A stretch of 64,000 bases of DNA, taken from contig OZ001293.3 in NCBI GenBank assembly GCA_963921275.4, forward strand, positions 5,536,001 to 5,600,000, read 5' to 3'. The notes beneath the pieces are model-generated. The model was not told where the DNA came from, searched no databases, and saw only the letters and a list, made by a program, of their open reading frames with translations. The translations under genes and the position numbers were made by a program. This document shows, one piece after another, positions 1 to 64,000 of the stretch. Numbering within the stretch: the stretch's first letter is position 1; each line of letters starts with the position of its first letter. Origin of the DNA: an uncultured Hormoscilla sp. Lineage in GTDB: Bacteria > Cyanobacteriota > Cyanobacteriia > Cyanobacteriales > Desertifilaceae.

Positions 1-181
1 AATTACAGTCTGAATGTAGTTGTTAATTGTTGATTTTTTATAGTTATTTTATAGCCATAAATAGTCATATATTATTGATTACCTTTTCAATTTTACATTC
101 TCAATTGTTAAATTTTAACTATGCTGGTAACATCCCCAAACTATGACACAGCAATTGTTTGAGTTATCACTCCTGTGCTGA

Positions 182-1680
182 TTATGGGGCTGACTGTGCG
201 GGTAACCAGACTGTAAAGGTGCTCCCTTCACCTAACTTGGATAGCACCGTGACGCGACCACCCATTCCTTCCACTAGGGTTTTGACGATCGACAAACCCA
301 AACCGGTCCCGCCAGTTGCCCGGGCCCTGGTTTCATCTACCCGATAAAATCTCTCAAAGATGCGGGTTTGGTCTGGCAGGGGTATACCACATCCAGTGTC
401 GCAGACGGCAATTGATGCCTGGGAACCTGGCGATCTAACTTAACCGTCACCGGTTTGTCCGGATCGGAATATTTTACCGCATTGTCAATCAGATTCAGCA
501 GCACCTGTTTGAGACGATGGCAATCTGCTACTACCTCGTGAGCTCCTTTGTCTGCGGACAGGATAATTTGACGATTACTATATTGTCGTGCCATCCCCAC
601 TACTTCTGACAATAAATCATTCAGCATGACTACCTCTAGCTGAAAGTGGATGTGACCGCTATCTGCCCTGACTAAGTCGAGTAAATCCTGCAATAATTGG
701 ATGGTCCGATCGGCCTCTCCCGCCGCCGTTGCCAAGGCTTCTCGCTGAGGTTCTGTTAAGTTAGCACCCCGTCTGAGGGTACTTTGAACATATCCTGCCA
801 CAATAGTCAAGGGCGTGCGCAACTCGTGGGAGACATTGCTGACAAATTGTCGCTGTTGTTCCCAAGATTCAGACAGGCGAGATAACATGATGTCCAGGGT
901 ACTGGCTAATTCTCTCACCTCGCTGGGAGCCCTGTCTAGCTGTACCCGTGCCTTACCTAAATCAGCAGCGGAAATGGCCCCTGCATACTGAGATATCTGT
1001 CGCACCGGTTCTAGCGATCGCTTGACGTACAGGGCAATGGCCACAGTTATGAGGGCGATCCCCAATATTGTAGCAATCAACAAACTATCCACCATTGAAT
1101 TTAGCATCAGGCGATCTGAGGTAATATCCTGAGCGACATATAATTGACCTAGCTTTCTACCCTGTACCACCAATGTACCGCTACAAATTGCCATATATTG
1201 GTCATTGATGGCATATACTCGAGGGGCCATCTGTTGATTATCAATAGATATTAAAGCCGTATATTCCTGACGGTCAACTGCCAATATCGCTGATTTCGTG
1301 AGAATGTTGCCATCCGCAGTTTTTACCCACAGAAATATATCCTTTGTGTTACTCTCATCAATTGCATGTTGTAATCCTATCTCTAGCGGTAACTGTTGGC
1401 TATATGTTTCCACATCCCCGGGAAAGCGATCGGCAACATATTGGATATTCTGCTTGTGAGTGTAAATTAGCTGCTGATGCATTTTCATGCTAGTATAAAG
1501 GGAAAGGCTGCCCAGTCCCACCGCCGAAACCGCAGCAATACCTACTGTCAGGCGAAACTGTAGCGAATTTGGGTCGAGCGGCCCTGCCAACTTCTGGCGT
1601 ACAATTAGGGTGGAGCGGCCCTGGCTGCGCCCTACCCAGAGTTGAGAGATTTTTGGGTGCCAAATACTGAGAAATTTCAT
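182..1680 (-). pseudogene. HAMP-domain sensor histidine kinase, frameshifted near 420
   Basis: The 447-aa ORF has TM segments, HAMP, the H-box SHELRTPLT and the N-box NLIDNAVKY. The G1/F/G2 boxes (DTGCGIP..IFERFYRVD..GGTGLGLSIVK) continue in another frame to a TAA at 182-184. Confidence 0.85.
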
Positions 1681-1826
1681 AATATCAGTATTTCAGATCA
1701 ACTTTTGTTGCTTTCACTCTTTCAGTTTAACAAGCGATTCTGAGAAAAACATGATATAATTATGAGGATTTGGTATGAAGCAGGGAGAGGGAGAGGAGAG
1801 GCGGAGAAGCTAAAGGAGACAGCTTA

Positions 1827-1870
1827 GCAACTAACAACTAACAACTAACAACTGACAACAACAACTGACA
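1827..1870 (+). repeat. Heptamer tandem repeat (CAACTAA/CAACTGA; STRR-like)
   Basis: caactaa-type units directly before a start codon. Related tracts occur at about 5468-5500 and 60297-60360. Confidence 0.8.
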
Positions 1871-1875
1871 ATAAA

Positions 1876-2517
1876 ATGAATATTTTCCTGCAAGCTTATG
1901 AATATGCGGCTAATAATCCAGAGGATCTGATGAAAGCGCTACAGGAACATCTGCTACTGGTAGCAGTGCCACTGGCTATTAGCTTAGTTGTGGGTTTACC
2001 CTTGGGATGGCTTTCTTCGCGATCAGCCACTGTCTCGACTATTGTCATTAATACTTTCAACTCCCTGCGAGTAATTCCCAGTCTGGCAATTTTGTTCCTA
2101 GCTATCCCCTATTTTGGACTTAGCTTCCAATCAGCGGCGATCGCCCTGACGATTTTAGCCATGCCACCCATTTTGATTAGCACGGATGTCGCCTTCCGCA
2201 CGATCGATCCCGCCATTGTTGAAGCAGCCTATGGCATGGGAATGCTACCGGCACAAGTGCTGCGCCAGATTGAAATACCCTTAGCCCTGCCCGCGATCGT
2301 AGCTGGGATTAAAACAGCTACCGTGGAAGTCATTGCCAGTGCCACTCTAGCTGCTTTTATCGGTGCTGGCGGATTAGGATCCTCGATCGTTCTGGGCTTT
2401 GCCCTCTATGATAATTCCGTTCTACTGGTGGGTGCCATTCCCGTCGCCATCCTCGCACTGACTACTGAAGTCAGTCTCAGTGCTTTACAACGATTCTTAC
2501 AACCCCCCGTGACTTAA
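1876..2517 (+). CDS. Osmoprotectant (glycine betaine/choline) ABC transporter permease
   Basis: Hydrophobic, with an EAA motif (EAAYGMGM) and IGAGGLG. Confidence 0.9.
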   Translation: MNIFLQAYEYAANNPEDLMKALQEHLLLVAVPLAISLVVGLPLGWLSSRSATVSTIVINTFNSLRVIPSLAILFLAIPYFGLSFQSAAIALTILAMPPILISTDVAFRTIDPAIVEAAYGMGMLPAQVLRQIEIPLALPAIVAGIKTATVEVIASATLAAFIGAGGLGSSIVLGFALYDNSVLLVGAIPVAILALTTEVSLSALQRFLQPPVT

Positions 2518-2597
2518 GTAACGCTAAGACTGTAGTTGGTTATTGCAATTTGCGAATGGACATGAATAAATAAATCTACCTTTCTCAATTCTCAATT

Positions 2598-3221
2598 CTA
2601 AGTCTTGCTAACCCGCCTGCTGGGATTAGCTAACCGTTCTAGTGCCAACAAGCCGCCATTAATAGCAAAAGCCAGGAGAGAAACGGAGATCGTTCCAGTT
2701 GTAATTTTATCATTACGATTTTGAGCAATGCCATCAAACAGGAGAACACCCAGTCCTCCCGCACCAAACTTTGCCCCAACAGTAGCAATAGCAATACCGA
2801 CAATTGCTGCGATCCGCAACCCGGCGATAAAAATCGGCAATATCAGTGGCACCTGCACCCACCACCACCGCTGCCAAGGATTCATCCCCATGCCCCGCGC
2901 TGCTTCGCTAATTGTAGCAGGAATCGATTCTAGTCCTACTACCAGATTCCTTACCAGAATCACTTGGGCATAGATAACCATACCAGCAATCACTGAGGCC
3001 GGATTTAACCCAAAAATTGGCACTAGGAGAATAATTAGTGCTAGACTCGGGATGGTGTAGAAGACGCCCAGCAACCCGATCGCTAGTACTTTCAACCAGC
3101 GGTAGCGCGTGACTAGCAATCCTATAGGTAAAGCGATCGAGACGGCGATCGCCAGGGTCGTGCCAATTAATAGCAGATGTTCCAGCAGGAGACTCCCAAC
3201 ATTCTTAATTATATAGCTCAC
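2598..3221 (-). CDS. Osmoprotectant ABC transporter permease
   Basis: YTIPSLAL, EAARGMGM and GAGGLG motifs. Confidence 0.9.
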   Translation of the reverse strand: MSYIIKNVGSLLLEHLLLIGTTLAIAVSIALPIGLLVTRYRWLKVLAIGLLGVFYTIPSLALIILLVPIFGLNPASVIAGMVIYAQVILVRNLVVGLESIPATISEAARGMGMNPWQRWWWVQVPLILPIFIAGLRIAAIVGIAIATVGAKFGAGGLGVLLFDGIAQNRNDKITTGTISVSLLAFAINGGLLALERLANPSRRVSKT

Positions 3222-3550
3222 GGTAATTTGTCAATGGTTAATTGTTAATTGTAAATTTACATAATAATATATTCTTCGCATTATTTACCTTAATACCGTA
3301 GGTTTGGTTAAGGTAAGCGGATACTGTTGGCCAATTAATTGGGGGGTATGACCCAGTATCATCCTCAAATGCTGATACCGCTTGACTTTCCCCCCCTCAC
3401 CCCCTCACCCCCTCATAACACCGATAAATTGGTAATTCGCCAACAGTATCCGGTAAGCGTTACCCAACGGAACTAGCTTATTGGGGTTCGTACCTCAACC
3501 AAACCTACATTTGCTTCGTCGCAATTTGCAATTCACAATTCACAACCAGG

Positions 3551-4531
3551 TTATTCTTTGTGTTGAGCTGCTACAGAATTACGAATATAATCGAGAGTTA
3601 AGACACCAACAGGGCGATCGCCATCTCGTACCGTCAGCGAACTAGCACCAGTCCCCAGCATCAGAGATAAAGCCTGACGGAGATTATCGTCGCGGGCGAT
3701 CGTCGGATTATCCTTAGATATATCACCTGCTCCTGGTCTGTCAGTTAGTTTCAGGTCAGTCATAGCAGTTTCCACCCGTAATAGACTCAGCTGACGGATT
3801 ATATCATCCGCCCCGACGAGGTCATGGACGAACTGATTAGCAGGCTGAGTCAGGATCTTAAAAGGCGTATCGTACTGTACAATTTTACCTCGATCGAGAA
3901 TCAGGATTTTATCAGCCAGCCGCAAAGCCTCCTCCACATCGTGGGAGACAAACAAAATAGTTTTATGCAGTTGCTGCTGGAGGTAGAGGATTTCATCTTG
4001 GAGAGTCTCCCGAGTGATAGCATCGATCGCCCCAAAAGGTTCATCCATCAACAGCACATCAGGGTCGCCAGCTAAAGCTCTGGCCAACCCCACCCGTTGC
4101 TGTTGTCCCCCAGAGAGTTGTCCCGGATAGCGGTTACGATATTCTTCAGGAGGCAATTCTATCAGCTTCAGCAACTCATCAATGCGGGACTGATATTTAG
4201 CCCGAGGCCACCCCAGCAACTTAGGCACCACAGCAATATTCTGAGCAACCGTCATGTGGGGAAACAAACCAGACTGCTGAATCACGTAGCCAATTTTACG
4301 TCGTAGCTTAGTCACCTCCATCTCACGGATAGCAATCTCGTGCAGATAAATGCTCCCAGATGTCGGTTCATATAAACGGTTGACCATCTTCAGCAGCGTC
4401 GTTTTCCCACAGCCCGAAGGTCCTAAAATCACTACCAGATCCCCTGCTGCTATCTCACAACTGCAATCATCCACCGCCCGACGGGTTGCACCGGGGAAGG
4501 TTAGGGATACGCGATCGAAACGAATAGTCAT
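3551..4531 (-). CDS. Osmoprotectant ABC transporter ATP-binding protein (OpuCA/ProV-like, C-terminal CBS)
   Basis: Walker A GPSGCGKT, signature LSGGQQQR, Walker B LLMDEPF. Confidence 0.93.
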   Translation of the reverse strand: MTIRFDRVSLTFPGATRRAVDDCSCEIAAGDLVVILGPSGCGKTTLLKMVNRLYEPTSGSIYLHEIAIREMEVTKLRRKIGYVIQQSGLFPHMTVAQNIAVVPKLLGWPRAKYQSRIDELLKLIELPPEEYRNRYPGQLSGGQQQRVGLARALAGDPDVLLMDEPFGAIDAITRETLQDEILYLQQQLHKTILFVSHDVEEALRLADKILILDRGKIVQYDTPFKILTQPANQFVHDLVGADDIIRQLSLLRVETAMTDLKLTDRPGAGDISKDNPTIARDDNLRQALSLMLGTGASSLTVRDGDRPVGVLTLDYIRNSVAAQHKE

Positions 4532-4543
4532 AATTGCTAATTG

Positions 4544-5455
4544 TTAATTGTTTATGAGTCCTTGTTGAATCAGAAATTCCCTCGCCACATCAGCCGGTTC
4601 GCCCTGCTTACCGCTCACTTCATAGTTGAGGCGCTGCATGACTTCATCTGTCAACAGAGGGGAGATAGAATTAAGAGCATCGCGAATACCTGGATATTTG
4701 TCCAATGTCTCCTGGCGCACCACCGGGGCAACTTGATAGACCGGGAAAAACTTTTTATCATCTTCTAGCACAACCAGATTAAAAACACTAATCTCCCCAT
4801 CCGTCCCAAAAGCTACCACCACATCTCCTTGGCCATCTAGCAGTCCTTTATATCTTAAACCTGGATCGACAACCTTAATTTGCTTAAATTCCAAATTACC
4901 ATATACTTGCTTGAGTCCAGGCAAACCATCTTCTCGCGCTCCGAACGTTGATGTTCCGATCAGCACCAACTCACTAGCTAAGCCAACTAGATCTGATATT
5001 TTCTTAATCCCCAATTTTTCCGCTTCTTCACCGGTCATCGCCAAAGCCCAAGTGTTATTCATCGGGGCCGGGGAAAGCCAAACCAAGTTATATTTTTCCT
5101 TGTAACCTTTGGCAACTGTATCGAACACCTGCTCTTGATTGCTACTAGGAGGCAGTTTGAGTACAGTTGTCAATGCTGTCCCAGTATACTCTGGATACAA
5201 ATCTATTTCACCGTTTTCTAAACCATTTTGTATTACTGGCGTACTACCTAAGCTCAGCTTCCGTTCCACCTTGAATCCCTGCTCTTCTAACATTAGAGCA
5301 TACATTTCTCCCAAAATCTACTGTTCTGTGAACTGTTTTGAAGCTACTTTGATCCTGCGGTCAGCACTACCATTACCACCATTACATGCTACCACGAAGA
5401 TCGCCGTGAGTAAAGCCAGCAAAGATAGAACAATTAAGCGACGAACTTGTTTCAT
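4544..5455 (-). pseudogene. Glycine betaine ABC substrate-binding lipoprotein with in-frame TAG
   Basis: ATG at 5455 reads MKQVRR..VVAC..SKQFTEQ, then TAG at 5320-5318, then continues in frame as the 256-aa ORF. It is a close paralog of 5490-6407. Confidence 0.85.
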
Positions 5456-5489
5456 ACCACCTCCTTTGTCAGTTGTTAGTTGTTGGTTG

Positions 5490-6407
5490 TTAGTTGTTAG
5501 TTAACATTCCTGCTTGAATCAGAAATTCCCTAGCCACATCAGCCGGTTCCCGCTGCTTACCACTCACCTCATAGTTGAGGCGCTGCATGACTTCATCCGT
5601 CAACAGAGGGGCGATCGCATTGAGGGCGTCGCGAATACTCGGATATTTCTCCAGCGTCTCCTGACGCACCACCGGGGCCACTTGATAGATCGGGAACAAC
5701 TTTTTATCATCTTCTAGCACAACCAGATTAAAAGCACTAATTTCTCCATCCGTCCCAAAAGCCACCACCACATTCCCTTCACCATTCATTAGTCCTTTAT
5801 ATCGCAAACCAGAGTCGATCGGCTTAAATTCCTTCAATTCAAAATCACCATATACTCGCTTTAGCCCGGGCCAAGCATCTTCTCGCGTCTTGAAAGCTGG
5901 TGGTCCGAGGAGGACCAATTTATCTGCCTTAGCAACCATATCTGAGATATTTTTAATGCCCAATTTTTCCGCATCTTTTTTAGTCATCGCCAAAGCCGTG
6001 GTGTTATTCATCGGTGCCGGTTCCAGCCAAACCAAATTATATTTTTCCTTGTAGGCTTTAGCAACCGTATCGAACACCTGCTTCGCGTCGCTACTCGGAG
6101 GCCGTTTGAGTACAGCTACCAATGCTGTTCCCGTGTACTCTGGATACAAATCTATTTCTTCACTCTTCAAACCCGCTTGTAATACTGGCGTACTACCTAA
6201 ATTCAGCTTCCGTTCCACCTTAAATCCCTGTTCTTCTAATATTAGAGCATACATTTGACCCAAAATAAACTGTTCTGTGAAATCTTTGGAACCCACTTTA
6301 ATAGTCAGGTCAGCATTACTCTTACCATCATTATGACAGGCTACTACTATAATAGCCATGAGTAAAGCCAGTAAAGACAAGGTCATTAAGCGACGAAACT
6401 GTTTCAT
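5490..6407 (-). CDS. Glycine betaine/choline ABC substrate-binding lipoprotein (OpuBC/OsmF-like)
   Basis: Lipobox VVAC, GSKDFTEQ and DLYPEYTGT. Confidence 0.92.
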   Translation of the reverse strand: MKQFRRLMTLSLLALLMAIIVVACHNDGKSNADLTIKVGSKDFTEQFILGQMYALILEEQGFKVERKLNLGSTPVLQAGLKSEEIDLYPEYTGTALVAVLKRPPSSDAKQVFDTVAKAYKEKYNLVWLEPAPMNNTTALAMTKKDAEKLGIKNISDMVAKADKLVLLGPPAFKTREDAWPGLKRVYGDFELKEFKPIDSGLRYKGLMNGEGNVVVAFGTDGEISAFNLVVLEDDKKLFPIYQVAPVVRQETLEKYPSIRDALNAIAPLLTDEVMQRLNYEVSGKQREPADVAREFLIQAGMLTNN

Positions 6408-6524
6408 ATAACCTCCTTAGCTGCGCCTTCTACAGGGCCACGAGGCAGAACCTGCGGGGGCGATCTCCTCTTGTAGCCAATTGGATAAACAACCTGCTCT
6501 ATTATATAGCTTATAGTCAAAATC

Positions 6525-6845
6525 TGTGCAGAAATTCCCTAGCCACCTCAGCCGGTTCCCCCTGCTGACCACGTACCTCATATAGCAAGCCGTGCGGGAG
6601 TTGTGCAACTGGCTTTTGCTGAAATCATTACCATGCAATGGCTTCAGCGGCGATCCCCCAGAATGTTTACACAAATGATTTAGACTAGCTATAGTTTGTT
6701 GTATGACTTCATTTGTCAACAGAGAGGCGACAGCGTCTCCTGCATCGCGAATACCCGGATATTTCTCCAGCGTCTCCTGACGCACCATCAGGGCAACTTT
6801 ATAGATAGGGAACAACTTTTTATCATCTTCTAGCACACACCACAT
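6525..6845 (-). pseudogene. C-terminal fragment of a third substrate-binding paralog, interrupted by a ~110-bp insert
   Basis: VLEDDKKLFPIYKV..RQETLEKYPGIRDA matches the C-terminus of the neighbouring paralogs. The insert at about 6581-6694 is bounded by tatagc...gctata. Confidence 0.75.
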
Positions 6846-6873
6846 CTGCTTCATTATTCATTTGAACGAAACC

Positions 6874-7836
6874 TTAATAAGGACCAAGAAATCGTTCTCC
6901 ATTAAAGTGAATCATGTGAATCGGTTCCTCTGCTACCCATACTTCTGTTTCCCAAGAGATTTGATGGATATATTTTGCCATGTCACTACGGGTCAGGAAA
7001 GCCGTCACGAATACAAGGCCAGCAGTTGAATTTTTAAATACTGCTTCCAGTTCATTTCGGCGCTTTGCATCTACAGGACCATGACTTGTTACAGCTTCAA
7101 TTAAAACCAACCAATTACGTTTTAGATAATGAACCGCAACATCCGGTATTTTCCCGTAAGTATTAAGGTTAACTCCTATATTTTCAAGGTACTCTTGATT
7201 ACATAGTTGCCACTTATTATCGGCATCACCTATTAAGATTACTTTTCCGCCCGGAGTGAACAGCTCACAAAAATCTTCAATAATAAGCTTTATCAGTTTG
7301 TTTTGCCCGCCAGGAGACAAAGATATTGTTTTCCCTGAAGCCAGCGTGACAGGAATTCGTTTCATTTCCCGCTCACGCGCATACCTTTTTTTCAGTGTCT
7401 CTATAGATGAAAAATATGTTTTTAAATTTGGCATCCATTCTTCTGTGCCATAAATACGCAGCAACTTCAGGATCCTTTCGTCAACACTATAAACTGTGTC
7501 CGGACTATTAGTTGGTCTTGTTGGCTTATCTGGGTTGATCTTAATAATACTAGCATCTAAAAACTGGTGTACGGTGTGGCGACGAATTGTTTCGCGAGTG
7601 TTAGGTGCATATTCTCTGCCATAATTTTGTTTGATGAATTGCATAATAGGCGTAATTCCCATGAGCGGATTACTTGCTTGAGACCAAAAACTATCTGACT
7701 TGAGAGCGAGGAGGGCAAGTAATGTCAGAGCCGATCTATCGTTTTGCTGTCGCTCCGGCAAACCAAGCGCTTTCAGGATAAATTTTGCCTCTTCTATTTT
7801 CTGTACTGTTTTGTCAGATTTCTGCTGCCCAGACAT
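6874..7836 (-). CDS. BsuBI/PstI-family type II restriction endonuclease
   Basis: YAPNTRETIRR, LSPGGQN, PD..LIEAVTSHGP and ISWETEVW..HFNGERFLGPY are family motifs. Confidence 0.9.
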   Translation of the reverse strand: MSGQQKSDKTVQKIEEAKFILKALGLPERQQNDRSALTLLALLALKSDSFWSQASNPLMGITPIMQFIKQNYGREYAPNTRETIRRHTVHQFLDASIIKINPDKPTRPTNSPDTVYSVDERILKLLRIYGTEEWMPNLKTYFSSIETLKKRYAREREMKRIPVTLASGKTISLSPGGQNKLIKLIIEDFCELFTPGGKVILIGDADNKWQLCNQEYLENIGVNLNTYGKIPDVAVHYLKRNWLVLIEAVTSHGPVDAKRRNELEAVFKNSTAGLVFVTAFLTRSDMAKYIHQISWETEVWVAEEPIHMIHFNGERFLGPY

Positions 7837-7842
7837 GAAACT

Positions 7843-8898
7843 CTAATACTCCTTCATGAAGTCAAAAGATAGCTGTATTGGTTCTTGGGATGCTGCTGTG
7901 GGTGTTGGCTTACCCTCTAAATATTGTTTAACAGAATCAGCGATCGCTTTTGCCAACAAAGGCGGCACGGCATTGCCAATTTGATAGCACTGACTGTCAA
8001 AATTACCACAAAACTCAAACCAGTCAGGAAAACTTTGCAGGCGTGCTCCCTCCCTGACAGTTAACCGTCGCCTCCTGCCATCGGGCAAGCGAATGCGGAG
8101 CATATCTCCCGTAGCGGCGGCGAGGTTGCGACAGGTGACGGTTCTGGCGGGAGCATGCAAGTGCAAGTCTCTGGGGGTGACGCATTTGGAAGCACGCTCG
8201 TATTTTTGGATATATTTATCCATGCTGGGGGTGAGAAATTTGGCATCAGGAGGTACAGTAAAGGCTAGATCTCCGAGGGCTTCCCCGGCGGTGTAGGTCG
8301 AGTGAAAATGGGTTTTTGGTGGCCATTGCCAACCGCCTTTGTGGGCAATGCAAAACAGTCGCTCTCGTCGCTGGGGTACACCGTAATGAGCGGCCTTGAG
8401 TATTTCCCATTCTACATGATAACCGATATTTTTTAAGGCCGCGACAATTTCGGCAAAATATGTTTTATTTTTATACAGCATTCCCCGGACATTTTCAAAG
8501 ATGGCGATCGGGGGTTGATAGCGTTCTACGGCGCTGATAAAAATGGGGAAACCGTCGCGGCTGTCTTTGAGTCCCCGCTGGTGGCCGCTGACGCTAAAAG
8601 GTTGGCAAGGGGGTCCGCCGATAATAGCGGCGGCTTCTGTTTCTAAATCAGAGTTTGGTGATAGAGTGACTTGGTAGCAAATTCCCTGTAAGTTGTGACG
8701 GTATGTGGAGCTGGCATCCGGCAGCATTTCATAACCGACAGTTCTCAACCCAGCGGCTTCAAAGCCAAGTGCCATACCGCCGCATCCAGCAAATAAATCT
8801 ATAGTTAAAGGTGCTGATTTTGGCGGTGGATTGGGGGGCAGTTCTGCGGCTAATAATTCCTGGTAGGTTAGTTTGTTGGCCTCGTTAGTGGTTGTCAT
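7843..8898 (-). CDS. DNA (cytosine-5)-methyltransferase
   Basis: DLFAGCGG, GGPPCQPFS, ENV, QRRER and QIGNAVPP motifs. Confidence 0.95.
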   Translation of the reverse strand: MTTTNEANKLTYQELLAAELPPNPPPKSAPLTIDLFAGCGGMALGFEAAGLRTVGYEMLPDASSTYRHNLQGICYQVTLSPNSDLETEAAAIIGGPPCQPFSVSGHQRGLKDSRDGFPIFISAVERYQPPIAIFENVRGMLYKNKTYFAEIVAALKNIGYHVEWEILKAAHYGVPQRRERLFCIAHKGGWQWPPKTHFHSTYTAGEALGDLAFTVPPDAKFLTPSMDKYIQKYERASKCVTPRDLHLHAPARTVTCRNLAAATGDMLRIRLPDGRRRRLTVREGARLQSFPDWFEFCGNFDSQCYQIGNAVPPLLAKAIADSVKQYLEGKPTPTAASQEPIQLSFDFMKEY

Positions 8899-9452
8899 CG
8901 ATACCCGGGACGAATGTTCTCAGGTTTACTGCAATTTGTTCGATGATTTGTTATCTTTGATTTGTTATTTTTAATTTTTCATTGAGGAAACTAAGCTGTC
9001 GCGCATTTAAATTGCATAAGGACAAAAATTGCTTACCTTCTCTATTATCTAGCTTATAGTCAACAATCGCTAACCATTGTCTCACGCCTTAAACTGCTTA
9101 AATTAAAAATCACCAGAGTCCTACTTTAGACAGAGGCAGACCCTAGTCATTGACTTGACTCTGACTGCTATAGCCCAATACTGACCCTGGCTTTGGCGAC
9201 ATCTTCTGGCCCCCTATAGACTATCTTATACCAAGAAGCTCAAATCCTGCTACAAATTTTCTCCCACCGCTTTCCCGGCTCCCAGATCCCGGCTCATTCA
9301 TAGCCAACCTTCTCCACCAGCTGTCCAGAACGGATAAATCTCTTATATTTTATACATATATTTGCATATATTTACTGTAAAATTGGCTCGATATTATTAA
9401 TAATAGCTGAAGTTGATACAGTTGATAATATGAGGATAGCAGGAAAGAACAG

Positions 9453-9665
9453 ATGACTAAAATTTTAGTAATTGAAGACAAAGAGCCAGTCAGAGCCAAC
9501 ATTCTGGATATGTTGGAAGCGGAAGATATGATCGGCATTGGTGCCAAAGATGGTGCCATGGGCATCCAGATGGCGAGATCCCAGCTGCCAGACTTGATCC
9601 TGTGCGACATCATGATGCCCGGACTAGACGGCTACGGAGTGATCGAGGCGATGTGCTCTGCGTAG
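9453..9665 (+). pseudogene. Truncated response regulator (receiver N-terminus only)
   Basis: KILVIED..PDLILCDIMMPGLDGY, ending in GC-rich palindromic repeats at about 9649. Confidence 0.8.
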
Positions 9666-9820
9666 TGCGAATAGCGCGCGCAGAGCACATCGGGAGTAGT
9701 GCGAGTTCGGTGTCCCCCCTTTTGTGCTCCTAGCGCTCCCGGGGGACACGGAAAGCTCTCCGGAGACATCGAAGGCAGTCGGGAACCGCGAGCATCACAA
9801 TAGAACAAATCAAACCCTAG

Positions 9821-11332
9821 CGGGACTTAAACAAAAATTCTGACTAAAGCAGCTCAAATCCATGTATAATTGGCATTATACGTCAACGCGCACGGTTTTA
9901 TGATATCATACAAATGTATGGAGTTTGTTGGCTCTTGTTTCTCCGGGTAACTACTGATAGTAATATTTTATTTGCTACCTGTTGTTGGACATTTACTTAA
10001 TGGACAAAAAAATGAAAGAAACAACTGCTCAGGCCATGCCACCTTGTTTTGACAGATGGTGCCGTCGCGAAAGACGATTTATTTACCCATAAAGCCCAAG
10101 GAAGAGAGTTCCGTCATTATTTAGCGGGACTATTAGGAGAAAGCGAGCGCAAAAATATTTCTCAAATAGCTAGAAATCCTGTCCGGGTTCAAGAGCACAA
10201 ATTGCATCACTTTATAACTGACTCTCCTTGGGATGCTGATTATGTAAATGAAAGGCGATTAGAGAGATAATGAATTCTTGTCGTCAAACCAAGCCATCTA
10301 ATAAGTATTTTAATTTAATAGTTGACGACACGGGTCATCGAAGAAGTGGAACATTAACTGAAGGAATTGGGCGACAATTGGGTAAATTGGCCAAGTACGG
10401 GATTGTTATGGTAACAACTCATCACATGCGTTGGAGTAAGAAGTTTACCATTAGATGTAGCTCAATAGCCGGTGTACACGCTGATTCTTTAGAGAAAGGA
10501 TGCATAAGCTCCAGAATTCAAGAAAAAAACCAGAATTAGCTTGAGAACTAATTGATAAATGTTTAAATAGAGGGTATCGTCCGGGAGTAACGTTAATAGA
10601 TGGAGGTTATGGAAATAATGGTCTTTTTTTAACAGAACTAGAAAAAAGAGGGTTAATTTATATTGTCTGCGAAAAATAGAAATGTAGAGGTAGAAATAGA
10701 AGCGGTCAAAAAAAAGTTCCGGAGATTAGATGAACTGGCAGCAATATTACCAGAAGAATCTTTTAGTTCTATTAATCTCGAATTACAAAAAACTCGGACA
10801 GTTTGGGTGGCAGCAATAAAAGTAGAAATTTACGTCAGGTCAACGTACAGTGCGTCACGAACTTAGAAACCTTGAATCGGCGACCTGTGTCCCCCGGGTA
10901 GTGCGAGTAGTGCTCCCGGGGGACACAGCGGGAATTGATTATTTAATCACTAATGCTCCTGCTGAAAAAGCAACAGCACAATGGATAGTTACTACCTATT
11001 GACAACTCAATTGGATTGAAGCTTTTTACCGAACAATCAAAGGTTGGTTGTATTTTTTAAAATACCAAATCCGAGGGGGAAAAAGCATTGAACGTCATTG
11101 GATATTGGTATTTTGTGCGGATACTTTTATTCTCTGGCATTGGTTAACCGGTGGTCTAGCACGAGAATGGGCTAATCGACCATTAAAAACATAAGTTGGG
11201 CGCGTTCTTAGCTTTTCGTACAGCCGTCTCAAGCGCGGTTTGTGCGTTGGCTAGGTAACAATGTTGATGTATTTGCCGCTCACTTGCGCGAGTCGGGCGC
11301 GATGTGTGGGCTTAGATTTTGTTTAAGTCCCG
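9821..11332 (+). mobile_element. IS701-family insertion sequence with a degenerate transposase
   Basis: 16-bp TIRs cgggacttaaacaaaa / ttttgtttaagtcccg, flanked by CTAG on both sides. The transposase starts at 10012 (MKETTAQAMPPCFDRWC; GESERKN; IVDDTGHRRSG) and is broken by several frameshifts and stops. Confidence 0.9.
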
Positions 11333-11462
11333 CTAGTGGACCGATTGTGGCGAGCAGTCAGCAGTGTAAAGGAGAAATAAAGATAAGGTAAATGGCAGGC
11401 TCAAAACGGTTAACTAAATGTAGCATATGTAAAATACAGACTCGTCAGAGAGAAGGAGATAG

Positions 11463-13337
11463 ATGAGCAAGCCAACAGCAGACAAGGCGATAGAGAACGC
11501 GATGCAGGTGACGACCAAGATGGCCCCAACCCGACAAACGGGGGCATTTGCCCTGATGGACAGTTTGAGACGTCATGGAGTCATGCATATATTTGGCTAT
11601 CCTGGCGGAGCGATCTTGCCGATATACGATGAGGTGTACCGAGCGGAAGAACGGGGCGATGTCCAACATATTATGGTCAGACATGAACAAGGGGCTTCCC
11701 ACGCGGCGGATGGCTATGCCCGGGCTACGGGTAAGGTGGGAGTCTGCTTTGCGACTTCAGGTCCGGGTGCTACGAATTTAGTAACGGGGATTGCGACGGC
11801 CCATATGGACTCAATACCGATGGTAGTGGTCACTGGTCAGGTGCCTCGCCCCGCCATTGGCTCTGATGCATTTCAGGAAACAGATATTTATGGTATTACT
11901 CTGCCTATTGTCAAGCATTCCTATGTAGTGCGTCACGCTAAGGATATGGCCCGAGTTGTAGCAGAAGCTTTTCACATTGCTAGCACCGGGCGTCCCGGGC
12001 CGGTATTGATTGATGTACCTAAAGATGTGGGGTTAGAAGAGTTTGACTATGTGCCTGTGGAACCGGGTGCGGTGAAGCTGCCCGGGTATCGTCCTACGGT
12101 TAAGGGCAACCTTCGGCAGATCAACCAAGCGTTAAATTTAATTGGGCAAGCCAACTGTCCTTTGCTGTATGTCGGTGGCGGAGCGATCTCTGCTGGCGCT
12201 CATGCAGAAGTTCTGGAACTGGCAGAGCATTTTGTAATACCTGTGAGTACGACATTGATGGGTAAGGGTGCTTTTGATGAGAACCATCCTCTGTCCGTGG
12301 GGATGTTGGGAATGCACGGCACGGCTTATGCTAACTTTGCTGTCAGTGAGTGCGACTTGCTGATCGCTGTGGGGGCAAGGTTTGACGATCGGGTGACGAG
12401 TAAGTTAGACGAGTTCGCTTCCCATGCCAAAGTAATTCACATCGATATCGATCCAGCAGAGGTGGGCAAAAACCGCCCCCCGCAAGTACCCATTGTGGGG
12501 GACGTGCGTCAGGTGTTAATTGATATGTTGCGTCGCTGTCAGGAGTTGGGTCTGTCAGGAAAACCGGATCGGACCACTGAGTGGTTGAAACGGATCGCTC
12601 GCTGGCGTTCAGATTATCCCTTAGTGGTGCCTCAATATGAGGATAGTCTATCTCCCCAAGAGGTAATTGTGGAACTGGGGCGGCAAGCACCTGATGCTTA
12701 TTACACTACAGATGTGGGTCAGCATCAGATGTGGGCAGCGCAATTTCTGAAGAATGGTCCCCGTCGGTGGATGTCCAGTTCTGGTTTAGGTACGATGGGT
12801 TACGGGATGCCAGCGGCGATGGGCGTGAAAGTGGCTTTGCCCGATAAAGAAGTCATCTGCGTGGCTGGGGATGCTAGCATCCAGATGAATATTCAGGAAT
12901 TGGCAACCCTGGCACAGTACGGCATCAATGTCAAAACCGTGATTATCAATAATGGTTGGCAGGGAATGGTGCGTCAGTGGCAGCAGACTTTCTTTGGAGA
13001 GCGTTATTCTGCTTCTAATATGGAAGCGGGAATGCCAGATTTTGTCATGCTGGCAAATGCTTTTGGTGTCAAAGGCATGGTGGTGCGGGAACGATCGGAG
13101 TTGCAAGGGGCGATCGCCGAAATGTTGGCCCACGACGGTCCCGTGTTGATGGATGTTCATGTCAGGAAGGATGAAAACTGCTATCCAATGGTAGCCCCGG
13201 GTAAGAACAATGCTCAAATGATAGGTTTGCCCGAACCTCCCCAGTCAGAAGCAGCGGATCTAATTTCTTGCCCCAGTTGCGGTGCCGAAAACCAGGTAAC
13301 TAATAAGTTCTGCCCCGAGTGCGGCACGAAGTTGTAG
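11463..13337 (+). CDS. ilvB: Acetolactate synthase large subunit (biosynthetic)
   Basis: [33 protein letters not shown] and the TPP motif [16 protein letters not shown], with a C-terminal Zn ribbon. The true start may be slightly downstream. Confidence 0.96.
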
Positions 13338-13391
13338 ATAATTGTGAATTGCGAATTGCCAATGGCTAATGGCAATAAATCATTGTAGCCC

Positions 13392-13424
13392 AGAAACCAG
13401 GTTTTGACAAAAAACCTGGTTTCT
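13392..13424. terminator. Palindromic repeat / bidirectional terminator between convergent genes
   Basis: agaaaccaggtttt-N-aaaacctggtttct. The same family occurs at about 21981, 39024, 40235 and 48933. Confidence 0.6.
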
Positions 13425-13452
13425 TAATTTAAGCATTGCCCATCTCGATTAT

Positions 13453-15051
13453 TTATGCGCCTCGGACAATGCGGCTTTCCATTTGCGGACTGACAGGCGA
13501 TCGCTCGCGAATGTAGTCGCCCACGACATCGACTAGCAGATAACCGGTATTCAGTTGATTATTGCCCCGGGCAAACATGCTGTAACCATCGCCACCTTTG
13601 ATCAGAAAATCCTGAGTAACGACGCGGTAAGTAGCATCGGTTTGGAGAGGTTTAAATGAACCATCTTGCTGTTTAATTTGGATCTGGACGATGCGATCGC
13701 CCGCCGGTGCATGGGGGTTCCAGACAAAGCGCAACCCAGCAACTTGGGGAAAACTCCCCATACCTGATTCTACCTGACTGACTCCATGTTCTAAGGCTGC
13801 TTTGATTTGCTCTCCGATCAAGTCCAGTCGGGCGATCGTATTGCCAAAGGGTAGCATTTCCAATACTTGTCCGACTGTGACTGCACCTGGGGAAATGCTG
13901 GTGCGGATCCCGCCGCTGTTGACGATGGCGATTTGGCAACCGTCGGGGCGAGTTTTGGCCAGGATTGCATCGGCGACCAAATTGCCGAGATTTGTCTCAC
14001 CACTGCGGAGACGCGCCCGATCGCCTTCCAGCTTGACCAAGGTCTGGCCAATTACCTGCTGCTGAAGTTCTTGAAGGGGTTCTGCATAGGTTACCAACTT
14101 AGCTTGAAATGCTGGATCTGGGGGAATGGTAGCATCAACAATATGGGGTTTTCCCGCCCAGTCAGTTAGCGTCCCCGCCCGATCGAAGGTCAAATGTAAA
14201 TCGCTCAAATACTTGCCCCATTCCCAATCTGTTACTATCAATACCGGGCTACCATCGGGAGTTTTTGCCACCACTGGGTAAGGATTAGTAGCGCCAGAAA
14301 TATTGCCCAGAGGGGTATGGGAATGTCCGCCCACCACGACATCAATGCCATCTAGCTGACTGGCCAATTCTAAATCCCTGGGGAAACCGATATGAGTCAG
14401 GGCAATAATTTTATTCACTCCTTGGGAGGTTAATTCTCGGACAGCTTGTTTGGCGGCCTGGATATGGTTGGTGAAGCGAACACTCGCACCCGGGTTAGAG
14501 AGAATGGATGTTTCTTCAGTTGTCAGTCCGAAGATGCCGACTTTTTCACCCTTAAGCTTGAGGATAACCCAGGGTTTGATTTTCCCTGCCAGGGGCGAAC
14601 TTTCATCTACTTCAATATTAGCTGAGACCATGGGAAACTCAGCCCCGGCGATGAAATCAGCTAGCACTTGTTGTCCGCGATCGAATTCATGGTTGCCAAT
14701 AGTAGCAGCATTGTATTGCATGGCATTGTAGAAGTCCAGGTCTGCCTGACCCAGATAGTGGTTAAAATACAAAGTGCCTTGAAAGATGTCGCCAGCACTC
14801 AGCAGCAGTAGGGGTTCGTCAGCGCTAGCACTTTCCCGACGCAACTGGTTGACGAGGGTTTGCCGCTGGGCAATGCCACCCAGTTGGTGCGCACCCATTT
14901 TAACAGGTTGCAGATAAGCATGGTGGTCATTTGTGTGTAGCAGCCGCAGGGTAAACTGTCTGGACTGAAACAGGGTAGGACGAACTACAGCTAGCAGAAG
15001 GCCAGCAAACAACAGAATCAATATTAAACGCGATCGCCACAAATGTCGCAT
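13453..15051 (-). CDS. Bifunctional metallophosphatase/5'-nucleotidase (UshA-like)
   Basis: LHTNDHHA, AGDIFQG, GNHEFD, GGHSH, ETNLGNLVADA and NSGGIR motifs. Confidence 0.93.
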   Translation of the reverse strand: MRHLWRSRLILILLFAGLLLAVVRPTLFQSRQFTLRLLHTNDHHAYLQPVKMGAHQLGGIAQRQTLVNQLRRESASADEPLLLLSAGDIFQGTLYFNHYLGQADLDFYNAMQYNAATIGNHEFDRGQQVLADFIAGAEFPMVSANIEVDESSPLAGKIKPWVILKLKGEKVGIFGLTTEETSILSNPGASVRFTNHIQAAKQAVRELTSQGVNKIIALTHIGFPRDLELASQLDGIDVVVGGHSHTPLGNISGATNPYPVVAKTPDGSPVLIVTDWEWGKYLSDLHLTFDRAGTLTDWAGKPHIVDATIPPDPAFQAKLVTYAEPLQELQQQVIGQTLVKLEGDRARLRSGETNLGNLVADAILAKTRPDGCQIAIVNSGGIRTSISPGAVTVGQVLEMLPFGNTIARLDLIGEQIKAALEHGVSQVESGMGSFPQVAGLRFVWNPHAPAGDRIVQIQIKQQDGSFKPLQTDATYRVVTQDFLIKGGDGYSMFARGNNQLNTGYLLVDVVGDYIRERSPVSPQMESRIVRGA

Positions 15052-15219
15052 AGGATACTTTGATGAACTATGTTTTACAAATTGATAGTATTATATAACA
15101 GATTGAGAGGGACAGGCTCGATCGTGGCGGACTTTAGTCCTTCTCTGCTGGTTCGTAGTAAGGACTTTAGTCCTTCTCTGCTGGTTTTCTCCGGACAAGC
15201 TTCCGATAGCCCTACGTTT

Positions 15220-16110
15220 ATGAAAAATATGACTTTTTACATCGTGGATGTGTTTGCTATCGGCAAATATACTGGTAACCAACTGGCTGTGTTTCTGGAT
15301 GCGGGAGCAATATCTGATGCCGAAATGCAACAAATTGCTCTGGAAATGAATTATTCTGAAACTACATTTATCACCTCAAATGAACTGCGATCGGGGGGGG
15401 GATACGACGTGCGAATTTTCACCCCGAACAAGGAACTCCCGTTTGCGGGTCATCCCACTTTAGGTACTGCCTTCATTATACAGCAAGCCCTGATTAAAAA
15501 GCCAGTCATTCGAGTCAACTTGAATCTGAAGGTTGGGCAAATTCCCGTTACCTGGGAAGGGGAATTTCTCTGGATGCGGCAAAATCAGCCGACATTTCAC
15601 CGGGAATTGCCAGCAGAGGCGATCGCCCCCGTACTGAATATAGCGGTAGATGACATAGATACTCGGTTTCCAATTCAAGAAGTTGACACGGGAATTCCGT
15701 TTATTATTGTACCCTTGCGGACCCACAAAGCCCTGAAAGCTTGTCGGACCGATCGGGCGAAATACTTTGAATTAGTGGAGAAGACGGAAGCGAAGGAAAT
15801 GCTAGTATTTTGTCGGGAGACTTACTCGACTCAAAACAATCTGAGCGTGAGGGTATTTGCGGAATATTTGGGCATTCCTGAAGATCCAGCAACCGGGAGT
15901 GCCAATGGTTGTTTAGCGGGATATTTGGTAAAATATCAGTATTTTGGTGAATACTCAATTAACGTGCGAGTTAAACAGGGATATGAGATTAACCGACCGT
16001 CTTTACTGTTGCTCAAAGCGCAGAAAAACCAGTCAGAAATTGAGGTTAATGTGGGAGGTAAGGTAGTAATGGTTGCCAAGGGAGAATGGGCCAAGGGAGA
16101 ATGGGTTTAG
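15220..16110 (+). CDS. PhzF-family isomerase
   Basis: VDVF..GNQLAV, NYSETTF, ELPFAGHPTLG and EDPATGSA. The start is set at ATG 15220 because the upstream extension is repeat-derived. Confidence 0.92.
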   Translation: MKNMTFYIVDVFAIGKYTGNQLAVFLDAGAISDAEMQQIALEMNYSETTFITSNELRSGGGYDVRIFTPNKELPFAGHPTLGTAFIIQQALIKKPVIRVNLNLKVGQIPVTWEGEFLWMRQNQPTFHRELPAEAIAPVLNIAVDDIDTRFPIQEVDTGIPFIIVPLRTHKALKACRTDRAKYFELVEKTEAKEMLVFCRETYSTQNNLSVRVFAEYLGIPEDPATGSANGCLAGYLVKYQYFGEYSINVRVKQGYEINRPSLLLLKAQKNQSEIEVNVGGKVVMVAKGEWAKGEWV

Positions 16111-16300
16111 TTATATCTGTAGGTTTGGTTAAGCGCAGTGCTACCCAACCTACAGATATGGTATTATAATAGTGGCGATATAACGCAGCCACAATCAGCT
16201 GCGTTATATCGCCAAGAATTTTTATCAACTGCACAAACTTTTTATGTTAGGCTATAATAGTATATAAAGAGAGAGATTGAGATTAACCAGAGGTGAAGTT

Positions 16301-16864
16301 ATGGTGGAGACAATTCAAGCCAAGAATCTGGAACTGCATGAAGTAGAAGAAAAATTTGGTCTGCAATTGGTGGATGACGATCGCTTCTTCCGGGAATGGC
16401 TGGACGATCTGCCGAAACTTACCGATATAGAAAGGCAACGGTTAGACCGGGTGAAAGCCTGCTATTTGCACATCTCCAAATATCTCATGTTGGAAGAAAG
16501 CGTAAAAATGGTCGTGCTTTCACCGTTGCTGGATTTAGCAGGATTTTATCTGCCGCCGTTTAGAATCACAACAGAAAAGCAGGTGCAAATTGCAGTCGAG
16601 GATGAAGAGATAATTATCAAGGGAGAACTTGATCTGCTGGTTCTACATAACAATTTTTGGGTTTTAGTTATCGAGTCGAAACGTAATAGCTTGTCTTTAG
16701 AACCAGGAATTCCCCAGGTGTTAGCTTATATGCTAGCTAATCCTCATTCTGAAAGACCGATGTTTGGCATGGTCACCAATGGAGTGAATTTTATTTTCCT
16801 CAAAGTGAAGAAACAAGGGACGCCGCAATATGCGAACTCTGATGAGTTTGTGATGCGACGCTGA
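16301..16864 (+). CDS. HsdR-N-like restriction endonuclease-fold protein, probably frameshifted at the 3' end
   Basis: EESVKMVVLSPLL..GELD..IESK..GMVTNG pattern of this cyanobacterial family. A typical tail (DDLYTVLKILK) lies in another frame. Confidence 0.7.
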   Translation: MVETIQAKNLELHEVEEKFGLQLVDDDRFFREWLDDLPKLTDIERQRLDRVKACYLHISKYLMLEESVKMVVLSPLLDLAGFYLPPFRITTEKQVQIAVEDEEIIIKGELDLLVLHNNFWVLVIESKRNSLSLEPGIPQVLAYMLANPHSERPMFGMVTNGVNFIFLKVKKQGTPQYANSDEFVMRR

Positions 16865-17101
16865 GATGATTTGTATACTGTCCTGAAGATTTTGAAGCGC
16901 ATAGGTGAGTTGGCGTTCGGGTAGCAACTGTAAGTTGGGTTGAAGTACGAAACCCAACCGCCCTAAGGGCGATCGGGTATAAATCGGATTGCGGCGATAT
17001 CAATCAGTAATAATTATGCTTCTCAAATCCATTAGTAAATCAGAGTTCAAGCAAATCCAGCGAGGCAGCTAATTGTCCACGACTACCCCCGTCAATTTGC
17101 T

Positions 17102-17460
17102 ATGCTAGATTTGGGCGAACCTCTAGGGTGCTATGGACTCAGTTGGGAAAGTTCCTCCCATATTCAGCCAGTTATTGAGCGATCGACAGACCAGCGGACT
17201 CTCTGGATCGGAGTCGATCGACGCTTGGCCGCGATCGATCTACAGCAAGGTCACGTTTGCATCTCGTTATCCCTAATCATGCCAATTTTTCAAATCCTGA
17301 TTGTCGAGGACCTTACAGCTATCCTCACCGAACTGGAAGTTTTACTCTTCAGTGGAAATCGGACTCTCAAGTGTTTTGATCTTTTACCAGATTTAACGGC
17401 AAATATATCAAATATATCAGTGTATGGATCTGATTTTATGATTCAAATGTTCGATGGTTC
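17102..17460 (+). CDS. Hypothetical protein, possibly a fragment
   Basis: Open frame with protein-like composition and no recognisable motif. Confidence 0.35.
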
Positions 17461-17493
17461 CAGCGGTGGGAAGAAGATCGGGAGTCAGAAAAA

Positions 17494-18336
17494 GTGGACT
17501 TAAAAGAACAGTTGCATACCCATTTGCTACATCTGGTGCGATCGCGGGATCCTTACTTGGCCACCGCCGGACATTTCTTCGTGCAGGAATACATCCGGGA
17601 ACAGCTATCAGAATGGGGAACTGTAGAAACAGATGAATTTCTAGTCAATGGCAGGACTCATCAAAATCTCATCCTCCACCTGGAAACTGCTACCAACAAG
17701 CACAAACCCCCCATCTTAATTGGCGCCCATTATGATACCGTACCGGGAACCCCTGAAGCTGATGATAATGCCACGGGAGTAGCAGTCCTATTATAATTGG
17801 CAAGAATATTCGCTGCGGAACCCGGGAAACATCCCCTGCAACTGGTGGCCTTCGACCTGGAAGAATTCGGTTTATTGGGTAGTAGCCATTATGCTACCCA
17901 ACTCCAGCAACAGCAGCAACCACTCCGTTTAATGATTTCTCTGGAAATGCTGGGTTATTGCGACCATTCTCCCAATTCCCAAGACTACCCAGTAGAGGTG
18001 TTAAAATACTTTTACCCCCATCAGGGGAACTTTATCGCCCTGATTGTCAATTTGCCCACATTGTTTGACACGATCCGCATTTCCCATATAATTAGTAAAG
18101 GGGGCATTAATTGTCGATGGTTGCCAGTACCCGATCGGGGTTTAATTCTGCCCGATACGCGACGCAGCGACCATTCCCCTTTCTGGGATGCGGGTTATCG
18201 ATCGATCATGGTGACTGATACAGCTAATTTGCGCAATCCCCATTATCATCAAGGCAGCGACAGTCTTGACACTTTGGATTTAGATTTCCTCACCGGTGTC
18301 TGTCGCGGTTTGGCAGCTAGCATCCGCTATCTCTGA
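17494..18336 (+). pseudogene. M28-family peptidase with internal TAA (17794-17796)
   Basis: GAHYD..ADDNATGVAVLL*LAR..FDLEE..RRSDH..YH. The two ORFs are contiguous and in the same frame. Confidence 0.88.
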
Positions 18337-18361
18337 GAACAATTATACTGCAAAAGGACAA

Positions 18362-21300
18362 ATGACGAATCAAAAATGGCAATTCTGGATTGACAGGGGC
18401 GGCACCTTTACTGATATCGTAGCTAAAGGTCCGGACGGTAAACTGGTAACTCATAAGTTGCTCTCAGAAAATCCCGATCGCTACCCCGATGCCCCCGTAC
18501 AAGGAATTCGCGATATCTTGGGGCTGAGTCCCGATTTTTCTGGAACGGTTCGCCCCATTCCCCGCGATCTGATAGAAGTGGTGAAAATGGGGACGACGGT
18601 GGCGACCAATGCTTTGCTGGAACGCAAGGGCGATCGCGCGGTTTTGCTAATCACCAAAGGTTTTCGAGACGCCCTCAGAATTGGCTATCAAAACCGTCCC
18701 GACCTCTTCGCCCGTCAGATTATTTTACCAGAAATGCTCTACGAACGAGTCATCGAAGTTGCCGAACGCTACAGCCCCCAGGGAGAAGAGTTAATTGATG
18801 TCAATATCGATGCGATCGCCCCAGCATTGCAAGCTGCTTACGATGACGGGATCCGCAGTTGCGCCATTGTCTTCATGCACGGTTATCGCTATCCCGAACA
18901 CGAGCAAAAAGTAGCTGACTTAGCACGGGCGATCGGGTTTACCCAGGTTTCCCCATCCCATGCAGTCAGTCCCTTGATGAAACTTGTCAGTCGGGGGGAT
19001 ACTACGGTAGTTGATGCCTATTTATCTCCAATTTTGCGCCGCTATGTCGATCTAGTTTATGGTCGCTTGGGGGAGGAAACAAACCTGATGTTCATGCAAT
19101 CGAATGGCGGGTTAGTAAACGCCCAATTGTTCCAGGGTAAAGACAGTATTTTATCAGGTCCAGCAGGGGGAATTGTCGGGGCAGTCCAGACCAGCGCGAT
19201 CGCGGGATTTGACAAAATTATCACCTTTGATATGGGGGGGACTTCTACCGATGTGGCCCATTACAATGGGGAATTGGAACGCAGCTTGGAAACGGAAATT
19301 GCTGGGGTCCGTTTGCGCACCCCCATGATGGCAATTCACACTGTCGCAGCGGGTGGCGGTTCCCTTCTCCAATTCGATAATGGGCGCTATCGCGTCGGTC
19401 CCGAATCAGCAGGGGCAAATCCCGGTCCTGCTTGCTATCGCCAGGGCGGTCCGCTAACAGTAACCGATGCCAACGTAATGCTGGGTAAGTTGCAACCGGA
19501 GTTTTTTCCCAAGGTGTTCGGTCCCCAGGGTAATTTGCCCTTAGATGGGGAAATAGTCAAGGAAAAATTTGCTCAGTTAGCAGCGGAAATAGGGGACGAG
19601 CGCCCGCCGGAACGAGTAGCAGCAGGATTTGTGGCGATCGCCGTCGAAAACATGGCCAACGCCATCAAGAAAATCTCCCTCCAGCGAGGATATGACGTTT
19701 CCAAATACACCCTCTGCTGCTTTGGGGGCGCGGGGGGACAACACGCCTGCTTAATTGCGGATGCCTTGAGAATGCAGCAAGTCTTTTTCCATCCTTTTGC
19801 GGGAGTATTGTCAGCTTATGGCATGGGTTTAGCGGATATTCGGGTATTGCGCGAACAGACAGTGGAAGCGCAATTAACCGCTGAATTAGTGCCAGACTTA
19901 GAACAGCAGTTGGAAAAATTAGCAGCGTCAGCTTTGGCCGAACTCGACTCAAAAAATGATATCTCCGTGCTGCGCAAGATTCACTTAAAATATCAAGGCA
20001 CGGATTCATCCTTGATGGTGGATTTCAGCAATGCAGCAGAGATGCGATCGCAGTTTGAGGTCCAGCATCGCCAGCGTTACGGCTTCGTCATGGAGAATAA
20101 ACAGTTGATTGTCGAAGCAGTTGCCGTCGAACTGGTGCAGTCCTCGGATATTCCCGAAGAACCGATCGTCCCACGGCGCACGGATGCAGCACCCCAACCA
20201 GTCGCCACTGTACCAATGTATAGTGGTAATAGCTGGCGGGAAACCCCCGTATTTCAGCGGTCGGACTTACAACCGGGAGACTGCATTACAGGTGCAGCTA
20301 TTATTATCGAACCCACGGGCACGAATATCATCGAACCGGGATGGCAAGCAGAATTAACCCCCCGCAATCATCTGATTTTGCAGAAGACTCAGAATTCAGC
20401 ATCTGTCAATTCCCCATCTGCCATCCAAAATCTCGCCTCCCCAGATCCAGTCATACTGGAAATTTTCAATAATCTATTTCGTTCGATCGCCGAACAAATG
20501 GGAACTACCCTGCAAAACACCAGCTATTCCGTAAATATCAAGGAAAGGTTAGATTTCTCTTGTGCCATCTTCGACCAAAAGGGACAATTAGTTGCCAATG
20601 CACCCCATATCCCCGTACATCTGGGTTCCATGAGTGAGAGTGTCAACAGTCTGATCTCGGAGTGCGGCGATCGCCTGAAACCGGGAGATGTTTACATTCT
20701 CAACAATCCTTATAATGGGGGTACCCATCTCCCCGACGTGACAGTAATTACTCCCATGTTCGATCTCGAAAATAAATCTTCTCCTCTCTTTTATGTGGTT
20801 TCCCGGGGACATCATGCCGATATTGGCGGTATCACTCCCGGTTCCATGCCACCTAATAGCAAGACAGTAGCAGAAGAAGGAGTGCTGTTGGACAATTTTC
20901 ACCTGGTGGATGGAGGAAAATTCCGGGAAAAGGAACTGCGAGAAATTCTCGGTGCTGGTAAATATCCGGTCCGCAACCCGGTCCAGAATCTCGCCGACTT
21001 GCAGGCCCAAATTGCTGCTAATGAAAAGGGTTTGCAGGAACTCGAACGGATGGTAGCATCCTATGGTAAGGCCACCGTGCAAGCTTATATGGCCTTCGTT
21101 CAGGATAATGCTGAAGAATCAGTGCGTAGGGCGATCGAGACCTTAAAGGATGGCAGTTTCACTCTTCTACTGGATAATGGCAGTCAGATTCAAGTTACAA
21201 TCGAGATCGATCGGGCGAGTCGCAGTGCCAAGATAGATTTTACCGGCACTTCGCCCCAACTGGAGAATAATTTTAATGCCCCATCTGCGGTCTGTAAAGC

Positions 21301-21976
21301 AGCAGTTCTCTACGTCTTCCGCACCCTAGTAAATGACGATATTCCCCTGAATGCGGGATGTCTGAAACCTTTACAAGTAATTATCCCGGCAGGATCGATT
21401 TTAAATCCCCGTTACCCAGCGGCGGTAGTAGCGGGAAATGTAGAAACTTCCCAAGCAATTACCGATGCTTTGTATGGGGCCCTGGGGGTAATGGCCGCCT
21501 CTCAAGGGACCATGAATAACTTCACCTTTGGGAACGATCGCTATCAATATTATGAAACAATTTGTGGAGGTGCGGGTGCGAGTGCCAACTTCCATGGCAC
21601 CGATGCAGTCCATACTCACATGACCAATTCTCGCCTGACAGATCCAGAAGTATTAGAATGGCGATTTCCCGTACTTTTGACCAGCTTTGCCATTCGTGAA
21701 AATAGTGGTGGGAAAGGGCGTCATGCTGGCGGGAATGGAGTGGTACGTCGCCTGCGTTTTCTGGAACCGATGACTGCTGGAATACTTTCCAGTCGGCGTG
21801 TAATTGCACCTTTTGGGTTGCAGGGTGGTGCAGCGGGTGCTTTGGGAAAGAATTACGTGCAGCGCAGTGATGGGACTGTGGTAGAATTGGGCAGTACCGC
21901 GACTGTAGAAATGGAAATTGGAGATGAATTTGTCATTGAAACCCCTGGTGGTGGTGGATATGGTATCCTAGAGTAA
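18362..21976 (+). CDS. 5-oxoprolinase (fused hydantoinase A/B)
   Basis: [48 protein letters not shown] and TPGGGGYG motifs. Confidence 0.95.
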
Positions 21977-22326
21977 ATTAAGAAACCCGGTTTTTACAGA
22001 AAACCCGGTTTACCCTCGTTCCCTGGCTCCGCCGGGGAACGATTTATGGAGGCTCCGCTTCTAGTTGCAAATGGTGCAAAATATGAGTTAAAACCGACTA
22101 ATTAGATTAAGTTGATACCAATTTATTTCACCGTGTTGACTGTGGAGGAGAGGTCATGACCGACAATTCTTTTTTCGACGAGTCGCAGATGACCGGTCTT
22201 TATGGGCGATCGCCAACCGTCGCAGATGACCGGTCCCTATGGGCGTCCGCGTAGCGTGCGCGCAGCGCATTCGTCTCCCAGCCCCTAAACATGATTAAAC
22301 ATGTGTTTATAAATCGCTATTGAAAT

Positions 22327-22682
22327 CCCAAACCTCAAAATTGACGTTTAAAACATGACTGCTGAGGTCCCAAACCTCAAAATTGACGTTTAAAACATGA
22401 CTGCTGAGGTCCCAAACCTCAAAATTGACGTTTAAAACATGACTGCTGAGGTCCCAAACATCAAAATTAACGTTTAAAACATGACTGCTGAGGTCCCAAA
22501 CCTCAAAATTGACGTTTAAAACATGACTGCTGAGGTCCCAAACCTCAAAATTAACGTTTAAAACATGACTGCTGAGGTCCCAAACCTCAAAATTGACGTT
22601 TAAAACATGGCTGCTGAGGTCCCAAACTTCAAAATTGACGTTTAAAACATGGCTGCTGAGGTCCCAAACCTCAAAATTGACG
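22327..22682. repeat. 42-bp tandem repeat, 8 full units plus a partial unit
   Basis: Unit cccaaacctcaaaattgacgtttaaaacatgactgctgaggt starts at 22327, 22369 ... 22621, 22663, with no spacers. Confidence 0.97.
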
Positions 22683-23055
22683 AAAAATTAAACAATTTTT
22701 AAAGCAGTTCGAGGAAAGCAACCTTAGTCCCACGGAAACCGAGAGATCGCGCGATCGCCTGCATACCCAAATCTAGCGCCAGTCAATCAACCAAATAGCA
22801 CCGTCGGATAGCGGCTGAAGATTTGAGTAACTATCACTTCTCACGTTGCAACCATAGCGCCGTTGCCTGCAACCATAGCGCCGCTGCCTGCACAAACCAG
22901 ACGTAAGATTAGTAAGGCGGGTGAGGCGCACAATCATCTGGCAGGCGCGGGGGAGATAAATTATGATTTTTGGCGCCGTCACCCACCACAACTGCTAACT
23001 TGTCAAATATATTCTCAGAGTAAGTTCATACCAACTGTGGAGCATAGGAGAGGTA

Positions 23056-24183
23056 ATGACCAACAATTCTTTTTTCGAGAAGCCTACAGAACAGTCCCGC
23101 GTCAAAGCAGAAATAGTCGCTAAATACTTTTGGGCTTGGGCAAAGGTGATTATCCCGAAGGCAAAGAAAAAACGGACAAACATCGCCTATATCGATCTGT
23201 TTTCTGGTCCTGGTATTTATGAAGATGGTTCTCAGTCTACACCATTGCTGATTTTGAAGCGTGCTATTGCCGAGCCCGATATGCGAGATATGTTAGTAAC
23301 CATCTTTAACGATGTAGACTCGGGCCACACTCAGTCGCTTCAGCAAGCTATCAAATCTCTACCCGATATAAACAGCTTAAAACACAGACCAATAATTATC
23401 AACACTGAGATGGGAGAGGAAATTGCAGAAGAGTGGGATAAAGTTAAATTATATCCTACACTCTCTTTTCTAGATCCTTGGGGTTACAAGGGGTTGTCAC
23501 TAAGTCTGTTCGGAACATTAATCGAGAGTTGGGGTTGTGATTGTATATTTTTCTTCAACTACAACCGGATTAATATGGTATTACATAATCCATCTGAAGA
23601 GAAGCACATGAATTCTTTGTTCGGCAAAGAGCGAGCAGATACCCTTCGAGAAAAAATAAAACCCATGCAACCTGAAGAACGAGAGTCAACTATTGTAGAA
23701 GCTATTTGTCAGGGTTTGAAAGAAGTAGGTGGAACGCACGTTCAGGAGTTTAACTTTAAAAATGCTAGTGGTAGCCGCACTAGCCATTATTTAATTTTTG
23801 TCTCCAAGAATCGGCGTGGTCTCTCAATCATGAAAGATATCATGGCTAAAAAAAGCTCTACTTTCTTTCAGAATGTACCGTCTTATGACTACAATACCCA
23901 GTCCGGACTTCGTCAGCTTTCACTGTTTGACCCTAAACCACTTGACGAACTTGAAGATATGTTGTTGGATAAATTTGCGGGTAGAACCATGACTATGATC
24001 GATGTTTATAACGAGCACTACGTTGATACGTCCTATATCAAGAAAAACTACAAAGATGCTCTCCGGAAGCTAGAGGAGAAAGGCAAAATAATAGCCGATC
24101 CGTCTGCTAGCCAACGACCCAAAAGAGAAGGAAAAATCACATTTGCAGACGAGGTAAAAGTTACATTCCCAGCAAAGCAGTAG
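23056..24183 (+). CDS. tcmP: Three-Cys-motif partner protein (methyltransferase-like fold, C-terminal wHTH)
   Basis: K..IV.KY..AW, YIDLFSGPG..GS.STP, FLDPWG and YLIFVSKN..G...MK motifs. It lies next to a DUF5131 gene. Confidence 0.85.
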   Translation: MTNNSFFEKPTEQSRVKAEIVAKYFWAWAKVIIPKAKKKRTNIAYIDLFSGPGIYEDGSQSTPLLILKRAIAEPDMRDMLVTIFNDVDSGHTQSLQQAIKSLPDINSLKHRPIIINTEMGEEIAEEWDKVKLYPTLSFLDPWGYKGLSLSLFGTLIESWGCDCIFFFNYNRINMVLHNPSEEKHMNSLFGKERADTLREKIKPMQPEERESTIVEAICQGLKEVGGTHVQEFNFKNASGSRTSHYLIFVSKNRRGLSIMKDIMAKKSSTFFQNVPSYDYNTQSGLRQLSLFDPKPLDELEDMLLDKFAGRTMTMIDVYNEHYVDTSYIKKNYKDALRKLEEKGKIIADPSASQRPKREGKITFADEVKVTFPAKQ

Positions 24184-24949
24184 CACCTCTATTTATTGGT
24201 TTTCGGTTAGGTTTTGCTCGATACTTTTCCCATCGTTTCCGATGCTGTTCCCAGGCGGCTGGCATTTGGTCCCAAATTTGCCCATCCAAAAGCCGCCCTC
24301 CAGCTTTGGGGGTGATACCGCCAACCTGCTTGAAGAAAAATGCTACCCCAGCATCCTGACATCGATCGCGGATATCCTGGGCCCACTCTATTTCCATCGG
24401 ACGGTATTTTGGTCCCGACTCGCCACCAACAATCACCCAGTCAATTCCCGTTAGATCCAGTTGTAAAGGACTTAACAGAGGTTCGCATGAAAGAAAGCGC
24501 ACTGCAGAGAAAACTTGCCGCAGACAGTCAACGCGGTGAATGTAGTTTTGATTCTCCACAGACACCCCCATCCAAACATTTTTATGCCAGTCTAGTTCAG
24601 AAGCTAACTCAAGCAGACGATCGTGCCGTTTGGTAAGAATTTGATATATATGCCAAGGTGTTTCACCCATTACCTCAAAAACTTTCTTCAGGAACCACAC
24701 AGGTACTTCTTCGTGGAAGAGGTCACTCATCGAGTTAACAAATATTCGACTTGGTTTGCGCCACCGCTTTGGTTGTGCCAAACGGTCTTTATAGACTGTC
24801 AATGCAAACCCATTCGGAAAATTTGTATAGAACCGTTTGGTGAGTGCTTCTGCATAGCAGTGCGTACAACCAGGACTTACCTTGTCACAACCAGTCGTCG
24901 GGTTCCAGGTTCTGTCCGTCCATTCGATCCCAGTATTAGTGCTAGCCAT
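24161..24949 (-). CDS. DUF5131 / phage Gp37/Gp68 family protein (CX6CX2C)
   Basis: IEWTDRTWNPTTGCDKVSPGCTHCYA, NSMSDLF, LTKR, SCEPLL and WVIVGGESG motifs. Confidence 0.92.
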   Translation of the reverse strand: MASTNTGIEWTDRTWNPTTGCDKVSPGCTHCYAEALTKRFYTNFPNGFALTVYKDRLAQPKRWRKPSRIFVNSMSDLFHEEVPVWFLKKVFEVMGETPWHIYQILTKRHDRLLELASELDWHKNVWMGVSVENQNYIHRVDCLRQVFSAVRFLSCEPLLSPLQLDLTGIDWVIVGGESGPKYRPMEIEWAQDIRDRCQDAGVAFFFKQVGGITPKAGGRLLDGQIWDQMPAAWEQHRKRWEKYRAKPNRKPINRGATALLGM

Positions 24950-25207
24950 ATGCAAATTTAACCACAATAAATTAATTAATGTATGTTAGTAAATATAACA
25001 CTAACTACTAAAATTATGTAAAGGTGAGACCATTTACTCAGACCGGTTGCTTATGGTACGGCCAGAACAACAGGTGCCCGATCGAGAGTACTGTGCAGAG
25101 GGTGGGGATGTATTTGTATACGAGACGAGCTGGTGGGGAGTCACATATAGCGGTAAGATGGATGGGAAGTGATTCCACCATCAGAACCGAAAACTAGGTG
25201 TAACACA

Positions 25208-28200
25208 ATGACAATATCTAAAGGTGAGACAAACCTCTCTGAGTTAGAGCGAGCGATCGCGCTTTATCAGACAGCACTAGAGACCATTGAGTCAGCAAAA
25301 CTAGGGCCGTCAAAAGCACAAGCAATGGAAGTGATCGCGGCCCGGGATGCAGTTCAGGCCGCCCTCAATGAAGAACCATTGGATGGGGTCGAGCCGGGAA
25401 TCGCTTCCCGACCCTCCCTTTCGGAACCGGATTTGCGATTTTCACCGCATCCGGCTACTGGGTACTAGGCCCTTTTCATAGGTAGACTTAATAGGAATTA
25501 CTTCCGTTAGCCCTTGCCGCCTGTCTTTTCTTCCCTTTCCTGGTTTAGCGAGTGGTTGTTCTGATAACCGTTAGTATCACCATTTTCAAGTCAGTTTTAC
25601 CAGTTATCCATACCTTATCCTCCACTTGCGTTTCGGATTAGTTCCGTGGCTTTTTAGGATTACTCATTCCAGCAGCTTCCTAGTATCACCGACCCACGTC
25701 AGCGCTGGCTACCCAGCATCATCTACATTACTGTAGATGTTATCCCAGGAATTACCCCGGGCATTCGCTTCTTGGGCCATCCCTCCCCCCGTGGCTTGCG
25801 CTTAACATCTAACTTGTCCTGATGGACAGCACACGAGAGGTTACTTCGTTCCCTAACAACATTTCGCGATACCTTTAGGTCCACACTATACCCCGGGAGC
25901 TATTTGAGTACTATATTAGCCAGAGTCTAAAACTAATACTAGCTACCATTTCCTTTTTAGGCCAGCGCATATAGCCTTATTTCGCTGGTTCCTTATAACG
26001 AGGCTTGCACATGTTTGCCTGCTCTAACCTTGGATATCTTTCCTAGCGGCGTCACCGGCTTAGGCTGCCAGTTATCCTACATTTGAGTCCTCGCTTAGCA
26101 CCACGATGATGTCGCTTCGTAGCACCGAGGACCGGTGTCACCCCCGTACCTGGGGGGAGGGGAATTTAACCCCCATGCGGTCAGAGTTCCCGGCTAATGA
26201 AACCGGGCTAGCGTTCCGTGTTTGACCACGTTAGGCTAGAACGAATCGCACAGACTCCGCCAAGAGTAGAGCAACTGTCTGTGAGTTGGATAGCAGGTTG
26301 AAAAAACAGGAAAAGGCGATCGCCAGCGCTGGTCCGTTGCCGGAATGGCGCGAGAGCTTGCAGCCACCAGAGTCAGCTTGGTGGTGGTTTTTCTAACCGC
26401 CGATCGACCGGTAGATGCGATTCGACTGGTTGTGGAATGCCTTGACGATTAGCGCCTTAGCATTGTCTGCTAGCTTGATCATGACTACTCTACAGTCTTT
26501 GGCGATCAAAGGATTGACCTGGCAACAGTCCTTTGGAGCCATTCTTCAGGGAGCCGGGTTGGCGGCGATCGGATCCAGCGCACTGACGTCAGAAGGACAG
26601 CAAAAGGTGAGGAACATTCTTAAGAAGACCGGCGTGCCCGAGCGTTTCCAGAGCGAGGCCACTCTGATTGTCTCATTAATGGTGTTGGGAGGTGTCTACA
26701 GCCTGTACAATTTCTTGCCCGGTCGTTTATACGAAAATGGGCTCTCAAGTTATCGGCAGGGGGAGTTGTCCGATGCAGAGGAAAATTTCTTACAGGCGCT
26801 CGAACTGAAACCCGATGATGAGAGGAGCAACATTGCTCTGGGAGAAGTTTACGAATCTATAGGCGATCTCGAAAAGGCGATCGCCCAGTACAAGCAGGCA
26901 TTATCATCGGGCAATCCCAAAGCCTTTAACAACCTGGGGCGCGTGTATATTGACAGAATTGACCCCATCCTAAGAAGGAAAACTTTCTCCTCGCTGAGAC
27001 CTACCTACGGATAGGCTTGCAGCGTGCCAAGGGCACCCGGGAGGAGCCAGATTTGAATGAGGATCCCGATTCCAATAATCCCAATAATATTAAATATGAA
27101 TTGTATAGGAACCTGGGCTGGGCGCTGTTGGAGCAAAAAAAATATCCAGAAGCAGAGTCGGCACTGAAAAAGGCAATTGAATTTGACAATCAGACCCCCG
27201 AATTGCAGCTCGGCTCGGCCATTTCTGAGTGTCTGCTAGCGAAGCTATACAAAATTCAGGGAGATAAGCAACAGCGACAGATGAACTTGAGAGAGTGCCG
27301 GATGCTAGCCCGTCCGGAAACCTTAAATGAATACAAACGGTTGGTTCAGGATGAAGGTATAATGGCAGACTGCATCGACACAACTTTGATCGTCACGGGT
27401 CTGGACAAACTGCCCGTGGAATTTAATGAGTATTGTCGGGCATTGGCTGTGAAGAAACCACTAACAGCACTGACCGATCCTGCTCAAATAGAAGCTTTGG
27501 GGCAGAAGCTGTCAGAAAAAATTCAGCATGCGCTCGTTCCTCATGACAAACGCGCCTTTATCAATGGCAATTTAGTCTACTGGGTAACTGTGGGCGCAGG
27601 AGGGGATGTCATCGCCTTGGAGCCGACGAATAAACTGGCATCTGATGGAGTCCAATATACTCCCCTATTTGCCTTGTTAGAGTCAAATGCTACCCAAGAT
27701 GCTCTGGCTATATTCCAAGTAGTGTTTTCTCCTGACGGTTCCTTTAATGTCAACCCCTTGTCAGAGGAGTCCAAATCTCTAGCAGAGCCCACCTACCATG
27801 CCCCCCGGACGCACGGCGAAAACCCGGGGGGCACGGCCGGAAAAATCGGAAACCCCTCAGGTAAAAACAATTACTGAAGATCCAGCTAAAATAGAAGCTT
27901 TGAGGGTAAAGCTTTTTGATGAAATTGACCGCGTTCGCGTAGCGTGCGCGCAGCGTGCGCGCAGCGCATACTTGGCGCATCGTCCCCAGTTTCAATCAAA
28001 ATTTAGTCTACCAGGTGAGGGTGGACGTACCGTTCCGGAAAAATCGGGGGGCGATCGTCTCCTACGAACCCAAAATTCAACTGGCCTCTGACTTTGTCGT
28101 TCGCGTAGCGTGCGCGCAGCGCATAGAAATTCCCCTCCCCCAATTAGTTTCCCAAAATGCCACCGCGATGTCTCCTGTGTGCTGTGCGCGCAGCGTGGCG

Positions 28201-28316
28201 CAGCCATGTCCCCTGGGACAAGAGCTCTGGCAGAGATATCGAATCGACATAAGGCTCAATTCAAGGTAGTGTTCTCGCCTTTTGGAGCCTTGGAGGTCAC
28301 TCCCTGGCAGCAGTAA
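25208..28316 (+). pseudogene. Membrane-anchored TPR protein, disrupted by an antisense intron, stops, frameshifts and repeat insertions
   Basis: The frame rejoins across the intron (EEPL|DSAKS..WWWFF). Stops occur at 26394 and 26412. TPR motifs lie in 26415-27877, and the duplicated C-terminal domain is filled with small repeats. Confidence 0.8.
25381..26251 (-). mobile_element. ORF-less group II intron, family A, copy 1 (871 bp)
   Basis: 5' GTGCG, domain V AGCCGGATGCG-GTGAAAAT-CGC..TCCGGTT and a domain VI hairpin. There is no RT ORF, and it is near-identical to the two other copies. Confidence 0.95.
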
Positions 28317-28550
28317 GCAGGTAGACCATTGTTCCTATGTTCGTAGTAAGGACTTTAGTCCTTGCCCTCCGGAAGCACGAAGCGTGCTTACTACAAACGG
28401 AAAGCACTTTCTTCCTTGCCCAAGGTAAGCACGAAGCGTGCTTACTACTATGTATACGAACTGCTACGCAGCAGCTAGTGCGCGTAGCGCTATTAACAAA
28501 TTGCGATGGCAAGCACGCTAGCGCTGACGCTGCTACGCGAAACGTGCTGA

Positions 28551-29702
28551 CTACGAACGGAGAGCAACCCTATTCCAGCGAAAATGTGACAGCAGAGGAT
28601 CTGACTTTTGCTGGCAAACAAAATCGGCAATTAAGTTTGCGGTCACGGGTGCGAGAAGAATGCCATTGCGGTAATGACCGACTGCAAGGGTTAAATTTTG
28701 CCAAGGACTGGGACCAAGAATTGGCAATTCATCTGGAGTTGCAGGTCGATATCCCCACCAAAACTCTTGGATCGGAAAATCTTTGATCGCTGGGTAAAGA
28801 CGAATTGCCCGCCCTAACAATGCTTGCATTCCCTCTGGGGTATTGTGGGGAGTGAAACCTACATCCTCAACAGTAGCACCAATTACAATCAAACCATCCC
28901 GGCGGGGCACGATACCAGTATTGGGACCAAATAACACCCGTTGCAGGGGCAGTTCTTCGATGCCGTCCGGGTGTCGCGCTATTCGCCGTACCCCTTGTCG
29001 CGCATCGTGGTATGATTCTGGGACTCGCACTGATAGCATTTGCCCCTTTTTGGGATACACTGGCACGGACAGTAACTGACCCGACCACGCACCCGTTGCC
29101 AGGATGTAGTGCGACCCGCGCATTTCTCCCATGTTGGTCTGGAGACTAATAACTTTTCCTTGCTGCTGCTGGATTTCTTTTACTTCTATTCCCTCGCGCA
29201 GTTCCACCCCCAATAATTGTGCCGCCACTTGCAGCACTTTAGCTAGCGCCCTGCGATTATCAACCTGTGCATCATTAGGGAACCACCAGCCACCGACCAC
29301 ATCTGCTCCTAAACCATCCTGATATTGATGAATCTCCTCGGAATCTAGCCATTTGCCATCCGATTTTTCCGGAACGGTGGTAGTAATGTCATCAGGAATC
29401 TCGTAGACTGGGGCGAGAATGCCGCAGGACCAGTAGCCAGTGTCTAAGCCAGTAATTGCTGTTAACTTGCTAGTCCAGTCGGGATACATAGCCCGGCTGC
29501 GCAAACAAAGGTCAAGCATGGGACCTGGAGGAATGCCTTCACCTTGGGCCGCAAGCATACCCGCTGCGACATGGGCGGCGGCTTCGGTGAAGTTGCGACT
29601 TAAGACTCGTACCTCGCGCATCCCACGCAATTTTAACTCGATCGCGATCGAGAGACCGATCCAGCCACCGCCGATAATTAGGATGTCAGTAGATGAACTC
29701 AT
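28551..29702 (-). CDS. thiO: Glycine oxidase
   Basis: IIGGG.IGLS, AAGML, LATGAWS, PKKGQ, GYRPATPD and GHYRNGILLAP motifs. It carries repeat-derived in-frame inserts. Confidence 0.92.
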   Translation of the reverse strand: MSSSTDILIIGGGWIGLSIAIELKLRGMREVRVLSRNFTEAAAHVAAGMLAAQGEGIPPGPMLDLCLRSRAMYPDWTSKLTAITGLDTGYWSCGILAPVYEIPDDITTTVPEKSDGKWLDSEEIHQYQDGLGADVVGGWWFPNDAQVDNRRALAKVLQVAAQLLGVELREGIEVKEIQQQQGKVISLQTNMGEMRGSHYILATGAWSGQLLSVPVYPKKGQMLSVRVPESYHDARQGVRRIARHPDGIEELPLQRVLFGPNTGIVPRRDGLIVIGATVEDVGFTPHNTPEGMQALLGRAIRLYPAIKDFPIQEFWWGYRPATPDELPILGPSPWQNLTLAVGHYRNGILLAPVTANLIADFVCQQKSDPLLSHFRWNRVALRS

Positions 29703-29974
29703 GGTTGGTGGTTTGTTATCATCTCTAAGGGTAATGTGGGCTGTGCCCACATTACTGTGAACAGCTTACCAGGATACAACAGGGTAAGCGCAAGAATCAT
29801 GCTTGGGGCATCTATTCTCAACTATCATGATAATGATTGCCATATTATTGCCAATATTGCACAAAGCGTGAGAATGATTTTGTGGTGGCTCGAACCACAT
29901 TTTGGCACAATTTTTCTTGCCTTTGCCCTGCAGGATACAATTATTAGCCATTAGCCATTATCTATGCTTAACTA

Positions 29975-31588
29975 GTGGAAGAACAACACCAAGCCAAACG
30001 TTCTCTGGTTTCCATTGCCAGTATTGTGGCTGCTGCCACGCTGATTAGTAAAATCTTTGGGTTGGTACGCCAGCAAGCGATCGCGGCTGCTTTTGGCGTC
30101 GGTCCCGCCGTGGATGCCTACACCTACGCTTATGTTATCCCTGGCTTTCTGTTAGTGTTGCTAGGAGGCATCAATGGACCCTTCCACAGCGCGATCGTCA
30201 GCGCCTTAGCCAAGCGCAAGCCTGTAGAAGCTGCCCCCCTGGTAGAAACCATCACTACCTTAGTTAGCTGTATTTTACTGCCCGTTACCATTGCTTTGAT
30301 CTTCTTTGCCCATCCCGCCATCGATCTGGTGGCACCAGGCTTAACTGAGACCCCAGAAGGGATGGAAATTCGGGCGATCGCGATCCAGCAATTCCGGATC
30401 ATGGCATCGCTGGCCCTACTTGCGGGTTTAATTGGCCTGGGTTTTGGCACTCTCACTGCCGCAGATCGATATTGGCTGCCCTCCATCAGTCCCTTATTTT
30501 CCAGTGTAGCATTAATTGCAGGCTTAGGGATCTTAGCCCTGCACCTGGGGGAGAAAATTATCCAGCCCGAATATGCCCTATTAGGGGGAGTTGTCTTAGC
30601 CTGGTCTACTCTGGCAGGTGCTATCTTACAATGGTTAATGCAGCTTATTGCCCAATGGAGATCGGGCTTAGGCAGCTTACGTCCCAGGTTTAATTTTCGC
30701 CAGCCTGGGGTCACCGAAGTGCTCAAGGTCATGGGGCCAGCCATCTTTTCCTCTGGCATGATGCAGATTAATGTCTGGATCGATTTATTCTTTGCTTCTT
30801 TCATTCCCCAAACTGCTGCTGGCTTAGCTTATGCTGGTTTATTAGTGCAAACGCCCTTGGGAATTCTTTCCAATACGATCTTGGTGCCATTGTTACCAAT
30901 GTTATCACGGTTAGCAGACCCCAATGACTGGCCAGAACTGAAATTGAGAATTCGCCAAGGGTTGATCGTCACAGCTTTAACTACCTTGCCCCTGGGGGCG
31001 ATGACGATCGTCCTGGCAGTCCCGATCGTGAGGGTAGTATACGAACGCGGTGCCTTCGATCTGGGTGCTTCCCAATTTGTCGCACCGATGCTGATGACTT
31101 ACGGCCTAGGAATGTTTGTCTATTTAGGGCGTGACGTTTTAGTGAGAGTGTTTTATGCCTTGGGTGACGGACAGACGCCCTTTAGAGTCAGTGTAATTAA
31201 TATAGCATTGAATGTCCTGCTAGATTATCTGCTGATTAATAGCTTCGGGGCACCCGGTTTAGTCCTCGCCACGGTCGGCGTGAATGTGATTTCAATAGTG
31301 GCCATGTTATGGTTACTACATCGCAAGCTGCATAGTTTGCCCTTATTGAAATGGAGTTTGCCGATCGCCTCTCTGATCGTCGGCAGCATATTAGCTGGTT
31401 TGGCCAGCTTCGCCACTTCTGAACATTGGGAGCAAATTTTCGGGATAGAAGGCTTGGTAACCCAAATTTTGCAACTGATTGTATCAGCAACTGTCGGCTT
31501 AGGGGTATTTGCCCTATTTGCCACCCAGTTAAAATTACCAGAAGTTGACATATTTATGTCCCGCCTGCGGCAGAAGTTCATTAAGTAG
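29975..31588 (+). CDS. murJ: Lipid II flippase
   Basis: ATLISKIFGLVRQ, GGINGPFHSA, YERGAF and RVFYALGD motifs. Confidence 0.95.
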   Translation: MEEQHQAKRSLVSIASIVAAATLISKIFGLVRQQAIAAAFGVGPAVDAYTYAYVIPGFLLVLLGGINGPFHSAIVSALAKRKPVEAAPLVETITTLVSCILLPVTIALIFFAHPAIDLVAPGLTETPEGMEIRAIAIQQFRIMASLALLAGLIGLGFGTLTAADRYWLPSISPLFSSVALIAGLGILALHLGEKIIQPEYALLGGVVLAWSTLAGAILQWLMQLIAQWRSGLGSLRPRFNFRQPGVTEVLKVMGPAIFSSGMMQINVWIDLFFASFIPQTAAGLAYAGLLVQTPLGILSNTILVPLLPMLSRLADPNDWPELKLRIRQGLIVTALTTLPLGAMTIVLAVPIVRVVYERGAFDLGASQFVAPMLMTYGLGMFVYLGRDVLVRVFYALGDGQTPFRVSVINIALNVLLDYLLINSFGAPGLVLATVGVNVISIVAMLWLLHRKLHSLPLLKWSLPIASLIVGSILAGLASFATSEHWEQIFGIEGLVTQILQLIVSATVGLGVFALFATQLKLPEVDIFMSRLRQKFIK

Positions 31589-31639
31589 CAGTCAATTACT
31601 AATGGCTAATCGCAATAATCAATTAGCCATTAGAATTAG

Positions 31640-31951
31640 CTACATCTGGCGCTGAAACTCTTCGAGTAGATCCATCAGATTCATTTGTGCCTGCATGGGA
31701 ATGAGTTCAGCTAGAGGGATTTCCCGTTTGCCGCCGCCTAGCTTAACAGGAATATTTTGCAGGATTTGTAGCACCTGGCCTTCCTGTAGAGTATTATCGG
31801 CAAGCATGGGATAGAATTGCTCTGCCAGGACGGTATGCAAATGGGCATCATTTAAGTAGAGATGCCATTTAGCGATGTCTATGTAGACTTTGTCGCCAAT
31901 TTCGGCGGCCAGTGATTCAATTGCTTCTGTCGTGTTCCAGTTAGCACACAT
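31640..31951 (-). CDS. Conserved cyanobacterial protein (DUF3181-like)
   Basis: LAAEIGDKVYIDIAKWHLYL..V.LGGG motif. Confidence 0.75.
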   Translation of the reverse strand: MCANWNTTEAIESLAAEIGDKVYIDIAKWHLYLNDAHLHTVLAEQFYPMLADNTLQEGQVLQILQNIPVKLGGGKREIPLAELIPMQAQMNLMDLLEEFQRQM

Positions 31952-32076
31952 AATTGCTCTAGTATGATATCCTAATTATAGGAGCAAATCCGCCCCTTAT
32001 CCCAATATAGCACTAAACTGCTGGTTTGTAGTAAGGACTTTAGTCCTTCTAAGGATTATACTACCAAGGAGAAGAT

Positions 32077-33499
32077 ATGGCAATGGTAACCTCTACAATT
32101 GTCTCAAAAGAATCAGAAGTCATCACGCTAGATGACTATATGCGCAACCCCCCAGAGATGGAGTGGGTGGATGGACAATTATTGGAGAAAAATGACATGA
32201 CACTCAAGCACGGTCGGATGGGGTCGAGCCGGGAATCGCTTCCCGACCCTCCCTTGAGGAACCGGACTTGCGATTTTCACCGCATCCGGCTACTGGGTAC
32301 TAGGCCCTTTTCATAGGTAGACTTAATAGGAATTACTTTTGTTAGCCCTTGCCGCCTGTCTTTTCTTCCCTTTCCTGGTTTAGCGAGTGGTTGTTCTGAT
32401 AACCGTTAGTATCACCATTTTCAAGTCAGTTTTACCAGTTATCCATACCTTATCCTCCACTTGCGTTTCGGATTAGTTCCGTGGCTTTTTAGGATTACTC
32501 ATTCCAGCAGCTTCCTAGTATCACCGACCCACGTCAGCGCTGGCTACCCAGCATCATCTACATTACTGTAGATGTTATCCCAGGAATTACCCCGGGCATT
32601 CGCTTCTTGGGCCATCCCTCCCCCCGTGGCTTGCGCTTAACATCTAACTTGTCCTGATGGACAGCACACGAGAGGTTACTTCGTTCCCTAACAACATTTC
32701 GCGATACCTTTAGGTCCACACTATACCCCGGGAGCTATTTGAGTACTATATTAGCCAGAGTCTAAAACTAATACTAGCTACCATTTCCTTTTTAGGCCAG
32801 CGCATATAGCCTTATTTCGCTGGTTCCTTATAACGAGGCTTGCACATGTTTGCCTGCTCTAACCTTGGATATCTTTCCTAGCGGCGTCACCGGCTTAGGC
32901 TGCCAGTTATCCTACATTTGAGTCCTCGCTTAGCACCACGATGATGTCGCTTCGTAGCACCGAGGACCGGTGTCACCCCCGTACCTGGGGGGAGGGGAAT
33001 TTAACCCCCATGCGGTCAGAGTTCCTGGCTAATGAAACCGGGCTAGCGTTCCGTGTTTGACCACGTTAGGCTAGAACGAATCGCACAGATTCAGTTAAGG
33101 TTAGGCTCTTACTGAAAAATTTACAAGGAATCTAATGAACAAGGAAGAGAAGTTTATACAGATGCGCCCTGTCGCACTATTGGCAGGGGACGTAAGCCTG
33201 ATGTTGCCTACCTCACCCCGGATCTGCTGGCCCAGTTTGGCAATGAGGCAGTGCTTCCTCAGAGTTTCCCCTTGATCGCTGAAATAATTTCCCCTACGGA
33301 TTTTGCCGAAGAAGTCATTGGCAAATCTCAAGAGTATTTACAGTCTGGTTGTCAGGAAGTATGGCTAGTGTTTCCTGAAAGTCGTTGGATAATTGTGACT
33401 ACTACCGAATCACGACAGGTATTTGTTTCCGGTGACGTTGTCAGTACTCAGAAAGTCCTGCTTGGTTTCAATGTAGCCGTCGATGAATTATTGGCTTAA
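32077..33499 (+). pseudogene. Uma2-family endonuclease interrupted by an antisense intron
   Basis: EWVDG..MTLKHG | .IQLRL..KPDVAY..PLIAEIISP..YLQSGCQEVWLV, with an additional TGA at 33113. Confidence 0.85.
32216..33086 (-). mobile_element. ORF-less group II intron, family A, copy 2 (871 bp)
   Basis: Near-identical to 25381-26251. Confidence 0.95.
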
Positions 33500-33534
33500 T
33501 TGATATCGGGCCATTAACAATGAACCATTAACCT

Positions 33535-33813
33535 TTATCCTGAAGAAGATTTGGGCGGACTGTCCGCAGATGATGTTTGGGAGTAGGAGGCGATCGCAAA
33601 GACATAGACTCCATGGCCCAACAGCAGCAGTAGCCAGGTGAGGGTAAACCAGTGTACCCACAGCAGGGTTTGAGGTCGCAAAATGTGGAAGAACCACAAA
33701 CCAGAATTGCTAACGGCAAAAACCGCTACATGGAAGGCAAAATTCATCCGATCGTCCAAACGTCGGTAGTCTGGGTCGCGGCGATCGGGTTGACGAGGCC
33801 ATTTCGGAGGCAT
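33535..33813 (-). CDS. Small conserved two-TM cyanobacterial protein
   Basis: MPPKWPRQPDRRDPDYRRLDDRMNFA followed by two hydrophobic helices. Confidence 0.75.
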   Translation of the reverse strand: MPPKWPRQPDRRDPDYRRLDDRMNFAFHVAVFAVSNSGLWFFHILRPQTLLWVHWFTLTWLLLLLGHGVYVFAIASYSQTSSADSPPKSSSG

Positions 33814-34039
33814 AAGCAGTACAAGCAAAATCGGGAGTAGTTCTAATATACACAGGTTGTCGTTAAATAAAGTTAGAATTCAGTAAGATGAAACGGAGCT
33901 GTACACTGAAGAACAGGTATGTGAAGAACAGGCACTATTTTCGCAAGCCCAAGCTAAAACGCCGCTCTCACCTGGCGATCGCCGTTTTGCCCGATGCCGA
34001 TGCGGCTTTTCGGCCTACCGGCTACTGCAACACCACGGC

Positions 34040-34450
34040 ATGTCACCTGAGTATTTAGCCCTTGTGGGCACTGAATACAACAGTCCGGAATGGGTAGGTC
34101 TGTTCAAACCGACCCAAATTGCCCTGGGTCAAGCCTACCGTCTGGCCATCTTTACTGGAATCTCTGGCTTGGTACTTACCGGTACCCTAGCGGTGGCCTA
34201 TCAGCTAGGACTAATTCCTTTTGAAGATATCAATTGGTTGCTGTTCGTTCCAGCTGTTAGTCTGTTCTTAGGCTTCTGTGGAGCAGCGATCGGAGCTTTA
34301 ATCGGTTTCTTCGGAGAAGGCAACACTGCCAGTTTTTATCGCCATCAGCTGCGTCAAGGTCGGTACTTGTTAATGATCGAGGGACCAGAAAAGATCGTCC
34401 GCCGGGGAAAGGAAGTTCTCAGCCAATACTCTACTCCCAGAAGACTCTAG
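34040..34450 (+). CDS. Hypothetical membrane protein (5' end possibly frameshifted)
   Basis: Two TM segments and [16 protein letters not shown]. Coding-like sequence continues upstream in another frame. Confidence 0.55.
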
Positions 34451-34965
34451 ATGGCCTGATAATCTCCGGACTTGCCGCCGGTTTTGCTCAAAAGACGAAT
34501 CGATTCAATCTGGATCGACTTTTCCAAGGCTTTGGCCATATCATAGAGAGTCAGGGCGGCCACGGAGACTGCGGTCAGGGCTTCCATTTCCACACCGGTT
34601 TCGGCTTGAGTTTTGACTGTAGCTCGAATCTGATAACCAGGCAACTGGGGGTCTGGGGTCAGCTGCACCTCAATTTTCTGCAGGGGCAGGGGGTGACACA
34701 AGGGAATCAACTGTGCTGTTTGCTTTGCTGCCATAATTCCTGCTATCCTAGCAGTGGCTAACAGATCCCCCTTGGGGGCGTTACCCGATTGTATTGCAGC
34801 CAAGGTTTCTGGCAACATCCGCACCTGACTGGCAGCTACGGCTTGTCGGACAGTCTGGGGCTTGGCGGAAACATCCACCATCTGGGCTTGTCCCTGCTGG
34901 TCCAAATGGCTGAAAAATTTTACCGTTCCGGAAAAATCGGAAAAATTTGTTGGTCTAGTTGTCAT
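34447..34965 (-). CDS. moaC: Cyclic pyranopterin monophosphate synthase
   Basis: [31 protein letters not shown] and K.GGKSG motifs. Confidence 0.95.
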
Positions 34966-35037
34966 TCTGTGAAAATGTGTTAGTATAGTTTAAGTGGAGG
35001 TTAGGGAACACCCAAAACTCCCATTTCATTTGGACAA

Positions 35038-35111
35038 GGGCTTGTAGCTCAGTGGACTAGAGCACGTGGCTACGGACCACGGTGTCGGGGGTTCGAATCC
35101 CTCCTAGCCCG
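35038..35111 (+). tRNA. tRNA-Arg(ACG)
   Basis: Cloverleaf with acceptor GGGCTTG/TAGCCC, anticodon arm CGTGG-CT-ACG-GA-CCACG and T-loop GGTTCGAATCC. CCA is not encoded. Confidence 0.97.
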
Positions 35112-35461
35112 TTTCTCCGGCGATCGTTCGTAGTAAACGCAAAGCGCGTTTGCCGTTCGTAGTAAACGCAAAGCGCGTTTGCCAGGTAATTACTCACAAT
35201 TGACGAAAACCGGTAGTCAAGGAAAGCTAACAGCCGGTGGATGGGTTTCGTGGGTCAACCCAACCTACAGATGAAAACCGGTAGTCAGGGAAAGCTAACA
35301 GCCGATGATTGGATTTTGTGGGCCGACCCAACCTACGGTTGACGCAACAACTGACGTTCTAGCTCTTGGCGCTGTTTGGTCAGGTCTCGTATTTGATCGG
35401 CGCTGATTCGGTCAAAGACCTCGGTAAAAGTTTGTATTACTTGCTCACTAATATCATCCAG

Positions 35462-35809
35462 CCAAAAACAACCAGCACTAACTACCATTTCCCTTTTCGG
35501 CCAGCGTATAAGCCTTATTCCGCTGGTCAATAGTGACGAGGTTTACATAGGTTCGCTTATTCTAACTATCAGCATCTTTCCTATCGCGCAGCGTGGCGCA
35601 GCCATGCGGCATCACTGGCTTAAACTGCCAGCTATCCTACATTTAAGTCCTTGCTTCGCACCACAGCGATATAACTCCGTAGCACTAAGGACCGGTGTTA
35701 CCCCCGCGCCTAGGGAAGGGGAATTTAACCCCCATGATAACCAGAGTTTCTGGCAAATGAAACCAGACAGACTTTCACCGTTACCGATTTACGCCTGAAC
35801 GAATCGCAC
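35462..35809 (-). mobile_element. 5' fragment of a third, divergent group II intron (domain I only)
   Basis: Starts GTGCGATTCGTT and is colinear with families A and B up to the EBS1 stem, where homology stops. Confidence 0.85.
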
Positions 35810-36219
35810 TTTTATTTCTATTCCATATTCACTGTTCTGATAATCTTCCCATACAACCAACTCTTCTGGCACCGGCGATGTTCTTTCCGGAGTCGGATAA
35901 TTCTTTGGTTTCCTGTCAGTGACCGGTTGGGATTTAGGGAGGATACTGACAATTATAGCAAACACAGCCGCCAGCAAAAAGCAGGTTATTGCTATTGCTA
36001 ATAAAGTTTTCACCCATGCCGATGATGCCGAGGATCCAGAACTCCAGGCGCTATGATGACGGTTGGGGACTGCGACCCGTCTATTGCCTCTCGCGGCAAA
36101 CCGCATATAATACAGTCTGGTTCCGAGTTTTCCTGTGGTTGGTGGGGACCGGAGCAATAAGGGTATTGTTTTCCGTCTTTTGGTTTCCCATCGCAGATCC
36201 ATTTACCTTGTGGAATCAA
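35810..36219 (-). pseudogene. Frameshifted membrane-anchored protein (PsbP-like domain start), cut by the intron fragment
   Basis: Cys-rich N-terminus (WICDG..C..CIICG), a TM helix and WEDYQNSEYGIEIK ending at the intron 5' junction. Confidence 0.55.
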
Positions 36220-36290
36220 CTTCCCTCACCTCCCTAGTGTCAGTTATCAGTTATCAGTGCTTTTGCATCTCCTGGTGGGCGGTGCCCACC

Positions 36291-38731
36291 CTACTTCCTC
36301 TGGCTATTCTCTGCACTCACCCCAGAGGGTCAAGGTACAGGGCGGTAAATCCTGGTTGCTTGGTGGCCCTGGCGATCGCCTCCTCTCGATCTCCCCATTT
36401 ATGCTATCTAGTTCCCGATTGTATTGCACAACCTTATTGGATTTTGTGCGATTCGTTCTAGCCTAACGTGGTCAAACACGGAACGCTAGCCCGGTTTCAT
36501 TAGCCGGGAACTCTGACCGCATGGGGGTTAAATTCCCCTCCCCCCAGGTACGGGGGTGACACCGGTCCTCGGTGCTACGAAGCGACATCATCGTGGTGCT
36601 AAGCGAGGACTCAAATGTAGGATAACTGGCAGCCTAAGCCGGTGACGCCGCTAGGAAAGATATCCAAGGTTAGAGCAGGCAAACATGTGCAAGCCTCGTT
36701 ATAAGGAACCAGCGAAATAAGGCTATATGCGCTGGCCTAAAAAGGAAATGGTAGCTAGTATTAGTTTTAGACTCTGGCTAATATAGTACTCAAATAGCTC
36801 CCGGGGTATAGTGTGGACCTAAAGGTATCGCGAAATGTTGTTAGGGAACGAAGTAACCTCTCGTGTGCTGTTCATCAGGACAAGTTAGATGTTAAGCGCA
36901 AGCCACGGGGGCAGGGATGGCCCAAGAAGCGAATGCCCGGGGTAATTCCTGGGATAACATCTACAGTAATGTAGATGATGCTGGGTAGCCAGCGCTGACG
37001 TGGGTCGGTGATACTAGGAAGCTGCTGGAATGAGTAATCCTAAAAAGCCACGGAACTAATCCGAAACGCAAGTGGAGGATAAGGTATGGATAACTGGTAA
37101 AACTGACTTGAAAATGGTGATACTAACGGTTATCAGAACAACCACTCGCTAAACCAGGAAAGGGAAGAAAAGACAGGCGGCAAGGGCTAACAGAAGTAAT
37201 TCCTATTAAGTCTACCTATGAAAAGGGCCTAGTACCTAGTAGCCGGATGCGGTGAAAATCGCAAGTCCGGTTCCGAAAGGGAGGGTCGGGAAGCGATTCC
37301 CGGCTCGACCCCATCCACCTTATATGCTAGGCTATCTTTAGGAATCTGCCTCAGTTTCTCGATCGCCTCAATCCATTTAGCTCTAGCATCGGAAAGTTGG
37401 GGTATATTTTTAGCAGCAGCGGCGATCGCTTCTGCGTTATCCAAGAGTTGCTGTGCATACTTCTCCTTATCCAGATGCCCATTCATTATTCTCCGCTGAC
37501 TCTGGTAATTTGTTAATAAACTCTGGGCCTCTGAGTAGAGTCGGGAACTTCCTGGAATCTTTTGCAACTGGCCGATCGCCTCTTCCATGCGCTTGCGTTC
37601 CCGATATAATTCTGGTAATGTTTGGGCATTCTCAAATAGAGTCCTAGCTGACTCAGCTTGGTCTTTTGCCTTATCGATCGCCTGGCGATCTTTCTCATCC
37701 TCTTCAACCTTTACTGATGGCGAATTATTGCCCAACTGTTCTATCATTGCGGGCACAAATGCCATGGCCGAGACGATCGCAATGCCCAGCCCGATCGCAG
37801 CAGCAATTGTATTAATCCCTACTTTAGAGGTTGTCTGCCCAGGGGTAGGAGGAGGGTTGGTTGATGAACTGGGCGACAAGACGACCGTAGTTCCGGTATT
37901 ATTTTGCAAGGATCTGACAGCTTGCAGAGCCTCGGTTGCTGACTGATAGCGCTGACGGCGATCGCGACGCACCATGCGATCTAATACCTTGGCTACATTA
38001 TCGGAGACCTGCGCTTTCTGCCGCCACATAATTTCATCGATATCCCGGTCTCTTGGCAGCCGTTCGGGCTCCAGACCGGTCAAGGCTTGGAGCCCGAACG
38101 TGCCCACGGCATAGACATCGCTGCTTAAATGGGGGTAACCCTCAATTTGTTCGCTGGGCATATAGCCCGGAGTACCGATCATCACGGTGGGAGACCCCCG
38201 ACCATTAATCCCCCCAGCTGTAACTTGCTTTACCGCCCCAAAATCAATCAACACCAACCTCCGATCTTCATGGCGGCGGATGATATTACTCGGCTTAATG
38301 TCCCGATGCACTACATTGTGACGGTGGACAAATTCTAGCACGGCTAATATTTCCGATACTAGCCCGAGCGCTTGTTCGAATGGCAGCCTGCGATCGGGAA
38401 GCAATTCATCACTCAAAGGATGTCCGTCAATAAATTCTTGAACAATAGAGAACTCGCCCTTTTTCTCAAAATAAGCCAGTAGCCGAGGAATTTGCAAATG
38501 TTCTCCCAGCTTTTCTAAAGTTTCCGCCTCTGTTGTAAACAAGCGTCGGGCCGTCTGCATAATTTCAGGATTGGGGTCAGCAAGGTGTAGTTGCTTAACC
38601 ACGCATTTGGGGTGACCGGGGCGCTTAGTATCTTCTGCTAGATAGGTTTGCCCAAAGCTACCTGAACCCAGGGGGGCCGTGACTCTGTAACGTCCATCTA
38701 AAATTTGTCCGATTTTTCCGGAACGGTTTAT
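36291..38731 (-). pseudogene. Ser/Thr protein kinase interrupted near its 3' end by an antisense intron; start codon apparently lost
   Basis: IGQILDGRY..LGSGSFGQTYLAED..CVVKQL, HRDIKPSN, LIDFGAVK and GTPGY. The frame resumes after the intron (AYKV|KSNKVVQY). The expected ATG reads ATA next to a 15-nt insert. Confidence 0.8.
36446..37316 (+). mobile_element. ORF-less group II intron, family A, copy 3 (871 bp)
   Basis: GTGCG...ACCCCATCC, near-identical to copies 1 and 2. Confidence 0.95.
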
Positions 38732-39088
38732 GGCAGGTTTCCTTGACCAACTGTCGGGCGGGCATCGCCTACCTCATTATACATCACCTGGCAACTATGG
38801 GGTCTCGCTGTAAAAAATATTCAGCCTGTGCCGGTGGTCAATCACCGTCACCCTTAAGATTTCTCGGTTAGGGAGTGAAGAGTAGTAGTATTGCGTAAGG
38901 TGCGTAGCGATCCGCACACGCACGGGTGCGATCGTTTTCCGTCTCGTAACGAAAAAAATCAGTCACCCTTCGGTTCGCACAAAAAGAGAGACACCGACCC
39001 GTAATGCACCGGGTGGGGGCTAAAAAACCCGGCTTTTGTCAGAAACCGGGTTTGCAAGATAGTACAATTGTGAAAAAAGAGGGAGAGT

Positions 39089-39751
39089 TTATCCTTGAAT
39101 AACTGCACTGACAGTCTGACTCCAAGGACCGGGTTCGCCTCGCTTATTCACCCAGCGCAACATATAATAAGCAATTTGACCGGCATGTTCTTCCCCATAG
39201 GAGGCAATGTAAGGGGTCGCTGTATCTATTCTCAAAAACTTTAACTCACTGGGTCCAGTGGGCGCAGATCCTCCTACCTTCACCCAAATTTCACAACCCA
39301 TCACCCCAGATGGTTTCGCCCGACGGTTGGGGGTTTGCTCATCCACAAAACGAATCGAGTGCCGCAGGCGCGAGTTCGCATCCACCCATCCCATAGGTCG
39401 AGTTGTCGGCACAGCAGTTCGGGTGCGAACTGTCTGGGGCACCCGTATTTTCAAGGCTGCCTTGTGGCCATCGGTTACCTTGGGGTTGGCCTGCAATTGC
39501 TTGGTGAGACTGCGCAGAAGTGACTCATAATCCTTGCGAGAATCAATTTTATCCTGGCGGACACTCTCAGCAGCAGCTTGCTTGGCAATATGATCGCTAT
39601 AGGTATTTTGCCACTTACCTTGCTTGTTGGTCAGCATGGTCAAGTTATCTTGGGTCAATCCTAACTCGCTCAGATTAGCAGTCAGGTAGTTGACGAAGTT
39701 GGCTTCCCAGCTTTGGAACTCTGCGTCAGAGCGTGGGATAAAGTCCGTCAT
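39089..39751 (-). CDS. Uncharacterised protein: helical N-terminus with an Ig/FN3-like C-terminal domain
   Basis: MTDFIP.SDAEF N-terminus and C-terminal GCEIW..YYMLRWVNKRGEPGPWS pattern. Confidence 0.75.
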   Translation of the reverse strand: MTDFIPRSDAEFQSWEANFVNYLTANLSELGLTQDNLTMLTNKQGKWQNTYSDHIAKQAAAESVRQDKIDSRKDYESLLRSLTKQLQANPKVTDGHKAALKIRVPQTVRTRTAVPTTRPMGWVDANSRLRHSIRFVDEQTPNRRAKPSGVMGCEIWVKVGGSAPTGPSELKFLRIDTATPYIASYGEEHAGQIAYYMLRWVNKRGEPGPWSQTVSAVIQG

Positions 39752-39861
39752 GATTATCTTATTTTATGTGTTACTGTATCGAATTCTATCAGCACGACAT
39801 CCAATGCGCAATCAAAATTGCTTAAGAGAAAAAAAGTCGAGTAATCCGAACCAGTTGTGCT

Positions 39862-40175
39862 ACTTGCCGAACTCCGGTCGCTACTCAAGGCGCGACAGTC
39901 ACTACTTTCTGAACTCCGGTCGTTACTCAACCCGCACAGTCCACTATCCAACCCGCACAGTCCACTATCCAACCCGCACAGTCCACTATCCAACCCGCAC
40001 AGTCCACTACCAAACCCGCGACAGTCACTATCCAACCCGCGACAGTCACTATCCAACCCGCACAGTCCACTATCCAACCCGCGACAGTCACTATCCAACC
40101 CGCACAGTCCACTATCCAACCCGCACTCGTTCCACTCCCCCAGCACTCGTTCCACTCCCCCAGCACTCGTTCCAC
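39862..40175. repeat. 21-bp tandem array (9 near-perfect units at 39928-40116 with degenerate flanking units, then ~3 x 20-bp units)
   Basis: Units caacccgcacagtccactatc / caacccgcgacagtcactatc, followed by gcactcgttccactccccca repeats. Confidence 0.95.
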
Positions 40176-40536
40176 TATTATGGCCTGACATCCGTTAACT
40201 GATTTGATTTGTGCAGCATATAGCTGGCGATAACAAACCGGGTTTCTCTGAGAAACCCGGTTTGAAGATATTGCAAATTGTTACCGTTCCGGAAAAATCG
40301 GACGATGGGGCGATCGCACTGGCCACCCCACATCCAATACCTCTCGGTTAAGCAGGGGGGCGGGAGATTGCTAGTGCTCCTGCGTCGCACCGCTGCGCTT
40401 TTACGAAGTGCGCGTAGCGCTACGGGGGTCTCTTCAATTGCCCATAAGTTAATCCCTACGTAACCCCCCCTCGCAATGACAACTTATATCCTTAACCGAG
40501 AAGTATTGACCCCACATCAACCCAACTGGCGATCGC

Positions 40537-41478
40537 CTAATCAGCAAGACCAAACCGCTGCAAGAGTTCCTCGCGGGATAATCTCAGCAGTAATGGCATT
40601 AACTCTCCTGATGGTAAAGCCAACAACGGTTGAATAATTGCTGTTATTTCTTCATCTAACTCTCCAAAGCGCACCCCGAGCAAATCTTCTATTATCGCGC
40701 GACGTTCCTGTTGAATTCCTTGTTGAATTCCCTGTTGAATTCCCTGTTGAATTCCCTGTTGAATTCCTTCGCGGAGCGTTTGTTCCCGCTCTTGCTGATA
40801 AAGTGGTTCTAATCGCATAACTAACTCCAGGTCCGATGACTCTAAATTTTGCCTCAGTCGCAAATTTTTCTGCAAGTTATACAGTAACTCCAAGGCTGTT
40901 GACCGCAAGGGGTTGTCTGGAGATAGACTCTCCAATTCATCAATGGCCTGTTTTTGCACCCCTCCTCGTCCCAGCAGCCTCAACCAAAGGGTTTCTTGTG
41001 TGCGGGGTAGCTGATGAATGACCACGATCGCAGTTCTCCCATAAGCTGGCAGAAAGTACATTCCCGGCAACCAGTCAGCATCTTCTTTAGCGCCAAATCC
41101 AGACAATATCCTCTCCGATGCTGTCGGCGTCAGGAGCCATAATATTTGTAAGTCATCCTCAGAAAGTTTGATCTCATTCCGCGCTGCTTCTCGCTTAGCT
41201 TCTGTAATTGCCACTAACAATTTTAGTCTACAAGAGCGGATTTCGTCAACCGTGACTGGATTGCGGAATGACTCAAATAGAGACCGGTTCGCTGCCATCC
41301 GCCCTAATAAACCTAGGTCGCGATGTAGCTCCGCGAGCTTTTCTGGGTTCGGAATGAACCACCCATCTATTTCCAGTACCTCTGATATAATTTCACGGGC
41401 CGCTATGAATTCCCCATATGGTCCTAGAAACCTATCTAAGTAGTCTTTGGCGAATTTGTCGAACAGTAATCTGGTCAT
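40537..41478 (-). CDS. Rpn/DUF4351-like PD-(D/E)xK protein with QQGI repeats
   Basis: D.FAKDYL..EIDGWF..FES.FRN..ETLWLRLLGRG, (QQGI)n and an RFGELD tail. Confidence 0.75.
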   Translation of the reverse strand: MTRLLFDKFAKDYLDRFLGPYGEFIAAREIISEVLEIDGWFIPNPEKLAELHRDLGLLGRMAANRSLFESFRNPVTVDEIRSCRLKLLVAITEAKREAARNEIKLSEDDLQILWLLTPTASERILSGFGAKEDADWLPGMYFLPAYGRTAIVVIHQLPRTQETLWLRLLGRGGVQKQAIDELESLSPDNPLRSTALELLYNLQKNLRLRQNLESSDLELVMRLEPLYQQEREQTLREGIQQGIQQGIQQGIQQGIQQERRAIIEDLLGVRFGELDEEITAIIQPLLALPSGELMPLLLRLSREELLQRFGLAD

Positions 41479-41883
41479 CTTTGCTTGCTCATTTCTCGAA
41501 TGTCGCCTCTTCGGGGCTTCGCGTTATTCAAAACCATCTGCTATTATTATATAGCCCCGATCGCATTAATTGTCATCCCACCCGATTTCTCGGGAGCGGT
41601 TGATGGCCACCGGAGCTGTTAAGGTTGGGTAGATCCTACCCAACCCAACGGGCGATCGCCTAAGACAGCAACTCCAAGGCAGTTGACCGCAAGAGGTTAT
41701 CGTTCGAGAGATTCTCCAAGTCAAAAAATTGATTCATTGTTCTTTGGTCATAGAAAGTACGTTGTCCTGTTGGGGTCGCGCCACAGGTGGAGCGCCTATG
41801 CTATTATTATACTACCCCATCTCAATCTCAGCAACAGTTGATGTTGCCAAGGGCACATTGGGCCCACCCTACGGTAAAAAATT

Positions 41884-42492
41884 ATGTCATACAGCGATTT
41901 TACCCTTGACCAGCTCGAAACGGAATTTAATTTAATTGTTCGGGAACGATCTGTCTTGTTTCCGGATGTCGAACCGGTCCCTCCTAGTGCTTGGTTACAA
42001 GAAACCTTAGCAGAGAATATTCCCTTAGCTTTAGACATTAATACCGAGAAAGCTCGCTCCAAGATGATTGTGACTCCCATCTTAATTGAAATCCGGAAAA
42101 ACTTCAACCGACAGATCGGTTTGTTTTCAGGTCGAGAGTTTAATGTGGACAAAGAGAGAGGACTCAATGGCAGATGTGATTATATTATCAGCCAGTCTCC
42201 CAAACAGTTAAATGTCGCTGCTCCCGTTGCCGTATTAGTGGAAGCCAAAAATGAGAATATCCCATCTGGCATTCCCCAATGTCTGGCAGAAATGGTGGCT
42301 GCACAACTATTCAATCAAAAGAAAAACAACCCCATCCCTTGTATTTACGGCGGCGTGACCACTGGAAGTAACTGGAAGTTTATGAAATTAGTTGAGAATA
42401 CAGCGGCTATTGAAGCGGGAGAACATTTTATCGGCAACATCGAGTCCCTGCTGGGGATTTTAACCCAGATCGTTGAGACAACTCGACCTTGA
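41884..42492 (+). CDS. Conserved cyanobacterial restriction endonuclease-fold protein
   Basis: MSYSDFTL..TEKARS..GLNG.CDY..VEAK..QCLAEM..GVTTG.NW. Confidence 0.75.
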   Translation: MSYSDFTLDQLETEFNLIVRERSVLFPDVEPVPPSAWLQETLAENIPLALDINTEKARSKMIVTPILIEIRKNFNRQIGLFSGREFNVDKERGLNGRCDYIISQSPKQLNVAAPVAVLVEAKNENIPSGIPQCLAEMVAAQLFNQKKNNPIPCIYGGVTTGSNWKFMKLVENTAAIEAGEHFIGNIESLLGILTQIVETTRP

Positions 42493-42568
42493 ACTGGAAG
42501 AGAAGGATGGTAAGCGGTGCCCACCCTACTAAGGACTGGACGAGCTATGAGATGAAGAGCGTTCCGCT

Positions 42569-42930
42569 TCGATGTCTACCGTTCCGGAAAAATCGGGACG
42601 CTAGCTGCTGCGCTAGCGCGAAAACCCCGAAGACATCGATCGCCGGTAGAATCAACTCGGTTTCTGGCCGTCACGCCTGGAGTGGGGAGTCTCGCAGATG
42701 CGATCCTATCGGGACAAGAGCGAAAAAATAGGCGTGGCTTGGGCATCAAACCCTTTCACAGAGCCATTTTTAGGTCGCGATGTCTGATTTTTCCGGAACG
42801 GTGGGGTTTTTGCCATGCATCCCTCAGACATCGTAGGGTCTCCTTGGACGCAGGCGAGCGGGTTTCAGCCATTTAATAGCCTTCTTCGATGTCTACCGTT
42901 CCGGAAAAATCGGGACGTGCGAAAACCCCG
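42569..42930. repeat. Cluster of nested short palindromic elements (CGATGTCT...AGACATCG hairpins carrying 15-nt inserts)
   Basis: Three units start at about 42570, 42778 and 42887. Confidence 0.8.
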
Positions 42931-43211
42931 TATCCCTTGCGGGAGCGCAGCAATACGACACGACGTAAAATCCTCACTCCGTAAGGGTTTGAGCAGCTTT
43001 TTGCCTGAGAAAATTGCTCTTGACCCGCTATGAAAACTTTATTAAGACAGAAGCCATAAAAGTATACCCGTATATAAAATCATTGATTACGTTAAGTGAC
43101 CATAGGATCTCCAGCGTAGCGTGTTGTTGCGCTATGCCCACACCACGGTTTAGGGCTACTAAAGAGCGAACCTAGATCGCCATTGAAGTCACGCGCAATT
43201 ATAGATAGAAC

Positions 43212-48762
<5,551 letters not shown>

Positions 48763-49457
48763 AATAACCTCGCTTCCCGCCACCCCGCCTCACCCTAAAG
48801 GGTGGGGCTACATGAACAAAGCCCGCCTGCGCGGGCTACCGTTCCGGAAAAATCAGGATCTGTGGTAGACTCGTAGCGTGGGCAGTGGATCGTGTCTTAC
48901 CGCTACCGGTGATAGCTAGATCGTTGACCGGTGAAACCGGGTTTCTTTATTTCTTTGATAACACACACGAGAAACTCGGTTTCTGGGGATACTTGACCTA
49001 TGTAGTAGAATGGTTTGGTAGGATTGTAAGTATCCAATGAGGGATGAGCGTCGCTCTTTTTTCATAGGATTCTGTGGTAGACTCGTAGGGTAAGCACTCT
49101 CTGGCGCTTTATCGCTACCGGTGGCAGCTAGTAGGATTATGTGGGCAGCTAGTAGGATTCTGTGGTAGGATATTAAGCGTCTAATAAGGGGCGATCCTTG
49201 TTAAACCGCAAAGTGACAGGTTAATCAGTGTGATATTTAGTGTTTGTTGGTGTAGTTGACAATGGTCTCAGCGCCAGTTTTCCAGAGAATTTCCTTGATG
49301 TTGCTGAAAGTGGTGGCAATTAGTGGAATTATGTGGTAGAATAAGTATCTAACAAAGATGGTTATCCAGAACCAAAAGGACGTTGGACTGGTAGAAAAGG
49401 GCAAAAAGCACAGTGTGATAAAGCTGTTGAAATAGTAAGAAAAATTTTAGAATCCAA

Positions 49458-49730
49458 ATGACTAGCATTCCCAAAGGTTTAGAAGATTGCGATCCCAATC
49501 AGAGGAGTTTTCCTCTTGGCTGGAAGCATGCTTAATTCAGAATGTATTTCAGAGATGATTTAGGAGGGTATGTATGTCCTAATTGTCAAAGAATATTTTG
49601 TGGCCCAAGCGGATTTGATCAACTGAAAGGCGATCACATCCACCCATTTTCAAAAGGAAGATTGACTGTCTGGGAAAATTTCCAACTTTTATGTACTGAA
49701 TGTAACTTAAAAAAAAGTAACAAGACCTAG
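49458..49730 (+). pseudogene. Small HNH endonuclease with an internal stop
   Basis: CPNC..DHIHPFSKG..WENFQLLCTECN. The upstream ATG at 49458 is in frame but followed by a TAA. Confidence 0.7.
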
Positions 49731-50035
49731 TATAAAAAAAGTAACTATAGGTTAATTTTATGCCCTCATATCGAGCGAAAAAAACTCTTTTTGCTTATAT
49801 GAGATGGCACCTTATTGTCATTGGTACAGGACATGGTAAAATTGGTCGTTCAAAAGAGGAGTACGAGTTATGAAGAGTATGATGATTTCTCGCTCCTAGG
49901 CTCTGCCTGGGAGCGTTAGTTGGAGGCAGAGCCTCCTATTCTAGTCACAGGAGGCTCTGCCTCCAAACGACGTTCCCAGCGAGACACTGGGAACGAGCGT
50001 AATTGCCCGATCGCCCACGAATAGGAGTACAAGTC

Positions 50036-50287
50036 ATGAAGAGAATTGCGATCGCATCTGATGATGTTGAGATTCGTTCGCTGTTAGAGCAAGCTAACGA
50101 TGAAGACATTATTTTGCAACTGGTTGATGGCAGAAAATTTATGTTGAGTGCAGTTGATGATTTTGCTATTGAAGTCGCTAGAACTCGCCAAAACCCAAAA
50201 TTGATGGCGTTATTAGATGAACGCGCAAAGCAAACAGAAACAATTCCACTCGCAGAAGTCAAGCAAAGATTAGGTATTATAGACTGA
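50036..50287 (+). CDS. Putative antitoxin-like small protein
   Basis: Acidic 83-aa protein ending TIPLAEVKQRLG, a tail common in type II antitoxins. Confidence 0.55.
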   Translation: MKRIAIASDDVEIRSLLEQANDEDIILQLVDGRKFMLSAVDDFAIEVARTRQNPKLMALLDERAKQTETIPLAEVKQRLGIID

Positions 50288-50336
50288 AACCCAGGGGTCT
50301 TAGTTGGTGGTAGCGGGCGATCAAGCGAGATAATTC

Positions 50337-50555
50337 ATGAATCAGTACAGTATGATTATTGAATGGTCTGATGAAGATCGGCTTTTCCTGGTCACAATTC
50401 CAGAATTTGCCGATCGGGTAATGATGCCTTGCACTCACGGCAAAACTCGTTATCGAGCAATTCAGAACAGCGAAGAAGTGATAGAAATGTATTTGGAGGC
50501 TTGGCAGGCAGAAGGTGAGTCCATCCCAGAACCCAGTACGCTGCAAATTGCCTGA
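50337..50555 (+). CDS. hicB: HicB-family antitoxin
   Basis: YSMIIEWSDED..FLVTIPEF..PCTHGKT..A.....IE.YLE....G..IPEP. Confidence 0.85.
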   Translation: MNQYSMIIEWSDEDRLFLVTIPEFADRVMMPCTHGKTRYRAIQNSEEVIEMYLEAWQAEGESIPEPSTLQIA

Positions 50556-50654
50556 GTCCAATCTCCCTTGTCGAGTGCGTTTTAATCTCATTTTCAGGGT
50601 CTCCCTGGGAATGTTCAGTCCGAAAGGATGTAAAGAAACTTCAGCAGAAAGCCT

Positions 50655-51596
50655 GTGGAAAAAAAACCTTTAAATGAAGTACTGCTTGGTGACTGCCGCG
50701 AAGTCATGAAGTCAATCCCGAACAATTACATATCTGCCTGCATAACCGACCCCCCTTATAACTATGAATTCATCGGTCACAAATGGGATGATTCAGAAAT
50801 TAACAGGCGTATTGACAGGATTAATACTAAGGAGAGTAAGACACTTGTCAAAAATATTCCTTATGGGAGCGGTTTGGCCGGTGGAGTTAGAAATGAGAGA
50901 TGGTATCAGCGGAACCGAGAGAACATTCTAGATTATCAAAACTGGTGTCTTGAATGGGGAAAAGAAATTTTCCGAATCTGCAAGCCTGGGGCCACAGTTC
51001 TAGTTTTTAACAGCACTCGTACAGTTGCCCACGTACAGGTAGCACTTGAGGATGCTGGCTTTTACGCGAGAGACATTGTCGTTTATCGGCGTTCTAGCGG
51101 CATTCCCAAAGGAGTCAATATCAGACGACAGCTAGAGAAAAGAGGTTACGATCGTCCAGAAGAATGGGATGGCTGGCATAGTTGCTTGAGGAATGAATGG
51201 GAAGCAATTTGTGTTTTGCAAAAGCCTCTGGTCAAGAATTACTTAGAGACATTATTGCAGCATGGTACGGGTCTTTTCTACACTAAAGATCCGTTGGGTG
51301 GATTTCAATCTAATATCTTAGAAAATATTTCCAAAGATAAAAGTGAAGATTTTAACGTTCACTGTACCATTAAACCTTTGAAACTGATGAAGAAATTAGT
51401 TGAGATCTTTGTACCCCGTACCCCAAGGACTATCTTGATGGATCCTTTTGCAGGATCGGGAACTACATTAGTTGCTGCCCAGGAGTTCAATATCAATTTT
51501 ATAGGTATTGAGATTGTGCCCGAGTATGTAGATATAATCGATAAGCGTCTTGAAGGGTTTAACGGTTCACAGGGAACTCTCCCGCTCTTTCAGTAA
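50655..51596 (+). CDS. Site-specific DNA N4/N6 methyltransferase (beta class)
   Basis: TDPPY precedes H.T.KP and DPFAGSGTT. Confidence 0.92.
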   Translation: MEKKPLNEVLLGDCREVMKSIPNNYISACITDPPYNYEFIGHKWDDSEINRRIDRINTKESKTLVKNIPYGSGLAGGVRNERWYQRNRENILDYQNWCLEWGKEIFRICKPGATVLVFNSTRTVAHVQVALEDAGFYARDIVVYRRSSGIPKGVNIRRQLEKRGYDRPEEWDGWHSCLRNEWEAICVLQKPLVKNYLETLLQHGTGLFYTKDPLGGFQSNILENISKDKSEDFNVHCTIKPLKLMKKLVEIFVPRTPRTILMDPFAGSGTTLVAAQEFNINFIGIEIVPEYVDIIDKRLEGFNGSQGTLPLFQ

Positions 51597-52113
51597 GAAA
51601 ACTCTTGAGATCGAAACCGCTCAAATTTTGAATAAATTCAAATGACTCATCGCCAATGTATACATTCCAATTTTCACTGTTACAGGCTGTAATTGCAGCA
51701 GGTAAATTATCCTTTCTAAGTATTAGGAAGACTGGCTCATAACCCCGATCGCGGAGTAAAGGACCATAAGACTTAATTTTTTTCAGCGTGCCTGAATCTC
51801 CGGAGCCAATTCGATACTTAGTATCTATTGCATAATTGCCAACAACTAAATCACATGGTTCATCATTTCCCAACTTAAATGCCGGTTGAAAATCACTGCA
51901 ATATGTTTTGCAAACTTCAACCACTAATAACTGCCAACACCTACCAAGTTCCCGTCCCCAATACTGCCTGTTCTCCCTTTTCAATTGAGGAGATAAGCCA
52001 AACACATTCATGAGGGGATCCAGTTCGTCATTCTCTTGAGAATAAACTTTATCACTAAAAGACCTTTGATATCTTTCTAAAATCTTATCTAGAGATTCCT
52101 CAGTCATTGTCAT
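51559..52113 (-). CDS. Putative type II restriction endonuclease (PD-(D/E)xK)
   Basis: EPCD-X7-DTK motif. It is convergent with and overlaps the MTase. Confidence 0.6.
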   Translation of the reverse strand: MTMTEESLDKILERYQRSFSDKVYSQENDELDPLMNVFGLSPQLKRENRQYWGRELGRCWQLLVVEVCKTYCSDFQPAFKLGNDEPCDLVVGNYAIDTKYRIGSGDSGTLKKIKSYGPLLRDRGYEPVFLILRKDNLPAAITACNSENWNVYIGDESFEFIQNLSGFDLKSFLTERAGEFPVNR

Positions 52114-52138
52114 TAACGAGATCCGCTAAACTTACCGA

Positions 52139-52194
52139 CGGTGTCACTTGACAGGCATGATAATATAGTAGATCATGCCTGTCAAGTGACACCG
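52139..52194 (-). promoter_or_regulatory. 23-bp perfect inverted repeat containing a sigma70-like promoter
   Basis: cggtgtcacttgacaggcatgat-N10-atcatgcctgtcaagtgacaccg. The minus strand reads TTGACA-N17-TATCAT toward the endonuclease gene. Confidence 0.65.
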
Positions 52195-52450
52195 ATAAGG
52201 CATCGGCTATCTTTTTGGCATTAACTGTAGCCCTCCCAGGACATGCAGCACCAGGAGACCGCGAAGGCGGGTTATCGGACTAGCGGGCGATCGGGTCTCT
52301 TGACAACGCTGCGCTAGTGCAAGATATCAGGTATAATAAAGAGAGGCTCGATCGCCTGCTAATTCCACCAGATTGCGAGATAAAATAGCGCGTAGCCGTG
52401 TTGAGACAGTCAGCCTTCGCAATTTTCAATTCACAATTTTTAATTAGCTT

Positions 52451-53011
52451 ATGATTAGTATAGTCGCGCCAACCCAAACTCTAGAGGAGTTTTTACAACT
52501 CCCAGAAACAAAACCTGCGTCCGAGTTTATTGATGGAGAAATTATCCAAAAAAAGATGCCTCAAGGTGAACATAGTGTGCTGCAAGGGGAACTATACGCA
52601 GCCATAAACAAAGCAGCTAAACCCAAAAAAATTGCTATGGCATTTCCAGAGTTACGCTGTACCTTTGGGGGTAACTCTATCGTTCCTGACATTTCCGTGT
52701 TTCGGTGGGAGAGAATTCCGGTTAATGCTGCTGGGAGGATTGCCAACCGTTTTCACATTCATCCGGATTGGTCAATTGAAATTCTTTCTCCCGACCAAAG
52801 ACAAACAAGGGTGTTAGGCAATCTCCTCTATTGTTCCCAACAGGGAACCGAGTTGGGTTGGTTGATTGACCCAGAGTCGGAGAACATTCTGGTGGTGTTC
52901 TCAGATCAACGGGTGCAAATATTCGGGGGGACCGATCGCTTGCCGATTCTGAGCGAAATTACATTATCATTAACGGTCGAGCAGGTTTTTGCTTGGTTAA
53001 CGATCAGTTAA
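52451..53011 (+). CDS. Uma2-family endonuclease
   Basis: LEEFLQLPETKPASEFIDG, PELRCTFG, VPDI and PDWSIEILSP motifs. Confidence 0.9.
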   Translation: MISIVAPTQTLEEFLQLPETKPASEFIDGEIIQKKMPQGEHSVLQGELYAAINKAAKPKKIAMAFPELRCTFGGNSIVPDISVFRWERIPVNAAGRIANRFHIHPDWSIEILSPDQRQTRVLGNLLYCSQQGTELGWLIDPESENILVVFSDQRVQIFGGTDRLPILSEITLSLTVEQVFAWLTIS

Positions 53012-53067
53012 GCGATCGGCAGCAATCTCCCATCGGACCAGTATAACAGATTATCTACCTTAACATC

Positions 53068-53500
53068 ATGTGGAATCCAGAAGACTACACGCTATCGCTA
53101 AGAATTCCGACGCTCAATTGAAGTGGGCACGAGAGTTAAGATCTCACCTGGATCTAACAAGTAACGAATCTATTCTAGATGTCGGCTGTGAAGATGGAAA
53201 AATTACTGCTGATTTTGCAGCAGCTTTACCACAAAACCGAGTATGTAGACAAGTCCCCTCAGATGATTGATTATGCCACAGACAAATACCCGACAGCCGC
53301 AATGACAGATAAGATCCTTAACCGAGAAGTATTGGATGTCCTGTTCTCAAATGCAATTCTGCACTGGGTAGATAATCACCAAGCATTCCTTCAAGGTGCA
53401 AATTGCGTTTTGCGTCCTGGTGGAAGGCTGATTATCTCTTGCGGGGGCGAGGGAAATGCTGCTGATATTTTGCAAGTTTTTGCCGAACTTGTAGTCCGAG
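53068..53500 (+). pseudogene. SAM-dependent (trans-aconitate-type) methyltransferase remnant
   Basis: MWNPEDY / KNSDAQLKW..ILDVGC.DGKIT / FSNAILHWV..LRPGG spread over three frames. Confidence 0.75.
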
Positions 53501-54183
53501 AACCTTTGGATCGAGCCTTGGGAGGATTCCTCCTCTCCACCGTGGGTTTTGGATCGTTCAAAATCGTTCATCTGCGCATTCACCATCGATATGTGGGTAC
53601 GCCCCTGGATTTTGCCACCGCCCAACGAGGGCAGAGTATTTATGCATTTTGGTGGAAAAATCTGATTAGTAATGTGAGTGAGGCAATTCGCTGCGAACGG
53701 GAAGAACTGGCAAGGAGGGGCCAAGCCTTTTGGCATAGCGAACTGCTCCTCTGGTATCTTTTAAGTCTGCTTTGGCTCGCCATTGACATGGTGCTAGGGG
53801 GGTGGAAAGGGGGCGTATTTTGGGGAATACAGGCCCTCATCGCCATTCTCACCCTGGACTGGACCAACTATTTGCAACATTACGGCTTAACTCGAAAGCA
53901 AGACGCCAGGGGTCGATACGAGCCCGTGCAAGTTCATCATGCCTGGTCCTCGGGAATATTCCTCCGGGATCTCGCTCTCTTTAATCTGATGAGGCACGGA
54001 GACCATCACGCCAATCCACAACGCCATTATCAGTCCCTAAGACATGACGACAATGTTCCCGAATACCCCTATAATTACTCAATCATGTATTTGCTGGCCT
54101 TAGTTCCCCCTCTCTTTCAGCGCATTGTACATCCATATTTGGACCGTTTTGAGTCCCAACAGCAACAGCCTCAGGAGGGGTGA
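53500..54183 (+). pseudogene. C-terminal half of an AlkB-like membrane di-iron hydroxylase/desaturase
   Basis: H..IHHR.VGTPLD, NYLQHYGL, HHAW and RHGDHHANP His boxes. The N-terminal half is missing. Confidence 0.8.
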
Positions 54184-54186
54184 AAC

Positions 54187-54966
54187 ATGGTTATTCTGAT
54201 TACGGGCGCATCTTCAGGCATTGGGCGCCAGCTCGTTTTGCACTATCTCAACCAGGGTCATGCTGTGGCTGCTGTGGCCCGGCGGGAGGAGAAGCTGGCA
54301 GAACTCTATCAAGCACCCCAGTCCCAAAACGGCACCCTGAAGATTTATCCTGCCGATGTCACCGACAAGCAAGCTATGGCAGGGGTCATTACGGCCACCG
54401 AACGGGACTTAGGTCCGCTGGATCTGGCGATCGCCAGTGCGGGTATTGCAACTCAGCAGCTCGCGGCCAATCTTGACCTAGAAGCATTTGAGCAAATCAT
54501 GGAAACTAACGTCATGGGGGTTTTTTATACCCTTGTGCCTGGGATAAATGCTATGATGGAGCGAGGACGAGGACAAGTGGTGGCTATTTCCAGTCTGGCT
54601 GCCTTTTACTCCGGGCCTCGCATAAGCACCTACTGTGCGTCTAAGGCTGCCCTTAACTACCAGCTGGAAGGGCTCTACTTTACCCTCAAGCCCCATGGCA
54701 TCCATGTCACAACGATTTGTCCTGGCTTTATCAAAACAGAAATAACGGGAGGACAGCCGGTGCCCGCGTACATGTGTCTGGAGGCAAATAGGGCCATTGA
54801 GAAGATTACACGGGCGATCGCCCAAAAGCGCCGACTATACTGCTTTCCCCTATGGCAATATCAACTCGTCAACTTCATAGCTATGCTGCCCAATGCCCTC
54901 AAAGGCTTCGTCTTCAACAGTGTGAATGAAAAAGTTTTTCCTCGTCCCAACTTCTCCAACTCGTGA
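54187..54966 (+). CDS. Short-chain dehydrogenase/reductase
   Basis: TGASSGIG, SAG, YCASK and CPGFI motifs. Confidence 0.92.
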   Translation: MVILITGASSGIGRQLVLHYLNQGHAVAAVARREEKLAELYQAPQSQNGTLKIYPADVTDKQAMAGVITATERDLGPLDLAIASAGIATQQLAANLDLEAFEQIMETNVMGVFYTLVPGINAMMERGRGQVVAISSLAAFYSGPRISTYCASKAALNYQLEGLYFTLKPHGIHVTTICPGFIKTEITGGQPVPAYMCLEANRAIEKITRAIAQKRRLYCFPLWQYQLVNFIAMLPNALKGFVFNSVNEKVFPRPNFSNS

Positions 54967-56102
54967 AGATGCCAACCACTCTGCTCACTAATCTACGCTA
55001 TCAGATCGGCTTAATTGGCTTCACCCGATTCAGCAATATCCTGAGGCTGTGCCACTATGCCATTGAGATCCATCCGCGCTATCTCTTGCGTCTCCTGTTA
55101 GTTGTAAGCTCAAGTCTGATTGGCTTACCTTTGGCACTCTGGGAACGAGTTGTCTATGGCCGAAGAATTGCCCAGACTCAGATCGAGCATCCACCTATTT
55201 TTATCATCGGTTATTGGCGCAGTGGCACCACCTATCTGCACAACCTGATGACTCAAGACTCAAGCTTTGGCTACCTGTCCATGTATCAGGCTATAGTCCC
55301 GGACTGTTCCCTTGTCGGTCAAGGTTGGCTGAAGCAACTCTTGGATAGAACTGTGCTGAATAAACGGCCTATGGATAACGTGACCTGGCCGCTGGATACC
55401 GCTCAGGAGGACGAAATAGCCCTCTGCAAAACCATGGCCACCTCCTTGTACACCAGTTTCATGTTTCCGAAAAAGTCCCTGGATTTGTTCCGCAGGTATG
55501 TCCTCATGGACGGGGCATCTAAAGGAACAATGGCAGAATTGAAGGGCAAATATTACCGACTGCTACAAATTGCTACCATCCACGCCCAAGGCAAGCCCCT
55601 GATTTTGAAAAATCCGGTCAACACCGCACGGATCGAGCTACTGCTGGAAATGTTTCCCGATGCCAAGTTTATCCACATTCATCGCTCTCCTTACCATGTC
55701 TTTCGGTCAAACAAAAACATGAACGAAACCTTGACTCCCATTACGACCTTACAAGCCTTGGATTTTACTAGCCCTGAGAGAGAGGAAAGGCTCCTGACGG
55801 TGTATGAAGAAATGATGCAGCGATATTTAGAGGAGCGCTCTCTGATTCCAGCAGGGAATCTAGTTGAAGTTCGTTTTGAGGATCTGGAGCGAAATCCCTT
55901 GAGAGAAATACAGCGGATTTATGCAGCACTGAATTTACCAAGCTATGAGGCATCGTCGTCGGCCTTCAAGACTTACATAGATTCTCAGAAGTCCTATAAA
56001 AAGAACGAACATCAGCTTGATGCTGAGGCACAACAGCAGGTCGAGCAGCGTTGGCGATTTGCCTTCTCAGAGTTTGGTTATGCCCTACAGGGCCACTCAT
56101 GA
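54963..56102 (+). CDS. PAPS-dependent sulfotransferase (Stf3-like)
   Basis: PIFIIGYWRSGTTYLHNL, RPMDN, LKNP..TARI, FIHIHRSP and FEDL motifs. Confidence 0.9.
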   Translation: MKMPTTLLTNLRYQIGLIGFTRFSNILRLCHYAIEIHPRYLLRLLLVVSSSLIGLPLALWERVVYGRRIAQTQIEHPPIFIIGYWRSGTTYLHNLMTQDSSFGYLSMYQAIVPDCSLVGQGWLKQLLDRTVLNKRPMDNVTWPLDTAQEDEIALCKTMATSLYTSFMFPKKSLDLFRRYVLMDGASKGTMAELKGKYYRLLQIATIHAQGKPLILKNPVNTARIELLLEMFPDAKFIHIHRSPYHVFRSNKNMNETLTPITTLQALDFTSPEREERLLTVYEEMMQRYLEERSLIPAGNLVEVRFEDLERNPLREIQRIYAALNLPSYEASSSAFKTYIDSQKSYKKNEHQLDAEAQQQVEQRWRFAFSEFGYALQGHS

Positions 56103-56846
56103 TTTCTCCCATTCACCCTCAAAAAGGAAACAAGAACAGAGAACAAATTTTTACTTTGTCTGGTGGTTGCCCTCAGCCTCCTATTGAGCAAGAGCAAGTT
56201 TTTACAAGGTCTGCTGCCCCAGGGACTGGTGAAAAAGCTACCGCTGGGGTGGACCGACGAAATGTATTGGACCGTCTTAAAATCAGGAGGACAGCGAGTC
56301 TATGTGGACATTCCCTGCCAGTTAAGACAGCCAGAGAGCTATAGGCCCAAAGCAGATGTGGAAGATGCCTACCGACTGACTGAAGCAGATATCCAATTCT
56401 TCTATGAGAATGGCTATCTCGGTCCCTTCACGTTGATGTCTCCTGCAGAGGCTGAATCACTATGGAAAGATATGGAGCAGAGTCTGGCGACAGAATCCCG
56501 CGTGTATCCCTATTCTCAGGGTGCCTATGTCATCGAAGTTCAAGATCGAGCATCATCTCAAGACGGGGTCAGAAGCAAGTACGAGACCAATATTCTGGCG
56601 ATGAACTATCGCGATCGCCATTTAGAAGTGGATACATTGCTCAACTTATTCAAACATCCTGCCCTCACCGAACGCTGTGCTCAACTCCTGGGTCCTGACT
56701 TGCTATTGTGGCGAACTCAATTTTTCCCCAAACCCTCTGGAGAAGCCGGTACCCCCTTGCATCAAGCGAGTTGTTATCTGCTGGACAACATGAAAACAGC
56801 GGTTGTCTATCCACCCGATCGCAGTGAGTTATTTCAATTAACCTGA
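56099..56846 (+). pseudogene. Non-heme Fe(II)/2OG halogenase (SyrB2/BarB-like), 3'-truncated
   Basis: FYENGYLGPF, NYRDRHL, LLGPDLLLWRTQFFPK and HQA. It ends before the distal His, and the ATG at 56099 is out of frame with the body. Confidence 0.75.
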
Positions 56847-56861
56847 CAACTAACAATAATT

Positions 56862-57030
56862 GGCGTTGCACAACTACGGGATGATAAGGGTTGAAAATTG
56901 AAAATTGTGAATGGTCAATTGAAATAGTCATAAATGTTCTAGAATAGACTATATTAGCTTATTCAATTTTCAATTTTCAATTTTCAATTTGCAACCATTG
57001 ACTGCTATCATCCCAAAAATGTGCAACGCC
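56862..57030. mobile_element. MITE-like element (169 bp)
   Basis: Imperfect 25-bp TIRs ggcgttgcacaactacgggatgata / tatcatcccaaaaatgtgcaacgcc, enclosing heptamer tracts. Confidence 0.7.
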
Positions 57031-57036
57031 CAATAA

Positions 57037-58323
57037 TTAATCTATAGCATAAACATCTTTGCCCCAGCCGATCGCATACCGGAGAGAATGAGATAAGTTT
57101 TTACTGGACATGGTAGTGAAAATTATGAGATTGATAAAGGCGATCGCAGCAGCAAGGGCGAACAGAGTATGATAATTAAATAAATCCGCAACGGTGCCAA
57201 ATGCTGGACCTGCGATCGCGATACCCAAATCAAATCCGCCCAGGAACAAACTAAAAATCCGCCCCCGTTCTTGAGGGTGGCAGCGGTCTGCCATCATCGC
57301 AGACAGGGAAGGAATAAGTATACCAAACCCCGACCCTTCTATAATGCCTGCGATTAAAAAGCCTCTGGCATCCTGGATGAAAGTCCACAAAATTAGCATC
57401 CCCAAGGCTTGCAGCAGGATAGCAATGCTAATAAACAACCCTCTGCCAAACCGCACGCTCAAGGGACCGACTGCTACGCGAGTGCAGAAGCTAGCGATCG
57501 CACTGGCAGTATAGAACCAGCCGGGATTAAGATCGACATTCATATCTTTAATAAATAAAGGCACGAATGTTGTCCGGGCTGCAAAAACCAGTGCTACTAG
57601 GAACAGCACCAGGGTAGGAATGCGGATGGGATGACTGTTTAACAAACTCCAGAATTTGTCTGATTTGGGCTTCTCTGGGAGATCCTGTGGGGTTTTCTGC
57701 ACCGATGGTTCTCTGATTTGTAAGCAAAAGACTAGACTCAATACTCCTAAAGAGGAGGTCAAGAGAAATAAAGGCCCATAACCGAATGATTCGGTCACAA
57801 CACCCTCCACAGCTGGCCCGATCGCCAGACCCAAGGGAGCCACCAACAGCATGTAGCCAATAATTTCTCCCCGATGTTGGGGGGGAGAAATGTCTGCCAC
57901 TAGGGCCAGATAGGCTGTGGTCAAGGCAGAAATACTGATGCCGTGGAACGCCCGGACTGCTATCAGCACCGGAATAGACACACCAACTAGATAGCCCAGG
58001 GGGGCGATCGCCACCACCGAGATCCCAATCAACAGAACAATTTTGCGACTACGTATGTCCGCCATCTGCCCCAGAGGCCTGCGAGACAGCAGCAGTCCAA
58101 TGGAAAATGATCCTATGACAATGCCCACATCTTGAGGAGTGCCCCCCACATGCTGGATATACAGAGGCAGGGTGCCCAGCAGAGAACCGATACTGCACCA
58201 AAACAGCAAAGCTGCCATGAACAGTCTCAGCAGGTCGTTGCGTAACTTGGGACTGAGGGTGCTAAAAACCTTCAAAACTGAATTTCCCCAGACTGAAAGA
58301 ACTTCTACTGCTCTGTCGCACAC
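57037..58323 (-). CDS. MFS transporter
   Basis: About 12 hydrophobic segments and the motif G.MAD..SRK. The true start is probably about 48 nt downstream of the listed start. Confidence 0.9.
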   Translation of the reverse strand: MCDRAVEVLSVWGNSVLKVFSTLSPKLRNDLLRLFMAALLFWCSIGSLLGTLPLYIQHVGGTPQDVGIVIGSFSIGLLLSRRPLGQMADIRSRKIVLLIGISVVAIAPLGYLVGVSIPVLIAVRAFHGISISALTTAYLALVADISPPQHRGEIIGYMLLVAPLGLAIGPAVEGVVTESFGYGPLFLLTSSLGVLSLVFCLQIREPSVQKTPQDLPEKPKSDKFWSLLNSHPIRIPTLVLFLVALVFAARTTFVPLFIKDMNVDLNPGWFYTASAIASFCTRVAVGPLSVRFGRGLFISIAILLQALGMLILWTFIQDARGFLIAGIIEGSGFGILIPSLSAMMADRCHPQERGRIFSLFLGGFDLGIAIAGPAFGTVADLFNYHTLFALAAAIAFINLIIFTTMSSKNLSHSLRYAIGWGKDVYAID

Positions 58324-58410
58324 GCAGAAACAGCTTATCTATCCTATTATGCTGTTTTACCATCCTGCTGCGCATCGCCGGTGCTGGCCAGACCCGCTCG
58401 GCTTAGAGGT

Positions 58411-58439
58411 AAAAAAATCAGGGCGACAACGCCCTGATT
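58411..58439 (-). terminator. Rho-independent terminator
   Basis: On the minus strand, aatcagggcg-ttgt-cgccctgatt is followed by a T run. Confidence 0.75.
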
Positions 58440-58517
58440 ATTGCAAACATGGAGTAGAACAACAATTTATCTAGTGCTGCGTTTAACCCTCACAAATCCA
58501 ACAAGTAGATCCGTGCA

Positions 58518-59352
<835 letters not shown>

Positions 59353-59783
59353 AGTATAACATCAGCATCTTTCGACGCTGAAGGCCACAGCCAGCAAAGC
59401 TCTTGGCGTAACACGCTACCGGGCTACTGGTCCTGCGAGCGCTTATAGTTAGCAGCCAGGGCTAGCCATCGGTCTGCTTTTTTCTAGCTTAGTGGACTTG
59501 CCTCGCAAAAAGCAAGTAATATATCGGATTTGCCGCTCTCAAGTAAGACGAGCGCCTGCTTGGCGCCATAATACGGAACTCCCGAGAGTATGCAAGTAAC
59601 CCGCAAAATGGAACTCTCGCAGGGTCCGATTACCCCAAATATGCCCAGATCTGTAAGTTTTTGAGCACTTGGTCGCAACTCTGTTTGCATCTAGAATTTG
59701 GTGCCCAGACCAGAGGAGGGGCTGTGTCGAGTGCCCCTTAATTTTCCTGCCCGCAACGTCCGATACGTTGCACCGGTGTAGCC

Positions 59784-60038
59784 CTAGATGCCTTGACGAG
59801 ACGCCAGCTTTTCAAAATTGGCCTGAGTTTGCTGTAGGAGCTGTTCTCGGCTATTTGTGGTTTGCTTGAGACTGGGGACCAGGTTGCGAGATTGTAGGGC
59901 CATGTGAAGCTGAAGATGGGCTACATACTCGCTGAAGCCTTCACTCGATATTGGGTTTTGGGTTTGTAGTTGATGTCTATTCAAGGTGTTCTCCTTCCCT
60001 AACGCGGCGTCATTGCCAACATCAATAGATGTTATCAC
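59784..60038 (-). CDS. Small conserved-looking hypothetical protein
   Basis: FSEYVAHLQLHMALQSRNLVP..REQLLQQTQANFEK helical pattern. Confidence 0.6.
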   Translation of the reverse strand: MITSIDVGNDAALGKENTLNRHQLQTQNPISSEGFSEYVAHLQLHMALQSRNLVPSLKQTTNSREQLLQQTQANFEKLASRQGI

Positions 60039-60374
60039 GCCCCTGAGACCCTCTGGACTAGTTCTTAATGAAGCTTAACTTTTTGCTGCTCTTTTATTAA
60101 CTTTTATAATGGTATCTAACATTTTTGCTAGTTTCGCTTAAGTTATGGTATAGGAGATTATCTGGTGCTAGGGACCGCTATGCCAGTTGGCAAGGGAGAC
60201 CGGGCGGGCGATCGCCATTATTTGACGATAAAGTCAACAGCAGTGCTGGTTGAATAATGTTATGCTCAAAGAGCCCGTTCTGAGAAAGCATGACAAATTG
60301 AAAATTGAAAATTGAAAATTGAAAAACTAACAACTGACAACTAACAACTAACAACTGACAAGGAGAGAAAGGAC

Positions 60375-61055
60375 ATGAAAAAAGATTTTGCAGTTGTGAT
60401 GTATCTGCTGCGGGAACGGCAGCAGTTTCTGGAAGAAATTAGCCAAGGGGTAAAGCTTAAATCTAAATTCTTAGGTCTGCTGATTTCTAGTTCGACATTT
60501 TTTGCCATCTATGGCCTGATAATGGGAGCATCCAGTAGTTGGTATCAAGCACTGGTTTCAGCGATCAAGTTGCCCGCCCTCTACTTGCTGACGGCCCTGA
60601 TCTGCTTTCCGACATTATACTTTTTCAATGTCATGTTTGGGGCGAAGCGAACTTTCGAGCAGTATTTGACTTTGCTGATGACGGCGATGTCATTAATTAG
60701 CGTTTTAATGTTTGGGTTTGCCCCGGTAGCGCTGTTTTTCCTGCTGAGTACGGACAATTACCTATTTTTTCTGTTGCTGAATGTGGCAATTCTCGGACTA
60801 ACGGGATTTTTGGGAGTTGATTTTTTCTATCAAGGCATGAAATTTCTTGCCGAGCAAGATAGCGAGGGTTGGGAACTCGGTTCTCAAATTTTGCTCTTAT
60901 GGTTGCTCCTTTATGCTTTTGTAGGCTGTCAATTAGAATGGATATTGAGACCTTTTTTCGGCTCCCCGGGATCGCCTTTCCAGCTTTTTCGCGAACTGGA
61001 AAGCAATTTTTATGTTGCCATAATCAAAGCGATATACTCTCTGTTCGGGTATTAA
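60375..61055 (+). CDS. Integral membrane protein (Yip1-like topology)
   Basis: Five TM segments, KLPALYLLT..ICFPTLY and W.LRPFFG motifs, and a good RBS. Confidence 0.75.
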   Translation: MKKDFAVVMYLLRERQQFLEEISQGVKLKSKFLGLLISSSTFFAIYGLIMGASSSWYQALVSAIKLPALYLLTALICFPTLYFFNVMFGAKRTFEQYLTLLMTAMSLISVLMFGFAPVALFFLLSTDNYLFFLLLNVAILGLTGFLGVDFFYQGMKFLAEQDSEGWELGSQILLLWLLLYAFVGCQLEWILRPFFGSPGSPFQLFRELESNFYVAIIKAIYSLFGY

Positions 61056-61081
61056 CTTAAATCTCTATTTAGCAGCAAATC

Positions 61082-61756
61082 ATGCAACAGGATTTGGCGG
61101 ATTTACAAATTACAGAAAAACAGGTAGAATCGTTAAGTGGCCTACCATGGGAGGAGGCGTTAGTCGGGAATTTATACAGCGGTGGGGTAGCACTCCTGGG
61201 AAAGCAGCTATTGGCATTTGCTCTCACTTTAATTATTTCTCTGCCCCTGGCATTACTCCTGACTAAAAATAGCAGTTATGGGCCGGAAGATTCTCAGGCG
61301 ATCGCCCAGCTGTTAAGCATCACCTTGAGGTTATCATTGGGTCTCACTTTGGGGTGGAATATCTATATGTGGAGGAAAGCCAAGCCTCTGAAAACTCTGG
61401 CGCGTCTGCTGGATGAAGTTAACAAATATTGCCAAGTGATTAAAGCTGTAGATATTATCGATAAACTAACAGCAGCGGGCAACTTGGAAGCAAGTTTGAT
61501 TAACCGCGAGGAGGTAATGGATGCGCTGCTGGTGACTAGAGACAGTTTAACTTCGGCGTTGCAGACAGAAAGAATTCTCAGAGAAAACCAGGATTTTATT
61601 AGCAGTCACTATCAGTTATTTGCTAATCTGGAAAATCAGCTAGCCGCCTTGATGGCATTAGAGGTGAGCAACCAAGCAAGTGAATATGGGAGGTTACTGA
61701 ATGAAGCATTAGAAATTGGCATGAGCGTGCAGCGAGAAATGCGAAAATTACGGTAG
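61082..61756 (+). CDS. Hypothetical membrane protein with a coiled-coil C-terminus
   Basis: Two TM segments and AL.TERILREN..EYGRLLNEAL. Confidence 0.7.
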   Translation: MQQDLADLQITEKQVESLSGLPWEEALVGNLYSGGVALLGKQLLAFALTLIISLPLALLLTKNSSYGPEDSQAIAQLLSITLRLSLGLTLGWNIYMWRKAKPLKTLARLLDEVNKYCQVIKAVDIIDKLTAAGNLEASLINREEVMDALLVTRDSLTSALQTERILRENQDFISSHYQLFANLENQLAALMALEVSNQASEYGRLLNEALEIGMSVQREMRKLR

Positions 61757-61908
61757 CATCTCGCTGTTGGGTTAATCTTGAATTCCTTCACGCAGTCCGA
61801 TCGCGATTTTGCTATGCTTTTCAATCTGTCCCATCACCGGCTTGGCCCACTGAATCACCACTGGGGGCAAACCTGCCAAACGCCCTGCTTCTATGCCATT
61901 GACAATAA

Positions 61909-62650
61909 TTAATCTATGGCATAAACATCTTGGCCCTTGCCGATCGCATACCGGAGAGAATAAGATAAGTTTTTGCTGCACATGGTGGTAAAAATTAGTA
62001 GATTGACAAAGGAGAGCGCAGTAGCAAGGGCGAACATACTGCGATAATCCCATGAAGAAGCAACTAAGCCAAATGCTGGACCTGCGATCGCCATGCCAAA
62101 ATCCAACCCCCCCAGGCACAAACTAAACACGCGCCCCCGTTCGTTAGGGTAGCAGCGGTCTGCGCTCGTGGCAGACATTAGGGGCATAATCATACCAAAC
62201 CCTAACCCAAGTAAAGTGTATGGCATTACCGACGACAATCCACAAAGTTAGCATCCCCGTACAGCAGCAGAGAAATGCTAATAAGTAGCCCTGTGCCACA
62301 CCAAACGCTCAAGGGACCGATTGCTTTTCGACTGCATAAGCTAGCGATCGAACTGGCGGTATAGAACCAGCTGGAATTGAGAGCGACATTTAGATCTTTA
62401 ATAAATAAAGGAACGAAGGTTTCCCGGGCTGCAAAAACCACTCCTACTAAGAACAGCACTAGAGTAGGAATGCCGATGCTCTGACTGTTTAACCTACTCC
62501 AGAATTTGTCCTCTTTCGGCTGCGATGTCCGATTTTTCCGGAACGGTACCTGTTCTGTTTGAGGCACTGATGGTTCTCTGACTTGTAAGCCACAGACTAG
62601 ACTCAATAATCCTAACCCGGAGGTGAAGAGAAATAAAGTCGAATAACCGA
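61909..62650 (-). pseudogene. MFS transporter paralog, 5'-truncated and frameshifted
   Basis: Colinear with the C-terminal half of 57037-58323 and split between two frames. Confidence 0.85.
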
Positions 62651-62844
62651 ATGATAAAGCAAAGCATCGCCCGATCGGGAAAATGAGATAATCACATTTT
62701 GTAAAGGTTGGCTACAATACCCTCGTTGCTAGTTTCGGTCCTAGCAACGATTTTCAGCAGGCAAAGCCTCATAAGAAAACAGGAGGCAGAGCCTCAAGAT
62801 GTTCGTTACCTGTCAGAGGCAGGGAACGAGAAAACTTCTGGCGG

Positions 62845-63864
62845 TTAGGAAGACTGCTGGCCACTACTATCTTCACTACTTTCTTCCGCCGGAGTCAGGC
62901 GATCGCGTAGCGAGAAATCGAGCACCACCTCGAACTCTGATAAAGAGGCTACCGTCACCGATCGCTGGTGAAGCTCCCGCAGCAGAGAAGCATCGTTCAG
63001 TTTATTGATGCGATCGGCTATTTGCTCGGGCACAGAAGAAAATTTCAGAACGAGGATATCGATTATATCCTCTCGACGAGAACGTAGCACTCCCGTTTCC
63101 AGTCCTCGTTCCATTGCATCTTGCGAGCAAGGCATCATTACATACGGCATCTCTTTTTCCTCCAAGAAACGATCCAATTGAAGTTGAAATTCCCGCTCTA
63201 AATTCTCTGGCAATCGCATCATCCAGTAGACTAGCCGTAACAGGTTGCGAATTTTTCGTTCGCTATATCCTACCGACAACAGCCCTTTAGTTACCCTGGT
63301 TTTCCATTCTAAGCGTTTCCGGGCGTCCTGACGCGTGGCCATTGTTTTCAGATGGGCCATCACCATTACTGCAAAAGGATTAGTGCTGTTTTCCAACACA
63401 GACCATTGGTTTTGGTAGTCCAGTAGCTTGACTATAGGATAGGACCTGGATGTGCTGTTTTTCCAAATTGTAGATACAAACTCTTGGGGTCGCCAACTCG
63501 GTCTGTCATCCCCTAATATTACCAAGCTGGCCACTGGCGCATCGTAGCGCAACTCGATGAGGCTGTTGTAAATATGTATCCGTTTGGGGAAGTCTACTTC
63601 GTACTCACTTTGGACTTCTACATGCACTAGCACATTTATCGGAGAACCGTTCTGCCGCCAGATCTTGACTAGGATATCTGCCAAACGCCTGCCCACTTTC
63701 GCCTCGGGAACGATTTTTTGCAGTTCTGTATTCAGAATTTCATAGCCGCGATCCCAGTCTATGTCTGCATAAGCTTCTGGATAAAAAAATTCCATGCAGG
63801 CCGGGAAATAGTCAATCATTGCCTGTTTCCAGGGGCCGTCATAATCCGCCGATAGATTCTCCAT
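62845..63864 (-). CDS. Rpn-family recombination-promoting nuclease / putative transposase-like protein
   Basis: DYDGPWK..FF.P....IDW..ADILVK..HVEVQ..NPFA.MVMAHLK. Confidence 0.8.
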   Translation of the reverse strand: MENLSADYDGPWKQAMIDYFPACMEFFYPEAYADIDWDRGYEILNTELQKIVPEAKVGRRLADILVKIWRQNGSPINVLVHVEVQSEYEVDFPKRIHIYNSLIELRYDAPVASLVILGDDRPSWRPQEFVSTIWKNSTSRSYPIVKLLDYQNQWSVLENSTNPFAVMVMAHLKTMATRQDARKRLEWKTRVTKGLLSVGYSERKIRNLLRLVYWMMRLPENLEREFQLQLDRFLEEKEMPYVMMPCSQDAMERGLETGVLRSRREDIIDILVLKFSSVPEQIADRINKLNDASLLRELHQRSVTVASLSEFEVVLDFSLRDRLTPAEESSEDSSGQQSS

Positions 63865-64000
63865 TTTTATTCTACACCTTTCCTCTCCAACTAGATCGCG
63901 GTTGGGTAACGTTGCGGAAACCCAACCTACATTTCTCGTTCCCAGGTGGAACCTGGGAACGACATGGGGAGGCTCTGCCTCCTATTTTACCATTGGGTAA

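Follow-up and report, generated by a model that had tools for sequence, protein, structure and literature searches.

A 15-nt mobile mini-insert in Hormoscilla, precise at Y^TCGG, is the shortest member of a family of hairpin-bearing inserts

Results

Copies in the window and their host loci

The window, a stretch of 64,000 nt from an uncultured Hormoscilla sp., contains 12 matches to one 15-nt sequence, whereas 0.17 are expected and 100 shuffles gave two at most. A sequence-only reading had listed 12 copies, the one at 18535 with one mismatch, and every one was re-found at exactly its position. The sequence 3' of the copies is TCGG (10/12) or TCAG (2/12). Host genes with Pfam support are those for oxoprolinase, a DAO/thiO-type oxidase, MoaC, and glutamate synthase. 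These assignments and the reads DFSGTV, TVPEKS, and PFRKNR agree with the earlier claim that the element is tolerated in oxoprolinase, thiO, moaC, and gltB in several frames.

The copy at 18535..18549 (minus strand), the stem of which is broken, lies antisense in the oxoprolinase gene in a DFSGTV-type frame. Its site, GA^TCGG, is HIP1-like as had been claimed, but this does not hold for the family (see below). The copy at 28029..28043 (plus) is read in the PFRKNR frame of a short ORF without Pfam match and has no spanning ortholog. At 29364..29378 (minus) the element is inserted in sense orientation in the thiO-type oxidase gene (TVPEKS), and at 34922..34936 (plus) in the N-terminal leader of moaC (DFSGTV), where it precedes the MoaC domain. 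The sites at 18535, 29364, and 34922 are empty in all four congeners available (G001-G004). Two copies are intergenic: 38713..38727 (minus) is common to G001, with the empty allele GCGG in G002-G004, and 40283..40297 (plus) is common to G003, with the empty allele TCCG in G004. Contigs without gaps from three samples of one study, among which the source sample may be included, span 29364, 34922, and 38713.

Four copies are associated with a palindromic host repeat, which carries 21 copies genome-wide; these four may therefore not represent independent insertions. They are found within one arm of the repeat at 42578..42592 (plus; repeat at about 42569-42637), in one arm at 42788..42802 (minus; about 42778-42832), for which the same genome harbors an empty paralog, after the same arm sequence at 42895..42909 (plus), where no partner arm is present within 70 nt, and at 44589..44603 (plus), nested in a palindrome (about 44581-44661) in gltB just 5' of a group II intron. 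The last copy is also contained in contigs of X1-X3, which have 30 extra letters at 44617-44620. Removal of the 15 nt had been claimed to restore perfect hairpin arms. This was obtained at 42578, 42788, and 44589, with arms of 14, 13, and 13 bp (9, 10, and 8 bp before removal), but at 42895 no arm was restored. The copy at 48838..48852 (plus) is located directly 3' of a REP-like palindrome downstream of gltB and is missing in G003. The last one, 62533..62547 (minus), resides in a broken MFS paralog in the PFRKNR frame, and the intact, element-free paralog (57037-58323) aligns to it with a 15-nt gap, confirming the colinearity noted before. Two longer siblings with two hairpins were also detected, the 22-nt B22 at 35584..35605 (minus) and the SDR5-like 24-nt E24 at 28101..28124 (minus), the latter with A at +1.

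Copy number and distribution

The genome-wide count gave 180 exact copies and 58 with one mismatch, all of them chromosomal; the element thus occupies about 200 sites in this genome (G000). It is present in all four congeners with 26 to 149 exact copies per assembly. Copies occur on both strands and fall into subfamilies, and every Hormoscilla genome has lineage-private ones. None of the 36 genomes searched outside Hormoscilla contains it, viral contigs gave no match, and a metagenome scan produced 42, mainly single, matches. Rfam had no match. An account of this 15-mer was not found in the literature searched; the 2008 paper on small dispersed repeats (SDRs) and its supplements, which were outside the search scope, may include related motifs.

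Precise insertion and target

Comparison of orthologous sites revealed 52 clean, de-duplicated insertion events and 95 events with relaxed filters. The alignments show an exact gain of 15 nt before TCGG and no target duplication. Of these 95 events, 86 keep the same base at -1, and 88 have T at +1 in the filled as well as in the empty allele. Eleven window sites, all except 62533, were compared to the four congeners. Spanning alignments were obtained for six, and all six are empty in at least one congener; at 29364, three congeners show a net gap of 12 nt, owing to a further, separate difference of 3 nt. Window flanks and empty sites thus bear out the claim of site-specific insertion before TCGG/TCAG without duplication. 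The boundaries are fixed: A5 is found in 180/180 copies, neither A4 nor A6, and ragged or flank-carrying insertions are not above background. The +1 base is T in 167/167 unique flanks, and no flank covariation indicative of a target hairpin was detected. HIP1-type A^TCG sites are depleted, with A at -1 in 8% versus 36% in the background, while the E24 sibling has A at this position in 85%; upstream base preferences differ between the families. The target of the 15-mer, a non-coding mobile mini-insert, is Y^TCGG, and HIP1 is avoided.

Gene conversion had also been suggested as driving insertion. Mismatches at +1 to +4 amounted to 48/399 versus 5.1% before motif matching. Overwriting of TCGG by the element was nevertheless rejected, since TCGG sites that lack the element also show hypermutability at +3 (11.8% of 12,433) and the motif-matched test yielded P = 0.12 (15-mer) and P = 0.05 (all families); the exception is a T-to-A swap at +1 in B22/E24. 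An A-to-C change at -1 was seen in 4/38 cases (P = 0.04-0.09), and no claim is built on it.

Insertions in genes

In ORFs of at least 250 aa, 85 of 209 copies (41%) were found, without orientation bias (43 sense, 42 antisense). The frames DFSGTV and TVPEKS account for 66 of these 85 copies (P = 1.6e-4 versus target availability). This shows that proteins evolve by repeated insertion of five residues under frame selection.

Hairpin architecture and sibling family

On one strand the element reads CCGA^TTTTT-CCG-GAA-CGG-T^R, so that five T are followed by a 3-bp stem enclosing a GNA loop and then by a single T. The genome contains 349 strings of the form A-stem3-loop3-stem3-A5-T, 294 of them in five variants with the stems CCG/CGG and CGC/GCG and the loops TTC, TGC, TAC, or TCC, which are GNA on the opposite strand. 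In a second 15-mer, a compensated change has made the stem CGC/GCG. One-mismatch loop variants affect the middle base in 23 cases and the outer bases in 1 and 2, and in the 24-mer D24, G.A is exchanged for A.G on the same strand. In 30 hairpin-rich genomes, 64 loops without both outer bases compare to 2,492 TRC loops, a contrast that is partly circular since the genomes were picked for TRC loops. Hairpin loops that are GNA on one strand constitute a new feature, a DNA mini-hairpin motif; in two-hairpin relatives from other genera, the first hairpin is GNA on either strand. GCGNAGC mini-hairpins are described as highly stable and resistant to nucleases when made of DNA, and as weaker when made of RNA (PMC13037366), and a G:C closing pair as in the 15-mer is about 3 kcal/mol less stable (PMC3201870). 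ViennaRNA predicted -1.5 kcal/mol for the linear 15-mer and no fold for the circle.

Every family extends one base past the hairpin. With its single hairpin, the 15-mer is the smallest in a sibling family of 15-24 nt, which includes an SDR5-like 24-mer in HIP1. Outside the genus, the second 15-mer was detected in one of 296 non-congeners (2 copies), and the design of one hairpin plus A5 was at control level in five hairpin-rich genomes. Among 98 other hairpin ends, none pointed to a longer, autonomous parent sharing the 3' end of the 15-mer.

Local clustering and a junction rule

The rare TGC-loop variant is locally clustered, which is a new observation. Its median nearest-neighbour distance is 21 kb versus 111 kb (P = 0.007), and four adjacent TGC-TGC pairs were counted where 0.74 would be expected in 162 pairs (P = 0.007); of the five variant pairs tested, one showed such clustering. 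Moreover, in G000 and G001 the variant hit different, mutually empty sites inside one alignment of ~600 bp.

Also new is that the 22/24-nt siblings replace the first target base. In all five B22/E24 events with A at +1 the empty allele has T, and such events constitute 5/28 versus 0.6% in the background (P = 7e-7). For the 15-mer, swaps were 4/51 (P = 0.21), so that replacement is shown for the siblings alone. Multimers form only if both ends have the same base: head-to-tail arrays ending in B22 have A at +1 in 7/7 cases versus 30/115 single events (P = 8e-5), the remaining arrays consist of T-first units, and none was found among 323 15-mer events. Alternatively, multimers could arise by slippage on ATGG/ACGG or TCGC microhomology. 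Same-orientation bursts were not significant (14 versus 6 within 500 bp, P = 0.12), and no obvious strand bias with respect to replichores was observed, GC skew being weak.

Search for an enzyme or a master locus

A longer master locus or ncRNA next to a reverse transcriptase (RT), recombinase, or nuclease gene was not found. At 30 loci of 29 low-copy genomes, no neighbouring gene was common to more than 3/30; the commonest neighbours, named from a look at the sequence, were a PIN-like toxin and an RRXRR/IscB-like protein. The 88 proteins of 16 dense clusters represent ordinary genes only. A single event is common to G000, G001, G002, and G004; it is situated upstream of duplicated hsdS-like genes (type I restriction) and is not convincing as a master locus. 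Linkage to a RAYT gene was not found, and IS91-type Y2 transposases gave no match in five genomes, but the control was also silent everywhere.

Discussion

Movement of the 15-mer

It appears quite possible, if somewhat short of probable, that the 15-mer spreads at the DNA level by site-specific strand exchange from nearby copies via a putative enzyme. A nearby chromosomal copy would serve as donor and would be copied as a single-stranded DNA mini-hairpin, which a putative strand-exchange enzyme would join in; the same enzyme would move the 22-24-nt SDR5-like siblings. The GNA strand would exist in single-stranded form, the intermediate may be a 15-nt circle or an enzyme-linked oligonucleotide with a one-base junction overlap, and the target may be a HIP1-type site in asymmetric, degenerate form. 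Links of HIP1 to site-specific recombination and to precise SDR5 insertion have been described (PMC4390886). An SDR5-type ancestor that lost one of its hairpins may have given rise to the 15-mer within Hormoscilla. Counting against strand exchange are the lack of an enzyme gene among those searched and the weaker G:C closing pair.

The sequence-only reading had suggested RNA/RT-templated insertion as one possibility, amid group II introns. In such a scheme, intron RTs would pick up a small RNA (or DNA) of the top strand where the target is broken; the strand ending CCGA-3' would switch template via one base pair, be extended by copying, and rejoin, repeated switches would produce multimers, and the cDNA, the GNA strand, would fold into the hairpin. 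Group II RTs switch templates by pairing a 1-nt overhang with the 3' base of the acceptor, also repeatedly (10.1101/2021.05.13.443781), which fits the invariant +1 T and the multimer rule. G000 has 93 RT matches, and RT count correlates with sibling hairpin count (rho 0.57 in 47 hand-picked genomes, in which kin are not independent; 0.66 within positive genomes), better than Y1 count does, but correlations also exist with genome size and with Y1 count. Four RT-rich genomes (G250, G068, G134, and G286; 20-33 matches) have no hairpins, while G280 and G098 combine 2-3 RT matches with 74 and 44 hairpins. Distances of the 15-mer to group II introns are no shorter than those of random targets (P = 0.63), with 1/204 copies inside an intron, and TCGG does not follow intron ends, the 3' boundary being approximate with a pattern offset of about 3 nt. 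A diffusible RNA would not be expected to yield local variant clusters, copies in genes show no sense/antisense bias, neither source RNA nor master locus was found, and a separate nuclease would be required for the target cut and for exact RNA ends from varied flanks. RT templating is considered unlikely, although it retains some weight; from the earlier reading, precise insertion, tolerance in genes, and kinship to SDRs stand, and RNA/RT templating is not established.

Still less probable is the absence of a dedicated mobiliser, with mini-hairpin fragments from single-stranded DNA turnover being patched into nicks or one-base gaps made at the motif by repair or a HIP1-related nuclease. Nuclease resistance of mini-hairpins (PMC13037366), local donors, families ending one base past the hairpin, and replacement of the +1 base in siblings are in accordance with this possibility, but exact length, single orientation, and family-specific upstream preferences are tighter than usual for patches, and ragged or flank-carrying insertions do not exceed background.

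A named version of strand exchange, in which a Y1/HUH enzyme of the RAYT or IS200/IS605 type acts in trans, cutting single-stranded DNA 3' of CCGA and again behind the hairpin and carrying out the strand transfers, has a small probability. A tetranucleotide 5' of the cut, lack of duplication, and a hairpin follow IS200/IS605 and REP logic, TnpA-REP cleaves and transfers single strands and reads hairpin loops (PMC8266576), and Y1 matches are present in all five Hormoscilla genomes, in G000 as one intact and one broken copy. However, GTAG tags are lacking, none of 20 Y1 loci has a 15-mer within 1.5 kb, and most lie amid other palindromes. Y1 genes occur in 44/46 genomes irrespective of hairpin load, Y1 count does not follow this load within positive genomes (rho 0.21), and HUH transfer would leave the +1 base unreplaced.

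Finally, an adapter, an assembly artefact, or an ancestral motif lost in relatives, as the earlier reading had allowed, can be dismissed, since empty orthologs, copies on both strands, subfamilies, lineage-private copies, frame selection, presence in five assemblies and contigs of three samples, and absence from the 36 genomes searched outside the genus and from viral contigs all contradict it and no point in its favour was found.

Relation to known elements

The 15-mer family is a variant of the SDR kind, SDR1-8 being compared here via citing papers. SDR1-8 were reportedly described by Elhai et al. in 2008. They measure 21-27 nt, and their hairpins are backed by compensatory changes. SDR5 has 21 nt, and the function of SDRs is still called unknown (PMC13756078); according to PMC5861425 and Xu 2018, SDR5 is confined to Nostocaceae and no SDR was found outside them. 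The 15-mer likewise is tiny, dispersed, high in copy number, inserted at a fixed bond without duplication, equipped with a G+C mini-hairpin, and nested in other repeats, and it shows empty orthologous sites and compensated stems (CCG/CGG versus CGC/GCG), in support of the kinship proposed earlier. The 24-nt sibling is located in HIP1 and has its 3' hairpin in common with the second 15-mer. In contrast to SDR5, which is inserted inside HIP1, the 15-mer has 15 instead of 21 nt, a single hairpin with A5 in place of a hairpin pair, and Y^TCGG as target; it occurs in Hormoscilla, outside Nostocaceae, and frequently in long ORFs.

IS200/IS605 and IS91/Helitron elements are single-strand or rolling-circle elements with a hairpin by the end and a target tetranucleotide on one side. 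These traits and the lack of target duplication (for IS608, PMC8266576) are common to the 15-mer, which, however, has no transposase and no room for two ends or guides, and which carries one hairpin where IS200/IS605 elements have a subterminal pair with guides and their own TnpA. REP/REPIN sequences with RAYT are also short, non-autonomous hairpin repeats with probable single-strand processing (PMC3116915, PMC8266576), but the 15-mer differs by flank logos without GTAG, lack of doublets, a fixed target motif, and its frequency in coding DNA. Unlike MITEs, it has neither terminal inverted repeats nor a target duplication. Template switching by group II RTs resembles it in the one-base junction rule and head-to-tail multimers but was observed in vitro on supplied RNAs without target specificity. 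The CGC-stem siblings hold the exact GCGNAGC motif on one strand; a role in mobility is not mentioned in the available part of PMC13037366.

Significance

If these conclusions are true, the 15-mer is among the smallest mobile elements known. Its presence or absence provides markers for Hormoscilla strains. How SDRs move has been an issue since 2008, and the present family, with a substrate of just 15 nt, offers rules testable with synthetic oligonucleotides, namely the folding strand, junctions, the one-base rule, and local donors. It is conceivable, if rather doubtful, that a cyanobacterial strand-exchange system, probably tied to HIP1, excises and inserts single-stranded mini-hairpins of at least 15 nt with a one-base overlap. 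In this view, the 15-mers of Hormoscilla would be the smallest substrates of the system; their target would have shifted from HIP1 to Y^TCGG, and they would be altering the proteome in steps of five residues. The enzyme of such a system would explain SDR mobility and might give a tool for scar-free micro-insertion.

Copies, flanks and host genes

The 15-nt insertion element reported by the sequence-only reading occupies all 12 positions named for the window (0.17 expected by chance). On the chromosome of the source genome (G000), 180 exact and 58 one-mismatch copies were detected, 19 of the latter with a TGC hairpin loop. Exact copies are followed by T (100%), C (98%), G (87%) and G (88%) and preceded by C (48%), T (44%) or A (7%), never by G. 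An apparent overwriting of TCGG was lost under a motif-matched control. Three window copies are spanned gap-free by contigs (three samples of one study), and an artefact is extremely improbable. With some nuances, the further proposals that removal of the 15 nt restores hairpin arms, that the two MFS paralogs become colinear, and that window copies lie in particular host genes could be upheld.

According to our own, crude ORF calls, ORFs of at least 250 aa hold 85 of 209 copies (41%) vs 46% of the targets, 43 in sense and 42 in antisense orientation, the frames DFSGTV (37) and TVPEKS (29) being dominant (p 1.6e-4). An in-frame tandem array of T-first 15-mers is located in mfd, specifying the transcription-repair coupling factor (1167 aa; locus L417, G000 C1:4116585-4116674). 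Each of seven units of an 89-nt tandem repeat (C1:5096118-5096680) contains a one-mismatch 15-mer; these were amplified along with the host unit and are not separate insertions.

Empty sites and mobility

In a first test of 135 sites in relatives, G000 lacked an ortholog for 52 and was filled at 35; the other 48 were empty or showed a gap, in many cases of exactly 15 nt. The congener sequence used (about 2.6 Mb, covering the four genomes in part and picked largely around known copies) gave a clean empty allele for 52 de-duplicated 15-mer events. With relaxed criteria, 457 sites yielded 95 events; the base preceding the insert (-1) was the same in 86, and the base following it (+1) was T in both alleles in 88. 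Private copies are present in every lineage compared. The inserted unit is exactly 15 nt, and no target is duplicated. Insertion of the 15-mer is real, still going on, and very small.

At element-free TCGG, the third base diverges by 11.8% between G000 and its four congeners, mostly by transversions, vs 5% in the flanks, which may reflect a mutational bias linked to HIP1 or methylation. A palindromic host repeat (CGATGYCT...AGACATCG; window 42569-42637, 42778-42832 and 44581-44661) is a hotspot: in G000, 21 of its arms are filled and 51 are empty. The repeat is also found in genes and carries other inserts. Contigs from three runs (X1-X3), spanning 14.5 kb over this region, match 42888-44663 nearly letter for letter, with 30 additional bases at 44617-44620 within the gltB host palindrome; this is not so for a fourth run (X4). 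Near-identical strains thus differ in nested micro-inserts and perhaps in the intron adjoining the palindrome. A palindrome at 48815-48838 matches Rfam CRISPR-DR28, but it is dispersed over G000 in about 115 copies and resembles a REP-type repeat rather than a CRISPR array.

Host range and sibling elements

The exact 15-mer is present in all four congeners (26-149 copies apiece) and in none of 36 other genomes searched. Among the matches listed in a GTDB scan (at least 80), all were from Hormoscilla except five single matches. The matched loci align to G000 with up to 99% identity; the host is therefore a Hormoscilla. A 31-kb contig of G000 (C3; G+C 17.6% vs 47% in the genome) probably comes from another organism.

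Sibling elements in G000 share the junction: a second 15-mer with the stem CGC/GCG (113 copies), the two-hairpin 22-mer B22 (104), the SDR5-like 24-mer E24 (113) and the 24-mer D24 (74, many amplified within one insertion sequence). That sequence (C1:1179766-1182060, presumably ISKra4-like, as named from its peptide) and about ten related copies contain five to six D24, all oriented alike, and a group II intron lacking an ORF; it acquired both and multiplied later. Of the order's 301 genomes, 138 have the common 3' hairpin; the second 15-mer was found in one of 296 non-congener genomes, and one hairpin plus A5 was not above control in five hairpin-rich genomes of other families. A stands at -1 in 85% of E24 copies, 58% of copies of the second 15-mer and 8% of those of the first, vs 36% of all NTCGG; the first 15-mer has therefore moved off HIP1.

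Junctions, hairpin strand and possible mechanisms

In each of the five B22/E24 events that carry A at +1, the empty allele shows T (p 7e-7), and all seven head-to-tail arrays ending in B22 end with A at +1 (p 8e-5); the remaining two arrays consist of T-first units. None occurred in 323 events of the 15-mer family, whose ends differ (A, T). This pattern suggests that the junction overlaps by one base, as it would in a circle, a staggered exchange or reverse transcriptase (RT) template switching (10.1101/2021.05.13.443781); alternatively, short homology may have allowed slippage. By analogy, the rule may extend to the 15-mer itself.

Loops on the reported strand are TTC, TGC, TAC or TCC, varying at the middle base, and hence GNA on the opposite strand. 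GCGNAGC forms an unusually stable, nuclease-resistant DNA hairpin, its RNA counterpart being much weaker when tested (PMC13037366); the closing pair type of the 15-mer is the weaker one (PMC3201870). Thirty hairpin-rich genomes, selected on TRC, contained 2,492 TRC loops vs 64 lacking both outer bases, five of these being GAA on the reported strand. In the first hairpin of the relatives GNA is possible on either strand. We infer that at some step the strand CCGA-T5-hairpin-T exists as single-stranded DNA.

The TGC variant clusters in G000 (p 0.007) and across genomes (4 adjacent pairs vs 0.74), and in G000 and G001 it occupies different, mutually empty sites of one alignment of about 600 bp; the other four variant pairs showed no clustering. 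As no master locus emerged either, copying or hopping from nearby DNA is favoured. Tentatively, we prefer a DNA-level site-specific strand exchange, in which a local single-stranded mini-hairpin would be the donor and an enzyme would carry out the exchange; the search for a mobilising enzyme found none.

Insertion by RT template switching appears unlikely. It fits the one-base overlap, and the GNA strand would be the cDNA. Hairpin load correlates better with RT count (rho 0.57) than with Y1/HUH gene count (0.42) or genome size (0.39) in 47 hand-picked genomes, which are related, have counts that are in part lower bounds, and include clear exceptions; moreover, the 15-mers have no spatial tie to introns. 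Group II intron-like spans number about 330 on the G000 chromosome and take up at least 4% of it; most are ORF-less and some 900 nt long. The window has five domain V-VI matches. Capture during repair is improbable, and so is a known Y1 enzyme acting in trans; Y1 genes are associated with other palindromes. A Y2 search of five genomes gave no match, nor did its control. At three of 30 low-copy loci in other genera (L275, L276, L284), the neighbour of the two-hairpin element is an RRXRR/IscB-like gene; in two cases the element sits immediately upstream of it, at the position expected of a guide RNA.

Relation to known small dispersed repeats

Features of small dispersed repeats (SDR) were compared by description, from PMC4390886, PMC5861425, PMC13756078 and PMC3116915. 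No description of the 15-mer was found in the literature searched, mostly outside subscription journals. Further features are those reportedly given in the 2008 study of Elhai. As far as these descriptions go, the 15-mer behaves as SDR do and the 24-nt sibling fits SDR5, but the 15-mer differs from SDR1-8 in length, HIP1 target and lineage and is therefore set apart from them.
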